Assembly (NCBI GenBank): GCA_963793265.1
Contig: CAWBZI010000002.1
Location: 800,001-864,000, forward strand
Length of the DNA: 64,000 nucleotides
Reading direction: 5' to 3'
DNA from: an uncultured cyanobacterium
GTDB taxonomy: Bacteria; Cyanobacteriota; Cyanobacteriia; Phormidesmidales; Phormidesmidaceae
A program made the translations under genes and the position numbers. How positions within the stretch are numbered: position 1 is the stretch's first letter; every line of letters starts with the position of its first letter. This document shows, piece after piece, positions 1-64,000 of the stretch. Below the pieces are notes generated by a model. The model was not told the DNA's origin. It searched no databases and was given only the letters and a program-made list of their open reading frames with translations.

Positions 1-499
1 GAATAGGGGCGATGTAACCCTCCCAAGCATCAGGAAAGATATAGCTTGCGCCCGACTGATAGAACCATTGGATTTCTTTTGAGCGCAGCATGAAAATGCC
101 TCTGAGGATCAACCCAGCGCAGCGAGCTGGGTGGGTTTGGGCGTAGGTGAGTGCTAAGGTGCTGCCCCAGCTACCGCCGAAGACCGTCCACTTTGGTATA
201 GAGAGACGCGATCGCAATTTCTCAATATCGCTCACTAAATCCCAAGTCGTATTATCAGTCAGCTCTGCATGAGGCGTACTTTTGCCGCAGCCGCGCTGAT
301 CGAATAAGATAATTCGCCATTGAGCGGGATCAAAAAACTGGCGGTAGATAGGAATGCTGCCACCGCCAGGGCCACCGTGTAAAAAGACAACCGGCTTGCC
401 ATCGGGGTTACCGGATTCTTCGTAGTAAAGCGTGTGCAGAGAAGAAACCTGTAGCGTGCTCTGCAAATAGGGCTCAATCGGTGGATATAGATTAGACAT
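1..499 (-). CDS. pip: Proline iminopeptidase, N-terminal part (runs off window start)
   Basis: Manual translation from ATG at 499: MSNLYPPIEPY...LYYEESGNPDGKPVVFLHGGPGGG...FDQRGCGKS...VFGGSWGS (alpha/beta hydrolase nucleophile motif). Not in the ORF track because it has no stop in the window. Confidence 0.93.
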   Translation of the reverse strand, partial: MSNLYPPIEPYLQSTLQVSSLHTLYYEESGNPDGKPVVFLHGGPGGGSIPIYRQFFDPAQWRIILFDQRGCGKSTPHAELTDNTTWDLVSDIEKLRSRLSIPKWTVFGGSWGSTLALTYAQTHPARCAGLILRGIFMLRSKEIQWFYQSGASYIFPDAWEGYIAPI

Positions 500-734
500 A
501 GCGGCGCGTAAAAAGACTGAAGTGAGCCTATTGTGCCAGCCAGATGCCGCTTCGAAAGAAAGCAGTGATAAACGTGAAAGAACCGCTAAGCTTTTTGCTG
601 CTCGATATTTTCTAGCGAATTTGTTTTAAGCGCAAAAGCCATAATGACTTTCCATTTTCCCGTCTTAGGATCGCGCAGTGAGCTAAAGGGATTAGGCTTA
701 AGCGGACGACGACTAGGCTGAGGCATAGTAGCAA

Positions 735-777
735 ATCATAAACTCATTAATACAGCTTACTGAGTATAAAAAACTAC
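735..777 (-). promoter_or_regulatory. Candidate NtcA-activated promoter facing pip (GTA-N8-TAC at 764-777, TATGAT -10 at 735-740)
   Basis: GTATAAAAAACTAC fits GTA-N8-TAC, and a TAN3T element lies 23 nt away on the minus strand. The motif is short and could be chance. Confidence 0.35.
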
Positions 778-978
778 TGGTGTGATAGACATAGCCAAGA
801 CAGGTGACTATTATCACGGATATAGCAAAACGAAGGCACTACCTACATTGGACGCCCCAGCCAGAATCAAAGTGAACAGCAAAATGAATATGTTTGTATC
901 AGAGAACTTCAATCTTTGGTAGGGTTGCTGTTAACAGAATTTATATTTTCTTTATTTCACGTTTAGCTTGCGGCACCT

Positions 979-3168
979 ATGACGGTAGAAGTTTGGCCAG
1001 GAAGACCGCATCCGTTGGGTGCTACATGGAATGGTAAGGGCACTAATTTTGCTCTGTTTTCTGAGAATGCTACGGGCGTAATCTTGTGTCTGTTCGATGA
1101 GAAAGACCATGAGAGACAGGTGCAACTGCCTCAAGTAACCAACTATGTTTGGCACGGTTTTTTGCCGGGTATAGGCCCAGATCAGCGCTACGGTTTTCGG
1201 GTAGAAGGCCCTTACGATCCCGCTTCGGGCCACCGATTTAATAAGCACAAGCTGCTGATCGATCCCTATGCTAAAGCGATCACAGGAGACGTTTGTTTTG
1301 GCCCTGAGCTGTTTAGCTTTCCGATGGATCACTTTGGTGATCGCGACCTGGATCTGGACTTTTGCGTCACTGACAGCGCTAAGGCTATGCCAAAATCCGT
1401 CGTCATTGATGGTGGCTTTGATTGGGAAGACGACACCCATCCAGATATTGACTGGGATCGCACAATTATCTATGAGGTGCACGTTCGCGGCTTCACACGG
1501 CAAAATCCTAAAATTCCTCATGAGCTAAGAGGTACGTATGCAGGCATGGGGCATCCAGAGGCGATCGCCCACCTCAAAAGTCTTGGCATCACCGCCGTAG
1601 AACTTCTACCCGTTCACCACTACGATGTGCATCCCGGTCACTTAGTCACTACTGGCCTGCACAACTACTGGGGTTACGACTCACTAGGCTACTTTGCTCC
1701 CCACGCTGGCTACAGCGCTTCAGGCCCGCGGGGCATACAAAGCGGGCAGCAGGTGCGCGAGTTCAAAGAAATGGTGAAAGCGCTTCATGCAGAAGGCATT
1801 GAGGTGATTCTAGACGTGGTGTACAACCACACCGGAGAAGGTAACCACCTGGGGCCAACCTTCTCACTTCGAGGCATCGATAACGCCGCCTATTACCGGC
1901 TGGTTGAAACCTCTCCTCGCTACTACATGGACTTCACGGGTTGCGGCAACTCGCTAAACGTACGCCACCCTCAAGTGCTCAAGCTGATTATGGATAGCCT
2001 GCGCTACTGGGTGCAAGAGATGCATGTAGACGGCTTCCGCTTTGATCTGGCCTCAGCTTTGGCCCGCGAACTCTACGAAGTCGATCGGCTCTCCGCTTTC
2101 TTTGACATCATCCATCAAGACCCTGTGCTCTCTACCACCAAGCTCATCGCCGAGCCCTGGGACTTAGGCGAAGGCGGCTATCAGGTCGGCAACTTTCCAC
2201 TGCTATGGTCTGAGTGGAACGGCAAGTATCGCGACACCATTCGAGACTTCTGGCGCGGAGAGCACTATAGCTTAGGCGACTTTGCCTTTCGCTTTACTGG
2301 TAGCTCTGATCTCTATCAAGACGATGGCCGTTTGCCTCATGCCAGCATCAATTTCATCACCGCCCATGACGGCTTTACCATCAACGATTTGGTTAGCTAC
2401 AACGAAAAGCACAACATCGCCAATGGCGAAGGCAACCGGGATGGAGAGAGCTATAACCGATCTTGGAATTGCGGCGCAGAAGGCGAGACGAGCGATCCTA
2501 AAATTATTGAATTGCGATCACGGCAGCGGCGTAACTTTTTAACCACGCTCATGCTCTCTCAAGGCGTACCCATGATACTAGGCGGCGACGAAATGGGGCG
2601 CTCTACTAAGGGCAATAACAACACCTACTGTCAGGATAGCGAACTGTCTTGGTTCAACTGGCAGCTAAAGGAGGCTGACCAACAGCTACTCGAATTCACA
2701 CAGAAGCTGATCGAGTTTCGCCATGCCCATCCAATCTTTAGCCGCCACCAGTGGTTCTTTGGCCGCGAAATTCATGGCTCGGGTGTCGTAGATATCGGCT
2801 GGTTTCATCCAGATGGCACAACGATTGACGATAGGGAATGGAACGATAGCTCCACTCGGGCCGTGGGGATCTTTCTCAACGGGGCCGAAATTCCAAACCT
2901 AGACAGTAAAGGTCAGCGCATTTTCGACGATAGCTTCTTACTATTTTTCAATCCTTCAGAAGAATCGCTGCTGTTTTCTATTCCTGAATCGATTGAGAAC
3001 CAGCAGTGGCAGATTTTGATTGATACAAAAGAGCCAACTGGCTTTGTCGCAGAAGGTAGAATTTACCAAAAAGAGGAGTTAGTGAGCGTCACAGCGCGAT
3101 CGCTCGTCGTCCTTAAATGCCCTCACTGTTTTAGCTTAGCCAGCTTCAATGCCCAGACGAAGGAGTAG
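979..3168 (+). CDS. glgX: Glycogen debranching enzyme (isoamylase, GH13)
   Basis: Motifs YEVHVRGFT, NYWGY, VILDVVYNHT, DGFRFDLA, LIAEPWD and FITAHDGF. Confidence 0.97.
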   Translation: MTVEVWPGRPHPLGATWNGKGTNFALFSENATGVILCLFDEKDHERQVQLPQVTNYVWHGFLPGIGPDQRYGFRVEGPYDPASGHRFNKHKLLIDPYAKAITGDVCFGPELFSFPMDHFGDRDLDLDFCVTDSAKAMPKSVVIDGGFDWEDDTHPDIDWDRTIIYEVHVRGFTRQNPKIPHELRGTYAGMGHPEAIAHLKSLGITAVELLPVHHYDVHPGHLVTTGLHNYWGYDSLGYFAPHAGYSASGPRGIQSGQQVREFKEMVKALHAEGIEVILDVVYNHTGEGNHLGPTFSLRGIDNAAYYRLVETSPRYYMDFTGCGNSLNVRHPQVLKLIMDSLRYWVQEMHVDGFRFDLASALARELYEVDRLSAFFDIIHQDPVLSTTKLIAEPWDLGEGGYQVGNFPLLWSEWNGKYRDTIRDFWRGEHYSLGDFAFRFTGSSDLYQDDGRLPHASINFITAHDGFTINDLVSYNEKHNIANGEGNRDGESYNRSWNCGAEGETSDPKIIELRSRQRRNFLTTLMLSQGVPMILGGDEMGRSTKGNNNTYCQDSELSWFNWQLKEADQQLLEFTQKLIEFRHAHPIFSRHQWFFGREIHGSGVVDIGWFHPDGTTIDDREWNDSSTRAVGIFLNGAEIPNLDSKGQRIFDDSFLLFFNPSEESLLFSIPESIENQQWQILIDTKEPTGFVAEGRIYQKEELVSVTARSLVVLKCPHCFSLASFNAQTKE

Positions 3169-3180
3169 TCTTCTTAAAAA

Positions 3181-3513
3181 ATGTCTTGCTATCCAAAAAT
3201 CTACGATGTCGTTAAGCTCATACCCTACGGTCAAGTCGCTACTTATGGTCAAGTAGCGGACTTGGCTGGGCTTATGGGTAAGCCCAGGGTCGTTGGCTAC
3301 GCGCTATTTCGAGTGACCGCGAATACTGATATCCCCTGGCATAGAGTCGTCAATGCGAAAGGTGCAGTGTCTCGATCTTCGTTGAGAGATGGCAATGACG
3401 ACATGCAGGAGCTGCTGCTAAAAGAAGAAGGGATCGCCTTCATCAAAGGCAAGCTAGATCTGAAAAAATATAGATGGAAGCCTGATTTTACACAAATAGA
3501 CCAAGCGCTTTGA
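3181..3513 (+). CDS. MGMT-family alkyltransferase-like protein (ATL, YbaZ-like)
   Basis: IPYGQVATYGQVA and PWHRVVN; Trp replaces the catalytic Cys of PCHR. Confidence 0.9.
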   Translation: MSCYPKIYDVVKLIPYGQVATYGQVADLAGLMGKPRVVGYALFRVTANTDIPWHRVVNAKGAVSRSSLRDGNDDMQELLLKEEGIAFIKGKLDLKKYRWKPDFTQIDQAL

Positions 3514-3531
3514 GTCAATAGACTAGATGCT

Positions 3532-3801
3532 CTATACCGTCATCATCACAGATGAGGGGACAGACATTTCAGCTTCGATAGTAAGCTCTTTAGGCTCAGA
3601 ACTTTGCTGAAAACTAACCTGAATGTTCTGAGCGCCCTCGCCTTCGAGATCCTCAACGTAGCCAGGTTTAGATTTATTTGCTTCGGCTTCACTGCTAAAA
3701 GGCCCAAAATAGTAAGTGCAGACGGGCTCTGCTGTCGTGATTTTTACCCACCAAGGTGGAGAAAAGAAGCTAAAAAGGCTACTAAAAAAGTTTTTCATCA
3801 C
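3532..3801 (-). CDS. DUF1816-family cyanobacterial protein
   Basis: WWVKITTAEPVCTYYFGPF...GYVEDLEGEGA signature. Confidence 0.85.
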   Translation of the reverse strand: MMKNFFSSLFSFFSPPWWVKITTAEPVCTYYFGPFSSEAEANKSKPGYVEDLEGEGAQNIQVSFQQSSEPKELTIEAEMSVPSSVMMTV

Positions 3802-4127
3802 AGTATTGAGAATGGCTTTGTATGTTTACAGTTGAGCTTCGTCAGTGAGCGAGTTACTAAAACCAGGCTGAAGAAGCTTCATTTTAGAACAGCTTTCATT
3901 TTTTGGCTGTTAGCAAATAACGAGATTGGAAGAAGACCTCGATCACAATACCCGATACAAAATTCAATAGAACAAAACCTCACAGTACTGTTGATGTAGA
4001 AGAATACCGCAAAAAATTAGCCAAAAGCAATGTCTTAAGAAGCTTTTTCTTTTTTTGAGACTATATTCTTCTACATTGGTTTGTACCTTTCTATCAATCC
4101 CTACTCCTACTGATAATTCTGCCAGAA

Positions 4128-5387
4128 CTATTCTGAAGCGCTAGGTAGAACATTTTTATCAGTTAAACCCTGTGCGTCCGAATCTGGCAGATTCAAGGCT
4201 GGCAACTTGTTTAACCAAGTTTGGCGGTAGATCTCGTAGAGCGCCATGCCGGTTGCAACAGAGGCATTAAGGCTAGGCGTTTTACCCCTAAGCTCAATGG
4301 ATACAAGCACGTCACAAAGATTTTGAACGGAAAGGCTTAGACCACTGCCTTCAGCACCGACAACAAGAACAACCGGCGCTGAAAAGTCTGCGGTATGAAT
4401 AGGCTGGGCAGCTTCAGCGGCTAGCCCGTAAATCCAAAAGCCCTCACTCTTTAAGTACTCTAGCGATCGCCCAAGATTGACAACTCTAGCTATAGGAATA
4501 TTTTCTAAAGCCCCCGCCGAGACTTTTGCAACAGTAGACGTGATCCCCACAGCGCGCCTTTGTGGGATCACGATCCCCTGCGCACCAATGGCCTCAGCAG
4601 ATCTCACAATCGCACCTAAATTGTGGGGATCGGTAATGCCATCAGCCGCAACAATCACCGGACGCCGTACCGCTGCTTTTGCCTGCTCAACTAAAATCTC
4701 TAGCTCTAAATATCCGTAAGCGGCTACTTGAGCAACAATTCCTTGATGATTAGCGCCCTGGGTCATTTGTGAGAGTCGCAGGCCGTCTACCTCATCAATC
4801 ACCGCCCCGTTGTCTTTGGCCGCTAAAACCATTGGGCGAAAGCGTGAGTCGTAGCGTAGCTTTTCATTTACCCATACTCTATTCAGCGGTCGGTTCGCTT
4901 CAATGGCAGCTTCTACAGAGTGACGACCATAGATCAGATCGGGCTTTTGTTCTTCTCCGAACGTTTCATCCTTCCGAAACTGGTCGGGCACATCGTTATC
5001 GCGATCACCATATTTACCCCGACCGCCGCGCTCATCTCGGTCACGACGACCCTTACCATAAGTGCCTTTTGAGCCACGGTCTTCATTAAACTTGCGCCCT
5101 TTCCCAAACTTAGAGTCGCCCGCTGCGCTTTTTGGCCTATCCTGACCAGACGAAACGCCGGGTTTGAGGCGAGGCTTAGCACCCGATTTGGAGCTGGGTT
5201 TGGCACCTGGCTTAGCGCCTGCCTTGTATGCACGGCCTGCTGTCTTGCCAGAACCGCCTTTATAGCTAGAGCCGCCACGGCCAGAGCCCAACTTAGGCCC
5301 ACCACCGGATTTAGGCCCAGTCTTTTTAATACGAGGCCGCTGAGAAGATCTTTCCGAATTATCTGGTGAACTATCTAAATCACTCAC
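4128..5387 (-). CDS. rlmB: 23S rRNA (G2251-2'-O)-methyltransferase, SPOUT family, with long G/K/R-rich N-terminal extension
   Basis: [45 protein letters not shown]. Confidence 0.93.
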
Positions 5388-5516
5388 GCCTAACGCCTCT
5401 TGATGATTCCTCTAGAGATTTCCAGAGGTTGGACTTCCAGAGGTTTTTGAACGTTTATTTTAGCGTATGCGGCCCTGAACTCAATGGGCGAGCTAGCAAG
5501 CAGTGAGAAATTCTTT

Positions 5517-5978
5517 CTAGATTGACAGGCGCTTGAGCAAATCGAATAGGCGAGGCCGATCGCTCAGGTACAGAAATCCAATCAAAGCCTCAAAGCCAGT
5601 TGCTTTCTGATAGCTTTGAGCTGTCGCACGACGCTGACGACCAGTCGTTGCGTTGCGCCCTCGCCTGAGAATATCTTTCTCTGCTTCAGTCAAAGACGGG
5701 ACTAATAGATCTGCGTACTGAGCCTGCTGCTCAGCTTTGACCTGGCTCACAACCTGATTGTGGTAGTCGCGAATTTTCTTAGCGGGGAGGAGAAGGCGCG
5801 ATCGCACGTACATTTCAAACACCGCATCGCCTATGTAGGCGAGAGATATAGGGGCGATCGCATTTAACTGACTTTCAGATAGCTCACCGATAGCATCTTG
5901 CGGCAGGTCACTCACAAAAAGATTAAAGCTGGAATCAACAGACGCTTGAGCCACAATAAGCTTTGCCAAAAACAACAC
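5517..5978 (-). CDS. mrnC: Mini-ribonuclease III
   Basis: LAYIGDAVFE, RRGRNA and YQKATGFEALIGFLYL motifs; lies next to rlmB as usual. Start uncertain. Confidence 0.9.
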   Translation of the reverse strand: MLFLAKLIVAQASVDSSFNLFVSDLPQDAIGELSESQLNAIAPISLAYIGDAVFEMYVRSRLLLPAKKIRDYHNQVVSQVKAEQQAQYADLLVPSLTEAEKDILRRGRNATTGRQRRATAQSYQKATGFEALIGFLYLSDRPRLFDLLKRLSI

Positions 5979-6119
5979 GCAACCCGAATGCAGCCGCAGC
6001 CAGATAGCGAATGAACACCCCTAAACAAATACCACGTATCAACAGCAGACTCTTACATCCGGCGTCAATACGTGGCATTAGTGGACAAAAGTGCTGTTTA
6101 GAACTTTCGTTTGTTTTAT

Positions 6120-6488
6120 CTATGGTTTCTTTAGATTTTCAAGGGCAGCATCCACGTTGGGCTGTAAAGACAAAAACTGCTCTAGTCGAACGAGCTTGAC
6201 GGTTTGAGTAACGCGGGGGTTACTTACCACCTGAACGCTACCGCTCTCGCCCTTAGCTTTCTTGACCAATCGAACTAGCGCGCCTAAACCGGAGCTGTCA
6301 ACAAAGTCAATTGTAGACAAGTCCAAAATAATATGAGCTGGCCCGTCTTCGATGTACTTGTTGAGAACCTTGAGAAAAGTAGGCTCTGAAAAAGCATCTA
6401 ACAGTCCAGTGAGGCGAAATATTTGACATTTCCCCCTAACTTCGCGGGTGCCTCTTAGACTAACCGTTAGGGTAAGCGACTCAGCGAT
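6120..6488 (-). CDS. STAS-domain anti-sigma factor antagonist; probable non-canonical ATC start
   Basis: ILDLSTIDFVDSSGLGALV STAS motif. AGGAGG (6494-6499) sits 5 nt before an in-frame ATC at 6488. Confidence 0.85.
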   Translation of the reverse strand: MAESLTLTVSLRGTREVRGKCQIFRLTGLLDAFSEPTFLKVLNKYIEDGPAHIILDLSTIDFVDSSGLGALVRLVKKAKGESGSVQVVSNPRVTQTVKLVRLEQFLSLQPNVDAALENLKKP

Positions 6489-6808
6489 GGGATCCTCCTG
6501 ATATGCCTGGCATCGAACGACAATATGACGATTAAGTATAGGGCAAGATACTATCGACTGCAAGAAAGACCTAAATACGTAGGTTTACTTACAAAGTTAA
6601 TGAGTATTCACGAGTAGCTATCTATCAGTATCAACCGAATAGTCGCCATCGAAGGCGTTAGCTACAGACCTAACTTAAGTCATAAGTATCATGCCCTATC
6701 ACGGGTCAGTATCCCTCAACCAATCAGGTTATTTTGGTCTTTCTTTTGGAACGTCCTATTATCAGAACATTTAACGCAGTGACAGGGCAAAATGACTGGG
6801 CGATACAA

Positions 6809-7987
6809 CTAGGTGCGGGCATCAGATCGCATCGCTGCCACAAAATTTGCGAACAGATAGTCGGCATCGTGAGGGCCGGGGCTAGCTTCGGGATGGTACT
6901 GCACTGAAAAGACCGGGAGCTGTTTGTGTCGAATACCTGCAACCGTTTGATCGTTGAGGTTAAGGTGCGTAATTTCGACCTGCTCTTGATCTAAAGAATC
7001 AGCCGTCAAAGCAAAACCATGGTTTTGACTGGTAATTTCAACCTGTTCACTGATGCCGCAGGGCTGATTGAGCCCACGATGCCCAAATTTTAGCTTGAAG
7101 GTTTCTGCGCCCAGCGATAGACCTAATATTTGGTGGCCCATACAAATGCCAAACGTGGGAATCTGACTGTCAATCAGCTCGCGGGTGACCTGGGGCGCAT
7201 TGGTCACTGCTGCCGGATCGCCAGGGCCGTTAGACAAAAATATGCCGTTGGGCTTGTAGCTCAGAATTTTTTCGGCAGAGGTGCCTGCAGGGACAACAAT
7301 GACCCGGCAACCATAGCTAGAAAGCCGCTTTAGAATATTGCGTTTAATGCCAAAGTCAATCGCAACAACTGTTAGCTGAGACTCATCAGTAGCCGGTTTT
7401 GGCTCGACCCTTTCGGCGTCAGTGACCGCCTTAGCGCTAAACGCCCAGCTCTCTTCAGTGGCTTCACTCCATTCGTATATATCGGGTGTCGTCACTTCTT
7501 TAACGAGGTTAAGCCCCTCCATCGAAGGCAGCGTTTGAAGTTGTCTGAGAAGTTCTTCAGCGTCTAGAACTTCGCTAGAGATAACGCCGTTCATCGCGCC
7601 AACGCTGCGGAGCTTGCGGGTAAGTGCGCGTGTGTCGATGCCGTGAATGCCTGGGATATCGTGGCCCTTGAGGTAGTCGCCGAGTGATTGAGTAGAGCGC
7701 CAGTTGCTTGGGCGATCGCATACATTTTTCGCGATCGCTCCTCTCACATAGGGCTTAGCCGATTCTTCATCTGCTGCATTGACGCCCGTATTCCCTAGCT
7801 CAGGGTAAGTAAAAGTCACCATCTGACCGCAGTAGCTAGGATCTGTGAGCACTTCCTGGTAGCCCGTCATACCCGTATTAAAAACGACTTCGCCCATCGC
7901 AGTGCCCGTCGCACCGAATGACCATCCTCTATAGATAGTGCCATCTTCTAAAACGAGCAAAGCAGGCTGAGCAGAAGGGTCGAACAT
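6809..7987 (-). CDS. carA: Carbamoyl-phosphate synthase small subunit
   Basis: [43 protein letters not shown]. Confidence 0.98.
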
Positions 7988-8198
7988 AGCAATCCTATTA
8001 AGAGGGACGGTAGAAAGAGAGAAAACGACAGCCGCAGGCCCAAAAAAAGCTCAAAAGTGGGTCTGAGACTGGGCTAAAGCTGAGTGATAAACACTGAAAC
8101 TTGACAAATCTTTGACAATAATATCCGTATAAGGCGCGAGCACAGCATAAAACAGGTCAGGGAATTTTAAAGAAGTAAGCAAGGTTACAACTTTTTCC

Positions 8199-9161
8199 AT
8201 GGGCCAGTCTCGATCCGTCTACCGCTACATATTACTACCTAGCTTCATCGGATTAGTTTGCTATGCCTGCGCGCTTACGCCAAAAGAAGATACAGACGCA
8301 TCGCAAAAAGCAGGTGCTGACAGCTCGAATATAAAACAGGTTGTAGATAGTGAAAATCAGGCTGACGTGAAAGTGGCTAGTCAGTCTGGCAATCAGCTTG
8401 TTGAAACTGAAACGGCTGCTGTATCGTCTCAGGCGGCAGACGCGCGATATCGTGAAGGTATCAATCTGGCTTCTAGCGCCTATACCTTAACCCTCTCAGC
8501 CGTATCGCCTGACGACTGGGGGCTAATCGCAAGCCGTTGGAGCAGAGCCGCAGACCAGCTCAGAAAGGTGAACGCAAGCAGTGAGCATTACAATATTGCT
8601 CAGCAAAAAATAGCTGAGTACACTCGCCACGCTGATCATGCGACAGCTCAAATTAAGGCGCTACAGCAGACCGTCTATATTCCGCTGCGTCCTTCAGCGC
8701 GGTCTAACGATTATTTTATTGATCGCCCCAGCACCCAGCTACCACAGCCTATCGCTGAGATTCCTGCCAATACTCCACCAACCGCATCATCTGCGAGAAT
8801 TCGCATACCTATTGTCCGCAGGCTACACGGCACGCCAGTTGTGCAGATTTTGTTCAATGGTGAGCGAACTTACGAGATGATATTAGACACGGGGGCAAGC
8901 CGTACGCTAATAACAAGGGCTATGGCCGATGAGCTGGGCGTTGTGCCGACAGAGAGAATGGTTGCAGCAACCGCAAGCGCCGCTGAAGTCACCTTTGACA
9001 TTGGCGAAATGTATTCTATGTCTATGGGCAACGCGACGCTTAAGAATGCGAAGGTTAGCATCGGTGACTCTGTAAGCATTGGCCTGCTAGGCAATGACTT
9101 TTTGAGAGGGTACGACGTGACGATTCGCAACAGAGAAGTTGAACTTGCGATCGCTCAATAG
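8199..9161 (+). CDS. Exported retropepsin-like aspartic protease
   Basis: C-terminal MILDTGAS and GLLGNDFL; hydrophobic N-terminus. Confidence 0.85.
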   Translation: MGQSRSVYRYILLPSFIGLVCYACALTPKEDTDASQKAGADSSNIKQVVDSENQADVKVASQSGNQLVETETAAVSSQAADARYREGINLASSAYTLTLSAVSPDDWGLIASRWSRAADQLRKVNASSEHYNIAQQKIAEYTRHADHATAQIKALQQTVYIPLRPSARSNDYFIDRPSTQLPQPIAEIPANTPPTASSARIRIPIVRRLHGTPVVQILFNGERTYEMILDTGASRTLITRAMADELGVVPTERMVAATASAAEVTFDIGEMYSMSMGNATLKNAKVSIGDSVSIGLLGNDFLRGYDVTIRNREVELAIAQ

Positions 9162-9198
9162 CCCCCTCAATAGTCAGCTAATAACAAACCAAAATGAC

Positions 9199-10923
9199 TT
9201 ACAGCCACATCACTCGCTGACGACGTTTGGCAGGACGCTTGCTCGTCGCTAGGGGAATCCTTTGCGCAATCGACGGCGCTACAGTAGACGCTGAAGGCGT
9301 GATGATCGCAGGGGCAGCTTGTGATGGTCGGTCGCTGACCAGTGCTGTCGAACTCAAGATAGAAGAGAAGGTGCCCTGCTGAAGCAGCCCATTCAAAAAG
9401 TCGGAATTAGAAACCTCTTCTTCTAAAGCGCCCATCGCCTCTTGAATTAAAGTACCTGAGATATCGCTAGCTGCTGGCTCTGCGATGGGGACATAAAGTG
9501 TAGAAACATCGGCATCGCCACTAAAGCTTTGAAGCAGGGGAGAAGACGAGCTGCTAGGGTTCGAGCTTGTATCTAGATCACGCAGGGGCGTAGCATCACG
9601 AAGATCGACCGAAGACTCACCGCGCGTCGAATAGTCTAAATTTTGAGCAGCTCGGTAGCTAGCGACTAGCGGAGATAGCTCTCGGCTAGGCATGTTCTCT
9701 GTTAGGCTTGCCAACGTTGCCTGCTGGGGTACAGCCGGTTGGTAAGTGACTGCCGCAGCTTCCGCTGGCAGATCGCTGACAACAGACTCAGGTGATGATG
9801 GAACTGAGTCAGACAGGGGCGTTGCTGGAGCACTTATCACTGGAGCACTTATCACTGGAGCGGGCATATCCTGTATGGGTATCTGCTGATAGCTGTTTTT
9901 GGCAGTGCTATCAGCAACAACGGTGTCAATAGGAGGCGCAGAAGATAACCGTTGGAGATTGTTCAAGATGGTCGTGCCGATCGACACATTCTGAGCAGGC
10001 ATATCAGTAGGAGAAGCTGACACACTAGAAACTAGCTGTGGCAAACCATCTTCAAATCTGACAGGCGCAGCCATATCGTCAGCAGCCATATCGTCAGCCG
10101 CGCTGATATTAGCTGACGAGGCATTAGCTGATGAGGCAGATGATATATCAGACGAGTCGCGGCTAGTTATTGAATCGTTACCCGCTACAGACTCGAAGGT
10201 TGAGGCAACCGATGCAGGTGCGGTTAGTCCGTCTAGTGAAACCTCTGCCGATAGGTTTGGGGTAGCAAAATCTGGGATAGGGAGTAGCGTTTCAGGGCTG
10301 CTGGCAATCTCGCTGTTCGGCAAAGACTCCGTAAAGCCGAGTGCAGAGGGCTCTAGAACAGATGGGAGATTGGTAGTTGAGCCGGTAGGTGAAGAGGAGA
10401 GTGAACTAGAGGCGGCGTACTGGTTGGGAATGGGCAAAGAAGAGAGATACACCTGGGAGGCGTAAGGCGTGCGATTAGTCAGCGCGCTAGGACTGCCGCT
10501 TGAACGAAGATAGGCTCTTACCTGGGCTACGGGGTCAGGCCGAGTTGAGGGTGAGGTACTGGCTAATCCACTGGCTAATCCATTGGCCAGCCCGTAGGTT
10601 TCGCCAGTTAGGCCACTCACTTCTTTGCTGCTAGGTCTGCCTACAGTAGAGAGCTTCGCGCCTGGTATAGCGTCGGCTTCGGGCTGCTCGAAGGCAGGGC
10701 CCATCATACGCCCGCCTGCGCTTGAGCCTACAGTTGAGGACGAATCTTTTTCGAGCGATGAGGCCACTAGCTCGGCAGAAGCTAACGTGCCTTCGGTTGC
10801 ATCGGCGCTAGCTACACCTTCTTCAGTAGGAACATCAAAGCTCCATTGAGTACTGGGAATGCTGCTTTGGCTGCAGCCTGTCAGGGCGGTAAGAATAACC
10901 GCTGAGGCAGTAACTTTACGCAT
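9199..10923 (-). CDS. Hypothetical Ser/Ala/Pro-rich putative lipoprotein
   Basis: 574-aa ORF with signal peptide and LTGC lipobox; low complexity with short tandem repeats (ADDMA x2, APVIS x2). Confidence 0.7.
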   Translation of the reverse strand: MRKVTASAVILTALTGCSQSSIPSTQWSFDVPTEEGVASADATEGTLASAELVASSLEKDSSSTVGSSAGGRMMGPAFEQPEADAIPGAKLSTVGRPSSKEVSGLTGETYGLANGLASGLASTSPSTRPDPVAQVRAYLRSSGSPSALTNRTPYASQVYLSSLPIPNQYAASSSLSSSPTGSTTNLPSVLEPSALGFTESLPNSEIASSPETLLPIPDFATPNLSAEVSLDGLTAPASVASTFESVAGNDSITSRDSSDISSASSANASSANISAADDMAADDMAAPVRFEDGLPQLVSSVSASPTDMPAQNVSIGTTILNNLQRLSSAPPIDTVVADSTAKNSYQQIPIQDMPAPVISAPVISAPATPLSDSVPSSPESVVSDLPAEAAAVTYQPAVPQQATLASLTENMPSRELSPLVASYRAAQNLDYSTRGESSVDLRDATPLRDLDTSSNPSSSSSPLLQSFSGDADVSTLYVPIAEPAASDISGTLIQEAMGALEEEVSNSDFLNGLLQQGTFSSILSSTALVSDRPSQAAPAIITPSASTVAPSIAQRIPLATSKRPAKRRQRVMWL

Positions 10924-11297
10924 GAACTCTCAACTCTCCACTTTTAGCGTCTGAATAACTGTTTGGACGGTTTCTCTATGTTTTTAAGGCATACAACGGT
11001 ATAGAAACTCGCTGATTATCCCTGTGCTATCTATTGCAGTCATTGCCTACGTAGATGCAATAGACAGTGCAATTAGGCAAAGAGCGCCCTTGGAACGTCT
11101 ACGTAAACAAACTTATCATCTCTGTATTTTTTAATAGATGCTTTTGCCAGTATTTACACTGAAAACGCATCCAATCTTCAAATACCTTTCATAAACTGCT
11201 TTTTAGGCGCGTTTTAAATGACTGTGATCACACGTAGAATACGCCGAACATGCTTAGTACATGCTTAGTTACTTGACGGACACAGATCGTAAAAGTT

Positions 11298-12641
11298 TCA
11301 GGTTGTATATTCTGCGTTGATTTTGACGTAATCGTAGCTGAGATCGCAGCCCCAAGCCTGTCCTTTCCCAGGGCCAGAGCCTACGCTGATGCTAACTTTC
11401 ACAGGATGGTTGAGTGTCTCTATCTCTAGCTGCTGACGCTCGAAGGGCTGCTGCGTCTCGGTTACTAGCAGCGCATTACTTTGCTGAGCGCTGGTGAGCA
11501 GAATTTGAGACATCGCCAGTACACTACGCTCTGACTGCTCAGTGAGGTAGGCGCTAGCAGCTTTGCGATCGAAAGCCTGAGGCGTGCCATCTATCATGAG
11601 TGCAAAATCGCCTAGCCTAATTGTTAGTTCACCTTGCTCGAAAGGAATACCAGCGCGTCCGGCAGCCCCAGCAATGCGGCCCCAGTTAGGATCGCGGCCA
11701 AAAATAGCAGACTTTACTAAAGAAGAGCCTGCCACAGTGCGCGCGATTTGGTTGGCAGCGCGATCGCTCATCGCCCCGGCCACCGAAATTTCTATCAGGC
11801 ATGTAGCCCCCTCGCCATCGCGAGCAATCGATTTTGCCAGGTGAACGCACACCTCCGTCAACATTGCTTCTAGCTTGTCGGCATCAGGGCCTGCTTCAGT
11901 AATCGCAGGCGTACGCGACTCGCCATTAGCCAACGCCAGCAGACAGTCATTCGTGCTGGTATCGCCATCGACCGTGATTTGATTGAAGCTTTTTTCGGTG
12001 GCGCGGCGCAGCATGTCTTGCCAAAGCTGAGGAGATACTGCCGCATCGCAGGTAACAAAAGCCAGCATGGTTGCCATGTTGGGATGAATCATCCCAGAGC
12101 CTTTGGAGATGCCGCCAATGCGCACGGGGCGATCGCCTATTTGCGTCTCTAGCGCAATTGATTTAGTCACTAAATCTGTAGTGACAATCGCTCGAGCAGC
12201 CCGATCAGATCCCTCGTGAGAAAGATCGGCAACCAGATTGGGAATGCCTGCTTTGAGCGCGTCTATTTTAAGCCGCTGTCCAATGACGCCGGTAGAGGCA
12301 GTGAGCACCTGATTGGGCGAAAGCATTAGCGCCGAGGCGGTTGCCGCTGCGCTCTCTAGAGCATCTTGAACACCCTGATCACCTGTGCAGGCATTGGCCT
12401 GGCCCGCATTGCAGAGAATGGCGCGAGCCGCTGGTTTTTCTTCGAGCAAATTCTGGCAGTAGTCAACGCAGGCTGCGCGCACCTGGCTAGTGGTGAAAAC
12501 GCCCGCAGCGATCGCATCACAGTCCGACACAATCAGCGCCAAATCTGGTGCTCCTGAAGGCTTGAGCCCTGCCGTTACACCGGCTGCTCGAAAGCCTTTG
12601 GGCGCGGTCACACCGCCTTCCACCACCTGCCAATCTGCCAT
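11298..12641 (-). CDS. argJ: Bifunctional ornithine acetyltransferase / N-acetylglutamate synthase
   Basis: KGSGMIHPNMATML, VDGDTSTND, ARDGEGAT, WGCDLSYDYVKINAEYTT. Confidence 0.97.
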   Translation of the reverse strand: MADWQVVEGGVTAPKGFRAAGVTAGLKPSGAPDLALIVSDCDAIAAGVFTTSQVRAACVDYCQNLLEEKPAARAILCNAGQANACTGDQGVQDALESAAATASALMLSPNQVLTASTGVIGQRLKIDALKAGIPNLVADLSHEGSDRAARAIVTTDLVTKSIALETQIGDRPVRIGGISKGSGMIHPNMATMLAFVTCDAAVSPQLWQDMLRRATEKSFNQITVDGDTSTNDCLLALANGESRTPAITEAGPDADKLEAMLTEVCVHLAKSIARDGEGATCLIEISVAGAMSDRAANQIARTVAGSSLVKSAIFGRDPNWGRIAGAAGRAGIPFEQGELTIRLGDFALMIDGTPQAFDRKAASAYLTEQSERSVLAMSQILLTSAQQSNALLVTETQQPFERQQLEIETLNHPVKVSISVGSGPGKGQAWGCDLSYDYVKINAEYTT

Positions 12642-12733
12642 CGCTATTCCGCTTTTGCTAATAAAGAGTGGATTATACCAAGCTGTTAAGCGCCTATGAT
12701 CTCTTTAGAGCCAAACGGCCTGACTGACGTTTT

Positions 12734-14346
12734 TTGCTGAAGCTGAATTTGAACTTTCTTAAGCGTTTTACAAATAAAAAGACATTGCTAATAATGTCTG
12801 GGCCTTGGGCGCTGCTACTCGGCGGAACGCTTATGGGCCTTGCGCCTGTAAACGCTTGGCCGCTGGCCTGGATAGCAATGGTGCCGCTGTGGACGCTCTC
12901 GGTTCAGCCGTCGCAATCTCTGCGAAAAACGCTCTCCTACGCCGCTATTTGGGGCGCGGCCTATCACGGCATAGCGCTCTCTTGGGTAAGGGGCCTGCAT
13001 CCGATGATGTGGATGGGCGTGCCCTGGCTAGGCAGCATTGCGGTAACCCTATTCTCATGGGCCTTCATTACGCTATGGGGCGTGGCGATTGGTGTGATTT
13101 GGACGGGGCTGATGGTGGCTTTGAGCAGGCGGGTTAGCCAAAGCGGCAGATCGCTCACTGGTCTGTCACGGGTTTTAATCGGGACAGCGCTGTGGTGCAC
13201 AATTGAATGGATTTGGAGCAAAGGGCCGCTGTATTGGTCGCCCGTTAACTACACCCAAAGTCCTTATAATCTGATGGCTTTGCAGCTTGGGCAGCTATCG
13301 GGGCCGTTGACTATCAGCGCCGCGATTTTGGCCGTTAATGGACTGTTGGCTGAGGCTTGGATAAGTGCTTGGACACATAAGGCGCGTTCTGCTCTTTTGT
13401 ATGCGATCGCCCTATTTACAGCCATCCACCTACTTGGCTTTGGCCTCTACAGCCGCCCCTTAGCTAGCGGCCCAGATAATGCAATAACAGTGGGCCTGAT
13501 TCAGGGCAACATCCCCAGCAGCCAAAAGCTAACGGCGCAGGGCGTCAAAGCATCTCGACAGGTCTATTTAAAAGGATACGAGTCTTTAGCAGCTAAAGGC
13601 GCGGACTTAGTGATCACGCCTGAAGGGGCGATACCGCAGGAATGGAACGCCTTTTTACAAGATCAGAATGTGTTTCAAAGAGCCGTTATTAAAGCGGGCG
13701 TACCGCTGCTTTTAGGAACGTTTGTTCATCAGCAGATTGACGAACCGCTAACGCCGCTAACGCAAAGTCTACTGATGCTAACGTCCGGTGACGATTCTGA
13801 CGGTGAGATTGCCGGACGCTACAACAAAATAAAGCTGGTGCCTTTAGGAGAATATATTCCGTTTGAGCCGGTGATTGGCGCGATTGTTAACCGGCTATCG
13901 CCCTTTGGCGAAAGTATGATTGCCGGGCGCGCCGATCAGCAGCTAGAAACGCCTTTTGGCCCGATAGTCGCTGGAATTTGCTATGAGTCGGTGTATCCAG
14001 AGCTGTTTCGAGCGCAGGCAAAAGCAGGTGGACAGGCTATTTTTACAGCGTCTAATAACGATCCTTATCCGCCGCGCATGATGATGCAGCACCACGGACA
14101 AGATGTGATGCGCGCTGTGGAAACCGATCGGTGGGCGGTGCGCGTGACAAATACGGGATTTCGGGCGTCGTTGATCCTCGGGGGCGATCGCGCTGGCTTT
14201 CTACACCCAACGAATATGCTACTCACCTTGCCACAATTCACCTGAGACAAACGCAGACGCTCTACGTACGCTGGGGAAACTGGCTGACACCTGTGTTGCT
14301 CTTAGGAAGTGTGATCGCGCTTTTCAACTACCGTCGCACGCCTTAG
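12734..14346 (+). CDS. lnt: Apolipoprotein N-acyltransferase, with one frameshift near 14156
   Basis: IQGNI, TPEGA, YNKIKLVPLGEYIP, ICYES. The C-terminus GISGVVDPRGR...TLYVRWGNW continues in ORF 14131..14346. ACGGGATT lacks one G relative to T-G-I. Confidence 0.9.
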
Positions 14347-15998
14347 GCCGATAAATTCAGCGGCAACTGCACGACAAACGTCGCCCCCTGACCAGGCACC
14401 GACTGACAAAACAGCCGCCCATGATGCTTTTCGGTAATGATGCTATAGCTAATCGAAAGGCCCATGCCCGTCCCTTTACCGACTGGTTTGGTCGTAAAAA
14501 ATGCATCGAAAATGCGAGCCTGTACCGCTTCAGGAATGCCGAGGCCAGTGTCCGCGATCGCTACCTCAGCCCAACTATCGCCGCCTAGCGTTTTAAGACT
14601 TGTGCGTAACGTAAGCTTTCCGCGATCGCTTTTTTCCTGGCACGCTTCTCGGCGCTCACGTTCACGCTCGTTCCTTGCCCACGCCTCGTCAATCGCATCA
14701 ATCGCGTTAGAAATAATATTCATCAACACCTGATTGAGCTGACCTGGATAGCAAGCCACCTGAGGCAGCGGGCCATAATTGCGCACGACCTCAACGGCTG
14801 GCACCTCAGCAGACGCCTTCAGCCGATGCTGCAAAATCAGCAGCGTACTCTCTATACCCTGATGAATATCAACAGACTTCAGCCCGGTTTCATCCGACCT
14901 TGAAAAATTGCGTAGCGACAGCACAATCTGCCGAATGCGCCGTGTACCGACTTCCATAGAGCTTAAGATCTTAGGCAAATCGGCGCGCACAAACGCCAGA
15001 TCCGCCGCTTCGATCTCATCTTGAATCTCAGCAACAGGCGTAGGATAGTGCGTTTGATAGCTGTCCATTAAGTTGAGTAAATCCGTAGCATATTCGCGAA
15101 TTGGATCTAGATTGGCATGAATGAAATTAACCGGGTTATTAATCTCATGAGCAACCCCAGCTACGAGCTGACCTAAGCTCGACATTTTTTCACTCTGCAC
15201 CATCTGCACCTGCGCCTGCCTGAGTTCAGCAAGCGTGTATTCAAGATCTTTAGCCTTCTGCTGAAGCGTTGCCTCTGATAGCTGAAGCTCTTGATGGCTA
15301 GTTTCGAGCTGCTGCTTAGCCTGGCGCAAACTATCTTCAGCCGCCCGGCGACGGAGAATATATTGATTAATTAAATAGAGCAGCACTACCCAGGCAATCA
15401 GCAAAATCCAAAAGCTGACCATGCTAAAAACGCTGGAGAGAAATAAACCTTCACCGTAATTTTTGAGATTGGTATTCACTTCAGCGCTGAGTATGTCTGA
15501 CCAAGCTCGCATACCGCTAGCTGAGATTTCTTTTTGGGCCTGATAAGTATCGCTAAACAAAAGCGCTAGCGCCTGCTGCGGCTTCTCAATCCGTACTAGC
15601 CTAAAGGCCGCATTTTCTATCTCAATCAGCCTGGAGCTGGCTTTTGTAATCGGCTCTACTTCTAAGTTGTAGGCATCGGCATTAAGATCCACAACCTGAT
15701 CGATAGACTCAATCAGTCTGGGCTCAAAGGCTCTGTAGCGTGCTTCCCACGATAAATCTCCTGTGGCTGCCGCTAAGCGAGCTGACATTGTGAGCACTTC
15801 GTTGTAGTAGCTAATTTCGTCGCTAAGACGCTGAAGCTGAAAGTCGGTAGTGATGCCACGCTTGAACCCCTGAGAGATCTTGGCCGTATTAAAGCTGCCA
15901 ATCGCAACCAGCATCAGACTAATGACGACCGCTATTGTAAGGACGGGCATTAGGAAGTCATTAGATAGCCGACTAGGCCGATGCAAAGCGAGTTTCAT
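14343..15998 (-). CDS. Membrane-bound sensor histidine kinase
   Basis: Two TM segments; H-box VAHEINNP, N-box QVLMNIISNAIDA, DTGLGI, FFTTKPVGKGTGMGL. Confidence 0.93.
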   Translation of the reverse strand: MKLALHRPSRLSNDFLMPVLTIAVVISLMLVAIGSFNTAKISQGFKRGITTDFQLQRLSDEISYYNEVLTMSARLAAATGDLSWEARYRAFEPRLIESIDQVVDLNADAYNLEVEPITKASSRLIEIENAAFRLVRIEKPQQALALLFSDTYQAQKEISASGMRAWSDILSAEVNTNLKNYGEGLFLSSVFSMVSFWILLIAWVVLLYLINQYILRRRAAEDSLRQAKQQLETSHQELQLSEATLQQKAKDLEYTLAELRQAQVQMVQSEKMSSLGQLVAGVAHEINNPVNFIHANLDPIREYATDLLNLMDSYQTHYPTPVAEIQDEIEAADLAFVRADLPKILSSMEVGTRRIRQIVLSLRNFSRSDETGLKSVDIHQGIESTLLILQHRLKASAEVPAVEVVRNYGPLPQVACYPGQLNQVLMNIISNAIDAIDEAWARNERERERREACQEKSDRGKLTLRTSLKTLGGDSWAEVAIADTGLGIPEAVQARIFDAFFTTKPVGKGTGMGLSISYSIITEKHHGRLFCQSVPGQGATFVVQLPLNLSA

Positions 15999-16081
15999 GA
16001 GCGCCGAAGACGGGAGGTTTTGCTATCGCAGCATTCCCGAATCCAACTTAAATTGATAGAAGCTTGATAGAGCGATGGAGC

Positions 16082-18115
16082 TTACTTGCATAGCAGCTTG
16101 CTGATTTCAGTAGCCTGTAGCGGACTGCTCAGTAAAAATCCCTGCCCGTGCGGACAGTCCAAACTCACTAGAGCATCTAACTGCTGCTGAGTTTCAATGC
16201 CTTCGGCAATGACGCTCATATTGGCACTCCGACCGAGATCAATAATCGTCTTAATAATTTCTGTACCCCCGATACTGTCTATACCCTCAACGAAAGTGCG
16301 GTCAATCTTTAGCGCGCCCACGTTGAGCTGATGCAGACGGCTCAGCGAAGAATGACCCAGGCCGAAGTCATCAACACAAAGCCCCAAACCCAAAGCATGA
16401 AGCTGCTGCAAAGCGACCATAACAGCCGGGTCGCTGCTGAGTAGCACCTGCTCTTCTATTTCTAATAAGAAAGCAGAGGGCGGGAGCTGATAGTCCGCTA
16501 GCATGTCGCGCCAATAGTCGATTAACTGCGGGCAGCAAATTTGGACTAAAGACAAATTGAGGTGTATCTGTAGGTTGTTTTCAGGCAGGCAGTCGCGCCA
16601 CGCTTTAAGCTGACAGCAGGCGGTCTGAATAATTTGATGGCACAGATCGACGAGAAGACCGATGTCGTTAGCGATCGCAATAAACTCACTCGCCTCTAAA
16701 CAGCCATGCTGCGGGTGATGCCAGCGCAAAAGTGCCTCAAACCCAGCTATTCGCGCATTCTCCAGACCAAAAATAGGCTGATAATACAGATGAAACTCAC
16801 TTTTTTCTAATCCTTGACGCAGCTCACTTTCTAGCATCAGTCGGGTTTGGCCGCTACCTTTAGTCGCCGCGTCAAATACGACGAATCGCTGCGCATCATC
16901 AATCGAGTTGTCTTGAATGAGAATAGGCGATGTAGATGTCTCAAGCGCGTTTTTAGATGACTTCAGGGTGCGCTGATGCTGCTCAAGCTGGGCTTGAATT
17001 TTAGCTTTGGCCTGCTGCTTGGAACGCGCCTTAGCCCGATACATAGCGACATCGGCATCTCTGATTGCGGCTTCAGGATGCTTGTAGCCTTGATTGCTAA
17101 AGGTAATGCCCACGCTAGCGCCGATTGAAATTTGGCGATCGCCGACTAAAAACGGCAGACTAAGCTGCTCTTGAAGCCGCTGCACCACTACAAAAACATG
17201 CTCCTCGTTTGGAATATCGTCTAGCAGTACGGCGAACTCGTCGCCACCTAAGCGGGCCACCAAGTCACTCTTGCGCAGCAGCAGCTTGATTTGCTCAGCG
17301 ACATACTGAAGTAGCTGGTCGCCAACATCATGACCGAGCGCATCATTCACCTGCTTAAACTCGTCAAGATCAAGAAAGAGAACGGCGTATAAATGGTTAG
17401 GTTGACGATTTGCAAGCTGAATAGCCTGATCGAGCCTTTGTGAAAAATAGCTGCGGTTAGGGAGCCCGGTTAGCGGATCGTGAAGTGCACTGTGCCTTAA
17501 AGCCGCTTCTCTTTTGAGTAGCTTTGTTTGAGCCTTAAGCAGTCGATGCAGTGCTGAAGTCAGCCCGGCAGTGCGCTCATTAACGCGGTGCTCCAAATTA
17601 TCGTTAGCAGACTTAAGCAGATTCGCCCGATAGATTAGCTCAAGCTGAGCCACGACCTGCCTGCTCAAAACCAATAGCCCATGTTGTTGGGGCGCTGTAA
17701 GCTGGCGAGGTTGGTAGTCGATCACGCACAGAGAACCCAAAGCGTGACCATCAGGTGTTATTAGCGGAGCCCCTGCATAGAATCGAATATGGGGCTCACC
17801 TGTCACCAGCGAATTAGCTTTGAAACGATCGTCTTCTTGAGCATTCTCGACGACCAAAAGACCTGACTGCTGAATTGTTTGATTGCAAAAAGCAATATTA
17901 CGGGGCGTTTCGTTCACCGTCATGCCAATTTTTGACTTGAACCACTGGCGGTCGGCGTCTATCAGGCTGATAAGAGCCGTTGGCGTTTGGCAGATGTGAG
18001 CAGCCAACGAAGTAATATCGTCATAAACTGGCTCAGGAAGCGTATCTAAGACGTTATAGCCTTGGAGCTTCGCTAGGCGAAGGGTTTCTTTCGCTGGCCC
18101 AAAATCTGCTGTCAT
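16082..18115 (-). CDS. GAF-GGDEF-EAL diguanylate cyclase/phosphodiesterase
   Basis: GAF (IRFYAGAPL), HDPLTGLPNR, RKSD I-site followed by GGDEF, FEALLRW, DDFG. Confidence 0.93.
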   Translation of the reverse strand: MTADFGPAKETLRLAKLQGYNVLDTLPEPVYDDITSLAAHICQTPTALISLIDADRQWFKSKIGMTVNETPRNIAFCNQTIQQSGLLVVENAQEDDRFKANSLVTGEPHIRFYAGAPLITPDGHALGSLCVIDYQPRQLTAPQQHGLLVLSRQVVAQLELIYRANLLKSANDNLEHRVNERTAGLTSALHRLLKAQTKLLKREAALRHSALHDPLTGLPNRSYFSQRLDQAIQLANRQPNHLYAVLFLDLDEFKQVNDALGHDVGDQLLQYVAEQIKLLLRKSDLVARLGGDEFAVLLDDIPNEEHVFVVVQRLQEQLSLPFLVGDRQISIGASVGITFSNQGYKHPEAAIRDADVAMYRAKARSKQQAKAKIQAQLEQHQRTLKSSKNALETSTSPILIQDNSIDDAQRFVVFDAATKGSGQTRLMLESELRQGLEKSEFHLYYQPIFGLENARIAGFEALLRWHHPQHGCLEASEFIAIANDIGLLVDLCHQIIQTACCQLKAWRDCLPENNLQIHLNLSLVQICCPQLIDYWRDMLADYQLPPSAFLLEIEEQVLLSSDPAVMVALQQLHALGLGLCVDDFGLGHSSLSRLHQLNVGALKIDRTFVEGIDSIGGTEIIKTIIDLGRSANMSVIAEGIETQQQLDALVSLDCPHGQGFLLSSPLQATEISKLLCK

Positions 18116-18426
18116 AGGTTGGTGATTAGCGCGAAACGATTGGCTCTAAGTGACTTGAGCGAATCTATATAGGTGAATTGACTAGAGAGGAATGCTGAAT
18201 CGATAGATCGCACAAGAAAAGCCGATTTGTGGCTAAGTATTTTAAGTATAGGATTAGAACATTGATTTAAATAAAAACCGTCTGCCTCAGTTAAAATACT
18301 TAGATGGTTATAGCACAGCGACAAGAATAGACTAGATCCAGCTTGCTTTAGTAGCAAAAGCTACTTAGTCAGAGGACTTCAATACATAAGCAAATAAGTA
18401 TTAAAGTTCTTAAAAGGTGCAGTGTC

Positions 18427-19485
18427 TTATCTGGTTGTAGCCGCATCGCACCAGTTTAAAACTCGATTCCAGGCCCACCAGCGGTCAGGATCTTTGATCT
18501 GCTGCTGACAAGCCCGGCTACTGATATAGCCCACATGGCCACCTTCTGAAGTCAGAATCAGATCTATGCACTCATTTTCCGCACAAGTCGCCTCAATTTC
18601 TTTAACTAGCGCCGGTTCAAATAGTGGATCATCCGCAGCATAGAGAATCAGCGTGGGCTTTTTGAGTTCGGGCAAAACATATAAGCCGCTGGTGATGGTG
18701 TAGTACTCTTCTACAGAACTAATCCCCAACCGGGAAATAACAATTTCGTGATCAAAGCTCCATATGCTGTGCACGCGCTCAACGGCTTGCGGATCGAACG
18801 CGGCAGGGTGATCTTGCTGAAGCTGGTAAAGGAGCTGTTTGAGCTTGCGAGTAATGGCCTTTTCTAAGTATTTACCCGTAGGATGATTCACTAAGTACTG
18901 AAGACTTCGCAACGACTCTAGCGCCGGGCAAATCACCGCACAGCCGCCGATATCATCTAGCGTCAAGTCTAAATCTGTTCCCCATTTGTCAATTGACTGC
19001 GCCGACTTTACGCCCCAAAGTGCCAGCAGCCCTCCTAAGGAAAATGCTGTAAACCAGAAGGGAGCAGGCGCGCCCATTGCCTTTACTGCTGCTGCAATTC
19101 GCACAAAATCTTCGCCTTCGTATAGGCCATCTGACGTCATCGCGGGTGAAAGCTTTGCCGTTTTGCCGTGCGCGCGCCAGTCAAACACAACCACTGCGTA
19201 GCCGCGGGCGTAGGCTTTGCGGGCCATAATTTGCAGGAACCACTGATCGTCTAAGTCGCCTGTGATGCCGTAGGTGCCAATGATGGTTTTGGTCGCGCCT
19301 GGCGGAATGGCAACTCGCCCAAAGATAGGGACGCCGTTTGCACCGATGAATATCTTTTCTTGAAATACTGGCTCAGGTTCGCTTAGCGTGTTTTGCCAGT
19401 TGTGGCTCGCTCGCAGTCCTGTATAAAGGGTCATCAGCAGACCGCTGTTGAGTGGCCAGGGCGCGCAGTAGGGAGGCGGATTCAT
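18427..19485 (-). CDS. YheT-like alpha/beta-fold hydrolase
   Basis: FDWRAHG, AFSLGG, AADDP, GGHVGY. Confidence 0.85.
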   Translation of the reverse strand: MNPPPYCAPWPLNSGLLMTLYTGLRASHNWQNTLSEPEPVFQEKIFIGANGVPIFGRVAIPPGATKTIIGTYGITGDLDDQWFLQIMARKAYARGYAVVVFDWRAHGKTAKLSPAMTSDGLYEGEDFVRIAAAVKAMGAPAPFWFTAFSLGGLLALWGVKSAQSIDKWGTDLDLTLDDIGGCAVICPALESLRSLQYLVNHPTGKYLEKAITRKLKQLLYQLQQDHPAAFDPQAVERVHSIWSFDHEIVISRLGISSVEEYYTITSGLYVLPELKKPTLILYAADDPLFEPALVKEIEATCAENECIDLILTSEGGHVGYISSRACQQQIKDPDRWWAWNRVLNWCDAATTR

Positions 19486-19622
19486 GTATGTAGACGCGAC
19501 GATCTTTCTAGGATACAGATCATCTTACGACCTACGCTTACATGTGGCCTCTAGTAAAAGGCTAGGAACCGACTACATTGCCTGACTTCGATACTGGATA
19601 ATGTCTCGTTTGCATCCGCTCT

Positions 19623-19871
19623 TTATGTAACGGTGACACATCCTGCTTCTTTAAGAATCCGCTTTGTGGCAGCCGGGTATCTATGTAGCGATATTAGCGG
19701 ACGAACGGGGCGACTTTCCAGATGGCCGCCGCAGTTTGGGCAGGTGCCGTTGAGCATTTCGTCGGCGCAGTCTTGGCAGAATGTGCAGTCAAAGGTGCAG
19801 ATCATCGCTTCTGATGAGTCGGATAGCAAATCTTTGTTGCAGCATTCGCAGTTGGGTCGAATTCCTAGCAT
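19623..19871 (-). CDS. DUF1272-family small Cys-rich protein
   Basis: RPNCECC...ICTFDCTFC..C...CPNCGG...RPVR pattern. Confidence 0.85.
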   Translation of the reverse strand: MLGIRPNCECCNKDLLSDSSEAMICTFDCTFCQDCADEMLNGTCPNCGGHLESRPVRPLISLHRYPAATKRILKEAGCVTVT

Positions 19872-20044
19872 GTTGGAAGTTATTAAAAACCGCTAGCTTT
19901 ATTTGTATCTGAGAATCTCAAATGTGGAGCGTTTTTGACTCAATAATTCATGAGCTGAAAGCATGGAGCGGTGCTTTATTTTCTCATGGTAGAGGGGCTG
20001 AGAATGCTGTCAGAATTGAGAGTGTTGAGGTGTGAAAGGCAGAT

Positions 20045-20707
20045 ATGACTAAAAAGCTGATTGATTTGAGCCATACCGTGGAAGATGGCATGGTTACCTA
20101 TAAGGGCATTCCGGCTCCTTTGATCTGTGATTTTCTGACCCGTGAGGCTTCTAAGGCTCACTATGCTGAGGGGACGACTTTTCATATTGGCAAGATTGAA
20201 ATGGCGGCGAATACGGGTACTTATCTAGATTCGCCGTTTCATCGGTATGCGGATGGGAAGGATTTGTCTGAGCTGAAGCTGGAGGCGATCGCGGATCTCG
20301 ATGGCATTCTCTTTCATGCCAAACCCGATCAAACCACTATCGGGCCTGAGCTATTTGCTGACGCTGATGTTCGCGGTAAGGCGGTCTTAGTTCATACGGG
20401 CTGGGATCGGCACTGGCGAACGGATCAGTATTTTGAAAACCACCCGCATTTGAGTGAGGCTGCTGCTGCGTTGCTAAGAGAGTCGGGCGCTACGCTGGTT
20501 GGGATTGATTCTTATAATATTGACGGGACGAAGGATGGTAGGCGGCCTGCGCATTCGATTTTGCTGGGCGCGGATGTTCCTATTGTTGAGCATATGTGCA
20601 ATTTGCAGAACTTGCCTGATGGTGGCTTTAAGTTCAATGCGGTGCCGGTAAAGGTGAAGAAGTTTGGGACGTTTCCGGTTAGGGCTTATGCGGTTGTTGG
20701 TGCATAG
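20045..20707 (+). CDS. Cyclase-family (kynurenine formamidase-like) metal-dependent hydrolase
   Basis: IDLSH, NTGTYLDSPFH, VGIDS, H..LL...IVEH, FPVRA. Confidence 0.88.
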   Translation: MTKKLIDLSHTVEDGMVTYKGIPAPLICDFLTREASKAHYAEGTTFHIGKIEMAANTGTYLDSPFHRYADGKDLSELKLEAIADLDGILFHAKPDQTTIGPELFADADVRGKAVLVHTGWDRHWRTDQYFENHPHLSEAAAALLRESGATLVGIDSYNIDGTKDGRRPAHSILLGADVPIVEHMCNLQNLPDGGFKFNAVPVKVKKFGTFPVRAYAVVGA

Positions 20708-20846
20708 ACTGCATAATTTTAATCACCTCAGGCTGAGACGGTTGTATATATGCTAGAGTGAGGGTGTATTAGCTGATTGAGCGTTGACTAACTGAGCAAC
20801 ATCAATTGATTCGCACAGGTTGTTCAAATAAGGTTTATTCACCATC

Positions 20847-21614
20847 ATGCGATCGCAAACAAAATGGCTAGTCTCGACGGCGCTGACTTTCTCTGCACTT
20901 GGGCTTGATGCACAAATTGCTAGCGCTCAAACAGCGGTAAACGAGTTTGAAATTGTCTACGATACGCTCTTTGTCCTAGCGCCGATTGAAGGCCAAGAAG
21001 GGTTCTTTACGGCTAATATTTCCGGTATATCTCAAAATAGCGATGCGGCGTTTGGTCTTACTCAATTTGAGAGTAATGCGTTTGGTAGGTTAGTCTCACA
21101 AGAGTTTGCAACAGATGAAAGCGGTAATACCGTTCCTGTTCAGCAGCGACTTGAGTTCAATGCAAATCCTGATGTGATTGGCCTAGCAGATAGACCCGGC
21201 TCGGTAATAGAACGGCGAGCGGCTTTGGGTATTCCGAATCCTGAGTCGAACTCTGATATCTATTTTGGCGAGGGCGATAACCAGCTATTTGGTCAGGCAG
21301 CCGATCGCGCTGAAATTAATTTCTCTCCGCCAGGCTCTCCTGACTTTCCTGGCACTATCAACGGCGGCGGGCTCATCACTATCACAGATGGCACGGGCAT
21401 TTTTGAGAATGCGAGCGGCCAGATTACGTTTGAGCAGAGCGATCGCTTGCCAGCAGATCAGAGCGCACCCGCACCAGGCGTTGCAACTTTGTTGTTTACC
21501 GTGACGCAAAGTCAGGAAAAACAGGACGTTCCTGAACCTACAGGCGCTTTAGGTCTAATAGCAATAGGTGCGGCAGTCATGACTGGTAGCCAGCGCAAGC
21601 GTCAGGTCAGCTAG
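20847..21614 (+). CDS. PEP-CTERM sorting-domain secreted protein
   Basis: N-terminal signal peptide; C-terminal VPEP, then a hydrophobic stretch and basic tail (RKRQ). Confidence 0.85.
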   Translation: MRSQTKWLVSTALTFSALGLDAQIASAQTAVNEFEIVYDTLFVLAPIEGQEGFFTANISGISQNSDAAFGLTQFESNAFGRLVSQEFATDESGNTVPVQQRLEFNANPDVIGLADRPGSVIERRAALGIPNPESNSDIYFGEGDNQLFGQAADRAEINFSPPGSPDFPGTINGGGLITITDGTGIFENASGQITFEQSDRLPADQSAPAPGVATLLFTVTQSQEKQDVPEPTGALGLIAIGAAVMTGSQRKRQVS

Positions 21615-21618
21615 ACGT

Positions 21619-23085
21619 TCACTTGTCCACCGGATTTTGAATTTTTGCTAGCAAATCGTAGAAAGGTTGCCAGTTGTCTTCTTCGGTAATAGGTGCCCAA
21701 ACAGCTTCGATTTGAGGGCGTAGGAGTACTGTTTTAGGATTGGTGGCGTGCAGGCACTTTTGGACTTCAGACATTTTGTCGGTGGGTAGGTGGCTGAGCG
21801 CTTTTTGGTAGTGCGATCGCCATCCTTTCAATAGCTCAGCCGCCACTGGATCAGACTTCTCAACCGCATTTGTCAAAATCAGCGCATCATCAGTCTGCCA
21901 CTCGGGCACGAACTGCTGAGTAAGGGCAGCGAAAAAATCGTGGTAGCCAACGCGAGTTTCTTCAAGCAGAGGTGATGGTTTCAGCAAGCAGGTCGCGTTT
22001 GAGATCGGCAGGTAGGGTGGTGGCAAGAGTAGAGGAGATGCCGAGCTTTTGGAGGGTGTGATCGCAAAACACCTCAGCATACTTAGGCTGATACTGCGCG
22101 AGTCCCGATTCCAGACCGTTAGCATCCACAATCCCAGCTAACGCAACGGCTAATTTCTCCAAATTCCAGTAGCAGGCTCCCGGCTGATTGCCATAGCAAT
22201 AGAGGCCCGAGTAGTCAAAATAAGCGGCTGTGAACTTAGGATCGTATTCGTCCATAAAGGCGAACGGCCCGTAGTCAAAGCTTTCGCCGGTAATCGACAT
22301 GTTGTCGGTGTTAAGTACCGCATGACAAAAGCCTACGCTCATCCACTGGGCAACTAAGGCAGCGAGTCGTTCGGCAAGCTCTGCAAACCAAAGCGCATAT
22401 CGTTCCTGCTCGTCTTCGACACTAAGCAAGTGCGGATAGTAAGTTTCAATGACGTGAGTCAGTAGCTTGCGAATAAGCTCGGGCTGCTTGAGGTAGCTCA
22501 ATCGCTCAAAGGTGCCAAAGCGAATGTGCGAATGGCTAAAGCGCACCATGACCGATGATCGCGTGGGTGACGGTTCATCGCCTCGGTGCAAATCTTCGCC
22601 GGTTTCGATCAGGCTAAGGGTGCGAGAGGTATTTACGCCAAGTGCATGAAGGGCTTCGGAGGCCAAAATCTCCCGTACGCCCCCTTTGAGCGTGAGGCGA
22701 CCGTCGCCGCCACGTGAGTAAGGCGTAGGGCCGGAGCCTTTGGTACCCAAGTCATAGAGTTTGCCATCGGTGCCGCGAACTTGGCCGTATAAAAAGCCGC
22801 GACCGTCGCCTAAAAATGGGTTGTAGCTGCGGAACTGGTAGCCGTGATAGCGGAGGGCTAGGAACTGATCGCGACCCGTTTTTTTGGGGAGAACTCACCG
22901 AAGGCTTGGGTGAAATCGCGATCGCTCACCTCATCCGCACTCAGCCCCATCTGCTGCAACACATCATCATTCCGAAACCGCAGCACATGCTTTGGAAACG
23001 TCGCAGGCGTCACCGCATCGTAGTAGTCATCGCCCAAATCAGCCAAAGCAGACTCATAAGGCAGACTCAAAAAAAGATTCGTCAT
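21619..23085 (-). CDS. selO: Protein adenylyltransferase SelO/YdiU, split by two frameshifts (~22880 and ~21968)
   Basis: Across three frames: [59 protein letters not shown] at 23085 follows the rel stop. Confidence 0.88.
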
Positions 23086-23086
23086 C

Positions 23087-25342
23087 TTATCCAACCGCCG
23101 TGATCCGTCTGAGATTGAGCACATCAGACATCTTCCGAATTTGAGCAAAGGTTTTATTCAAATGCTCGCAGTCTTGAATGTCGATACCCAAATCAATCTC
23201 AGCAATTTGGTCAGGGTGCGTCGTCACCCCGGCCTTATGCACATTGATCTTCAAATCCGAAAGCCGGGTCAAAATATCCTTCAACACACCCACTCGGTCA
23301 ATCACCTCAACCTTGATCTGCACCGGATACGTATCGGGCTGTCCTTTCGCCTCATCCATCTGATTCCATCGCAGCGGAATCAGACGCTCACCTGGAATAT
23401 TTTCCACATTAGGACAGTCTTGCCGGTGTACCGCAATGCCTCTACCACCCGTAGAAACGATGCCCAAAATACTTTCACCCGGCAAAGGATGACAGCAGCC
23501 TGCAATGTAGTGTAGCAAGCCTTCTAATCCAGCAATCGGCGCATTATCATAGCCAGTATTACGGTTAGCAGGCGCTTTTACCGCCGGAATCTCGTCTTCT
23601 AAAGTCGTCGTTCGGCCACTCGTATCCGGTTGAATCGGCTGCGATTCCTTAACAGCCTCTTGCAGTCTATTTACAACCGCATTCAGCGTGACCTCGCCAT
23701 AGCCCAACCCCGCCAGCAAATCATTCGCTGAACTATAGTTACAGCGCGCTGCTGTCACCTGCGCAGGCTCAGACTTCAGCAGCGCGTCCAAGCCGCTTTT
23801 GCCCATCACCTTTTCGAGCATGTCATGACCGCGCGCCAGGTTCTCGTCGTAGTGAGACTTTTTGTACCACTGCCGAATGCGGTTGCGCGCCCCTGTGCTG
23901 ACAACAAAGTTCAGCCAGTCAAGACTAGGATGAGAGTTCTTTTGCGTAATAATTTCAACAATGTCACCGTTTTGCAGCTCAGTGTCGAGCGTAACAATCC
24001 GCCCGCTTACCTTTGCCCCAGCGCAGTGATTGCCGACTTCTGTATGAATGCGATAGGCAAAATCGACTGGCGTCGCGCCCCGGCTGAGTGGAATCACATC
24101 GCCGCCGGGGGTAAAGACATAGACATCTTCTTCAAACAGATTATTTTTTACGCCCGAAAGGTATTCCTGAGCATCTTTAAGTTCGTTCTGCCAGTCTAAG
24201 AGCTGACGCAGCCAGGTGAACTTTTCATCGTCGGCATTTGCTGTTGCGTTGCTATTACCTGACTCTTTGTACTTCCAATGAGCCGCAATTCCGTACTCGG
24301 CAATGTGGTGCATCTCGACGGTACGAATTTGCACTTCAATCGGGCGACCGTGAGGCCCAATTACAACCGTGTGTAGCGACTGATAGCGGTTGGGCTTAGG
24401 TAGGCCAATATAGTCTTTAAAGCGGCCTGGAATCGGGCGAAATAAGTTGTGGGCCACCGCCAAGGCTCGGTAGCATTCCTCGGTAGTGCTGACGATAAGA
24501 CGAACGGCGGCGATGTCGTAAATCTCGGTAAACTGCTTTTGCTGCCGCTCCATTTTGCGGTAGATGCTGTAGAGGTGTTTAGGACGACCGCTGACATCTT
24601 CGCAGTGAATGCCCAGGCTCGTAATGCTCTCTCTAAGACTTTGACTGACTTGATTAAGGCGCGCTTCGCGGTCGGCGCGCTTCTCAACGATGAGCTGCTT
24701 GAGTTCGTTGTAGGCGTCGGGCTCAAGGTATTTGAAGCAAAGATCTTCGAGTTCCCACTTGAATCGCCCGATCCCTAAGCGGTTTGCTAGGGGTGCGAAT
24801 ATCTCTAGCGTTTCACGGGCAATCCGAATTTGTTTGTCGGGGCGCAAGTGCTCCAGGGTTCGCATGTTGTGCAGGCGATCGGCTAGCTTGACGACGATGA
24901 CGCGAATATCTTGAGCCATTGCCAAGAACATACGGCGAAAGTTCTCGGCCTGCTGCTCGGTTTTACTTTCAAAGTTAAACTTAGAGAGCTTTGTAACCCC
25001 TTCGACTAGGTGACGAACTTCTGCGCCAAACAGTCCTTCAATCTCATCGGCGGTAACGTCAGTATCTTCAACAACATCGTGCAAAAAGCCAGCGGCAATC
25101 ATGGCGCTATCGCCACCTAAGCTTCGGAGCAACCCGGCGACTGCAACCGGATGAGCAATGTATGGATCCCCAGACGCTCGCATTTGCCCCTTATGGAGCT
25201 GATAGGCAAATTCAAAAGCGCGGCAGACGAGCTGGTTGCCATCGACGACATCAGCGTTCTCTTCATGCTTAACCAAACAGGAGGAGAGCCAGGCGGGCAA
25301 CGGACAATCTTCTTGAGAAACGGCAAGGGCGGTTGCAGTCAT
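23087..25342 (-). CDS. relA: Bifunctional (p)ppGpp synthetase/hydrolase (RelA/SpoT homolog)
   Basis: HD domain (LHDVVED), KLADRLHNMRT, RFKDYI, YQSLHT, plus TGS and ACT domains. Confidence 0.97.
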   Translation of the reverse strand: MTATALAVSQEDCPLPAWLSSCLVKHEENADVVDGNQLVCRAFEFAYQLHKGQMRASGDPYIAHPVAVAGLLRSLGGDSAMIAAGFLHDVVEDTDVTADEIEGLFGAEVRHLVEGVTKLSKFNFESKTEQQAENFRRMFLAMAQDIRVIVVKLADRLHNMRTLEHLRPDKQIRIARETLEIFAPLANRLGIGRFKWELEDLCFKYLEPDAYNELKQLIVEKRADREARLNQVSQSLRESITSLGIHCEDVSGRPKHLYSIYRKMERQQKQFTEIYDIAAVRLIVSTTEECYRALAVAHNLFRPIPGRFKDYIGLPKPNRYQSLHTVVIGPHGRPIEVQIRTVEMHHIAEYGIAAHWKYKESGNSNATANADDEKFTWLRQLLDWQNELKDAQEYLSGVKNNLFEEDVYVFTPGGDVIPLSRGATPVDFAYRIHTEVGNHCAGAKVSGRIVTLDTELQNGDIVEIITQKNSHPSLDWLNFVVSTGARNRIRQWYKKSHYDENLARGHDMLEKVMGKSGLDALLKSEPAQVTAARCNYSSANDLLAGLGYGEVTLNAVVNRLQEAVKESQPIQPDTSGRTTTLEDEIPAVKAPANRNTGYDNAPIAGLEGLLHYIAGCCHPLPGESILGIVSTGGRGIAVHRQDCPNVENIPGERLIPLRWNQMDEAKGQPDTYPVQIKVEVIDRVGVLKDILTRLSDLKINVHKAGVTTHPDQIAEIDLGIDIQDCEHLNKTFAQIRKMSDVLNLRRITAVG

Positions 25343-25448
25343 AGCTGAAAGTGTCTCTTATGAAATGACGATTGATATGGCGACCGATATGGCGGTTAGG
25401 ACGGCAGCCGCTTAATAACCTGGCTGATAGTCCAAAAAGAGCGGTAGA

Positions 25449-25491
25449 ACGATAGAAGTTGAGTAACGTTAGTTAAAGTAGAATTAACTAC
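25449..25491 (-). promoter_or_regulatory. Candidate NtcA box in the rel/patD divergent region with a TATCGT -10 facing rel
   Basis: GTAGAATTAACTAC (25478-25491) lies within the longer inverted repeat AAAGTAG-N6-CTACTTT. TAN3T at 25449-25454 is 23 nt away. Confidence 0.45.
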
Positions 25492-25968
25492 TTTGAGATA
25501 AAAATCAGAACTTATGAAAGTATCTTCTTTTCGAGGCTTTCTTTTTATGAGAGAGGCATCACAAAAGGAAACAAACTACAAGGAGTAACCGTAAATTATG
25601 TCTTCAGGCATGATTCGTTGAGCCCTGGAAAGCAATTATCGTGATTTGGCTATCTTTTAAATCGTAGATATCTGATAAATGAAAGATGCTCTACGGATAA
25701 AAAAATAGACCTTGATAGGTCTGACGCAAATCAAGTGTGTTTTGTTCAAGCGCATTTTGTTGTACGCAAGCTTGGTCAACTGCTTTGTGCAAGGTAAATT
25801 TACTTAGAGAATGAAGGGTGTCAGACTCTTTTTGATACTGAGCTTCCGTGAGCTGTTTTTGTGGGCTTTTGATTTGGCTAAAGGCAGAGCTGGTATAAAT
25901 TTGTTGATTAGACAATGATAAACAAAACTGTCACGATTGAGAGAAGAGATTAGAAAAAAAGGAATTGG

Positions 25969-26340
25969 ATGGCCCATTCAGCGCATGAATTATGTAGCCT
26001 TGTTCAGTCTTTTTTGACGAATATTAACGAGTTGGCTGTCATACCCGACGATTGGACTGCTACTTTTGTAGAGCAGCTAACGGAGCTACAACAGCAGTTT
26101 CAACAAATAATAGAGGCATTTGAAGCAACACGCATCGATCCTCAGGCAGAGCAGCGATTAAGACCTTTTTTGACAGAAGGCCACAGGCGGTTACGATTAG
26201 CAGGCGTTGAAGCGATGCGGCTGCGGGCAGCAAAACAGCCTGCCACGATAGAAAAGCAGCGATCGCACATTCAAGCCCATCTCGATCAGCTGCAAAAGTT
26301 CGCCCAAGCGATCGCTGATGAGGTGTGCCCCGACTCGTAG
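25969..26340 (+). CDS. patD: Heterocyst frequency control protein PatD homolog
   Basis: TEGHRRLRL...RLRAAKQPAT resembles the PatD core; divergent from rel as in other cyanobacteria. Confidence 0.75.
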   Translation: MAHSAHELCSLVQSFLTNINELAVIPDDWTATFVEQLTELQQQFQQIIEAFEATRIDPQAEQRLRPFLTEGHRRLRLAGVEAMRLRAAKQPATIEKQRSHIQAHLDQLQKFAQAIADEVCPDS

Positions 26341-26352
26341 GAAACCACTGCC

Positions 26353-26919
26353 GTGCACTGCCCCAAAGAAACCGCGATCGCGCTAACCCCCAATCAGCGC
26401 ACCAAAGATCTGCCGACTCACGGCTGCGCTAGCTGCGAAGGCCACTGGATTCCGGCTAAAAACTACCAGAGGTGGCAGGCGCTCAATGCTGGCTTAGATG
26501 CGATTCCTGAAAAAGTGCTGCCGCTATCGCTAGAAACAGATTTTAAGCCTGCGCCGCTAGATGGGCGGGCGGGGCTATGCCCGGAGTGTGGGACATATTT
26601 GAAGCGATCGCGGATTAATCTGCGCAGAGGCTCCTTTTATATAGAGCGGTGTCCTTTGTGCGATGGGCTGTGGTGCGATCGCGGTGAATGGCAGATATTT
26701 GAGGCGCTAGGCTTACACGTTCAAATACCAATCGTCTTTCAGCCTGAGTGGCAGTCGCAGGTAAAGGCAATGGAGCAGGTTGAGCGGCAGCGAATGGCGG
26801 TGGTGGAAAAGCTGGGGGATGATATTGCCAATCGTGTGTTTGAGCTATCTGATTTACTTAAGAACCATCCCCACGGCGATTTTGGGGTGGGCTATTTGAT
26901 GCGGAAGTTGAACGAGTAG
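26353..26919 (+). CDS. zf-TFIIB-like zinc-ribbon protein
   Basis: CPK, CASCEGHW, CPECG, CPLCDGLWCDRGEW. Confidence 0.85.
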   Translation: MHCPKETAIALTPNQRTKDLPTHGCASCEGHWIPAKNYQRWQALNAGLDAIPEKVLPLSLETDFKPAPLDGRAGLCPECGTYLKRSRINLRRGSFYIERCPLCDGLWCDRGEWQIFEALGLHVQIPIVFQPEWQSQVKAMEQVERQRMAVVEKLGDDIANRVFELSDLLKNHPHGDFGVGYLMRKLNE

Positions 26920-27096
26920 AAGCCCTCAGACTTGGCGACGCAGGATGTACGCGAGTTCGCAGAATTTGCGCTGCAGGTGTATGAAATGTCAGGGAAGCTG
27001 TTATGCGATCACGCCCAAAGCGACAACAACAAACAACTTTGCACTTGGGAAAAGAACAGCTCGCCAATCTAAATTCTCGATAAACTTATGCTTACG

Positions 27097-27222
27097 GCCT
27101 GAAGTAAATCCTCTGTGGAGGGGCGCAGGGGTGGGTTTCGGTTTGTTGCGTAGGTTGCCGAACCCATCCCATCGCTCCTAATGCCTCTTGGGCCACCCTT
27201 CCAGAAGGGATTTACTTCGGGC
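27097..27222. repeat. ~126-bp palindromic element (REP/MITE-like) between convergent genes
   Basis: Ends GCCTGAAGTAAATCC and GGATTTACTTCGGGC are 14/15 inverted matches. Nested inverted repeat GGTGGGTTTCGG...CCGAACCCATC. Confidence 0.65.
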
Positions 27223-27276
27223 TGTGAAGTTAAACAGCGCTGATAGAAGTGCCCTATAGACAATTGCTTGCCCGAA

Positions 27277-27447
27277 CTAGCATCGATTTAGCTGCAAAAG
27301 TTCGGGCACCATCACTCTTAACTTTTGTGCCAGTAATTCTAACGTTTCAGCCTCAGTTGCTAAGCCAGGAACATCATCACTCGTCGCCACCCACACTTCA
27401 GCCTCATCATCCCAAAAAGCATCAATCTTGCAGGTTGTCTGACTCAT
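27277..27447 (-). CDS. DUF1902-family (HicB-like fold) small protein, possibly 3'-truncated
   Basis: AFWDDEAEVWVATSDDVPGLATEAETLE...VPELL; GGAG SD upstream of ATG at 27447. Confidence 0.8.
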   Translation of the reverse strand: MSQTTCKIDAFWDDEAEVWVATSDDVPGLATEAETLELLAQKLRVMVPELLQLNRC

Positions 27448-27520
27448 ACTGACATCTCCCTCATTCTTTGAGCCTACCTGAATAGTTCTCGCAATTGCCA
27501 AGGTTTCCTGTCAAAAGATG

Positions 27521-27548
27521 TTGACACCCGTAAAAATACTGATACGCT
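27521..27548 (+). promoter_or_regulatory. Sigma70-type promoter of cassette copy A
   Basis: TTGACA-N16-TACGCT with extended TG. TACTGATACGCT is identical in copy B. Confidence 0.7.
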
Positions 27549-27554
27549 AGTTTT

Positions 27555-27752
27555 ACGGCTGTTGCCCTGTCTTAAACCCACTCGGCAATCGCTCTAACCG
27601 CTCAAAAATTTAGCAAGCCGCCCGTGTTAACTGCTACGAACAGCCAACACAGGCTCGCCCCTTAACTGCTCTCGGCAGTCAAGAGGTTATGGAATATGAT
27701 ATTCCATAGCCGCCCTGACTCATGACAAGTTGGGGCGGCTAAATTTTTGCGC
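27555..27752 (+). ncRNA. Structured leader RNA, copy A (putative terminator/antiterminator switch; family not recognised)
   Basis: 12-bp pairing 27603-27614/27738-27749; hairpins at 27620-27654, 27662-27682 and 27685-27711; terminator-like stem 27707-27741 followed by a U-tract. Compensatory changes against copy B. Confidence 0.7.
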
Positions 27753-27778
27753 TTTCTTCAAACTCATCTCGGAGAAAC

Positions 27779-28129
27779 GTGAAAATGACCATTCGCCTCA
27801 TGAGACTGCCTGGCCTCGCGCTCAGGTTGCAAACCCATTCGACTACTTTTCCTGGATCCCTAACCTCAGACGCTATAGATCAAGACTTCCTGAATCCTTT
27901 AAGTGGGCCTACTCGTAAGCAAAATAAGGGCGATCGCACCTGCCAAAAAGAAGAACTGCGCCACATTCTACTCGGCTCGCCCGGCGCAATTCAGCAGGCC
28001 ATCCATCAGCTACACGTATTGAACTACGCAGAAACAGTACTGTGGAGCCCGACTACGGCGGTGGACGATCGCATCATCATCACGCCAGAGCAGGGAGAAG
28101 CCATGAGCTTATTGAGGCGATCGGTATAG
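27779..28129 (+). CDS. Small hypothetical protein, paralog of 59292..59603
   Basis: GGAG SD and GTG start. The core LRHILLGSPGAIQQAIHQLHVLNYAETVLWS...GEAMSLLR aligns to the second copy. Confidence 0.8.
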   Translation: MKMTIRLMRLPGLALRLQTHSTTFPGSLTSDAIDQDFLNPLSGPTRKQNKGDRTCQKEELRHILLGSPGAIQQAIHQLHVLNYAETVLWSPTTAVDDRIIITPEQGEAMSLLRRSV

Positions 28130-28246
28130 TTTGACACCGGTTCAGGATAAGCGTTTCATGCTTACCGGCAGATCCTTGTATCTTAGGAGCAAGGCATCTG
28201 CGGGTGCCAGCCAAATGACTCTTAATGCGTAAACAATAAAAAGCCC

Positions 28247-29947
28247 ATGGCCGCTCTTCCCACTCCGCCCGGCGTTTCCAATCCCGTAGATACTGTAAAC
28301 GTGGCATCAAATCCACCACTATTCGCCGTCGAGAACTTTCGGGTGTCTTATACGGGCCAGTCGGTATGGGCGATTGACGATGTGAGCCTTTCCTTACGGG
28401 CAGGCGAACGGCTTGGCCTCGTAGGCGAATCGGGCTGCGGCAAAAGTACGCTCGGGCGAGCAGCGATGCGACTTATGCCGCCAGCCACCCGCATTGAAGG
28501 CAAAGCCACCTTTCAAGGCGACTCCATTCTAGATTTCTCGCCCGTAGAGCTGCGAAAGTTCCGGGGAGAAGCCGTCTCACTCGTCTTTCAAGATCCGATG
28601 ACGCGGCTCGATCCTCTAATGACGATTGGTGACCACTGCACAGAAACGCTGATGGCCCACCGGCCTGAGCTGAGCAAAAAGCAGGCCAAAGAAATTGCGG
28701 TAGCCACGCTCGAAACCGTCAAAATTCCTGCTGAGCGTTGGGCGCAATATCCCCACGAGTTTAGCGGCGGTATGCGGCAAAGAGTCGCGATCGCGCTAGC
28801 CCTCGTGCTCAATCCCAAACTCATCGTTGCCGACGAACCTACCACCAGCTTAGATGTCACCGTATCAGCGCAAATTTTAGAGCAGCTTACAGAGCTGTGT
28901 GCTGAGCGCAATATGGGTCTGATTTTGATTTCTCATGATTTGGCTTTAGTGGGGGAGTATTGCGATCGCATCGCTGTGATGTACCAAGGCAAACTCGTCG
29001 AAATCGGCCCCACCCAAGAAGTCTTTTACAACCCACAGCATCCCTACACCCAGTCGCTCCTCAAAGCCGCCAATCAGCTTCAGTCCGCCGGAGCCCAAAA
29101 CTCAGCGGGCGAGGCAATTAACGAAAACATCCCGATCCTTAGCCTGCAAAATCTCACCAAGCACTACACCTTAGAGCAAGGCATTCTCAGCAAGCTGCTC
29201 AGGCAAGATCCGCCCGAGGCGATCAAAGCCGTCGATGGTGTCTCACTCGATCTTTACCCCGGCGAAATTCTCGGCCTCGTAGGCGAATCCGGCTGCGGCA
29301 AAAGCACCCTCTCTCGCACCCTGCTGCGCATCGTCGAACCCACCTCCGGCAAAATCATATTCCAGGGCACCGACTTCACCGACCTATCGCGCACAGACTT
29401 ACAGGCCAAGCGTCGCGACATTCAAATGATCTTCCAAGATCCACACGCCTGCCTAAACCCAATGATGACTATCGGCAGGGGCATTGCCGATCCACTGTTA
29501 ATTCACGGGCTTGCCAGCCACGCCGAAGCTGAGAAAAAAGTGAACGCGATGCTAGAGCGCGTCGGCCTTACGCCCGTAGAAGACTACTATCATCGCTATC
29601 CCGGCGATATTTCGGGCGGACAGCAGCAAAGAGTTGCGATCGCCCGCGCCCTCATCACCCGGCCCAAGCTCGTAATCTGCGATGAGCCCGTCAGTATGCT
29701 AGACGCCAGCGTTCAGGCACAGGTGCTAGAGCTAATGCTCGATCTTAAAGATGAGCTGGAGCTGACGTATTTGTTTATTACGCATGATCTGTGGGTGGCG
29801 AAATATTTGTGCGATCGCATTGCTGTGATGAACGGCGGCAAACTCGTCGAAATCGGCTCCACCGAACAAATCTTCAGCGCCCCCGCCCACCCCTATACAA
29901 AGACACTGCTTCAAGCAGCTCCCCTGCTTGCAAAGGCCAACGGTTAA
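28247..29947 (+). CDS. Peptide/nickel ABC transporter ATP-binding protein (two fused ATPase domains)
   Basis: GESGCGKS occurs twice; FSGGMRQR and [11 protein letters not shown] Walker B motifs. Confidence 0.95.
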
Positions 29948-29989
29948 GCAAGAGATAGGAGAAATGACTAACAAAAAGTAGGAGAGAAA

Positions 29990-30910
29990 ATGACTGCATT
30001 GATTGTTCATGGGGGCTGTGGGATTTGGCTTGATTATGCTGAGGAAGAGGCAATAGCTGGCTGTAGAGAAGCGGTTGTAGCAGGGCGGCAGGTTTTAGCA
30101 GCAGGTGGCACGGCTTTGGCAGGGGCGATCGCAGCCTGCACTGCCTTAGAAAACAACCCCCTCTACAACGCCGGTACCGGCAGCGTTCTCAACTACGATG
30201 GCAACGCCCAAATGGACGCAAGCCTAATGGAAGGGCATACGCTACGCTTCGGCGGGGTCGGTGCTATTGAGCGCGTCAAAAATCCTGTTCTCGTAGCCCA
30301 ACAAGTCATCGAACAAACCGACCACAATCTTTTAGTCGGGCCAGGTGCCACTGAATTCGCCCGCAAGGTTGGCTTTCCAGACTACGATCCGCGCACAAAC
30401 CAAAGAATCGCAGAACACCAGATGCTCAAGGCCAAAGTTCCCAAAGGCGAGCTTAAAACCAGCCGTTTCTCAACCGGCCATCCTGAACACGCCCACAGCT
30501 CAACTACTGGCACCGTTGGCGCAGTCGCTCTGGACTCGTACGGCAACTTAGCCGCCGTCACCACAACCGGCGGTATTTTGCTCAAACTCCCCGGACGAGT
30601 AGGCGATACAGCGCTACCCGGCGGCGGCACCTATGCTACAGACTACGGCGCGGCTTCTTCAACCGGCACAGGCGAATATGTCATGCGAATTCTTGGCACC
30701 CGGCAGGTGTGTGACCTGATCGCAGCAGGGCATTCCGCTCAAGTGGCAATAGACAAAACGTTAATGGAGATTAATACGCGCTTCAGCGCACAAACCGGGC
30801 TCATCGGCATTGATCGCGAAGGCAATGTTGGCCTGGCACATCTTACGCCTGAGATGCCTCACGCATTCTTTTCAGGCAGCGATGAGATCACGGCTCGGAT
30901 TCGCGTTTAA
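29990..30910 (+). CDS. Isoaspartyl peptidase / L-asparaginase (Ntn hydrolase)
   Basis: IVHGG, NAGTGS, MDAS, GTVGAVA, GRVGD, TGTGE. Confidence 0.92.
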   Translation: MTALIVHGGCGIWLDYAEEEAIAGCREAVVAGRQVLAAGGTALAGAIAACTALENNPLYNAGTGSVLNYDGNAQMDASLMEGHTLRFGGVGAIERVKNPVLVAQQVIEQTDHNLLVGPGATEFARKVGFPDYDPRTNQRIAEHQMLKAKVPKGELKTSRFSTGHPEHAHSSTTGTVGAVALDSYGNLAAVTTTGGILLKLPGRVGDTALPGGGTYATDYGAASSTGTGEYVMRILGTRQVCDLIAAGHSAQVAIDKTLMEINTRFSAQTGLIGIDREGNVGLAHLTPEMPHAFFSGSDEITARIRV

Positions 30911-31550
30911 GATCTTGTGCCCAACGTCTGACCGTCTTCGCCCAGCTATTTTCGCCCATACTCTGAGACTTTTCGAGTAATGCTAAAACTGAATCTGGCT
31001 GCGCCAATGGCAGCACTAAAGACTGTTCGATCTTTTGATACGCTTCATCTACGAGCGAAAGGAACATCAGTTCCGAGCCGTCAAAGCGCCAAACTTCAGG
31101 TACACATAAAGCCGCATAAATAGACAACCGAGGAATAGACAAGCTTGTCATATCCACCTCAATTGCCAAATCTGGCGGCGGATCGACCGCTAAGTTGATA
31201 TCCATTCTGCCTCGGACAACTGGCTCATTTTGAATGTAGTAGCATTCGTCCGGCTCTAGGCCTTTCACCAAATCCTCTCGGTTCCAGGTGCAAAAGCCTA
31301 AGCCACAAATTTCAATATCCCAACCCTCTGTAAGGGATTCGACTAAGCGAGCCAGAAGCTTTTTGTATCTTTCGTGAGGCGGGCTAGGCATCCAAATTTC
31401 TAAGTTCCCTTGGTCATACGTCAATCGCCTACTGGGCTGCGATTCTAAATCGTCAATTAGCGCCTGAAATGTTTTCCACGAAATATTCCGCAAAAGAACA
31501 CTGTCCGACGCTAATGGCTGAGCTGATTGCGGCTTAAAAGTAGTAACCAT
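30888..31550 (-). CDS. Uma2-family endonuclease
   Basis: LEPDECYYI, PPPDLAIEVD, YAALCVPEVWRFDG. Confidence 0.92.
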   Translation of the reverse strand: MVTTFKPQSAQPLASDSVLLRNISWKTFQALIDDLESQPSRRLTYDQGNLEIWMPSPPHERYKKLLARLVESLTEGWDIEICGLGFCTWNREDLVKGLEPDECYYIQNEPVVRGRMDINLAVDPPPDLAIEVDMTSLSIPRLSIYAALCVPEVWRFDGSELMFLSLVDEAYQKIEQSLVLPLAQPDSVLALLEKSQSMGENSWAKTVRRWAQDLKRESEP

Positions 31551-31643
31551 CCTCTATCCTCGCGAAAAGGCCGTGGTAAAAAGCCTTGAAAATCTTAGAT
31601 GCTTTCTTAGGGTAAGCCATTACCAGTAAAATGAAAGGATGTA

Positions 31644-32891
31644 TTGGCGAGCGGTGGCATGACAGATGTATTAGTAATTGGGTCGGGGCCAGCCGGGCTG
31701 TCTTTGGCGACAGCGTTAGAGCAGCGCGGGCTAAAGGTAGAAGGACTGAGTGCTACCGATCCGACAAAGCCCTGGCCTAACACCTACGGCATTTGGGCCG
31801 ATGAGCTAGAAGCGCTCGGCATGAGCAAATACCTGTGGCAAAGCTGGAAAAATACGGTGGTGCACATGGGTAAGCAAACGATTCCTTTACAGCGTGAATA
31901 TGGCCTGATTGATCGCGAAACGCTTCAGGGCGACTGGCTAAAGCAGAGTCATCAGCACGGCATTAAGTGGCACGAAGGCAAAGCCGCAAGTGTAAAGCAC
32001 GGTGCGAAACGATCTGAGGTCACAGATGAGCGAGGCAACACCTACAGCGCCCGGTTGGTAGTAGATACGAGCGGTCATAATCCGGCTTTAGTGAGGCGAA
32101 TGCCGCAGACGAAGCCGGTTGCCTATCAGGCGGCTTATGGCATTGTGGGCCGGTTTTCTGGGCCGCCGATTGAGCCGCAGCAGATGGTGCTGATGGACTA
32201 TCGCGACGACTATTTGCCTACGCCTGAAAGGCGACTGCCGCCGACTTTTTTGTACGCGATGGACTTGGGAGAAGGCATTTACTTTATCGAAGAAACGTCT
32301 TTAGCGCATACGCCCGCCATTCGGTTCGACACGCTAGAGCGCAGGCTACATCAGCGATTGGCTCATCGCGGCGTCAAGGTAACAGAGACGCATCACGTTG
32401 AAAAGTGTTTGTTTCCGATGAATATATCGCTGCCTGATTTATCGCAGTCGGTGGTGGGCTTTGGGGGATCTGCGAGTATGGTGCATCCAGCGACGGGCTA
32501 TATGGTGGGGGCTCTGTTGCGCAGGGGGCCGGACTTGGCGCGGGCGATCGCACAATCCCTCCAAGCCACCAGCACCTCTCCCAACCAGGTTGCCAAAGAA
32601 GCCTGGCAAGCCCTCTGGCCCGAAGAGCGCCTACGCAAGCACTACCTCTACACCTTTGGCCTAGAAAATCTGATGGCGTTCAAAACGCACGATTTACAAC
32701 AGTTTTTCACCACCTTTTTTGAACTAGAACAATCTCAGTGGGCAGGCTTTTTGGCCGATACCTCCACGCTGCCCGAGATTGTGCAGGCAATGCTAGTCCT
32801 CTTTGGTCGCACCTCTAACCCGGTACGCTGGGGGCTGATGAGTTCTGTATTTAGCCATGGCAATTTGCTCAGACGGACGCTAACCACATAA
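31644..32891 (+). CDS. crtL: Lycopene cyclase (CrtL/CrtY-type flavoprotein)
   Basis: GSGPAG FAD motif, WPNTYGIW, FLYAMDLG..FIEETSL, VHPATGY. Confidence 0.85.
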   Translation: MASGGMTDVLVIGSGPAGLSLATALEQRGLKVEGLSATDPTKPWPNTYGIWADELEALGMSKYLWQSWKNTVVHMGKQTIPLQREYGLIDRETLQGDWLKQSHQHGIKWHEGKAASVKHGAKRSEVTDERGNTYSARLVVDTSGHNPALVRRMPQTKPVAYQAAYGIVGRFSGPPIEPQQMVLMDYRDDYLPTPERRLPPTFLYAMDLGEGIYFIEETSLAHTPAIRFDTLERRLHQRLAHRGVKVTETHHVEKCLFPMNISLPDLSQSVVGFGGSASMVHPATGYMVGALLRRGPDLARAIAQSLQATSTSPNQVAKEAWQALWPEERLRKHYLYTFGLENLMAFKTHDLQQFFTTFFELEQSQWAGFLADTSTLPEIVQAMLVLFGRTSNPVRWGLMSSVFSHGNLLRRTLTT

Positions 32892-33571
32892 TGAACACTC
32901 TACTTGCCAATGAAGTTCGCCTGTTTGAGCAGCGCCTACAACTGCTGGACGACAAAGCGCTGTATCTGCCGGAGGTAGGGGCTTTGCTCGTGTCTGATGT
33001 TCACTTGGGAAAGGCAGAAACGTTTCAAGCGTTAGGAATCCCGATTTCTAGTCAGGTGAACAAGGAGAACTTGGAGAGATTGCGATCGCTCATCCACCAA
33101 ACTAAACCCCAAAGACTCTTCATTTTAGGCGATCTGTTCCATTCTAAAAAGTCTCTTGTCCCTGAAGTTTTAGTAAGCTGGGATAATTTCTTAAAGGCGA
33201 TCGCCATAGACACTTGCCTCATCGTCGGCAACCACGACCGCAAGCTGACCTCAGCGCTGCCCCCCTTGGCAATGGACACCCAAGTAGAGGCGGTAAGCGT
33301 CGGGCCTTTTTTACTGAGCCACGAGCCAGAAGTACGACATACGGCGGCGCTAAACGTGTGCGGGCACATTCATCCGGTCGTGAAATTGCGATCGCGTACC
33401 GACAGCCTCCGCCTCCCCTGCTTTTTTGTAGAACGCGACCAACGGCGACTCACGCTCCCTTCCTTTGGCGAATTTACCGGCGGCTACGAAGTAGATTTAG
33501 CTGAAAATACCTGCGCTTACGTGGCTTGTGAAGGTGAGATCATTCCTTTTAAGAGTAAAAGAATCACCTAA
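32891..33571 (+). CDS. pdeM: Ligase-associated DNA damage response metallophosphoesterase
   Basis: SDVHLGK, LGDLFH, GNHD, HEP, GHIHP, LPSFGEFTGG. Confidence 0.85.
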   Translation: MNTLLANEVRLFEQRLQLLDDKALYLPEVGALLVSDVHLGKAETFQALGIPISSQVNKENLERLRSLIHQTKPQRLFILGDLFHSKKSLVPEVLVSWDNFLKAIAIDTCLIVGNHDRKLTSALPPLAMDTQVEAVSVGPFLLSHEPEVRHTAALNVCGHIHPVVKLRSRTDSLRLPCFFVERDQRRLTLPSFGEFTGGYEVDLAENTCAYVACEGEIIPFKSKRIT

Positions 33572-34530
33572 TCGCCATAGCGAATACGCGGATCGAGAAC
33601 GCCATAAAGCACATCTGCAATTAAGTTAAAAACCACAATTAAGATGGCGTAAATGAACGTAATCGACATTACAACAGGCGTGTCGCTGCGAGTAATAGAG
33701 CTAATAAGCAAAGCGCCAATGCCCGGTATGCGAAAGACTTGTTCGGTCACCAGCGCGCCCGTAAAAACAGTCGGAATATCTAAAGCAATTAGCGTCACTA
33801 CCGGAATTAGCGCATTGCGAAGCACATGCCGCATAATCACCTGCCAGCTACTTAAGCCCTTCGCATAGGCCGTGCGAACGTAGTCCATATTCAACTGTTC
33901 AATCACAGCAGCGCGAATATAGCGCATCAGAACAGCCGTTTGAAAGAGCGTCAGCACGGCAACCGGCATAATCGACTGTTTGATCTGGGCAATCAGGCTA
34001 GCAGCATCGTTAACCACTAGCGTGCTGTCGTAAATAAATGGGAGCCAGCCGAGCTGTACGCTAAAAATAATGATGAAAAGTAGGCCGGTGAAAAAAGGCG
34101 GAATAGAGAATCCTGCAAACGCGACTGTCGTCGTGATTTGGTCTAGCCAGCTATAGCGCTTAAGGGCCGAAAGAATGCCTAAAGGGAAGGCGATAATTAC
34201 AGAGATTAGGTAGGCCAAGCCAACCACCCACAGCGTTGTGGGCAATCGCTGTAGGATGAGTTCGTTTACGGGTGAGGGCGTGACAAAGGAGTATCCCATG
34301 TTGCCAGTGAAAAAGGCGATCGCCCACTTTCCATAGCGCACGGGAATCGGCTGATCTAACCCTAGCGATCGCCGAATATTCTCTCTAATTTCTGGGGTAA
34401 TCGAAGGGCTGTTCGCCAGCTCACCCAGCGGATCGCCCGGTGCTAAAGAAAGTACGAGATAAATCACCATACTGATCGCAATCAGCGTCGGAATTGCGAT
34501 CAGCAGCCGTTTGAGCAGATATTTTCCCAC
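33568..34530 (-). CDS. Peptide ABC transporter permease (OppB/DppB-like)
   Basis: PGDP, GLDQP, DYVRTAYAKGL, DPRIRY. Confidence 0.93.
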   Translation of the reverse strand: MGKYLLKRLLIAIPTLIAISMVIYLVLSLAPGDPLGELANSPSITPEIRENIRRSLGLDQPIPVRYGKWAIAFFTGNMGYSFVTPSPVNELILQRLPTTLWVVGLAYLISVIIAFPLGILSALKRYSWLDQITTTVAFAGFSIPPFFTGLLFIIIFSVQLGWLPFIYDSTLVVNDAASLIAQIKQSIMPVAVLTLFQTAVLMRYIRAAVIEQLNMDYVRTAYAKGLSSWQVIMRHVLRNALIPVVTLIALDIPTVFTGALVTEQVFRIPGIGALLISSITRSDTPVVMSITFIYAILIVVFNLIADVLYGVLDPRIRYGD

Positions 34531-36240
34531 TTATTCTCGACCCCAGCTATTGAGCTTCCAGGTGCTTGCGGCCCAGGGCGTGAATTCTAGATTGGTGAGT
34601 GAGTTAGTGATCGCATAGGCATCACTCCGACGCACCAACGGAATCAAGGCCACATCCTCAATCAACAAATCGTTCATCTCTACAAACAGCTCTACGCGCC
34701 TGTCTGCATCTGTTGTTTGCTTCAGCTCACTTAGCAGCGCGTCATACTCAGGATTGCAGTAGCGAGAAGAGTTTTCCTCCGACCACTGATTCTCCTTTTG
34801 AGAAATGCGATCGCACGAGTACAGCTCCATATAAGAATCAGGCTCAGGCGTTTCACTATCAAAGGCAAAAAGCTGCAGATCTGACTTAAACCGATAGACC
34901 GAATCAGGATTAGCCGGATCGCCAAAATAAACGCCCGGCTCCACGCTTTCTAGCTCCACCGACATCCCAATCGACTCCAAATTCTGCTTAATAATCTCCT
35001 GCGTCTTCTGCCTCACCGGATTCACCGAGCTGCTAAAGAGAATATTCAACGCCACACCATTTTTATCTCTTACCCCATCCCCATTCGTATCTTCCCAGCC
35101 CGCCTCATCCAGCAAGCTCGCCGCCTTCGCCAAGTCAAACTCATAGCTCGTATTGCTAGAAGCATACTTATCAGGAGCCACCAAAAAATTAGTCGCCACC
35201 TCGCCTGCTTCACCATAAAGCTGCTCGGTAATCGTCTCTCTATCAATCGCTAAGCTAATCGCCTCTCGCACAGGCTTCTCCGAGAGAAAAGGATGCGGCG
35301 TATCCTTCTGCGAAGTCTCTCCATTCACCTCTTTATTAGGATCAGAGAAGTTAATATAAATTCGCTCCATCAGCGGCTTAAAAACATACGACATACTGCC
35401 GTTGCCACCCGCTTCTAACCCTTCAATCACCGCTGGTTCAGCCTGCACGTTCCAAGCATAGTCAGCCTCACTCGTTTGCAAAACCGCGCGAGCCGCCGAG
35501 GTCGCATCGCCACCCCCTTTAAGTTCTACAGTCGTAAACGGCGACGCCTCACCCCGAAAATTAGGATTAGGCTCATAGACAATCGTATCGTCAGGCCGAA
35601 ACTCTCTTACCTGAAAAGCATTGGTACCCACCGGAGCCGTATTCCCCGGAGCCGTCCGCGCCGCTGCCCCAATAAAATCGCCAAAAACATGCTCAGGCAG
35701 AATCATGCCGCTCCCGCCCACAAACGGAGAAAGCGGTGCCGCCGTTGGCTGCTTAAAAGTGATTTGCACCGTAAGATCGTCAACCGCCTCAACCGCCTCA
35801 ACTTCACCATAAAACTCGCCAGAAGTCGCTCCCGTCGCCGGATCGGTAATAAATTCATAGGTAAAAACAACGTCTTCAGCCGTAAACGCCTCACCGTCTG
35901 ACCACTGCACATCAGGCTTTAGCTTCCAGGTCACCGTCGTGCTGTCTTCACTGATGCCGCCATTGGCTTTCGTTGGAATTTCAGCGGCCAGGATAGGCTC
36001 GAGTTCTTCAGATTCGTTGTAGGCGGCAAGCGGTTCGTATACGATGCTGGCGGCTTCAGAATCTTTGGTGCCGTTGGAGAGGTGGGGGTTTAGGGTGGTA
36101 GGGGCTTGCCAGTAAAGGAGCTTCAGGTCAGTGCTGCTAGCTGCCGAGTCAGAATCTGTAGCGGTTTCTGTCTCAGGGTTGCAGGCAGCAAGCAGTAGAC
36201 CTGCGGTAAGTAGCACCAGTCCTTGTTTTAGTAAGCGCAT
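34531..36240 (-). CDS. Peptide ABC transporter substrate-binding lipoprotein (family 5)
   Basis: LAAC lipobox after ATG at 36240; WQAPTTLNPH, WSDG..FTAEDVVFT. Confidence 0.92.
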   Translation of the reverse strand: MRLLKQGLVLLTAGLLLAACNPETETATDSDSAASSTDLKLLYWQAPTTLNPHLSNGTKDSEAASIVYEPLAAYNESEELEPILAAEIPTKANGGISEDSTTVTWKLKPDVQWSDGEAFTAEDVVFTYEFITDPATGATSGEFYGEVEAVEAVDDLTVQITFKQPTAAPLSPFVGGSGMILPEHVFGDFIGAAARTAPGNTAPVGTNAFQVREFRPDDTIVYEPNPNFRGEASPFTTVELKGGGDATSAARAVLQTSEADYAWNVQAEPAVIEGLEAGGNGSMSYVFKPLMERIYINFSDPNKEVNGETSQKDTPHPFLSEKPVREAISLAIDRETITEQLYGEAGEVATNFLVAPDKYASSNTSYEFDLAKAASLLDEAGWEDTNGDGVRDKNGVALNILFSSSVNPVRQKTQEIIKQNLESIGMSVELESVEPGVYFGDPANPDSVYRFKSDLQLFAFDSETPEPDSYMELYSCDRISQKENQWSEENSSRYCNPEYDALLSELKQTTDADRRVELFVEMNDLLIEDVALIPLVRRSDAYAITNSLTNLEFTPWAASTWKLNSWGRE

Positions 36241-36316
36241 GTGGTAAGTTTCCCCTTTGCCGACGGCATTTGCGATTGGAGAAACTATAGCGCGATCTGT
36301 GAATTTAGCCTTAGCG

Positions 36317-36928
36317 CTAGCTTTGTTTGCCACCGACGAAGGGTGTATTCCAAAAGCGCCAGTTTTGTTTATTGAAGGGCGATCGCCATCGATAAATCAG
36401 GTCAGACTCTAGCTTTTGCCGAAGCTGTCGCTCAGCCGGGGCATGGGGCCAAAAGGCAATTCCTAGCTCACTCTCTAGCCCATTTTCAAAATGCGACTGT
36501 CGGTAGTTCGTTAAATAGCGCTTGCAGTCATGAACGCCTTTCCAGCGCTGATTGGACTTTACCGTTTCGCCAATGTAGAGCAGCAGTGGCGTATTCTCTA
36601 GGCCGTAGTCGATCACAAAGTACATAGCTGCAACGCCTACGTCATCGAACTGCCAGCGCCAGAATTCGGTATTTTGACGACGCAGGCTAAAGGGATCGAT
36701 GCTGTCTGCTGAGGGAGGAGAGGCGATCGCACCTTCATCAAACAAACTCCCCTGCTGAGCCGGTTGACTCGCCTGCAACTTAGTCTGAAAACGAATAATA
36801 CGCTGCTTCCAAACTTGCAGCTCGGTTGGGCCAATCGAGAGCTGCGGCTGAAAATTTTCGTAGGTAGAATAGCTCGCAGCCTGCATAGCCGAGTCAGAGA
36901 GCAAAAAAGATTGGGTGTCTTTCGGCAC
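36317..36928 (-). CDS. GIY-YIG-like nuclease family protein
   Basis: MYFVID...LLYIGET...RW.G.HDCKRY...PFN. Confidence 0.75.
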   Translation of the reverse strand: MPKDTQSFLLSDSAMQAASYSTYENFQPQLSIGPTELQVWKQRIIRFQTKLQASQPAQQGSLFDEGAIASPPSADSIDPFSLRRQNTEFWRWQFDDVGVAAMYFVIDYGLENTPLLLYIGETVKSNQRWKGVHDCKRYLTNYRQSHFENGLESELGIAFWPHAPAERQLRQKLESDLIYRWRSPFNKQNWRFWNTPFVGGKQS

Positions 36929-37059
36929 AGCACGCGGCTCCAGATATAGCGCTAATCATCAATTATTTTTGTAATGTAGCGCTATATGTTGTTATTTACA
37001 AACTATAAGGAAGTGTCAGTTTCCCGCATAGACAGACCGCTGTTTATTGAAGGTTATCA

Positions 37060-37944
37060 CTATTGCTGTGCCATATAAGCTCGGACATTGCGGACAGCTC
37101 GAATCGCGTAAACGTCGTTAGGACGCTCAGTGATCGCCCGTTCAAAAAATCCCAGCGCCCGCTCGTAGTTCCCATTTTGCGTAGCGTCATAGCCTAACCG
37201 CATATACCGATCATAGTCAGCTTCAGGCACTTCACTATTCGCACCGAATTCACCATCTCGCACACCATCTACCGCATTCCAGTAGGCAATCGTCGCCTGC
37301 CGATCGTTAGATCGCTCGTACAGGGCGCTACGGAAGTAGGTTTGAGCAGCGGCGAAGTCCTGACGCTGAGCTGCCGCATAGCCGAGTCGCATGTAGCGAT
37401 CGTAGGGCGTTTCGCCTGCGTAGACGTTGTAGGTGAGGGGCACGTCGCCGGGAGAGTCTGCACCGACGCCTCGGTTGAGATAGGTGTAGACGTTGCGAAT
37501 GGCCTGGGCCGCATAGTAGTCGCGGGGGCGCAGCTCAAGAGCTGCTTCAAAGTGACCGAGCGCGGTTTCGTAGTCGCCTGCGTCGGTAGCGTCGTAGCCT
37601 TGCTCCATGCTGGCTTCGTACTGTAGGGCGCGATCGCTCAGTTCAGGTGAGGTCAGTTCGCCGCGCGCATTCCAATAGGCAACGGTGGCTTCGCGATCGC
37701 GTGGCACCGCATAGAGCGCCGCCCTAAAGAAATTAGCCGCCTCAGCAAAATCACCTTCCTGAGAAGCCGCATAGCCCAGACGCATATATTCGCTATATTC
37801 CTGCTGAGGTGTGTAAGTTTCTGTCGTTTGGGTCGTTGTTGGAGACGTAGAGTCGGGCGGCATTTGCGCTAGCGCTGACTGGCTAGCAAACGTGAGAGAG
37901 AGGGCGGCTAAGCCCAAAGCAGCTAGCTTTTTAGGGGTATTCAT
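37060..37944 (-). CDS. Secreted TPR-like repeat protein
   Basis: Signal peptide and four Y..YMRLGY.A....D...A...F..AL..RP.D..A repeats. Confidence 0.8.
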   Translation of the reverse strand: MNTPKKLAALGLAALSLTFASQSALAQMPPDSTSPTTTQTTETYTPQQEYSEYMRLGYAASQEGDFAEAANFFRAALYAVPRDREATVAYWNARGELTSPELSDRALQYEASMEQGYDATDAGDYETALGHFEAALELRPRDYYAAQAIRNVYTYLNRGVGADSPGDVPLTYNVYAGETPYDRYMRLGYAAAQRQDFAAAQTYFRSALYERSNDRQATIAYWNAVDGVRDGEFGANSEVPEADYDRYMRLGYDATQNGNYERALGFFERAITERPNDVYAIRAVRNVRAYMAQQ

Positions 37945-38599
37945 GACAAATTTTCAGTATGTGTTTGTAGCATTGTTCTTTGTTTGAACGTACGCGATCG
38001 CCCAAGCGAATTCTCTCTAGCCACAGAAGGAGCCTACAAAACCTTCGTGCTCTTTCTTTTGATAGAGCATTTAAGCTAGAGCCAAACAGCGAGAAACACA
38101 GTACTGCTCACAGAAAGGTGAGTAAATGCACTGAGATGTGAGAGACTTATTAATGCATCCAAGATCCCATGAAAACATAGGTGTTTGCGGACTTATCCTC
38201 AATAGAAGCTATTTTTTCCTAATCGTGTAGCTTGTGTTCTAGCTCACAACCTACGCGCAAGGTATATCCGGGATTTTGTCAACAACTTTGGCTAAAAAAA
38301 ATAAATCAAGCAGATTTGATATGAGTTCTGAAAAGTAGTGATTTAAAGCTGCAAGTAAACGAACTCATCACGATAAGGTGTGCCCATGAAAAGATAGCCC
38401 TCCTTGCGATTTCGTGCGCGTCTTATGAGGAGGCAACTAACGTCTTTGATTTGAATTCCTGAAAATCAGTAAAGATCTACGCCTTGCTAGCGTACTCAGG
38501 TGCAACTTTGCATTCATCAAAGGCTCTACCATAGAGCTTTCGTAAAGGCAAAAAGCGCAATGGGAACGATAAGCGAGGCTAAAGATCGCCGTCATTTGT

Positions 38600-39640
38600 T
38601 TGAGCGATTTTGCCATGTCTAGCCGCCATCACAGCTCTACTACTATTAGCAACGCCCGCTTTAGAGCCGCCGTCTTAGAGTCAATGGGTACGATTCAACT
38701 TACTAAATCGTTTACCGTCGTCGAGGCTGTCGCGTTTAAGCAGAGCTGTCAGGAAGCGTTTGCCCGTCATCCTGAACTCGAAGAAATCGTTCTTGACTTT
38801 CTAGAAACAACTTTTATAGACAGCAGTGGCCTCGGGGCGCTGGTGATTTGCCATAAGCTGTGTGAGTCAAAAGGGGCGAAGCTGCGGCTGGTGAATGTGC
38901 CCTCGCAGGTGATGATGGCGCTTTCGCTCACCGAGCTAGACAAAATTTTTCATATTGAGCAAGCGCCCGTTAGAACGCCCGCGAATAAGCCTGGTAATTT
39001 GCAATCGGCCCTAGAGAACCTGCCCGAAACGCATCCATCCGTACGCTCAAAGGCCAAGCGAGCGATGGATATTGTCGGCGGGCTGGTGGGCCTGGCGCTG
39101 ACGCTGGTGGTGTTTGTAGGGGTTGCGATCGCCATCAAACTCGAAGACGGCGGCCCTATTTTCTTTGCTCAAACCCGCTGCTCCTGGCTCGGCAAGCCCT
39201 TCAAAATCTGGAAATTTCGCTCGATGGTGACAGACGCCGAAGCCCGCAAGCGCGAAGTGGCTAATAAAATAGAAGGGCCTCTGTTTAAAAACGACAACGA
39301 CCCGCGCATCACCAAAATTGGCCACTTTTTAAGACGCACGAGCTTGGACGAATTTCCTCAGTTTTGGAACGTGCTCAAAGGCGACATGAGCCTGGTGGGC
39401 ACCCGTCCGCCCACTCCAGATGAAATCGCTCAGTACGAGGTTTCGCAGTGGCAGCGGCTCAACGTAAAGCCTGGCATGACCGGCGAATGGCAGGTCAACG
39501 GTCGCTCTACGGTGACCTCTTTTGAGCAGGTAATTCAACTCGATTTGCAGTACCAGCGCAAATGGAGTCTGATGTATGACATTCAGCTCATTTTTAAGAC
39601 AGTGACGGTGCTCTTTAGCAAGAAGTCGGGCGCAATGTAA
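38600..39640 (+). CDS. STAS domain fused to a priming sugar transferase (Bac_transf)
   Basis: FIDSSGLGALV, then KFRSM, DPRIT, RRTSLDEFPQ, KPGMTG. Alternative start ATG at 38615. Confidence 0.9.
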   Translation: MSDFAMSSRHHSSTTISNARFRAAVLESMGTIQLTKSFTVVEAVAFKQSCQEAFARHPELEEIVLDFLETTFIDSSGLGALVICHKLCESKGAKLRLVNVPSQVMMALSLTELDKIFHIEQAPVRTPANKPGNLQSALENLPETHPSVRSKAKRAMDIVGGLVGLALTLVVFVGVAIAIKLEDGGPIFFAQTRCSWLGKPFKIWKFRSMVTDAEARKREVANKIEGPLFKNDNDPRITKIGHFLRRTSLDEFPQFWNVLKGDMSLVGTRPPTPDEIAQYEVSQWQRLNVKPGMTGEWQVNGRSTVTSFEQVIQLDLQYQRKWSLMYDIQLIFKTVTVLFSKKSGAM

Positions 39641-39734
39641 GCGTGAAATAAGCGCAAAATGACCGTCATCCGACACAATAGATAGGGCAATCGTACTTAA
39701 AGAATTGCCTTATCCGCTCGTCAACGGTCAGTGA

Positions 39735-41078
39735 ATGCTCGCCCTCAACACTCTACTCGCCGATACGCTATCTATACTGATTGGCGCAGGTAGCCTTGCT
39801 TTTTATATTGCTGCCTTCTTTTATCCCGAAGTGCGCCGCCAGTCGGATACGTGGTGGAGCGGAATCGGTGTGTTTTATGCCCTCGTTCTGTGGTTTAGCG
39901 CTGGGCAAATGACTGCTGCAATTTTGTTAGCGCAAATTGCCGCTGTGGCCCTGGTTTTTGGCTTAGGCTGGCAGGTACTCATCGTCCGCCGCCAAAAGAC
40001 GCCGGTTTATCAGCAGACGCCGGTTGTCGTAACGCCTGAAGTGGTGGGCAATTGGACTAAAAACAAGCTCAATCAGCTTAGGATTGCGCCCGCCGAACCC
40101 GTGCCGCTTCAGCTAGAAAAACGCAGCCTGAGCGAATTTTCGACAGAAGGGCTAGGGGTACGCTCCGACCCACGCCGCCGTCCGGTGTACGACTATGAAT
40201 TTGTCGAAGACGGCATTGCTGATGAGGTCAGCAAACTAGAGGCAGCGCCCGATCCTCAGCTTGCGCTGGATTTGGCTTTGGAAAGTGAAAGTGAAGTAGA
40301 CTACGCTGCGCCACCTTCGGCTGAAGCGGAAGTAATTTCGGTTGAGGTGCCAGAGCCAGTCGAAGTGCCAGAGCCAGTTGAAGTGCCAAAGCCAGTTGAA
40401 GTGCCAAAGCCAGTTGAAGTGCCCAAATCAGTTGCAGAGTTAGAGCTGGTAGAGGTTCCTGAAGCAGAGGAGGCGATCGCCCTCGATGAATCTACCGCTG
40501 AACCCACTGCTGAAGTCAACCAATCACCAGAAAGTGACGAGCCAAAAGAACCTGAGTCAGCAGACCTAGAGCTAGCTGATATAGAGCAGACTGCGGAAGT
40601 CGCAGCAGATGAAATCGGTGAAGTTGAGGCCGTTATTGAAAGCTTAAATGAAGGTAGTACTGAAGCAGTCAATACCGATAGCAGCGATGAGGCAGACGAT
40701 TGGGACGACGATATTTTTGAAGAAAGCCCAAAGGCTACAGTCACTTCTACAGTCACTCAAGCCACTGACACTCAAGCCACTGAGAATCGAGACATCGAAG
40801 ATCAGGGCATCGAAGATCGGGGCATCGAAGACAGAGACGATCCTAAACCCCTTCTACAGCCAAAGAAAAAACCTGGCCCGCTCGAAATACCCGTTATCTT
40901 AGTCGGCTGGATCAAAGACGTTATAACATCCTTTACAAAGCCCAAACCCTCAAAGCCCGTCATTGATATTCCGCGACGAGAGCCCTCTATTCAGCCTAAT
41001 AAAGGATCTCAACCGCCAGAAACCAGACATCCAGAGCCCGATACTGACAACTGGGAAGAAAGCAACTGGGATGATTAG
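39735..41078 (+). CDS. Ycf66-family protein with acidic low-complexity tail
   Basis: AFFYPEVRRQSD..WSGIGVFYALVLW (Ycf66 N-terminal domain). Confidence 0.8.
   Translation: MLALNTLLADTLSILIGAGSLAFYIAAFFYPEVRRQSDTWWSGIGVFYALVLWFSAGQMTAAILLAQIAAVALVFGLGWQVLIVRRQKTPVYQQTPVVVTPEVVGNWTKNKLNQLRIAPAEPVPLQLEKRSLSEFSTEGLGVRSDPRRRPVYDYEFVEDGIADEVSKLEAAPDPQLALDLALESESEVDYAAPPSAEAEVISVEVPEPVEVPEPVEVPKPVEVPKPVEVPKSVAELELVEVPEAEEAIALDESTAEPTAEVNQSPESDEPKEPESADLELADIEQTAEVAADEIGEVEAVIESLNEGSTEAVNTDSSDEADDWDDDIFEESPKATVTSTVTQATDTQATENRDIEDQGIEDRGIEDRDDPKPLLQPKKKPGPLEIPVILVGWIKDVITSFTKPKPSKPVIDIPRREPSIQPNKGSQPPETRHPEPDTDNWEESNWDD
40341..40430 (+). repeat. 5 x 18-bp coding tandem repeat (VEVP[E/K]P)
   Basis: GTTGAAGTGCCA(G/A)AGCCA-like units starting at 40341, 40359, 40377, 40395 and 40413. 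Confidence 0.9.
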
Positions 41079-41160
41079 CTTGAAGCGATCGCATCCTTCA
41101 AGGCAGAATGACCTAATTGCCGCAACGCTGCTAGCCCTAAACCCTAACGCCATAACAACC

Positions 41161-44064
41161 GTGAGTGAATCCAAAAGCTACAAAGAAACCGTTCTACTGC
41201 CTCAAACCGACTTTAGTATGCGGGCTAATGCGGTAAAGCGTGAGCCTGAGCTGCAAGCCTACTGGCAAGAGAAAAAGATTTACGAAAAGCTCGCTGAGAG
41301 TAATCCTGGCGAGCCCTTTATCCTTCACGACGGCCCGCCCTATGCAAACGGCGATTTGCACATGGGCCACGCGCTCAACAAAATTCTCAAAGACATCATC
41401 AATAAATATCAGATGTTGCAGGGGCGTAAGGTGCGCTATGTGCCCGGCTGGGACTGTCACGGCCTGCCAATTGAGCTAAAGGTGCTGCAAAAGCTGAAGT
41501 CTTCAGTGCGTCGGGAGCTAACGCCGCTTTCTCTCCGGCAAAAGGCAAAAGGATTTGCGCTAGAAACGGTCGAAAAGCAAAGTGCAGGCTTTCAGCGCTA
41601 CGGCGTGTGGGGCGATTGGGATCATCCTTATCTAACGCTTCAGCCCGAGTACGAAGCAGCGCAGCTTGGCGTGTTTGGCAAAATGGTTGAAAACGGCCAT
41701 ATTTACCGGGGTCTTAGAACCGTTCACTGGAGCCCATCGTCACAAACGGCCCTGGCTGAAGCTGAGCTGGAGTACCCCGAAGAGCACATTTCACCCAGTA
41801 TCTACATCGCCTTTCCGATGGTAGAAGCGGCGGAGAGTGCTAGAGAAACGCTCGCGCCTTATCTAGATAATTTGGGCGTAGCGATTTGGACAACGACGCC
41901 CTGGACAATTCCTGGGAACGTGGCCGTGTCGGTGAATGCTGAGCTGGACTATGCGGTGGTAGAAAGCGCCTCGGGCGAGCCGTTCAAGTACTTGATCGTG
42001 GCGAAAGAGCTGGCTGGAAAGCTTTCGGAGACGTTTGGCAGTGGATTGAGCGTGGTCGCTGAGCTGAAAGGATCGGCTTTGGCAGGCTCTACCTACCAGC
42101 ATCCGCTGGCCAAGAAGGACGATGTATTCGATCGGGTAAGTCCGATTGTGGTGGGCGGCGATTATGTCACCACTGAGTCGGGTACGGGGCTGGTGCATAC
42201 GGCTCCGGGGCACGGGCAGGAAGACTTTGCGGTGGGCCAAAGAGAAGCGCTGCCGATTTTGGTGCCGGTAGATGAGCGCGGGAATTTTACGGCGGAGGCA
42301 GGCTCGTTTGAAGGGCTCAATGTGCTAAAGACGGCGAATGACGCGATTATTGAGGCGCTGGGTGAGCAAAAGGTGCTGCTAAAGCATGAGCCTTACGCGC
42401 ACAAGTATCCGTACGACTGGCGGACGAAAAAGCCGGTGATTTATCGGGCCACAGAGCAGTGGTTTGCGTCGGTGAAGGGGTTTGTAGGAGAGGCGATCGC
42501 GGCTGTTGAAGCGGTCACCTGGATTCCGGCGCAGGGCCAGAACCGCATTACGGCGATGGTGTCTGAGCGCTCGGACTGGTGCATTTCACGGCAAAGAAGC
42601 TGGGGCGTCCCGATTCCTGTGTTCTATGACGAAGCCACGGGCGAGCCGCTGATGACCTCAGAGACGATTGCGCATGTGCAGGCGATCGTGGCCGAAAAAG
42701 GATCCGACGCCTGGTGGGAAATGAGCGTAGAGGAGCTGCTGCCTGACGCCTATCGTAATGATGGTAAAACCTACGTTAAAGGCACCGACACCATGGACGT
42801 ATGGTTTGACTCGGGCTCGTCCTGGGCGGCGGTATGCAAGCAGCGCGAAGGCTTAGAGTATCCCGCCGAAATTTATCTAGAAGGCTCTGACCAGCATCGC
42901 GGCTGGTTCCAGTCGAGCCTGCTCACAAGCGTAGCGAGCAATGGCCATGCGCCCTACCGGCAGGTGCTCACTCACGGCTACGTGCTCGACGAAAACGGGC
43001 GCAAAATGAGTAAATCACTCGGCAACGGCGTTGATCCACGCGTGATTATTGAAGGTGGCAATAATAAAAAGCAGGAGCCGCCTTACGGGGCTGACGTGCT
43101 CAGGCTGTGGGTGTCTTCAGTAGACTACTCTGGCGATATGCGCTTAGGAATGCGCAACGTCAAGCAGATGTCGGACGTGTATCGCAAGATTCGCAACACC
43201 GCTCGCTTTTTGCTGGGCAATTTGCACGATTTTGACCCGGCTAAAGACGCGGTGCCCTATGACCAAATGCCCGAACTCGATCGGTACATGCTGCATCGGA
43301 TGACCGAGGTGTTTGCAGAAGTAAAAGAGGCGTTTGAAACCTATCAGTTCTTCCAGTTTTTCCAGACGGTGCAGAATTTCTGTGTGGTGGATCTGTCGAA
43401 CTTCTATTTAGATATCGCTAAGGATCGTTTGTACATTAGCGCGGCGGACTCTGTGCGCAGGCGGAGCTGTCAGACGGTACTGGCGGTGGCGATTGAGAAT
43501 TTGGCGAAGGCGATCGCCCCCGTCCTCGTACACATGGCCGAAGACATCTGGCAGTCACTTCCGTATGAAACGCCCACTGAATCGGTGTTTGAATCAGGCT
43601 GGGTGACCCTAGAAGATCAGTGGCAGCGGCCTGAGCTAGTTGAAAAATGGAGTCAGCTCCGGCAGCTCCGCGATGAGGCCAACACCGTTTTAGAGCGGGC
43701 GCGAGCTGACAAAGCGATCGGCTCTTCTTTAGAGGCCAAGATCAAGCTATTTATTGAAGACTCGGCGCTCCGTGATGAGGTGGCGAAAATGAACCCGGCG
43801 CAAAGCGTTGAGTCTGAGGCTAATCACGTGGATGAGCTGCGCTATTTATTTTTAGTCTCTCAAGTAGAGATGGTGAAAAGCGTGGATGATATGCAGGGAC
43901 TCCCATATATCGGTAGCGGCGGGAACGGGATGACGGTGGCCGTGATGGACGCAGAGGGGGAGAAGTGCGATCGCTGCTGGAACTATTCAACGCAGGTAGG
44001 CAAATCGGCAGAGCATCCGACTATTTGCGATCGCTGCGTGGCCGCGCTTGACGGAAAGTTCTAA
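41161..44064 (+). CDS. ileS: Isoleucine--tRNA ligase
   Basis: HDGPPYANG..HMGH, WCISRQR, KMSKS and a C-terminal Zn finger; GTG start at 41161. Confidence 0.98.
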   Translation: MSESKSYKETVLLPQTDFSMRANAVKREPELQAYWQEKKIYEKLAESNPGEPFILHDGPPYANGDLHMGHALNKILKDIINKYQMLQGRKVRYVPGWDCHGLPIELKVLQKLKSSVRRELTPLSLRQKAKGFALETVEKQSAGFQRYGVWGDWDHPYLTLQPEYEAAQLGVFGKMVENGHIYRGLRTVHWSPSSQTALAEAELEYPEEHISPSIYIAFPMVEAAESARETLAPYLDNLGVAIWTTTPWTIPGNVAVSVNAELDYAVVESASGEPFKYLIVAKELAGKLSETFGSGLSVVAELKGSALAGSTYQHPLAKKDDVFDRVSPIVVGGDYVTTESGTGLVHTAPGHGQEDFAVGQREALPILVPVDERGNFTAEAGSFEGLNVLKTANDAIIEALGEQKVLLKHEPYAHKYPYDWRTKKPVIYRATEQWFASVKGFVGEAIAAVEAVTWIPAQGQNRITAMVSERSDWCISRQRSWGVPIPVFYDEATGEPLMTSETIAHVQAIVAEKGSDAWWEMSVEELLPDAYRNDGKTYVKGTDTMDVWFDSGSSWAAVCKQREGLEYPAEIYLEGSDQHRGWFQSSLLTSVASNGHAPYRQVLTHGYVLDENGRKMSKSLGNGVDPRVIIEGGNNKKQEPPYGADVLRLWVSSVDYSGDMRLGMRNVKQMSDVYRKIRNTARFLLGNLHDFDPAKDAVPYDQMPELDRYMLHRMTEVFAEVKEAFETYQFFQFFQTVQNFCVVDLSNFYLDIAKDRLYISAADSVRRRSCQTVLAVAIENLAKAIAPVLVHMAEDIWQSLPYETPTESVFESGWVTLEDQWQRPELVEKWSQLRQLRDEANTVLERARADKAIGSSLEAKIKLFIEDSALRDEVAKMNPAQSVESEANHVDELRYLFLVSQVEMVKSVDDMQGLPYIGSGGNGMTVAVMDAEGEKCDRCWNYSTQVGKSAEHPTICDRCVAALDGKF

Positions 44065-44360
44065 AGGAGAAAGTTGAGTAAAGGAAGGGTTTAGCTTTTG
44101 CGTGGTAAATGTGACAAATAGATACCACGGTTCCGGCAGTCTACGGATTGCCAAATGCCTCTCTTTATTAACATTTGGTGAGCGCCTAATTAGCTTCACA
44201 AAAGCTTTCCAAAAGAGTGCTTTCCTTATAAGCCGTCAGTAAAGCGAGTCGGTAAAATGCCCGCTCACTTTACGAGTTTGCTATGCTTAGCTGGTAATTC
44301 TACCTACCGGCGGGTTAGTTACGTAGCTATTTGCCCGCCGATAAAATCTACTAGGGCAAC

Positions 44361-45426
44361 ATGAGCCACTCAAGCTTACCTTCAGCGCCGACGCCGAATC
44401 TCTCAGTGGTCATCCCGGTATACAACGGTGGCGAAGCCTTTCAAGCGATGCCTGGTGGCACTAGCACGCTGGTCAACGCCGTCTATGGAGGTGATTGTCG
44501 TCTCAGATGGCGACTCGGACGGAAGCTGGCGAGTGGCTGAAACCTTTGGCGCACAGGTGATCCGCTTGAGCGAATCTAAAGGCCCGGCGCGCGCGCGAAA
44601 CGTAGGCGCTAAGGCTGCTAAGGGCGACATTGTTTTCTTTGTCGATGCTGATGTCGAAATCCTGCCGGGCACGCTGGGCCGCGTCATCGAAAGCTTTCGC
44701 GCGAATCCTCAGCTAACGGCGCTCATTGGCTCCTACGACGACGCGCCCGGTGCGCCCAACTTTCTCTCTCAATACAAAAATCTCTTTCACCACTACACGC
44801 ACCAAACCGCCTGCTTAGATGCCTCTACCTTTTGGGGAGCCTGCGGCGCGATTCGTCGGCCTATTTTCCAGGCAGTCGGCGGCTTCGATGAACACTACCG
44901 CAGGCCCTGCATCGAAGATATTGAGCTGGGCTACCGGCTAAAGCGGGCAGGCCACCTCATTCATCTGCGCAAAGATATTCAGGTCAAGCATTTGAAGCGG
45001 TGGACGCCCGTTTCGCTACTGCGCGCCGATGTGTTTTACCGAGCCCTGCCGTGGACGGCCCTATTATTACAGGTTCGCCAGCACCATCCTGCACAGTACG
45101 AGCGATTTACGAGTGATCTAAATCTTAAGTGGAATAGCCGAATTAGTGTGATGCTGGTCTATGGTTTGCTGCTGTCGGTTGCGATCGCGCCCTGGCAAAA
45201 TAGCACCCTGCTCGTAGCCGTCTTATTCGGTGTGGCCTTAATCCTGATCAACCTTCCGGTCTATCAGTTCTTCAGTCGAAAACGCGGCTGGTTATTTGCA
45301 CTTCAAACCGTACCCTGGCACTGGCTGTACTTTTTCTACAGCGGACTCGCCTACGCGATCACCCTGGTGCGCCATCAGCTCCGTCAACACCTACCCACCC
45401 ACACGATTCGTCAGCAGCCCAACTAA
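44361..45426 (+). CDS. GT2 glycosyltransferase with C-terminal TM helices; one frameshift at ~44440
   Basis: From ATG 44361 reads LSVVIPVYNGGEAF, then an extra T; continues GPARARN, FVDAD, EDIELG. Confidence 0.88.
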
Positions 45427-45485
45427 CCGTTCAGCCGTTAGTATCAACCGTCTTACACTCACACTTTTTCAGGGGTTTTCCACAA

Positions 45486-46967
45486 ATGGTTTCCAGCACT
45501 GTTGTTATCGGCGCAGGCCCAGCGGGTTTGGTCACCGCTTACGAACTGGTCAAGAACGGCGAGCAGGCAACCGTATTAGAGCAGTCTGATAAAGTTGGCG
45601 GCATCTCTCGCACTGAGACATACAAAGGCTACCGCTTCGACATTGGCGGGCATCGTTTTTTTACCAAGGTAGGCGAAGTTCAAGAACTGTGGAAAGAGAT
45701 TTTGGGCGACGACTTTATTCAAGTGCCGCGCATGTCTCGGATTTACTATCGCAACCGTTTTTTTGACTATCCTCTATCAATCACCAACACCCTCAAGAAC
45801 TTAGGCCCAATCGATAGCTCGCTCATTGTCTTGAGCTACTTAAAGGCCCGCGCCCAGGCCAAGCTCAACCCCGATGTAGAAGCTGATAACTTTGAAGAGT
45901 GGGTCACAGAGCGCTTTGGCTCTCGTCTGTATCGCACCTTTTTCAAGTCATACACCGAGAAAGTATGGGGCATTCCCTGCGACAAAATTCAGGCAGAATG
46001 GGCAGCGCAGCGGATCAAAGGGCTTTCGCTTTCTAAAGCGGTAATCAATGCGATGTTTGGCAGCAACGATACCAAAACGCTGATTAAAGAGTTTGACTAT
46101 CCGGTGCTAGGCCCCGGCATGATGTGGGAGAAGTGTCAGTCTCTCATTGAAGAAACCGGTTCTGTTGTGGCAATGAATACGCGCGCTTTAAAAGTAGAAC
46201 GCACGGGGATGAAGATCGACCGGGTGATTGCGCAAAAGAATACCGCAGCCGGTAGCGAGACTTTTGAAGTCACAGGCGATAATTTTGTCTCTAGTATGCC
46301 GGTGAGTGCTTTGGTAAAGCGGCTCGATCCACCAGCACCGCCTGAAGTGCTAGAAGCGGCAAATGGGCTCAAGTATCGGGACTTTTTGATTGTGCCGATT
46401 GTAGTGGATATTAAATCTTTGTTTCCTGACAACTGGATTTATATTCACAGCCCAGAGTTTAGAGTGGGCCGCATTCAGAACTTTAAGAACTGGAGCGAGG
46501 CGATGGTGCCAGACTTAAGCAAAACCTGCTTGGGGATGGAGTACTTTTGTAGCGAAGGCGACGATATTTGGGAGAGAGACGACGCAGCGCTAATCCAGCT
46601 TGCGAGTGAAGAGATTGTTGGATTAGGACTGGTGCCTGATATCAGTATGGTAGAAGATGGCACGGTGATTCGGCAGAAGAAGGCTTATCCGGTTTATGAC
46701 GGTGAGTATCGCAAGCATTTAGCCGTCTTGCAAGACTATATGGAAGGCTTTGAGAACTTGCAGACGGTGGGTCGTAATGGGATGCATCGGTATAATAATC
46801 AGGATCATTCGATGCTGACGGGGCTATTGGCTGCGAAGAATATTTTGGGTGAGGAGCATGATCTGTGGGGGATTAATACGGAGCGCTCTTATCATGAAGA
46901 CTTTACGAAAGAGCAGTGGGCGAAGCTAAAAGAAGAGAAGGAGAGAGAGTTGAGTGCTGCGAGGTAG
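45486..46967 (+). CDS. FAD-dependent oxidoreductase (protoporphyrinogen oxidase / UDP-galactopyranose mutase-like) within the glycan operon
   Basis: GAGPAG, GGISRT, DIGGHRFF, YTEKVWG, GRNGMHRYNNQDHSM. Confidence 0.85.
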   Translation: MVSSTVVIGAGPAGLVTAYELVKNGEQATVLEQSDKVGGISRTETYKGYRFDIGGHRFFTKVGEVQELWKEILGDDFIQVPRMSRIYYRNRFFDYPLSITNTLKNLGPIDSSLIVLSYLKARAQAKLNPDVEADNFEEWVTERFGSRLYRTFFKSYTEKVWGIPCDKIQAEWAAQRIKGLSLSKAVINAMFGSNDTKTLIKEFDYPVLGPGMMWEKCQSLIEETGSVVAMNTRALKVERTGMKIDRVIAQKNTAAGSETFEVTGDNFVSSMPVSALVKRLDPPAPPEVLEAANGLKYRDFLIVPIVVDIKSLFPDNWIYIHSPEFRVGRIQNFKNWSEAMVPDLSKTCLGMEYFCSEGDDIWERDDAALIQLASEEIVGLGLVPDISMVEDGTVIRQKKAYPVYDGEYRKHLAVLQDYMEGFENLQTVGRNGMHRYNNQDHSMLTGLLAAKNILGEEHDLWGINTERSYHEDFTKEQWAKLKEEKERELSAAR

Positions 46968-47113
46968 GAGAGGAGGGCACGGTGGTGTCTGTTCTAGCGT
47001 TATACGTCGGAAACCCACCAACGCTAAACACAGACAGTCAATAAATCCAGACAAACACAAACACAACAAAGCAAAGAAGTGTTCTAACCCCTACATATCG
47101 CCCTCAAAACACC

Positions 47114-48184
47114 ATGCTCCCTACTCAATCAGCAGCAGCAACAAACTTACAAACCTCGATTAAAAGCCCTCTCAGCTTTTCAATCATTATCGAAACCGAG
47201 AATCTGGCCAGCGCAGACCTCCCCGGACTCTTTCGCAGCCTGGACGCTTTAAAGAACCAAACCCTCTCCCCCCTCCAGGCCAAAGAAGTCCTGCTAGTCG
47301 AAACAGGCGATGTGCCGCCCGAACTGCTCAATCAAATTCGCCAGCAGTATCCCTGGGTCACCCCTCGGCGCATTGACCCCAGACTGGAATACTATCAGGC
47401 CAAGATGCGCGGCGTGGAACTCACCACCGGAGAGGCCGTGGTTCTGTTTGACTCAGACTGCGTGTACAACCCCGGCTGGCTGGCTGCGATGCTGACGCCG
47501 TTTGCACGAGACGAGGTGCAGATGGTCGCTGGCGAAACGTCGATGAATATTACCGGGCCGTATGAGATGGCGATGGCGATCGCATACATCTTCCCCCGCT
47601 ACAGCGAGCCCGCCGCCAACAGCCAGAATAACAGCCAGCTAAAGCCCACAGGCGGCTACTTCTGCAACAATGTAGTGTTCAAGCGATCGCTCCTCACCCA
47701 GCTCCCTATCCCCGGCAAACTTCCTGCCTACCGGGGCAACTGCGTCATCCACGCTCACCAGCTCGCGGCCAATCAGCACACCATCTGGCAGCAGCCGCAG
47801 GCCCAGGCCCTCCACGCACCGCCCAACGGCCTAGCCCACTTCACCTCGCGCTTTCTCATGCTCGGCTACGACGCACTGTGCGTCTCCCGCTTTGCCGCCG
47901 ACCCGATGGCCGAAATAGATCCCGATCGCCCCGGCACCTTTCGCCCGCTGCGAGACTTAGCCGTTGCCGTCATGATTTTGATAGGCCAGCTCAAAACCTA
48001 TGCGCAGCGGATTGTTCTTATTCTGCGTGAAGATATTCGCTATGCTCTGTACCTACCGCTAGCGCTACCCATTAGTGCAACAGCTCTGGCACTTTATACT
48101 GTCGGCCTAGTCATCGCCTACGTCAGACCGGCCTTTTGGCTGAACAACAAAGCCGCCTTAGAAACCCTGCTCGAACACTCATGA
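47114..48184 (+). CDS. Divergent GT2-family glycosyltransferase
   Basis: FSIIIET, VLFDSDC (DxD), C-terminal TM segments, operon context. Confidence 0.75.
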   Translation: MLPTQSAAATNLQTSIKSPLSFSIIIETENLASADLPGLFRSLDALKNQTLSPLQAKEVLLVETGDVPPELLNQIRQQYPWVTPRRIDPRLEYYQAKMRGVELTTGEAVVLFDSDCVYNPGWLAAMLTPFARDEVQMVAGETSMNITGPYEMAMAIAYIFPRYSEPAANSQNNSQLKPTGGYFCNNVVFKRSLLTQLPIPGKLPAYRGNCVIHAHQLAANQHTIWQQPQAQALHAPPNGLAHFTSRFLMLGYDALCVSRFAADPMAEIDPDRPGTFRPLRDLAVAVMILIGQLKTYAQRIVLILREDIRYALYLPLALPISATALALYTVGLVIAYVRPAFWLNNKAALETLLEHS

Positions 48185-49659
48185 GTAAGGACGCTGGCCG
48201 TAGCTTTGGCCGTAATTTTATCGGCGGCACCTTTTGGGTGTTCTTAGCTGAGGCGCTGATTTTTCCGACCGGGCTGGTGACAGCAGGCATCTTAACGCGG
48301 CGGCTGGGGACGGATGGCTATGGCGTGCTGACGCTGGTGGCGGTGCTGGTGAGCTGGATAGAGTGGACGATTACGTCTATTTTTTCACGGACGGCGATTA
48401 AGTTTGTCAGCGATGCTGAAGACTGGCGACCCGTGGGCACGGTGATTGCGCAGCTTCACTTTGGGCTGGGGGCTGTGGCGACGGTGGCGCTGTGGGTGTT
48501 TGCCCAGCCGATTGCAAGGCTGTTGGATATTCCAACGTTTGCGCCCTATCTGCGGCTGTTTGCCCTCGATATTCCGATTTTTTGTTTGGCCTATGCGCAC
48601 CGGCAGCTATTGGTGGGGCGAGGGTTGTTTCGAGTGCGGGCGATCGCTTCTGCCGGGCGGTGGACGATGCGACTGGTTCTGATTGCGCTGCTTGTAGGTT
48701 ACGCAGACTGGTCAATCGAAGGGGCCATCATCGGCAGCTTAGGCGCATCGGTCGTGGAGCTGATGGTAGCTCGCTGGTTTATTCGGCCTCCTTTATTGCA
48801 GCAGTCAAGCTATCCGCCACAGCGATTGTTTGGCTATGCCCTGCCGCTGTTTTTGTTTGCGACCAGCCTGCGTCTGTTCGACAAGCTCGATCTGTTCATG
48901 CTGAAGATTCTAGGCGGCACAGTCGCAGAGGCAGGCGTGTATGGAGCCGCTCAGAACCTGGCTTTTGTGCCAGGAATCTTTGCACTTTCGTTTTCACCGC
49001 TGCTGCTCTCTACGCTCAATAGCACGCTCAGATCGGGAGACTTAGTGCAGGCTAAGCAACTGGGCTTAAATTCAGTGCGAACGGTGATTGCGTTACTGCC
49101 GTTTGCAGCGCTGGCAGCGGCGGCTTCGGTGTCGATTGTCAGCGTTGTTTATGGTAAAGACTTTGCGGTGGCTGGGCCAGTGCTGGCGGTGCTGATTTTT
49201 GCGGCGATGGCGCTGGTGATGATTTCGGTGGTGACGGCGATTTTGACGGCGGCGGGCAGACCTTATTTAACGGCGATTTTGGTTGCGCCGATGCTGCCGC
49301 TCTCAGCGGTGGGGTATGGGCTATTTGTGCCAAGCTACGGGGCGATGGGAGCCTGCTGGGTGAATTTAGGCGCGGCGGCTACGGGTGCGGTGGCGGCAAT
49401 GGGGGCGCTGTACCAGATTTGGCGGATTTCGGTGCCGGTGACGACGTGCGCTAGGAGTGCGATCGCCTGCGTTTTGATTCATGCGATCGCGATTCGTTGG
49501 ATCACTCCCGATCCCTCTTTTGTCCTCAAGATTCTGTTGCTTTCTGGCATGATTCCAGTAGTCCTGTTCTGCCTGGGCGAACTCAATAAATCTGAGCGCC
49601 AGCTTATCGGCGGTTGGATTATGCAGCAGCGCTGGATTAAGCGGCTCAGGATGAAGTAA
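48181..49659 (+). CDS. Wzx-like oligosaccharide flippase (MOP family)
   Basis: Many TM helices; LTRRLGTDGYG, D.FML..L.G...AGVYGAA; ATGA overlap with the upstream gene. Confidence 0.88.
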   Translation: MSKDAGRSFGRNFIGGTFWVFLAEALIFPTGLVTAGILTRRLGTDGYGVLTLVAVLVSWIEWTITSIFSRTAIKFVSDAEDWRPVGTVIAQLHFGLGAVATVALWVFAQPIARLLDIPTFAPYLRLFALDIPIFCLAYAHRQLLVGRGLFRVRAIASAGRWTMRLVLIALLVGYADWSIEGAIIGSLGASVVELMVARWFIRPPLLQQSSYPPQRLFGYALPLFLFATSLRLFDKLDLFMLKILGGTVAEAGVYGAAQNLAFVPGIFALSFSPLLLSTLNSTLRSGDLVQAKQLGLNSVRTVIALLPFAALAAAASVSIVSVVYGKDFAVAGPVLAVLIFAAMALVMISVVTAILTAAGRPYLTAILVAPMLPLSAVGYGLFVPSYGAMGACWVNLGAAATGAVAAMGALYQIWRISVPVTTCARSAIACVLIHAIAIRWITPDPSFVLKILLLSGMIPVVLFCLGELNKSERQLIGGWIMQQRWIKRLRMK

Positions 49660-50568
49660 GTGAATAAGATGACTTCACTGGTTTCTGTCATTATCCCGGT
49701 ATACAACGACGCCGAGCGCCTCAAGCTTTGCCTGGCTCGCCTCGCTGAGCAAACGTACGCATCGTATGAGGTGATCGTGGTTGATAATGGTTCGGCAGAT
49801 CTCACCGCAGTAAAAGCCGTGGTGGATACCTACGAATTTGCGAGCCTGACGACAGAGGAAAGGCCGGGTTCTTATGCCGCGCGGAATCGGGGGATTGCGA
49901 TCGCCCAAGGTCAGATTCTTGCTTTTACCGATGCCGACTGCATCCCGGCAGTAGATTGGATTGAGCAGGGCGTAAGCCAGTTACAGGCGCATCCTGACTG
50001 TGGATTTGTGGCTGGGGCTATCAACATTTTCATGCGCAATCCTGATCATCCCGTAGAGCTATTTGAAAGCGTGATGGGGCTTTCTCAGCAAACGTTTGTA
50101 GCGTGCGATCATTTTGGAGCCACTGCTAATCTTTTCACCCGCCCTGATGTTTTTGAGCGCGTCGGTGTCTTTAATGCGGCGCTGAAGTCTAGCGGCGATC
50201 GCGAATGGGGACAACGTGTATTTGCCGCCGGGCTACCGCAAATTTACGCCAAAACCGTCTGTATCGATCACCCGGCCCGTCCTTCTTTTGCCGAGCTATC
50301 GCGCCAGGCAAGCCGTCATGCAGGTGGCTTTTACGACCTCCGCTGCCGCCAAAATCCGTCTTTCATCAGCCGCAACCTCACCTATCTCAAGCTTTTAGGC
50401 TTCCATCTCATGCCACCGGTTATGTTTGCGATTTACACCGCTCGCCACCCTCAGCTCAAAACATGGCAGCAGCGGGCCAAGGTCGTCTTCACGCTGGCTT
50501 TTGTGAGGCTGATCACCATAAAGGCACTGCTATTGCTAAAGTTTGGCGGAATTGCAACGCGAGAGTAG
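49660..50568 (+). CDS. GT2 glycosyltransferase
   Basis: VSVIIPVYN, VVDNGS, YAARNRG, FTDADC. Confidence 0.92.
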   Translation: MNKMTSLVSVIIPVYNDAERLKLCLARLAEQTYASYEVIVVDNGSADLTAVKAVVDTYEFASLTTEERPGSYAARNRGIAIAQGQILAFTDADCIPAVDWIEQGVSQLQAHPDCGFVAGAINIFMRNPDHPVELFESVMGLSQQTFVACDHFGATANLFTRPDVFERVGVFNAALKSSGDREWGQRVFAAGLPQIYAKTVCIDHPARPSFAELSRQASRHAGGFYDLRCRQNPSFISRNLTYLKLLGFHLMPPVMFAIYTARHPQLKTWQQRAKVVFTLAFVRLITIKALLLLKFGGIATRE

Positions 50569-50612
50569 TGAACTTCTTTTATGCTGTGGTTAAAGGTAAG
50601 AGAGAGATAAGA

Positions 50613-52232
50613 GTGACCGTACGTTCGCAGCAGGTGGAGAAGGGAAATTGGATGGGGCGCGATCGCCAGATAGCAGGTGTGATTGAAACTGCGCTCATTG
50701 TCACGTTCATCGTTTTAGGCATTGTCGGCATTTTGCACCATGAGCTGTGGCGCGACGAAACCCAGGCATGGCTGCTCGCACGCGACAGTTCTTCACCGCT
50801 CAATTTGTTGCGCAACTCAAAGTACGAAGGCCATCCGCTGCTGTGGCACTACTGCCTGTATGGGCTCAGCCGTATTAGCCATAGCCTGGTCATGATGCAG
50901 GGATTTAACCTGCTGCTAGCGGTGGGATCGGTGGTGCTAATCGTAAAGAGATCACCCTTTACGCTCCTGCAAAAAGGGCTGATAGTATTCGGCTATTTCA
51001 CCCTGTACGAATATTCCATGCTTGCCCGCAGCTATGGGCTGAGTATGTTTTTGGTCTTTCTGTTTTGCGCGCTCTACTGTCAGCGGCGACCTCTCTTTTG
51101 GGGGCTAACGGTGGCGCTGGCACTGCTGGCAAATACGAGTATCTTAGGCTTAAGCATGAGTTTAGCGCTGGCGATCGCCCTCTACTACCGCCTCACCTTA
51201 TCACCTGAACGCAAGGCGCTTGGAGCCCATTTGTTTGTCGTGATGGCTGCGTGGCTGGCCTCAGCCTTTCAGATTGGGCGATCGCTCCTACAGCCAATGG
51301 GCATAGAAGGCTTTGACGCCGATGCTAGAGCCGCCGCGGCTGGCCTGCCTACTGCGCAAGGGGCCGTACAGCACACCGCCGAATCTACGCTGATTGCAGG
51401 CAAGCTCGAAAACCTCGACAAGGTTCTACAAATTTTCCTCAAAGGCTTTTTACCCCTGCCCACCTTCAACTTTCACTTTTGGAACGAGCACCCGCTAGAG
51501 AACACGATGCTGCGAACCAGCGCTGGCCTATGGCTACTGCTGCTGAGCGCGCTATTAGTGGGCCTACTACTTCTCATCGTCTTTCAACTACTGCAAAAAA
51601 CGCCGCTTTTTCTCTCTATTTATGGGCTGGGTAGCTTGGCTATGCTCGGCCTGTTTATATTCGTACATCGGGGCACTACTCGCCACCACGGCCACCTGTT
51701 CATTCTGCTACTGGCCTGCCTGTGGCTTGCCCAGTGGTCGCGCCGCCACTTCGCCACAGAACGCACCAAAATATTCTCTCTCCTATTCACCGGGCTCCTT
51801 TTCGTCCAGGCATTCTCAGGCATCTATGCCTACACCGCCGACATTCTCTATCCATTTTCAGCCAGCTACCAAACCGCCCAAATCATCAAAACCAGCGACC
51901 TCAACGATCTGCCCATCATTGGCATCAATCAGCGTCCTGTTTCTCCTCTATCAGCCTACTTAGATCGTCCTATCTATTACCCTGAGGCCCGGCAGTTTGG
52001 CAGCTTTTGGGACATCTCGTATCCTGAATATAAAGAAGAGAGTTTGGTCGTGGAGGCAATTGAAGACTTTGCTGAAGACCATTCGAGCTTTTTGGCGGTG
52101 CTGACGGCTCCGGTGGATGTGGAGGATTTTGGTGCGATCACCCGCGCCAGCTACCTTACCTATGTGGGGCCGAGCATTGTCGAAGACGAAGCTTTCTACC
52201 TCTATCGAATAGATTCGATTAAGGCAGAATAA
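50613..52232 (+). CDS. Polytopic membrane protein, possibly a GT-C-fold glycosyltransferase
   Basis: First TM followed by HELWRDE; YEGHPLLW; ARSYGL; many TM helices. The ORF track's upstream extension overlaps the GT2 gene and is not credible. Confidence 0.7.
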   Translation: MTVRSQQVEKGNWMGRDRQIAGVIETALIVTFIVLGIVGILHHELWRDETQAWLLARDSSSPLNLLRNSKYEGHPLLWHYCLYGLSRISHSLVMMQGFNLLLAVGSVVLIVKRSPFTLLQKGLIVFGYFTLYEYSMLARSYGLSMFLVFLFCALYCQRRPLFWGLTVALALLANTSILGLSMSLALAIALYYRLTLSPERKALGAHLFVVMAAWLASAFQIGRSLLQPMGIEGFDADARAAAAGLPTAQGAVQHTAESTLIAGKLENLDKVLQIFLKGFLPLPTFNFHFWNEHPLENTMLRTSAGLWLLLLSALLVGLLLLIVFQLLQKTPLFLSIYGLGSLAMLGLFIFVHRGTTRHHGHLFILLLACLWLAQWSRRHFATERTKIFSLLFTGLLFVQAFSGIYAYTADILYPFSASYQTAQIIKTSDLNDLPIIGINQRPVSPLSAYLDRPIYYPEARQFGSFWDISYPEYKEESLVVEAIEDFAEDHSSFLAVLTAPVDVEDFGAITRASYLTYVGPSIVEDEAFYLYRIDSIKAE

Positions 52233-52241
52233 TCTTCTAAT

Positions 52242-52991
52242 TTATAGAGACTGAGCCCAGGTAAAGTCCTCAGTAGAAAGCGGTGGCTGAGGTTGGGTAG
52301 TATAGTCAATCCCAATATCTATGCCCGTTTCCTGACAGACGGTGTTGAGAGCACGGTGAAGATCGATAGTGGGTTCGGCGTCGCCTTTTGCTAGGGGCAG
52401 CGAAAATTGCGGCATGGTTTCACGGAGGTTGAAGGCATATCTTTCGGCGGTGGGGCGATCGCCTGCACGGCTTACAATAATCTGATAGTCGGCCTGCTGT
52501 CCGCCCTCAACGGGCATGGGTTTGCCTTTGCGAAGTAAGTCAATCTCGATAAAGTGAGTAGCGCTGCTTAAAACCGCCTGCCGTTTTTCAAGATACTTCT
52601 TACGACCTTCACCGCCGCGTTTGTTTGCAGGTGACAAGACCTCAATGACGGTGAGTACGCGCTTAGTGGCGACTTCTCTTATTTCCAGGTAGCGTTCGCT
52701 CACTTCCCAGGGCATTGGGAGGATAACTCGCTCTGGCTTTGTGGTGACGGCTACGGATGTTTGAGTTTTGTTTGGAGTGCGATCGCCTTGGGCATACACA
52801 GAAGCATCTGGAATGCCAACAGGCGTCGAGTCTATATATACTCTCGTTTCTACAGCAGCTCTATACTTCGGAAGAATCTGCGGATTAAGTGACCTGGCTA
52901 GCTCCACCATGAGCCAGGTATGAATCTCTGGCCATCGATAAGGACTTTCAAGATAAGGATTCATGCCTGGAAAAGGAGGAACGGTACTCAT
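52242..52991 (-). CDS. DUF4058-family protein
   Basis: PFPGMNPYLE, IEVLSPANK, HFIEIDLLR; start overlaps the Uma2 stop (ATGA). Confidence 0.88.
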   Translation of the reverse strand: MSTVPPFPGMNPYLESPYRWPEIHTWLMVELARSLNPQILPKYRAAVETRVYIDSTPVGIPDASVYAQGDRTPNKTQTSVAVTTKPERVILPMPWEVSERYLEIREVATKRVLTVIEVLSPANKRGGEGRKKYLEKRQAVLSSATHFIEIDLLRKGKPMPVEGGQQADYQIIVSRAGDRPTAERYAFNLRETMPQFSLPLAKGDAEPTIDLHRALNTVCQETGIDIGIDYTTQPQPPLSTEDFTWAQSL

Positions 52992-53665
52992 AATCCTAGA
53001 ATCTCCTTGGCTGATATCTCCCATTTCGGGAAAGCCATCGACGCTACCGGATCTTCGCCTCGCAGCCGAGTGACTTCATATTCTCCCTCTATTAGCTTAC
53101 ACACCGTCAGGGTCGGCTGCTTTGGCTTACCAATATGACGAAACCCACCCAGCCCCGCATAGTCTACAATCCAATACTCAGCGATCCCTACCGCTTCGTA
53201 GGCGGCTAGCTTCACCTCATAGTCGTCCTGCCAGTTGCCAGAAACCACTTCAACTACTAGCTTTACAGATGTTCCCTGCTCTACCGTAGAAGCCTTCTGC
53301 CATAAAGGTTCTTTCGCTAGCGCTTCTCTATCTAGCACTATCACATCTGGTTCATAGCCAGTGTCATCCTCCAGCTTGACGATGCATTCGCGGGGAATGA
53401 AATAGGGATAATTAGCACGCCGAATCTCTATCGCAAACTCATCATGAATGAATCCAGCCAGCTCGGAATGTTTTCCTTTGGGTTTTGGCACCTGATAAAT
53501 AACTCCATGACGTAGCTCGTAGCGGTACTCCGAATCGTCAGGATACCAGTCGATGAACTGCTCAAAACTCACTGGCTTTGGCAGCGGTGCTATGGGCACT
53601 ACCTTTTGTTCTATTGGCCGTTCAAATGCAGCAGTCATAAAAACCTGTCGCGCCGACTCATTCAC
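52988..53665 (-). CDS. Uma2-family endonuclease
   Basis: RYEL..G, YEPDVIV, VVEVVS.NWQDDY..K...YE..GI.EYWIVD. Confidence 0.92.
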   Translation of the reverse strand: MNESARQVFMTAAFERPIEQKVVPIAPLPKPVSFEQFIDWYPDDSEYRYELRHGVIYQVPKPKGKHSELAGFIHDEFAIEIRRANYPYFIPRECIVKLEDDTGYEPDVIVLDREALAKEPLWQKASTVEQGTSVKLVVEVVSGNWQDDYEVKLAAYEAVGIAEYWIVDYAGLGGFRHIGKPKQPTLTVCKLIEGEYEVTRLRGEDPVASMAFPKWEISAKEILGL

Positions 53666-53807
53666 ATTAGCATCGGTATGCCCTAGCGCGATCTTATACG
53701 GCGTGTGTGAAGAAGAGCCTTACTTGCTGGCGATGTAGCGTCCTAACTTATAGACGCTATAAAGCTGTAGTGCGTTATTGCGGACATAGAGTCATTTCTA
53801 TGAACAC

Positions 53808-54740
53808 GTGAAAGAAATGTCTTTATGCCTGTTTTCCACTATTCTCTCTTCTTTTATGTCTGATTTTATGTCGGTATTGCAACCTTATCTAAAAGAGACT
53901 GAGTGCGTTGAGCTAAACGAACAAGGGCTGCCCTCTCAGTCTATTTTGAGCTATTCGGCGGGGATGAGAGCGAATATTGAGTTTTTAGAGAATCCTGAGT
54001 GGCGACAGTATTATTTTGAATCACATCATCGGGCTGAGGTGTTTCGAGATCGGTGGATGGCGGTGACGGGGAGCTGGGATGGCAAGGTGGTGGTAGACAT
54101 AGGCTGCGGGCCGGGGAACGTGTATGCGACGATGGGGGGCGAGCCGGGGGTGATAATCGGCGTGGATATTTCACCGGGGGCGTTGCAGATGGCGACTGGG
54201 GTAGGCTATGTGCCTTTGCTGGCGGACGCGCATAATTTGCCGCTGGTGAGTGGGTTTGCAGATGTGGTGGTGATGAATGCGACGCTGCACCATTGTGATG
54301 ATATGGCGAGGGTGCTAGCAGAGGGTGCGCGGCTGGTGAAGCCTGGAGGCGTGCTGTTGACGGATCAAGATCCGCAGCGGTCGGCGTGGGAATTTAAGGG
54401 GATGGGGCTATGGATAAGGCAGGTTCGCTTTCCGCTGTATTGGCTGATGCGGAGCCCGCACTATTTGCCTGGTGTACATCGAACGGCGCGATATAGAACA
54501 GAAATTCATAATCAAAAGGCAGGGGATGGGCTGAGCCGAGAGATTTATGAACAGGTTTTAGAGAGAATGGGGTTTGAGTGGGCGCTGTATCCGCATAATC
54601 ATGATTTGGGGCGTGAGGTGCTGGCGGGAGCGTATGGCAGAGGATCGTGGCGCTACCGGCTGAGTCAACGGCTGTCGGGGATTGATGAGCGATCGGCGGC
54701 GGCGGCGCAGTCGTTTATGTGTGTGGCACGGGTTCGATAG
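53808..54740 (+). CDS. Class I SAM-dependent methyltransferase
   Basis: VVDIGCGPG, GVDIS, ADAHNLP, LHH, LVKPGG. The start may be ATG at 53856. Confidence 0.88.
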   Translation: MKEMSLCLFSTILSSFMSDFMSVLQPYLKETECVELNEQGLPSQSILSYSAGMRANIEFLENPEWRQYYFESHHRAEVFRDRWMAVTGSWDGKVVVDIGCGPGNVYATMGGEPGVIIGVDISPGALQMATGVGYVPLLADAHNLPLVSGFADVVVMNATLHHCDDMARVLAEGARLVKPGGVLLTDQDPQRSAWEFKGMGLWIRQVRFPLYWLMRSPHYLPGVHRTARYRTEIHNQKAGDGLSREIYEQVLERMGFEWALYPHNHDLGREVLAGAYGRGSWRYRLSQRLSGIDERSAAAAQSFMCVARVR

Positions 54741-54773
54741 AATGTAGCTGTTCACTACGCAGGTTTTTAAGCG

Positions 54774-55673
54774 ATGTCTGAGACTGACCTGAGTTTATCG
54801 GTGAGGCAACCTGAGGCAGAGGTAAGCGTGCTGGATCGCAGTGCACTGCCTACAATGTTTGATTTGCCGAGCGAGTATCCTGAGGAACCGGGTTTGCCAG
54901 ATGAGTTTCATGATATTCAGCCGCAGCTCCTAAGCCGCACACTAAGGTTGACTGACTACAGCCGCCAGAACTACTTTACGGCTTCTGATCTCAACATCTA
55001 TTACGACGTTGAGCATCCGCAGTGGCACAAGCGGTCGGATTGGTTTTTGGCGGTGGGGGTGCCTCGGATGTATGAGGGGCATATGTTGCGTAGCAGCTAT
55101 GTTACATGGCAGGAGGAGGCTGCGCCCTATGTGGTGGTGGAGTTTTTGTCGGCAGGGACAACTCGTGATGATTTGGGGCGCTTTTATGAGCCTGGCGGCT
55201 TGAAAAAAGCTGACTTGGGCAGGGACAAGCCGCCGGGGAAGCTGACGGTGTATGAACAGTATTTACGGGTGCCGCACTATATTGTGTATAGCCATCACAG
55301 CCAGCGGCTGCGGTATTTTCGGCTGGTGGACGGTTGCTATGAGGAGCAGAGGCTAGAGACAGGCAACTGTCGAATTTGGCTGGCAGATTTGAAGATTGGG
55401 CTGGGGCTGTGGGAAGGCGAGTTTGAAGAGGCTTATGGGCATTGGCTGCGGTGGTGCGATCGGGAAGGTGAATGGTATTTGACGGATACTGAGCGGGCGC
55501 AGCGGGCTGAGGAGCAGGAGAGGCTGGCTAAGGAACAGGAAAGGCTGGCTAAGGAACAGGCGCAGGTTCAGCTTTTGGCGGCGGCTCAAAATCTGTTGGC
55601 GACTGGGATGGATTTGGCGGCAGTGGTGGAACTGCTGGGGTTGTCGGCGGAGCAGCGGCAGCAGTTGGAGTAG
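54774..55673 (+). CDS. Uma2-family endonuclease with coiled-coil repeat and Rpn-like tail
   Basis: LPSEYPEEPGLPDEFH, VVEFLS; EQERLAK x2; AQNLLATGMD...LLGLS. Confidence 0.88.
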   Translation: MSETDLSLSVRQPEAEVSVLDRSALPTMFDLPSEYPEEPGLPDEFHDIQPQLLSRTLRLTDYSRQNYFTASDLNIYYDVEHPQWHKRSDWFLAVGVPRMYEGHMLRSSYVTWQEEAAPYVVVEFLSAGTTRDDLGRFYEPGGLKKADLGRDKPPGKLTVYEQYLRVPHYIVYSHHSQRLRYFRLVDGCYEEQRLETGNCRIWLADLKIGLGLWEGEFEEAYGHWLRWCDREGEWYLTDTERAQRAEEQERLAKEQERLAKEQAQVQLLAAAQNLLATGMDLAAVVELLGLSAEQRQQLE

Positions 55674-55746
55674 GGGGGATGAGTAGCGGGTGCTGGAGGG
55701 CGATCGCACGGCTCCAAAGTACGATCTCGCTTCGTCGTCTTTGTGC

Positions 55747-57295
55747 TTACTTTTGTGCCAACCAGCTCTCTAAGTCGTCAATAGATGAAAAGTTGAGCAG
55801 GGCGATCGCTAAAGACTCAATCTTCTCCGGGCTAAGTGCCTCAACAGCGCCACTCAGGGGCTCTGGCAACGTGCCAAATTTTCCGACTAGCAAGCGCTGA
55901 AGGAGTACTCTTCCGCCTTCTTTCAGGCCACGCTCAAATCCAATTCGCTCAACGCTAGTTATATAGGGCACTCTTCGCGTCTCCTCGTAAGTTTTTAGCT
56001 CTGTCCAAAATGAACGGTCTAGACCTTTTGGCAACACCATTATCCAGTCTATAAACCGGAAAAGGTTTACGATGTCTGCTCTATTATATCCTTGCTCGTA
56101 AAGCCGCCGAATCAGCCTGAGCTTCCATTCTTTGCGGCTTTGCTTGTCTTTTTTGGTTTCTTGGGCTTTGAGATGCGTCATCACCACAACAGCAAACGGG
56201 TTGTCGCTGGCTTCTAACGCTGACCAGCGATCACGATAGTCTAGCAGCTTCACCATGCCGAAGCGGAAGGACAATGATGTGTCAGGGTAGTCGAAACCGT
56301 AGTGCTCGGGTCGCCAGCTTGCGTTGGCATCGCACAATATGGCCAGGCTGGTGGCTGGGCGACGAAAGATGTCGAAGATGCGCAGGTTATATAAGAACAT
56401 TCGCTCGGGAAATTTTGTTTCGCGAGCGGCTTGAACTTCAACGTGGACTAGAAGCCATAGTTCTTTACCTTGTTTGCGCTGCACCTTTACGAGCTGGTCG
56501 GCGAAGCGTCTGCCGGTTTCGGTATCGGGTGCAATTTGCTGGAATTGTAACTACTCAGGCTTAAATCTTTAAGTTGATTATAAGCGCTACGAAGGCAGAG
56601 CCGATAAGGTGTTAAGCGTCTTCATCAGTCAGACTTGAGTTGAGCAAGCGAGCGTCAAAAATCAATATCAGTGAAGCAGAGGTCAGAGCAGTCTACCGCC
56701 AAGGCGAGGCCGCGGTTGTCGAGCTAGTGAGCGCACTGGTGGAGCGGCTAGCAGATGTAGAGGCGCGGTTAGAGAAGCTAGAGAATAACCAGAAGAAGAC
56801 TAGTCGCAACAGCAGCAAGCCACCGTCAGGCGATGGCTTTGGCAAACGGACGAAGAGTCTGAGAAAAAAGAGTGAGCGTTCCAGCGGTGGGCAAAAAGGT
56901 CATCCGGGCAGCACGCTCGAATGGTGCGAACAGGTCGATGCGGTGGTCACTCATGAGGTAAACGAATGTTTTGAGTGCGGCACATCACTATCCTCGGTGA
57001 GCGCGGTAGAGCACAACCGGCGTCAGGTTCATGAGTTGCCCCGGTTGCGTTTGCAGGTTATCGAACACCAGGTGGAAGTAAAGTGCTGTCCGGCCTGTGC
57101 GGCGGTGAGCCGAGGCGCGTTCCCAGCTGATGTCACCGTTCGGGTGCAGTATGGCAGTGGCTTGCGAGGGCAATTCGGGGGGTTTGCGCCAGTCGATGAG
57201 GTGGCGGTGTGGGGGAAGAAGAAGGATATTGCTTCTTTGAAGTAGGTGCGGAGGATGAGCTTCCAGGGGCCATCTTGCGGGTCGTAAGCAGCCAT
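55747..57295 (-). pseudogene. Rpn/DUF4351-type PD-(D/E)XK protein, copy 1, interrupted by IS66
   Basis: The 5' part (57172-57295) and 3' part (55747-56546) are near-identical to 58230..59213. About 11 bp are missing at the junction and there is a 1-nt deletion near 57200. Confidence 0.88.
56547..57171 (+). mobile_element. Truncated IS66-family element (left end plus transposase N-terminus)
   Basis: Begins GTAACTACTCAG exactly where homology to the Rpn gene breaks. The ORF from 56640 has a leucine zipper, SRNSSKPPS.D, GGQKGH.G, a CxxC zinc ribbon and QYG. No right end. Confidence 0.88.
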
Positions 57296-57374
57296 CGTAG
57301 TCCTGGGGAGTGCGGCGGATAAGCAAGTGTACTATTAAACGGCTATGGCTTCGGGAAGCTTGAGGGCGCAGCGC

Positions 57375-57635
57375 TATGCTGGGTGACCTGGCAAACTGTG
57401 CTGGACAAATGCTTGCTCAGCAACTCGTGAGATTCATCTGCGCGAGAAAAGTGTGTCTATCAATGTGAAGCCGAATGATTTTAGGACGATTGGCTTCTTC
57501 AAAATGACATTGCACAGCGTCTAATATCATGGGTCTAAGCTCATTCAAGGTATCTGCCTGAGTGAAAATGATTCACCAAGCCCTTGCGGTATAACCTTCT
57601 TCAGGATCTATCAACTAAAAATACCACTCACTCAT
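57375..57635 (-). pseudogene. Decayed HicB-like antitoxin plus start of a HicA-like toxin
   Basis: Frame-hopping translation DPEEGYTARA..IFTQADTLNELRPMILDAVQCHFEEANRPKIIRLH. The downstream remnant from ATG 57437 is weak. Confidence 0.6.
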
Positions 57636-57699
57636 ATTAGTCACCTTGATTTAGGCATTTCTTCTACTCTGACCAACCGTCTAAATCATTAAAATTGTA

Positions 57700-57809
57700 G
57701 AACAGGTTTGTCGCGGTTGAGTGTCGGCTTTGCTGGTGTTTGTTTCTTGGGCTTTGAGGGTCATCACCACGACGGCGAAGGGGTTGTCGCTGGCTTCATA
57801 AGCAACCAT
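57700..57809 (-). pseudogene. Internally deleted third Rpn/DUF4351 copy
   Basis: ATGGTTGCTTA (MVAY) is fused directly to EASDNPFAVVVMT-LKAQET, with a similar upstream sequence. Confidence 0.8.
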
Positions 57810-57889
57810 TGTAGGGCTGGGGAGTACAGTCATGATTCGGAGTGTACTATTGAAGTAACTTATCCTGCGCTAATTGATTATGAAGGCTA

Positions 57890-58214
57890 ATGGGATAGCA
57901 AATCTTGCGAGGGCCTGAACATTTGTTAATTTGCAGACCTTGCTGCCGTTTAGGATATTTGTGACGACGTGTTTTTGGATTACACCTGTTTTCCATTAAG
58001 TAGGCTAGTACGTCTGCCCCTTCATTGGAATGAAGAGGGTGTTTTCGTAGGCTTGGATGACGATGCCTAGCGTGTCTAGCAATGAATAGAGTGGGTGCGC
58101 TTCGTTGGTGCCTACTTCGTCTAGCAGATCGTTTAGCCGGATGACGGCCTGGTCGTATTCGGTTTCGTTGCGGATAGTGAGGATGGGAGCCGCGTTTGGA
58201 TATCTAGTGAGCAT
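57890..58214 (-). pseudogene. HigA-like HTH antitoxin/regulator, frameshifted
   Basis: IRNETEYDQAV..LNDLLDEVG....HPLYSLLDTLG..I.AYE, then out-of-frame LME...VVTNILNG...VQALARF. Confidence 0.7.
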
Positions 58215-58229
58215 CGGTAATCCCCTGAG

Positions 58230-59213
58230 TTATCTAGCGTCTTTTTGTTGCGCTAGCCAGGTTTCTAAGTCTTCAATCGATGAAAAGTTGAGGAGGGCGA
58301 TCGCCAACGATTCTATGGCCTCCAGGCTAAGTGCTTCGACTGCGGTACTCAAATGCTCGGGCAATTCGCCGAACTTTCCAACTAGCTGACGCTGAAGCAG
58401 CGATCTACCTTCTGCTTGGCGACCTTCTTGTCGGCCTTCTTGTCGGCCTTCCTGCAAACCTCGCTCAAATCCGATGCGCTCAACGCTGGTGATGTAGGGC
58501 ACTTTTCGCGTCTCCTCGTAAGTTTTTAGCTCTGTCCAAAATGAACGCTCTAGATGCTTGGGTAGCACCATTACCCAGTCTATGAACCGGAATAGGTTTA
58601 CGATGTCTGCCCGATTATATCCCTTTTCGTAGAGTCGCCGAATGAGCGTGAGCTTCCATTCTTTGCGGCTTTGCTTGTCTTGTTTGGTTTCCTGGGCTTT
58701 GAGGTGGGTCATCACCACGACGGCGAAGGGGTTGTCGCTGGCTTCTAGTGCTGACCAGCGATTTTTGTAATCTAGCAGCTTCACCATACCGAAGCGAAAG
58801 GACAGTGACGTGTCAGGATAGTCGAAGCCATAGTGCTCGGGTCGCCAGCTTGCGTTGGTGTCGCACAGTATGGCCAGGCTTGTAGCTGGACGGCGGAAGA
58901 TGTCGAAGATGCGCAGGTTGTATAGAAACATTCGCTCGGGAAATTTTGTTTCGCGAGCGGCTTGAACTTCGACGTGGACTAGAAGCCATAGTTCTTTGCC
59001 TTGTTTGCGCTGCACCTTTACGAGCTGGTCGGCGAAGCGTCTGCCGGTTTCGGTGTCGGGTGCGATTTGTTGAAATTCTTTGTCTAGAAATTCGGGGGGT
59101 TTGCGCCAGTCGATGAGGTTGGCGGTGTGGGGGAAGAAGAAGGATATTGCTTCTTTGAAGTAGGTGCGGAGGATGAGCTTCCAGGGGCCATCTTGCGGGT
59201 CGTAAGCAACCAT
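58230..59213 (-). CDS. Rpn/DUF4351-type PD-(D/E)XK protein, intact copy
   Basis: YD..DGPWK, FLDKEFQQI, ADQLVKV, LVHVEVQ, PYITSVERIG, QEGR repeats, DUF4351-like tail (LALLNFSS..DL..WL). Confidence 0.9.
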   Translation of the reverse strand: MVAYDPQDGPWKLILRTYFKEAISFFFPHTANLIDWRKPPEFLDKEFQQIAPDTETGRRFADQLVKVQRKQGKELWLLVHVEVQAARETKFPERMFLYNLRIFDIFRRPATSLAILCDTNASWRPEHYGFDYPDTSLSFRFGMVKLLDYKNRWSALEASDNPFAVVVMTHLKAQETKQDKQSRKEWKLTLIRRLYEKGYNRADIVNLFRFIDWVMVLPKHLERSFWTELKTYEETRKVPYITSVERIGFERGLQEGRQEGRQEGRQAEGRSLLQRQLVGKFGELPEHLSTAVEALSLEAIESLAIALLNFSSIEDLETWLAQQKDAR

Positions 59214-59291
59214 TGTAGTCCTGGGGATTGCGGCATAATTCAAGCTGTACTAGTTAAACGGATATGGCTCTGGGAAGCGTTGGAGGCGGCG

Positions 59292-59603
59292 CTATACCTG
59301 TTTGCGTAGCAGGCTGATGACTTCTCCTGGTGTGGGAGGGAGCACTAGCGGGTCAGCGAGGGTGATTGCTCGGCTCCAAAGCAAGGTATCGGCGTAGCGT
59401 AGGGTGTGTAGCAGGTGGATGGTTTGGCGGACGGCTTCGGGGTGGCCTAGCAGGATGTGGCGGACGTACAGTTTGCCGTGGTCGGGGGCTGACGGTTCTA
59501 TTTGAAAGGGGTCGGGCGCTGTGGGCGGGGTTGTGTGGCGAAATGAAAGGCGATCGCGAGACGGGGCAGAGAGCAGATTGGCAGGCGTGAGGGTCGTTTT
59601 CAT
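59292..59603 (-). CDS. Small hypothetical protein, paralog of 27779..28129
   Basis: ATG at 59603; VRHILLGHPEAVRQTIHLLHTLRYADTLLWS...GEVISLLRKQV. Confidence 0.8.
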   Translation of the reverse strand: MKTTLTPANLLSAPSRDRLSFRHTTPPTAPDPFQIEPSAPDHGKLYVRHILLGHPEAVRQTIHLLHTLRYADTLLWSRAITLADPLVLPPTPGEVISLLRKQV

Positions 59604-59644
59604 GGCTTCTTCTGAGGGGTTCGGGGTGTCCGTGTAGCGAGGAA

Positions 59645-59825
59645 GCCCAGAAAAAATTAGCCACCCCAACTTGCCAAGAGTTAGGGTGGCTATGCAATGA
59701 TATGCATAACCTCCTATCTGCCTGTAACAGACTGGGGGCGAGTTGTCGGTATTGGCTGCGAACCAATGCCGACAACGGCTAATTTTTTCGAGGCGGGTTG
59801 GCAACTACGCCTGTGCGTAGCCCTA
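59645..59825 (-). ncRNA. Structured leader RNA, copy B
   Basis: 13-bp pairing 59777-59789/59650-59662; terminator-like stem 59658-59692 with U6 tract; same order of hairpins and same conserved linkers (CTCGCCCC, GAGGTTATG) as copy A. Confidence 0.7.
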
Positions 59826-59831
59826 AGCATC

Positions 59832-59861
59832 AGCGTATCAGTACTCTTTTGATTGTGTCAA
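59832..59861 (-). promoter_or_regulatory. Sigma70-type promoter of cassette copy B
   Basis: TTGACA-N18-TACGCT with extended TG, matching copy A. Confidence 0.7.
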
Positions 59862-60242
59862 TTAATTCATCGGGAATTAAGTGCGTTTCCTGACAAGGCA
59901 CTAGGTCTGACTAAGGGTATGAGGTACAAGGCTCGTATAGCTTTCCATACTTTTGTTTTTATAAAATTCTGATAAATCCTCCGGGTATCCCTAAAACAAA
60001 CGTTTACTACGACAGTGTTAATCAAATAAGTTATCGAAAGACTGTAGCTTTTGATTGTTTGACAAAAGCTGTGAACGAGTCGGTAAAGAGTGATTTTTGC
60101 TAAGCAAATATAGCATTGAGACTATACAGAATTTTTACCTGACTCCTACGAACTAGGCACACAGCTTTGTTTGTAGCTTTGCTTCTGTTCAAGCATTTTG
60201 GAGGAGCCTGATTAATTTTATAAAACGCTCTATGTAATTAAT

Positions 60243-62231
60243 ATGATCAACGTTAGATATGAAAGCTCAGTTCAAACATCTCTGCCTAAGGAAAAATTAG
60301 TAGATCGTCCACGATTTAGACCTGATATTGAAGGATTGCGCGCGATTCTTATCTGTTAGTTATTGCTTATCACGCGGGCATTCCTGGCTTTGAGAGGCGG
60401 CTATATCGGCGTCGATATGTTCTTTTGTTCTTATCTGTGATATCTCATTACCTGGCGACTGGTGCATGAAATCGAAAAGACTGGCACCATAGACCTCTTC
60501 CGATTTTACTCTCTAGACGTGCAAGGCGGCTGCTGCCAGCACTGGTACTGATGCTCTTGGTTACGGTTGCCACCAGCGCTGTGATTTACGCACCCTTTGA
60601 GCAACGCGAGTTTGCTAAAACAGCATTCGCTACGGCCACCTATCTCAGCAATGCTTATCTTCGCTAAAGCCGCCGTCAACTATCTTGGAACCGCTGCTGA
60701 AGCTAATCCCCTTTTGCATACCTGGTCTTTGAGCGTAGAAGAACAGTTTTATTTTATTTGGCCAGTATTGGTGATGGTTGCAGCCGGTGTATGGCGTCAG
60801 CAATCAGCCGCGCAAACTCCTTTGGATGACAGCATATAACAGCTATCTCTTTTACTTTATCTATATACCTCACCGAGATTCGTCAGCCTTGGGCTTTTTT
60901 TCTATCACCTGCTAGAGCTTGGGAATTTTCAATTGGTGCGCTAGGTATCTTGGTACCCATCGAAACCGTCACTGGTAGCGTAATTATGGGGTGGTTAGGT
61001 ATGAGTGGCATCCTTACATCCGTAGTGCTCTTTGACGGAACGACGAAGTTTCCTGGATTTGCTGCCCTGCTACCGGCTGTATCTACTGTATTGTTACTTC
61101 GTGCCTGCGGGGCTCAATCTACAACCTTAGTAGCTCGATTCTTAAAATTACGTGGGTTTCAAGAGATTGGACGGCTTTCTTATTCTTGGTATCTATGGCA
61201 CTGGCCTGTCTTGGTATTTGCTGGTGCCATCCATGAGTCGCTTCCGCTGATAGTTCGGCTCGGGTTAGTGCTGTTTTCACTTGTGCTTGCAGAAGGCTCT
61301 TATCGCTGGTTAGAGAATCCTGTTCGTCATAGCAATTTCCTATCTCAAAAACCCTCACGCTCAATCGTAATGGGCGTCATGATCACGGTCTTCAGCATTA
61401 GCCTCTCATTAGGATGGATACAAATAGCTACAAGCTGGGCTCAACAACCAGGACAGCTAAGGTATACACAGGTCAGAGACGATATTCCGCTGATATATGA
61501 CAATGGTTGCCATGCAGATATTTTCTCGACAGCACCTAAGCTGGCAGGCTGCGAAGTAGGCGTGAGCAATAGAAATGCATCCGTCGTATTATTCGGGGAT
61601 AGTCATGCTGCTCAGTGGTACACTCCTCTTGCAAAAACGGCACTAGCTCAAGGGTGGCAGTTTATCTCAATGACAAAGACATCATGTCCCTACGTTGACA
61701 CACCTATATTTTCGAAGGCACTGGGTCGGGAATATACGGAATGCGGTAGGTGGCGTCAAAATGTATTAGAGGAGATTAGAAAGATGCATCCTGATCTAGT
61801 AATTGTAACCTCTTTTGCTAATAAGAAACTCGTAAATGCCGACTGGAATAAAGGCTCAGACCGTACTATTAAACTGCTAAGCTCGATAAGCCGAAACGTA
61901 GCTATTATTCGAGACACACCTTCTCCAGAATTTGACGTACCGTCGTGTCTTGCTCGTCGCACTTGGAGAGTCCATACCATACTTAGAAGTTCATGCGAGA
62001 TTTTAGGGGGAGAAAGAAGCCGCGCAAAGGGCTTATCTTTCTCAGAAGGTAGCGTCCAAGCAGTATAAAAATGTCTCAGTGGTCGATATGCATCCATACA
62101 TTTGTAATAATCAATCCTGTGAGCCAGAAAAGGGCGATACCGTGATCTACAGAGATAGCCATCATATAACTGATAGTTTTGCTTCACAGCTAACTCAAAG
62201 TTTATATGACCAGATAAATGTTTTGCTTTAA
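60243..62231 (+). pseudogene. OafA-like acyltransferase-3 plus SGNH O-acyltransferase, with multiple frameshifts (decay or sequencing error)
   Basis: FRPDIEGLRAI, GGYIGVD, PLLHTWSLSVEEQFY, SYSWYLWHWP, FGDSHA and YRDSHH are spread across frames. Confidence 0.85.
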
Positions 62232-62423
62232 TAAGTCGATTCATGGATAGGAAACAGTCCCTAGAGGATGGGCTCTGCCAACGCACTTCACTGGTCTTCC
62301 AGAGAATTTACGATGACGCTCGTCTTTTGGTATAGGCGGTTTAAGCTCCTGATGATTGAATGGTTTCGTGTATGTATGTTTGGACAAAACTATTTGAACC
62401 ACACATATATTTACTGATTATCT

Positions 62424-63924
62424 ATGACATTTCATAAGAGTCCGACTTATTACAAGGTCGGGTTGCCTGCGGATGACTTGCTGAGTCCTCACTGTCAGCT
62501 ATTAAAAGAACTCGATCGACAATACGACTCAAGAGTGAAGCTGCTGCGAGGTTCGTTTGTTCCTAGATATGCTCATCCTGTTGTTAAGGGGGTTTTTCAG
62601 CTTTGCGGGGTGCATCCTACGCGACAGTCTTTGAACTATGCTGTAGCGCTTTTGCAAACTAAGGAGCCGACGTTGGTGGCTCGGGCGAGCGATATTATTA
62701 GTAAGGTGCTGTCGCTGCAAGATACTCGGCGCGGTAGTGCGAGGCGGGGCCACTGGCCGAAGTATTGGGAGGAGGCTATTTCTGGAATCTCTAGGCCATT
62801 TAAATTGGGCGGATTTTTTGGGAACGTATTTGCTACAAATTGCGCTGGAGCATAGAGAGGTGCTTGCCGAAGATTTGATGGCCCGGCTTGATTTGGCGGT
62901 GGTGTCGGCGGCGCGGGCGATTCAGCGGCGCGATGTGAGCTGGGAGTATAGCAATATTGCTTTGCGGGGGGCCTATGTGACGCTGGTGACTGCGGAGATT
63001 TATCAGGTGCCTGATTTGCGGGCGTATGCGCTGCGTAAGCTGGGGGATTTGCACCGGCATACGATGCAACATCGGTGTTTTGAGGAATACAATACACCGA
63101 CTTATTATGTGTCGATGCTGTTTGTGCTGAGGCGGTTTCAGATACATGCAAAGGACGCGCAGGTAAGGGGGTGGGTGGATGAACTGTATCGGTTTGTGTG
63201 GGAGGAGATTGCCGGGCATTTTCATGTGGCGACTCGGCAGTGGGCGGGGCCGCATAGTCGGAGCTATTCGACGCTGCTGGAGCCGGAGATTTTGGCGATG
63301 ATTGAGCGATCGACGACGGATCAGGTGGATTTTGGGATTAGAGAGCGGTATGTAGCATTAGAGGAGGCATATTTGGCACTGGCATGTCCTTTAGATTTGG
63401 AGAGTGCTTTTGTGGAGGTGCGGAAGCCTTTCACAACGGTGAAAAAGGTATTTCAGGAGAAGTCGCCTCGGGTGTTGACGACTTATATTGCGCCTGAGTT
63501 TACGCTAGGGACGGTGAGCTGTAGCGATATGTGGCATCAGCGGCAGGTGATGCTGGCCTATTGGGGAACGCCGCAGCGGCCTCATTATTTGAGGTTGAGA
63601 TTTTTGCTGGATGGGGATGACTATGCGCCAGCGCATTTTGTGAGCGTTCAGCAGGCAGGAAGTGTGATGGGAGGGATTGCTTTTGCGACAGATGTTGATT
63701 GTCGGAACCCTTATGCTGAGCGGCAGCGGAGGAGGGCGGTGGTGGTCAGAGATTTGCGGTTGAGGTTTGAGCTTGGAGGATGTGTTAAACGTGCTGTGGT
63801 AGAGGTTTCATCAGATGAAAAGCTAGCGCGGGTTTATGTTGATGGTGTTTGGGTGCAGGTTGATATGGTTTTGGCTCAGTTTGGTAAGTGGAAGGGAAAG
63901 TGGAGCTTTAGTACAACAGGATAA
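62424..63924 (+). CDS. Hypothetical protein, frameshifted near 62790; may continue past 63924
   Basis: Overlapping ORFs 62424..62855 and 62737..63924 read as one protein (NWADF.G, FEEYNTPTY, WAGPHSRSYS). Function not recognised. Confidence 0.6.
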
Positions 63925-64000
63925 TGAGGCTTTTTTGGATTGGGTTTTTGTTTCAGGGCGGCGGCGCAAGATTAACCTGAAAAATATAAAGATGGCTGGT

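What the first reader, a model, noticed from the sequence alone, without database searches (positions are those of the whole stretch)
13400..51200. Base composition flips from G-rich to C-rich across HIP1 sites
Seen: at many GCGATCGC sites the sequence 5' of the site is G/T-rich and the sequence 3' of it is C/A-rich, within one gene and for genes on either strand. At 32544 the 30 nt before hold G15/C8 and the 30 nt after hold G2/C16. At 22918 the counts are G10/C6 and G3/C15. Similar by eye at 30125, 39125, 43510, 45181, 47683 and 51171. Established: HIP1 is over-represented in cyanobacteria, overlaps methylation targets and has no settled function. Inference: a strand-asymmetric mutational footprint of repair or DNA processing started at HIP1. 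Examples were picked by eye, so selection bias is possible.
Basis: partly seen in the sequence, partly recalled or inferred. Interest (0 to 1): 0.72.

Follow-up and report, generated by a model that had tools for sequence, protein, structure and literature searches.

The report
HIP1 palindrome polarises its flanking DNA
In this cyanobacterium, and more weakly in most HIP1-rich relatives tested, each DNA strand is G-rich just before and C-rich just after the abundant palindrome GCGATCGC, an imprint that is strongest at long-conserved copies and likely records a one-directional repair or recombination step starting at this long-unexplained word.

Summary
Confirmed, and genome-wide. 5,879 of 6,884 HIP1 sites are G-rich 5' and C-rich 3' (random positions 3,068). 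At fourfold sites GC skew is about +0.58/-0.60 at 4-10 nt, decaying over about 50 nt plus a ~0.9 kb tail. It is equal for both gene strands, all three frames and all 57 100-kb windows. The T/A part is weak. It needs the whole octamer: other palindromes, bare CGATCG, GATC and E. coli GATC show none. Sites shared by three relatives skew 0.45; sites in one genome only, 0.14. Substitutions lean the way that sustains it, but total rate is unchanged (0.657 vs 0.652). Of 118 HIP1-rich genomes, 89 show it (z>3) and three of one genus are reversed; those three lack one RecJ paralogue (a lead). It does not track the conserved C5 methyltransferase or mutY; Vsr and NucS were not found in 5 genomes. Best reading (0.55): directional strand removal and resynthesis anchored at HIP1 resolves mismatches in favour of the 5' strand; enzyme unknown, mutation versus fixation bias unresolved. 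Not found in the papers searched; this scan noted it before, repeatedly in this genome and once in another.

The parts
208..59557 (.). 70 HIP1 octamers (GCGATCGC) of the window, first at 208, last at 59550; each is the centre of a G-rich 5' flank and C-rich 3' flank on both strands
   Evidence: 70 matches against 2.02 expected; 60 of 70 lean G-to-C in 30-nt flanks, totals G698/C396 before and G423/C665 after
13403..51178 (.). The 51 HIP1 sites inside the finding's span
   Evidence: 42 of 51 lean G-to-C, 6 opposite; T/A 29 positive, 18 negative
32514..32581 (.). HIP1 at 32544-32551 with 30-nt flanks, inside the lycopene beta-cyclase gene (31644-32891, +)
   Evidence: G15/C8 before, G2/C16 after; gene name from NCBIfam NF045687
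22888..22955 (.). HIP1 at 22918-22925 with 30-nt flanks
   Evidence: G10/C6 before, G3/C15 after
30095..30162 (.). HIP1 at 30125-30132 with flanks
   Evidence: G13/C6 before, G4/C12 after
39095..39162 (.). HIP1 at 39125-39132 with flanks
   Evidence: G14/C4 before, G6/C9 after
43480..43547 (.). HIP1 at 43510-43517 with flanks, inside ileS (40963-44064, +)
   Evidence: G13/C4 before, G6/C12 after; ileS by TIGR00392
45151..45218 (.). HIP1 at 45181-45188 with flanks
   Evidence: G10/C5 before, G7/C11 after
47653..47720 (.). HIP1 at 47683-47690 with flanks
   Evidence: G6/C7 before, G3/C16 after; a second HIP1 lies at 47576
51141..51208 (.). HIP1 at 51171-51178 with flanks
   Evidence: G8/C5 before, G2/C14 after
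26259..26381 (.). Three close HIP1 sites (26259, 26308, 26374); the middle one leans the opposite way, as expected where neighbouring flanks overlap
   Evidence: 26308: G5/C10 before, G10/C7 after; effects of the two neighbours add in the genome-wide fit

Best explanation
Each DNA strand is G-rich 5' of HIP1 and C-rich 3' of it, likely because the full octamer is a start point for a frequent, one-directional strand-processing step. In the likely sequence, an unidentified factor recognises GCGATCGC and nicks or loads on either strand. The strand running 3' from the site would be removed and resynthesised 5' to 3', usually for some tens of bases and sometimes for about a kilobase, with the strand lying 5' of the site as template. 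Any mismatch or lesion in the tract would then be settled in favour of the 5' strand: changes such as A>G, C>T, T>G and C>A on that strand are kept and their mirror images removed, so the total rate stays the same while G builds up and C is lost. SHOWN: the skew, its shape, octamer specificity, dependence on site conservation, independence from gene strand and background strand skew, unchanged total rate, and the lean of substitutions. INFERRED: the nick or loading, its direction, the kind of mismatch and the enzymes. The opposite chemistry (3'-to-5' removal of the 5' strand with biased refilling) would give the same composition and is not excluded; the RecJ pattern tips the choice only slightly.
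For: Fourfold GC skew +0.585/-0.608 (+ genes) and +0.582/-0.584 (- genes) at 4-10 nt; also outside called ORFs, +0.27/-0.26. Transition-only sites move in mirror image: C/(C+T) about 0.29 on the 5' side, 0.46-0.53 far, 0.62 on the 3' side; G/(G+A) 0.67, 0.50-0.56, 0.37; all 8 fourfold families and all 4 following bases shift. Best of 7 kernels is additive with scales of 52 and about 915 nt (power-law and stretched forms fit almost as well), which looks like a tract-length distribution. Both flanks shift in 57 of 57 100-kb windows, by the same amount in G-rich and C-rich windows. Bare CGATCG (788 strand-counts) gives 0.0. No symmetric base pairing across the site. Skew is 0.45 at sites in 3 of 3 genomes, 0.30-0.36 in 2 of 3, 0.14 in 1 of 3; the GTGATCGC variant is skewed where its orthologue is HIP1 (14 sites, 0.40) and not where none is (14 sites), so it is a ghost of a lost site. 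In 229 genes of a trio, 6 of 6 complementary substitution pairs lean the sustaining way (z 2.8, 2.2, 2.1, 2.1, 1.3, 1.1) and total rate is 0.657+-0.023 near against 0.652+-0.022 far. The reach differs by lineage, as enzyme tract lengths would. The three reversed genomes each have one recJ-family gene where 75 of 80 genomes have two or more; in the one compared by sequence, the missing paralogue is the one intact in G000.
Against: No nick, enzyme or binding protein is shown; an earlier gel-shift study found no HIP1 complex (as cited in PMC13756078). The fitted rates imply a milder equilibrium (G 0.32, C 0.20) than the present composition (G 0.43, C 0.18); simulation shows the estimator shrinks toward uniform but only to G 0.37-0.39 from 0.43. 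The trio is close to a star, so polarity rests on an unrooted node. In a second trio (91 genes, weaker skew) nothing was significant and C>T against G>A leaned the wrong way (z -1.9). 26 of 118 HIP1-rich genomes show no clear skew at the one position surveyed and 3 are reversed. The RecJ pattern is essentially one clade, G119 (+0.165, 94% complete) also has one match, and the genomes are not independent (p 0.036 overstates). Orthologous flanks of one-genome sites are as skewed (0.15) as the carriers' (0.14), so some skew may predate those sites.
Confidence: 0.55

Rival explanations
1. Fixation bias rather than biased repair of new errors: HIP1 acts as a two-way Chi-like end point during natural transformation or recombination between chromosome copies, the strand 5' of HIP1 becomes the invading 3' tail, and alleles with G on that strand are transmitted more often (drive) or are selected.
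For: Reciprocal rate changes with unchanged total rate, and fitted rates milder than standing composition, are what a fixation bias gives. Homologous HIP1 sites raise integration up to 7-fold, and more than 100-fold when methylated (bioRxiv 10.1101/2024.09.10.611283). HIP1 abundance tracks DNA-uptake genes (PMC13756078). RecA prefers TGG repeats (PMC3763553, start of abstract only). The polarity matches a 3' tail ending at HIP1.
Against: Deleting addAB did not remove the HIP1 benefit. T is barely enriched although RecA's preferred tracts are GT-rich. Every codon context shifts alike. Short and long components vary and even reverse between lineages, which a conserved RecA preference does not predict.
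Confidence: 0.25
2. HIP1 is a break hotspot; resection leaves the 5' flank single-stranded and extra damage (cytosine deamination, translesion synthesis) accumulates there, as at meiotic hotspots.
For: 5 of the 6 favoured classes on the 5' strand are C>N or A>N, the classes named for one strand at human hotspot flanks (PMC7615360 section 4; the text does not say which side). The C-poor 5' flank fits an exposed 3' tail.
Against: Total rate is not raised (0.657 vs 0.652) and C>T on the 5' strand is 1.03+-0.10 of the far rate. G gain is as large as C loss and T hardly rises. T>G exceeds A>C, opposite to the A>N rule.
Confidence: 0.1
3. Elhai's G-methyl-C-directed mismatch repair: hemimethylated HIP1 marks the new strand after replication, and repair from that nick removes only errors lying on one side.
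For: Proposed on independent grounds (PMC4390886 section 3.4). G000 has a C5 methyltransferase orthologous across 54 of 80 genomes. C>T at position 2 is the commonest single change where HIP1 is lost (14 of 37 single changes at sites kept in 2 of 3). Half-sites show a weak shift on the expected side (-0.23, -0.21, -0.09).
Against: It predicts a lower rate near HIP1, which is not seen. Skew is strong in genomes with no match to that enzyme (G091 +0.27, G070 +0.19) and reversed in genomes that have it; m4C enzymes were not searched. E. coli GATC, the textbook case, shows no flip (1,550 vs 1,576). Half-site shifts are about 15% of HIP1's and differ by variant.
Confidence: 0.08
4. Artefact of codon or amino-acid context, gene strand, replication skew, hairpin formation or picking examples by eye.
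For: The examples were chosen by eye; amino-acid use does differ on the two sides; genes were called by a simple ORF finder.
Against: Holds at fourfold and twofold sites, on both gene strands, in all three frames (0.42, 0.38, 0.38), outside ORFs and in 57 of 57 windows; absent at 98 control palindromes; no complementarity across the axis.
Confidence: 0.01

Closest known systems
HIP1 (GCGATCGC) of cyanobacteria (Xu et al. 2018 PMC5861425; Elhai 2015 PMC4390886; Rodriguez-Cruz et al. 2026 PMC13756078)
   Same: Same word, about 1.2 per kb here, conserved between relatives.
   Different: A directional composition gradient in the flanks was not found in these papers: 'skew' and 'asymmetr' occur 0 times in the first two main texts and only in an unrelated sense in the third. 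Elhai reports short consensus extensions next to HIP1, not a gradient of tens to hundreds of bases.
Elhai's hypothetical G-methyl-C-directed mismatch repair, modelled on Dam/MutH of E. coli
   Same: A repair step anchored at HIP1 that decides which strand is kept.
   Different: The model has no fixed direction and predicts no flank skew in the part read; here the rate is not lowered, the C5 enzyme is not required, and E. coli GATC shows no such flip.
Chi sites with RecBCD/AddAB; HIP1 as a Chi-like site (Kamoku and Nielsen, bioRxiv 10.1101/2024.09.10.611283)
   Same: A short over-represented word with a polar effect on DNA 5' of it; HIP1 promotes integration.
   Different: Chi is non-palindromic and strand-biased (PMC5861425); HIP1 works on both strands whatever the background skew; addAB deletion left the HIP1 effect intact.
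Strand-asymmetric mutation around PRDM9/SPO11 meiotic break hotspots (Hinch et al. 2023, PMC7615360); purine skew flip at mouse hotspots (Smagulova 2011, recalled, not seen)
   Same: Motif-centred, mirror-image asymmetry of C>N and A>N changes over flanks of up to 1-2 kb.
   Different: There the rate is raised several-fold and the central 100 bp are symmetric; here the total rate is flat and the asymmetry peaks next to the motif. Bacterial, with no homologous machinery shown.
Replication-terminus GC-skew switch (general knowledge)
   Same: Same sign: G-rich before, C-rich after.
   Different: Occurs at about 6,900 points per genome, is several times larger than this genome's regional skew, and does not change with it.

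Membership tests
HIP1 | GCGATCGC strongly over-represented | tested here: met
   70 in the window against 2.02 expected; 6,884 in 5.68 Mb
HIP1 | Sites conserved between related genomes | tested here: met
   233 of 329 coding sites present in all three relatives at fourfold distances of 0.29-0.36; no control octamer was scored for conservation
HIP1 | A CGATCG methyltransferase (DmtC type) is encoded | tested here: inconclusive
   A 474-aa C5 methyltransferase at G000:C4 about 630.9-632.3 kb has orthologues in 54 of 80 genomes; its specificity was not tested
Dam/MutH methyl-directed mismatch repair | GATC itself is the signal | tested here: not met
   GATC outside HIP1 gives -0.04 or less in size, opposite sign; E. 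coli K-12 GATC shows no flip, 1,550 vs 1,576
Dam/MutH methyl-directed mismatch repair | MutH nuclease present | not tested
   Not searched here; PMC5101192 states mutH is absent from all cyanobacteria it examined
Elhai G-methyl-C mismatch repair (hypothetical) | Fewer substitutions close to the site | tested here: not met
   0.657+-0.023 near vs 0.652+-0.022 far; 0.457 vs 0.451 in a second trio; 'far' is only >250-300 nt and may lie within reach
Elhai G-methyl-C mismatch repair (hypothetical) | Depends on the C5 CGATCG methyltransferase | tested here: not met
   26 of 80 genomes had no match with this query, 9 of them with skew 0.108-0.267 among the strongest; median 0.08 vs 0.11, p 0.26; m4C enzymes not searched
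Elhai G-methyl-C mismatch repair (hypothetical) | Seven-base half-sites are active on one strand | tested here: inconclusive
   Weak shift on the expected flank only when pooled; the three variants disagree
Elhai G-methyl-C mismatch repair (hypothetical) | A nicking enzyme specific for the site | not testable with these tools
   Needs end mapping or biochemistry
Very-short-patch repair (Vsr) | Vsr endonuclease encoded | tested here: not met
   PF03852 not found in 5 of 5 genomes searched, G000 included
NucS/EndoMS mismatch repair | NucS encoded | tested here: not met
   PF01939 not found in 5 of 5 genomes searched, G000 included
Chi site | Non-palindromic and oriented with replication | tested here: not met
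   Palindrome; both flanks shift alike in 57 of 57 windows
Chi site | Read by RecBCD/AddAB | not tested
   Not searched here; published addAB deletion did not remove the HIP1 effect
Break-hotspot mutagenesis (meiotic type) | Raised substitution rate in the flanks | tested here: not met
   Total rate flat; C>T 1.03+-0.10 of far
Break-hotspot mutagenesis (meiotic type) | C>N and A>N excess on one strand | tested here: inconclusive
   5 of 6 classes lean so with z 1.1-2.8; T>G exceeds A>C; not repeated in the second trio

The most novel reading that the evidence does not exclude
HIP1 is the landing site of an undescribed, phylum-wide strand-choice system: a factor that reads the whole octamer, independent of the known C5 methylase, starts 5'-to-3' strand replacement with one of the two cyanobacterial RecJ-like exonucleases, and so sets which strand wins in repair and in uptake of foreign DNA; loss of that exonuclease flips the imprint. 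It would be the missing MutH/Chi equivalent of cyanobacteria and a force strong enough to rewrite silent sites and amino acids around thousands of points per genome.
Probability: 0.3. Interest if true: 0.92.

Novelty: new variant of a known kind. Interest (0 to 1): 0.8.

Why it matters
HIP1 has had no settled function for three decades. This footprint gives it a direction, two length scales (about 50 nt and about 1 kb), a strict eight-base requirement, and natural contrasts (strong, short-only, long-only, absent and reversed lineages). Those turn a vague link to 'repair or recombination' into specific assays: where the strand ends are, which strand wins a mismatch on each side, and which gene loss flips the sign. 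It also matters in practice: local composition, codon use and even amino-acid use (Val, Met, Glu, Gly up 5'; Thr, Asn, His, Ile, Pro up 3') depend on distance to HIP1, which can mislead codon-bias, selection and gene-transfer analyses in cyanobacteria, and it may explain why HIP1 placement changes transformation efficiency.

Tried and rejected
Hairpin or extended palindrome: complementarity across the axis is 0.254 observed vs 0.255 shuffled at 11-60 nt and lower than shuffled at 1-10 nt; rejected. Transcription or replication direction: rejected. CGATCG or GATC as the signal: rejected; 32 non-HIP1 CGATCG sites kept in 3 of 3 genomes gave only 0.14. GTGATCGC as an active variant: not supported; its skew follows lost HIP1 sites and the double variant GTGATCAC is flat (small numbers). 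Vsr, NucS: not found in 5 genomes. mutY: no association in 80 genomes, p 0.91. HIP1 density: no correlation with skew across 118 genomes, rho -0.10. Polarising with G000 itself: nearest relatives are only about 80% identical, so a trio of congeners was used. Mutation versus fixation from population variants: four public runs were laid on window 18001-38000; 285 variant places were found but only 40 were listed and no close outgroup exists, so no test was made. Gaussian, nearest-site-only, single-exponential and relative-position kernels fit worse than the two-scale kernel. Literature searches for a mouse hotspot skew paper and for Chi 'recombination islands' did not return them, so those comparisons are recalled. 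No structure or complex prediction was run: there is no candidate pair worth one.

Full report
OBSERVATION. The window is G000:C2:800001-864000 of a 5.68-Mb, 50.7% G+C genome. The best titled matches to its RelA/SpoT protein are Phormidesmis-titled and untitled cyanobacterial records at 80-91% identity. HIP1 occurs 70 times in the window against 2.02 expected and 6,884 times in the genome. 60 of 70 window sites, 42 of 51 in the finding's span and 5,879 of 6,884 genome-wide lean G before and C after; random positions give 3,068 of 6,884. Over all bases the skew is +0.42/-0.42 at 1-3 nt, +0.18/-0.19 at 11-20 nt and +0.06/-0.08 at 81-100 nt; the T/A part is only about +0.04/-0.06.

CONTROLS. Genes were called with a plain ORF finder (3,830 ORFs of 150 aa or more, 81% of bases). 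At fourfold sites the skew is +0.585/-0.608 for + strand genes and +0.582/-0.584 for - strand genes at 4-10 nt; it is weaker at first and second positions and is present outside ORFs (+0.27/-0.26). It holds for HIP1 in all three frames (0.42, 0.38, 0.38) and both flanks shift in 57 of 57 100-kb windows, by about 0.9-1.1 logit whether the window's background is G-rich or C-rich, so neither transcription nor replication direction explains it. Of 256 palindromic octamers, 99 had at least 200 informative sites; the 98 other than HIP1 average -0.013 (sd 0.048, highest 0.081) against 0.417. Flanks are not complementary across the site. In E. coli K-12, GATC has G..C at -12/+12 1,550 times and C..G 1,576 times, so the textbook MutH signal leaves no such flip.

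ANATOMY. On the coding strand fourfold sites 11-20 nt 5' of HIP1 are A .17, C .15, G .43, T .25; 3' of it A .19, C .46, G .14, T .21; beyond 500 nt A .20, C .28, G .25, T .27. Twofold sites move in mirror image, and every codon family and next base shifts. G gain and C loss dominate, so transversions as well as transitions must be asymmetric (inference). The best of seven kernels adds the effects of both neighbouring sites with scales of 52 nt (logit 1.49) and about 915 nt (0.62); power-law and stretched forms are close behind. The whole octamer is needed: after removing codon context, neighbouring sites and regional skew, bare CGATCG gives 0.0, half-sites give a weak and inconsistent shift, and only GTGATCGC (about 60% of HIP1's strength), GCAATCGC and GAGATCGC keep a two-sided signal. 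The bias reaches proteins: Val, Met, Glu and Gly are commoner 5' of HIP1 and Thr, Asn, His, Ile and Pro 3' of it.

ORDER OF EVENTS. In 229 orthologous genes of three congeners (G004, G007, G009), 233 HIP1 sites present in all three have skew 0.45, 59 present in two have 0.30-0.36, and 32 present in one have 0.14 (5 more one-genome sites had a variant beside them and too few bases). GTGATCGC is skewed where an orthologue is HIP1 (14 sites, 0.40) and not where none is (14 sites, 0.03 or negative). So the skew most likely builds after a site appears and lingers after it is lost. C>T at position 2, the cytosine methylated by M.Ssp6803I in Synechocystis (PMC6105098, passages), is the commonest single loss (14 of 37). 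Against a clean reading: the orthologous flanks of one-genome sites are equally skewed (0.15).

SUBSTITUTIONS. A general Markov fit on 31,216 fourfold columns (5,987 within 3-120 nt in all three genomes, 12,538 beyond 300 nt) gave, on the strand 5' of HIP1: A>G 0.572 vs T>C 0.408 (z 2.8), T>G 0.168 vs A>C 0.117 (2.2), C>A 0.096 vs G>T 0.061 (2.1), A>T 0.086 vs T>A 0.045 (2.1), C>T 0.532 vs G>A 0.472 (1.3), C>G 0.089 vs G>C 0.066 (1.1). Total rate was 0.657+-0.023 near and 0.652+-0.022 far (an earlier fit on 120 genes agreed). One member of each pair rises and its mirror falls, which fits a rule about which strand wins better than extra damage or extra protection. Caveats: the trio is near a star; the implied equilibrium (G .32, C .20) is milder than the present composition, only partly explained by estimator shrinkage in simulation; and a second trio in genus g44 (91 genes, weak skew) gave no significant pair and one leaning the wrong way. 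A polymorphism test could not be made.

DISTRIBUTION. All 30 loci from the own genus, G000's included, lean the same way. For the phylum, G and C were counted at position -13 (neutral to reading frame) in 281 genomes; 143 with fewer than 100 matches were dropped. Of 118 HIP1-rich genomes 112 are positive, 89 at z>3, 26 within +-3, and 3 at z<-3, all of genus g22; the median is +0.108 and G000 (+0.288) is second. The 20 HIP1-poor genomes pool at +0.02 with none beyond z 3. Kin are not independent and one position is a rough proxy. Fourfold profiles from fetched DNA show the reach differs: short and long in the own genus, about 25 nt only in Nodosilinea-titled loci, mainly 200-800 nt in g44, and reversed within 100 nt in g22 (pooled -0.32, -0.04, -0.14, -0.08, with T>A still positive).

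CANDIDATE GENES. Vsr and NucS were not found in 5 of 5 genomes. In 80 of the 118 rich genomes (chosen to span the range), skew did not track the conserved C5 methyltransferase (54 with a match; p 0.26) or mutY (45; p 0.91). 75 of 80 have two or more recJ-family matches; the five with one or none have skews -0.087, -0.078, -0.002, +0.045 and +0.165. The third reversed genome also has one. Two RecJ clades separate at about 30% identity; G180 keeps only the clade that is frameshifted in the G000 assembly and lacks the clade intact in G000; G156 and G218 are placed in the same clade by frame length and score only. This agrees with a review noting that Synechocystis PCC 6803 lacks recJ types found in other models (PMC5101192, passages). 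It is a lead resting on about one evolutionary event.

MECHANISM. Best reading (0.55): a factor that reads the full octamer starts removal and resynthesis of the strand running 3' from it, so the 5' strand serves as template and wins. The nick, direction and enzymes are inferred. Rivals: transmission or selection bias at a two-way Chi-like end point (0.25), damage on resected single strands (0.10), Elhai's nascent-strand repair (0.08), artefact (0.01).

WHAT IS KNOWN. Read: Elhai 2015 (PMC4390886; passages and section 3.4 part 1 of 2); Xu 2018 (PMC5861425; passages); Rodriguez-Cruz 2026 (PMC13756078; part 1 of 6 and passages); Kamoku and Nielsen (bioRxiv 10.1101/2024.09.10.611283; part 1 of 4 and passages); Hagemann 2018 (PMC6105098; passages); Cassier-Chauvat 2016 (PMC5101192; passages); Hinch 2023 (PMC7615360; passages and section 4); PMC3763553 (listing and start of abstract). 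The mouse hotspot skew flip and GT-rich islands around Chi are recalled only. Five searches on HIP1 or motif-centred skew returned no paper that, by listing or by the passages read, describes this gradient. The library lacks most subscription journals, no supplements were read, and those of the preprint are closed, so a buried mention cannot be excluded. Earlier notes of this scan report the same flip in at least eight other windows of this genome and in one other genome; they are not independent evidence.

VERDICT. A real, large, apparently undescribed property of a known element. It is filed as a new variant of a known kind (motif-centred strand asymmetry), not as a member of Dam/MutH, VSP, NucS or Chi systems, each of which failed a tested feature. 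Interest 0.8, because it makes the function of HIP1 directly testable.

Noticed in passing
window 21962-22750 (-) and 22885: The SelO/YdiU-like ORF covers only profile positions 105-344 of 462, and three public runs carry one more base behind 22885, so the gene looks frameshifted in this assembly, probably an assembly error.
   Followed up: partly
G000:C6 about 55600-57080 (L275): One of the two RecJ-like genes is split by a frameshift in the assembly; such splits were rare (2 of 281 proteins tested). Real or assembly error is unknown.
   Followed up: partly
G000:C5 about 247000-250300 (L271): The other RecJ-like protein is 1,078 aa, with roughly 470 extra C-terminal residues beyond the part shared with 577-674-aa orthologues.
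   Followed up: no
genus g22: G156, G180, G218, G076, G162: Three genomes have the opposite G/C polarity near HIP1, and two others of the genus have almost no HIP1: a natural contrast for finding the machinery.
   Followed up: partly
G000 whole genome: GAGCTC (7), GGCGCC (9), GCCGGC (10) and CCCGGG (6) are almost absent from 5.7 Mb, and the genome has several C5 methyltransferase genes: strong restriction-site avoidance.
   Followed up: no
window 18001-38000: Variants in public runs of near-identical populations come in tight clusters (for example 21209-21691, 24299-24323, 26175-26307), as recombined tracts would (40 of 285 listed).
   Followed up: no
G174 (L161-L163): HIP1-rich genome with no C5 methyltransferase match at all and no skew at position -13, yet fourfold sites within 100 nt lean +0.08 to +0.20 in 60 kb; the one-position survey can miss weak cases.
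   Followed up: partly
L190, L192, L195, L198, L200, L204, L206, L211, L240: Nodosilinea- and Shackletoniella-titled loci show the flip only within about 25 nt (+0.37, then 0.09 and about 0).
   Followed up: partly

Follow-up and report, generated by a model that had tools for sequence, protein, structure and literature searches.

A structured leader RNA, probably a cis-acting switch, ahead of an orphan gene family in thin filamentous cyanobacteria

Introduction

The DNA analysed here, a stretch of 64,000 nucleotides that we call the window, contains the same cassette twice. Copy A lies at 27521–28129 on the plus strand and copy B at 59292–59861 on the minus strand. The elements follow each other in the same order, and the two copies align with a mean column identity of 73%. 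Each has a promoter-like motif, a leader with several potential hairpins and a small orphan gene. Does the leader act as an RNA, and if it does, does it control the gene behind it? The original prediction was that it is an attenuator or riboswitch-like element, or else a stand-alone sRNA, that controls an uncharacterised protein family. Our analysis confirms that the recurring cassette is real and partly supports this interpretation. The leader is a real structured RNA, uncatalogued so far, of thin filamentous cyanobacteria. It is probably a new cis-acting leader switch of the ON type, which would act on termination, on translation or on both.

Results

All elements that had been listed for the two copies are present. 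In copy A (plus strand) these include CAAAAATTTAGC at 27603–27614, CTCGCCCC at 27654–27661, GAGG at 27683–27686 and a GC-rich stem at 27707–27741 (14 pairs in a terminator scan) that is followed by AATTTTTG. The compensatory changes quoted for two sets of stems, GGTTATGGA/TCCATAGCC versus GGTTATGCA/TGCATAGCC and TAGCCGCCC/GGGCGGCTA versus TAGCCACCC/GGGTGGCTA, are there, and the 12-bp complementarity between 27603–27614 and 27738–27749 is perfect. Chance accounts neither for the fold nor for the copies. Copy A folds with z = −6.45, and none of 200 shuffles folds as well; a profile made from copies A and B retrieves 12 full copies from the genome, with E-values from 1e-76 to 5e-21. Homology among the copies runs from the promoter through the stop codon, and flanking repeats are absent.

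The source genome carries 12 near-full copies of the leader and 11 copies of a diverged subtype (type B), and a leader precedes 23 of its 24 paralogous small-protein genes. Of 151 genomes sampled from the same family (Phormidesmidaceae), 105 have the RNA, with 15 of 18 genera represented; outside the family it occurs in 9 of 150 cyanobacterial genomes. A covariance-model search of the sampled family genomes gave 679 matches, and the five genomes that were searched in depth hold 31, 22, 16, 9 and 4 copies. The proposed link to an uncharacterised protein family is borne out: for 53 of 57 RNA matches the protein gene lies less than 700 nt downstream on the same strand, and two of the four matches without it are at contig ends. 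The orientation of the element relative to the gene is always the same, and the copies are 60–75% identical among themselves. Among 42 flanking ORFs at 10 loci there is no conserved neighbour gene. The genes around the cassettes belong to PIN, Uma2, Fic/DOC, DUF1902, DUF5615 and DUF4351 families, with no conserved metabolic neighbour. Neither the copy number nor the second subtype, which has no U-tract, had been noticed in the original prediction.

The leader had not been recognised as a known riboswitch class, and Rfam agrees, with no match at gathering thresholds in the 64-kb window. The 4227 models of Rfam 15 also gave no match at 10 loci that covered both subtypes and five other lineages. 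At E ≤10, the region 27450–27850 has only two chance-level matches, GP20-b with 15.5 bits against a gathering score of 36.2 and S4-Bacteroidia with 14.2 bits against one of 34.7. A search of full-text literature gave no description of the leader RNA; the supplements or database of PMC12873609 may list a fragment of the motif. That paper describes a comparative search for cis-regulatory RNA structures across cyanobacteria, with two Phormidesmis priestleyi genomes in the set. The search space described there is the flanks of 931 KEGG-defined orthologous groups, in which a family that, as an orphan, has no KEGG term could not have been an anchor.

The putative promoter of copy A consists of TTGACA (27521–27526), a 16-nt spacer and an extended −10 element, TG-A-TACGCT (27540–27548). 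In copy B the same boxes are found at 59861–59856 and 59840–59832 (59832–59861, minus strand). TGATACGCT is almost invariant across the 12 copies, and other genera, too, have a TTGAC-type box at a fixed distance. A consensus promoter scan of copies A and B did not call the proposed promoter, because the −10 element TACGCT matches TATAAT at only three of six positions. The case for a promoter rests on its conservation and its fixed position across copies. Upstream of the −35 box, homology among the 12 copies reaches back about 40 nt. In copy A this conserved block (27483–27520, plus strand) contains TGTCAAA (27509–27515), an inverted repeat of the −35 box. At a match of at least six of seven positions, the inverted heptamer occurs in 9 of 25 same-genus copies and in 1.6% of shuffled windows. 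In the window's genus, the TGTCAA box stands 4–6 nt upstream of TTGACA; the inverted repeat was not found in other genera. The upstream block of copy A may be an operator.

Behind the promoter, the leader RNA of copy A begins with P1 (about 27553–27597 in the MFE fold), a hairpin whose length and sequence differ between copies; its hairpin potential seems to be retained. The 5′ strand of a long-range helix, P0, comes next (27598–27614) and consists of a C-rich CCGCUC and then CAAAAAUUUAGC; the perfect 12-bp match lies within this strand. The partner of its A-tract and UUAGCC is the P0 3′ strand, GGCUAAAUUUUUG (27737–27749), with GGCUAA and a U-tract at 27744–27748. Between the two strands lie P2, a long hairpin with an internal loop (27620–27654; nine of nine scored pairs changed on both sides); J2/3, a C-rich joining strand conserved across genera (27655–27664), which reads UCGCCCC in the window's genus and UAACCCC elsewhere; P3, an ACUG...CAGU hairpin (27665–27679; four pairs, three of them covarying, 99% of cells paired); J3/4 (27680–27686) with the conserved purine block GAGG, which is GGAGG in most genera; and P4. 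The extended form of P4, GGUUAUGG.../...CCAUAGCC (27685–27711), has nine pairs, eight of which changed on both sides, and its foot includes both G residues at 27685–27686. Compensatory cells in this foot are AU at pair 196–254 in two sequences, UA in four and GC in one at 197–253, and CG in three at 198–251.

Copy B has the same parts. Its leader RNA (59650–59831, minus strand) matches the covariance models with 174.7 bits (R1) and 192 bits (R2). It comprises P1, the P0 5′ strand (59789–59777), P2 (59776–59742), P3 (59731–59717), P4 (59711–59688), a terminator-type hairpin (59692–59658; 14 pairs in the terminator scan) and the P0 3′ strand with its U-tract (59662–59650).

Covariation across homologues, which had been proposed as a check on the leader, was scored for type A, the form with the U-tract, on 77 sequences. 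Of all cells 93.3% are paired, and 42 of 51 pairs changed on both sides; these figures are somewhat inflated because the alignment was fitted to the model. Compensatory cells in such a set of paralogous and related sequences also do not count as independent events. The score for covariation, 0.430, compares with 0.046–0.073 for slid registers, and none of 500 shuffles reaches it. G-U cells exceed A-C cells by 360 to 105 overall and by 98 to 3 in P0, which points to structure at the RNA level on the sense strand. The covariation supports a predicted five-helix domain closed by the long-range helix P0.

P0 has 12 pairs, of which 11 changed on both sides, with 94.1% of cells paired in the 77 sequences. 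Its five A:U pairs are A-U in 74–76 of the 77, although pairing would also allow G-C; a terminator needs the U residues, so their retention fits a terminator role. P0 also extends beyond the U-run, by a mean of 3.84 bp for cognate strands compared with 2.50 ± 0.15 for non-cognate strands (maximum 3.05, 200 shuffles). A P0 that continues past the U-run needs a read-through transcript. This extension of the clamp had escaped notice in the original prediction.

Several other pairings are not supported. Pairing of the terminator 3′ arm with CGCCCC, which was part of the predicted alternative fold, has a cognate duplex energy of −9.62 compared with −9.69 ± 0.17 for non-cognate strands and hence shows no preference. 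Duplex energies also lack a cognate preference for J2/3 with J3/4 and for the 5′ C-run with the terminator 3′ arm. By eye, such pairings appear compensatory in the individual lineages L056, L075 and f3. A local hairpin of GCUAAA on the 3′ side of P1 with UUUAGC is present in only two or three copies. The P5 loop UUGGCAA could form a kissing contact with UUGCCAA near P1, and the two match in copy B and to some extent in a few other copies; as the P5 loop is invariant, covariation is absent. A mini-ORF from GAGGUUAUG in P4 has neither its start codon nor its frame conserved across copies.

The terminator-type hairpin, T (27707–27741, plus strand), consists of a foot, AGCC:GGCU (27708–27711 and 27737–27740), and an upper part, P5 (27712–27736); in the terminator scan it has the tail AATTTTTGCG. 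Its arms are specific to each other, with a duplex energy of −20.6 for cognate and −16.6 ± 0.3 for non-cognate arms. In silico, both window copies have the GC-rich hairpin and U-rich tract of an intrinsic terminator. Non-U nucleotides between stem and U-run should weaken intrinsic termination, and T has two or three of them (AAA, AAG or AUC).

The foot of T shares its strands with two other helices. The last 4–5 nt of P4 (27707–27711) are also the 5′ foot of the T stem, and the P0 3′ strand is common to the T foot and P0. The T foot and the P4 foot are each 93–100% pairable, and pair 251–322 of the T foot is AU in 52, GC in 12 and GU in 7 sequences. In the column quartet 81/322/251/198, 50 sequences have A,U,A,U, the most frequent state. 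In 10 sequences, the first three columns read G,C,G (nine G,C,G,U and one G,C,G,C), so the shared nucleotide has changed along with both of its alternative partners. The three partner strands covary, which suggests that the 4-bp T foot competes with P0 and with extended P4. The predicted alternative fold, in which the A-tract and UUAGC pair with GCUAA and the U-tract while the hairpin at 27685–27711 holds the terminator 5′ arm, agrees with this covariation.

Mutual exclusivity had been claimed for the terminator stem as a whole. It stands for the 4-bp foot, while in energy calculations the outer A:U clamp coexists with the full terminator. When either T or the inner part of P0 with extended P4 is enforced, the two states differ by −0.49 kcal/mol on average, and the P0 state is favoured in 30 of 70 cases. 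In MFE folds of the full type A leader, outer P0, the T/P5 hairpin and a further helix, P6, are all present together, so equilibrium folding alone does not predict a freed ribosome-binding site.

P6 lies at the start of the gene. Its 5′ strand is an anti-Shine-Dalgarno strand, CGCUUUCUUC (27750–27759), the first nucleotides of which can also extend P0. The Shine-Dalgarno sequence GGAGAAA (27771–27777) and the GTG start codon at 27779 (together 27771–27781) align with the paralogues' GGAGAAAcccATG. In the 77 sequences, P6 has eight pairs, seven of which changed on both sides, and the Shine-Dalgarno sequence is sequestered in all genera. In copy B (59604–59649, minus strand), the anti-Shine-Dalgarno strand is at 59647–59639, followed by a loop with a 17-nt insertion and the Shine-Dalgarno region at 59612–59605. 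The P0 extension and P6 overlap by only 2–4 nt in most type A copies. From the U-tract to the start codon it is 26–48 nt in most copies, which leaves no room for a promoter of the gene's own; a stand-alone sRNA is thereby the less likely option of the original prediction. The presence of an anti-Shine-Dalgarno helix 3′ of the U-tract is a new observation.

Type B leaders, scored directly on a MAFFT alignment (A10, 11 sequences), have no terminator U-run. In P0, GAGUUCUGGUUUCC has CAGAACUC on the 5′ side as its partner (11 pairs, 95% of cells paired); in P6 it pairs instead with GGAAACCAGAA directly before the AUG (11 pairs, 89.7% paired). The two helices share 6–10 nt. In three sequences, column 200 has changed from U to G, and columns 11 and 250 are both C there. 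In 5 of 11 sequences, no more than about 3 kcal/mol separates the P0 fold from the P6 fold; in three copies P6 is weak, and P0 is strongly preferred there, by 8–14 kcal/mol. The leader at G000:C2:492353-492640 is an example, with the three strands CAGAACUC, GAGUUCUGG and CCAGAA. In silico, types A and B both have mutually exclusive helices that share a strand.

The gene of copy A (27779–28129, plus strand) encodes an orphan protein of 116 amino acids. Its N-terminal half varies; the C-terminal domain, of about 60 amino acids, is conserved (RHILLG...WS...GEAMSLLR). Copy B encodes a 103-aa paralogue (59292–59603, minus strand; profile match E 1.6e-32). The family comprises at least 807 sequence clusters, and its members have so far been annotated only as hypothetical. 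Pfam, NCBIfam, PADLOC and PHROGs gave no significant family, with ArgR (E 0.089) and a homing endonuclease (E 0.05) as the best matches. The latter is a PADLOC model matched by copy A; the two other proteins scanned in PADLOC matched nothing. The best PDB sequence-profile match was Smc at E 0.1, and the ESM Atlas returned only unnamed cyanobacterial clusters.

AF2 does not confidently fold the full-length protein alone (pLDDT 52.9), and the domain at residues 52–116 reaches a pLDDT of 78.6. The conserved domain of about 60 residues is predicted to have a beta-alpha-beta-beta fold and to form a homodimer by antiparallel beta1:beta1′ pairing (score 0.66, best control 0.00). This mark is reached by 20 of 30 proteins solved as one-chain pairs and by 1 of 23 solved as single chains. 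The dimer runs agree in at least 99% of contacts, with a partner pLDDT of at least 79. Structure searches with the domain model gave a best E-value of 0.66 in Foldseek and a best Z of 4.2 in VIA-align, with no chain at Z 5. Dimeric beta-sheet nucleic-acid-binding domains, of the RHH and papillomavirus E2-like kinds, were considered as possible relatives of the fold; the set at Z 4.2 includes BPV-1 E2, a weak resemblance with an rmsd of 4.9 over 61 residues.

Discussion

Our favoured explanation, which we hold to be probable, is a new leader switch acting in cis. The cassette would be a single transcription unit with a sigma-70-type promoter, a leader of about 190–230 nt and the small-protein gene. 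The sensor domain would be the five-helix junction (P2, P3, P4 and P5) closed by P0. The 5′ strand of P0 would be the segment directly behind P1 (C-rich, A-tract, UUAGCC), and its 3′ strand the segment at the far end of the leader (GGCUAA, U-tract, G-rich). This 3′ strand would also serve as the expression platform. In the OFF fold, GGCU would pair locally with AGCC to complete a 12-bp GC-rich hairpin before the U-run, at which we infer intrinsic termination, and P6 would form between the strand 3′ of the U-run and the Shine-Dalgarno region. In the ON fold, extended P4 would take AGCC while P0 takes GGCUAA, the U-run and the next few nucleotides. Polymerase could then read through, and the ribosome-binding site would be at least partly freed. 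In type B, which is without the U-run, the choice would be purely between P0 and P6, that is, translational control. If the two folds interconvert in the cell in this way, stabilisation of the closed junction would turn the gene on, and a factor that holds the P0 5′ strand would turn it off. The effector could be a small molecule, temperature or the dimeric protein that the gene encodes.

There are ON-type riboswitches and attenuators, for example the purine switches pbuE and add, that rely on competition between the helix closing the sensor domain and a terminator or anti-Shine-Dalgarno helix. The leader shares with them a multi-helix domain in what is probably a 5′ leader in cis, a long-range closing helix whose 3′ strand is shared with the terminator foot or the anti-Shine-Dalgarno strand, and the use of transcriptional and translational platforms on one domain. 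It differs in that its closing helix holds the terminator U-run itself, paired to an invariant A-run, in that only 4 bp are exchanged in type A and no Rfam model matches, and in that its 4–31 copies per genome all stand before one orphan gene family. It may tentatively be suggested that the junction is an aptamer and represents a new riboswitch class, for a small molecule or second messenger not linked to cyanobacterial RNA. The orphan proteins would then form one regulon, and both platforms would have evolved on the same domain.

T itself resembles an intrinsic (Rho-independent) terminator in its 12–14 bp GC-rich hairpin followed by 5–8 U. Unlike such terminators, it has non-U nucleotides between stem and U-run, its U-run and the next nucleotides are complementary to a distant upstream A-run and C-run with which they covary, and a gene without its own promoter follows after 26–48 nt.

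A variant of the favoured explanation names the effector. A dimer of the small protein could bind the leader of its own gene and the leaders of paralogous genes, or else the inverted repeat at the −35 box, and repress when abundant. The RNA and the protein always co-occur, as in the autogenous leaders of ribosomal-protein and other RNA-binding-protein operons, which likewise are tied to one protein family and have Shine-Dalgarno sequestration as their output. The predicted dimer, the poor fold of the full-length protein alone, the TGTCAA box near TTGACA in the window's genus and the weak fold similarity to domains that bind nucleic acids as dimers, such as that of papillomavirus E2, would all suit such a role. 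We nevertheless consider autogenous control rather unlikely. First, no known nucleic-acid-binding family matches the protein in the sequence searches, and the structure searches single out no fold. Second, the inverted repeat is limited to one genus, while the RNA and the protein are far more widespread. Third, the junction of about 130 nt has many conserved unpaired nucleotides, and most protein-binding leaders are less elaborate; the RNA domain is larger and richer in junctions than theirs.

One could also argue that the terminated leader is itself the product, as a type III antidote RNA or as the RNA subunit of a small RNP, with the terminator setting the ratio of RNA to protein. Type III toxin-antitoxin systems such as ToxIN have the order promoter, non-coding RNA, terminator and protein gene. 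The cassettes resemble them in this order, in their many diverged copies and in their neighbourhoods of accessory genes (PIN, Uma2, Fic/DOC and DUF families). At equilibrium, the U-tail of a terminated RNA pairs with the A-tract, which would protect the 3′ end. This explanation is improbable to us for the following reasons. The leader is a single structured RNA rather than a set of tandem repeats (Tandem Repeats Finder returned none for 27400–28200 at a minimum score of 30), and the protein, with no significant PADLOC or PHROGs family, is unrelated to known PADLOC toxins. ToxN-type nucleases are far larger. Type B has no terminator U-run, and the covariation of P0 beyond the U-run, P6 and type B lies in the read-through part, so it should serve the mRNA in cis and not a terminated RNA.

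Could the leader simply be a constitutive structured 5′ UTR? It would then stabilise the mRNA or fix expression at a low level by way of a terminator that leaks and a ribosome-binding site that is masked, and the alternative pairings would reflect the folding pathway or breathing. P0, the hairpin and P6 do coexist in the type A MFE folds, the competing segment of type A is only 4 bp, and the only gene tied to the leader, an orphan, points to no effector. Against this stand the three-way covariation at shared nucleotides in both subtypes, the near-equal energies of the two folds, and the occurrence of the same domain on a terminator-based and on a Shine-Dalgarno-only platform. One domain with two expression platforms is the pattern of regulated leaders, as in riboswitch families. 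A constitutive role is very doubtful in our eyes. The last reading, that of a DNA-level repeat (a miniature mobile element bounded by terminal inverted repeats, or else a recombination site), has its multiple copies and the 12–20 bp inverted repeat of the P0 strands around a core of about 130 bp in its favour, but it is refuted as far as sequence analysis can tell by the excess of G-U over A-C in P0 itself, by copies that are far from near-identical, by homology that runs from promoter to stop codon without flanking repeats, and by the fixed orientation to the gene.

If the leader is the switch that we propose, then it would represent a large, uncatalogued class of regulatory RNA in a little-studied branch of the cyanobacteria. 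Its hundreds of natural variants and two platforms would make it unusually well suited, as an orphan-riboswitch candidate, to the search for a ligand. For the study of termination, too, the closing helix may be of interest, since the U-run of the terminator is itself part of it and pairs with an A-run that is invariant and lies 130 nt upstream. For the bacteria that carry it, the leader offers a handle on when the hypothetical small proteins of this family are made.

Conserved structure of the leader RNA

The two cassettes in the window belong to a family of structured leader RNAs, each linked to a gene for a small orphan protein. Copy A runs on the forward strand from its TTGACA box (27521) to the stop codon (28129), and copy B has the same layout on the reverse strand (59861–59292). 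Over 679 alignment columns their mean column identity is 73%. The best-kept blocks are the extended −10 (TGATACGCT), the A-run with TTAGC, CTCGCCCC, GAGGTTATG, the GC-rich hairpin with its T-run, and the C-terminal half of the ORF. The compensatory changes quoted in the original prediction are correct. Its author's failure to recognise a known riboswitch class is borne out as well: Rfam 15 at gathering thresholds gives no match in the 64-kb window. The same is true of ten loci spanning other lineages and both subtypes of the leader (type A, with an A-run and a U-run as in copies A and B, and the diverged type B), and Rfam matches at E up to 10 are at chance level only. Full-text literature searches found no description of the leader RNA. 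A 2026 catalogue of cyanobacterial RNA structures is described as built on 931 KEGG-defined gene groups, whose flanks it searched (PMC12873609). A family of orphan genes would have given such a search no anchor.

From its 5′ end the leader consists of a variable hairpin (P1), a C-rich run, the A-run with UUAGCC, hairpin P2, a conserved C-rich joiner (J2/3), P3, a conserved GGAGG-type joiner (J3/4), P4, a hairpin whose upper part is P5, and GGCUAA with the U-run. The A-run with UUAGCC and the GGCUAA with the U-run are the two strands of P0, a long-range closing helix that in copy A is a perfect 12-bp duplex (27603–27614 with 27738–27749). Right behind the U-run, a pyrimidine strand pairs with the Shine-Dalgarno region before the start codon; this is P6 (27753–27759 with 27771–27777 in copy A). 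In the joiner J3/4 (27683–27686; 59713–59709 in copy B) the sequence GGAGG/GAGG hardly varies. It makes a perfect Shine-Dalgarno core, located about 90 nt before the genuine one, and may pair with the anti-Shine-Dalgarno strand or bind the ribosome.

We built one covariance model from 12 copies (R1) and another from 21 same-genus sequences (R2). R2 also covers P0 and the helix that follows the terminator. Covariation was scored on an alignment of 77 matches from many genomes. Standard pairs occupy 93.3% of cells, and 42 of 51 pairs show at least one change on both sides. By helix, both sides have changed at 11 of 12 scored pairs in P0, 9 of 9 in P2, 3 of 4 in P3, 8 of 9 in P4, 4 of 8 in P5 and 7 of 8 in P6. 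The covariation score is 0.430, compared to 0.046–0.073 when the 3′ partners are slid by one to three columns, and none of 500 shuffles reached the observed values. Fitting the alignment to the model favours the structure, and the sequences are related, so these figures are strong support and not a probability.

Promoter, termination and alternative folds

A consensus scan called no promoter for copies A and B, because TACGCT fits the −10 consensus at only three of six positions. The candidate promoter was assigned from conservation and fixed spacing. At 27509–27526 the −35 box coincides with one arm of an inverted repeat, TGTCAA(A)-N4-6-TTGACA, which has counterparts in the same place in other same-genus copies. 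With at least six of seven matches it occurs in 9 of 25 same-genus copies, compared to 1.6% of shuffled windows, and it was not found in copies from other genera. A dimeric regulator may use the repeat as its operator.

A terminator scan called 27707–27741 in copy A and 59692–59658 in copy B, each with 14 pairs. We read this hairpin as a terminator because an invariant U-run directly behind a GC-rich hairpin is what termination needs. The invariant A-run, in turn, is what sequestering the U-run needs. The five A:U pairs of P0 are A-U in 74–76 of 77 sequences; pairing alone would allow G-C there, as it does at flanking P0 pairs, which tolerate swaps (34 CG vs 20 GC at one, 33 UA vs 19 CG at another). 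In most copies the downstream gene is only 26–48 nt away. This distance leaves no space for a separate promoter, hence the gene can be expressed by read-through only. Past the U-run, P0 extends by a mean of 3.84 bp in cognate combinations, compared to 2.50 ± 0.15 bp in non-cognate ones (maximum 3.05 in 200 shuffles), and this part of the helix can only exist in read-through RNA. On the strand opposite copy B (59742–59776, forward), the P2 hairpin with GGCTAATTTT behind it is classed as terminator-like as well, so the leader's A-run could also stop antisense transcription.

Two partners compete for the AGCC at the end of P4. Pairing with GGUU/GGCU at the start of P4 extends that hairpin, and pairing with the GGCU behind P5 forms the foot of the terminator stem. 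That GGCU has another possible partner, the AGCC in the 5′ strand of P0. A single strand exchange therefore separates a state in which the complete 12-bp terminator stem reaches right up to the U-run (state 1) from a state with extended P4, P5 alone and complete P0 (state 2). The three competing pairings are each 93–100% compatible across the alignment. For one quartet of columns, 50 sequences have A,U,A,U and 10 others have G,C,G in the first three columns (nine G,C,G,U and one G,C,G,C): the change of the shared U to C is accompanied by a change in both alternative partners. This covariation supports the original prediction of a fold that competes with the terminator stem, although the competition is narrower than predicted and concerns only the four base pairs at the foot of the stem. 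When one or the other state is enforced, the computed energy shifts by a mean of only −0.49 kcal/mol, and state 2 is favoured in 30 of 70 sequences. According to the same calculation the outer A:U part of P0 and P6 form in both states, hence the equilibrium difference is local. Any effect on termination would have to be kinetic, decided with the U-run still inside the polymerase.

Copy number, distribution and genomic setting

Searched with a profile of copies A and B, the 5.68-Mb genome that holds the window (G000) yields 12 full copies, with E values of 1e-76 to 5e-21 and a paralogous ORF of about 100 aa behind each. A protein profile finds 24 paralogues there, and with covariance-model filters off 11 of the remaining 12 have a recognisable but diverged type B leader. 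The leader is thus present at 23 of 24 paralogous genes; even with filters off, only L119 (G000:C4:698456–699520) has none that is recognisable. Two genes behind intact leaders have decayed. The ORF at L024 (G000:C2:476074–476700) has lost its conserved C-terminus after ...EEPLIMTP, in what looks like a frameshift, and that at L035, in a same-genus genome, stops after eight codons (MKTTTPCI).

Within the taxonomic family of the host, R1 has matches in 105 of the 151 genomes sampled, covering 15 of 18 genera, and in 83 of the 116 high-quality genomes of that sample. In-depth searches of five genomes gave 31, 22, 16, 9 and 4 matches. Among 150 other genomes sampled evenly across the phylum, 9, from four further families, have matches; the sampled genomes of the other 25 families have none (0 of 50 in one family), which does not imply absence. 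Relatives of the protein carry names of Phormidesmis and Leptolyngbya-like cyanobacteria.

Homology between copies begins some 40 nt before the −35 box, continues through the stop codon and then ends, with no flanking repeats. Across the loci examined there is no conserved neighbour gene. Several cassettes adjoin PIN, Uma2 (three loci), Fic/DOC, DUF5615 or HTH genes; copy A adjoins a divergently oriented gene for a DUF1902 protein (27277–27501, reverse strand), and copy B has a gene for a 337-aa DUF4351-containing protein downstream (58230–59243, reverse strand). This setting only hints at accessory regions, because such neighbours are common in cyanobacteria.

The encoded protein

The protein has no significant family match in Pfam, NCBIfam, PADLOC or PHROGs and no match among PDB sequences. 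When 1.84 billion cluster representatives were searched with a profile of the protein, 807 matched with E values up to 0.001 and 292 with E values up to 1e-10. Lengths among the 150 listed matches range over 56–185 aa, and judged by length none of these carries a fused known domain. One protein (P0121, 163 aa) has two matched domain stretches, apparently a tandem duplication. A variable, Pro/Thr/Gln-rich N-terminal half precedes a conserved core of about 60 residues. The full-length model is poor (pLDDT 52.9). A core model from a 148-row alignment (pLDDT 78.6, pTM 0.62) has a strand (8–15), a helix (17–29) and another strand (57–64), and fold searches return generic split beta-alpha-beta matches only (best Foldseek E-value 0.66, best VIA-align Z 4.2).

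Discussion

We think it probable, though by no means assured, that the leader is a cis-acting switch, with an effector that we do not name, and that the closed junction is its ON state. Transcription would start at the proposed promoter and could terminate at the hairpin, the two folds would interconvert in the cell, and closing the sensor domain through P0 would turn the gene ON.

One could also argue that the encoded protein is itself the effector, making control autogenous. A complex predictor gives the homodimer a score of 0.66 (best control 0.00). The score mark was met by 20 of 30 proteins solved as same-chain pairs and 1 of 23 solved as single chains, counts that hold only roughly here because the dimer run used our own alignment. 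Contacts agree in at least 99% between runs, partner pLDDT is at least 79, and the first strands of both subunits pair antiparallel. Modelling thus supports a homodimer, and the predicted dimer may bind a symmetric nucleic-acid site, either the leader or the inverted repeat at the −35 box. Even so, we regard autogenous control as rather unlikely. We give little credence to the terminated RNA itself being a partner or antidote of the protein, and slightly less to a constitutive leader. A repeat acting at the DNA level can practically be dismissed: G-U cells far exceed A-C cells (98 vs 3 in P0, 360 vs 105 overall), hence pairing is selected in RNA of the leader strand and not as a DNA palindrome.

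The preferred reading, a switch that is ON when its junction is closed, can be compared with type B. This subtype occupies 11 loci in the same genome (for example G000:C2:492353–492824, C5:176438–176890 and C1:1527426–1527919, among loci L117–L126, L026 and L027, outside the window). It is without the A-run and U-run and keeps the junction: P2–P5, the joiners and AGCC/GGCU. Its strand GAGUUCUGGUUUCC can close the junction by pairing with CAGAACUC, which lies upstream of P2 (11 pairs, 95% of cells paired), or can pair instead with GGAAACCAGAA, the Shine-Dalgarno region right before the AUG (11 pairs, 89.7% paired). Six to ten nucleotides are common to both helices, which are therefore mutually exclusive. 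Where column 200 changes from U to G, in three sequences, both partners change to C; where column 199 changes from G to A, in one sequence, both partners have U. In 5 of 11 sequences the energies of the two folds differ by no more than about 3 kcal/mol, and in three copies with a short P6 the closed junction is strongly favoured. Judged by its sequence, type B has the layout of a translational ON-switch, in which closure of the sensor domain would free the ribosome-binding site. With a terminator platform in type A and a Shine-Dalgarno-only platform in type B, we therefore see one domain with two platforms. The occurrence of one domain with terminator-based and Shine-Dalgarno-only platforms is familiar from established riboswitch classes.
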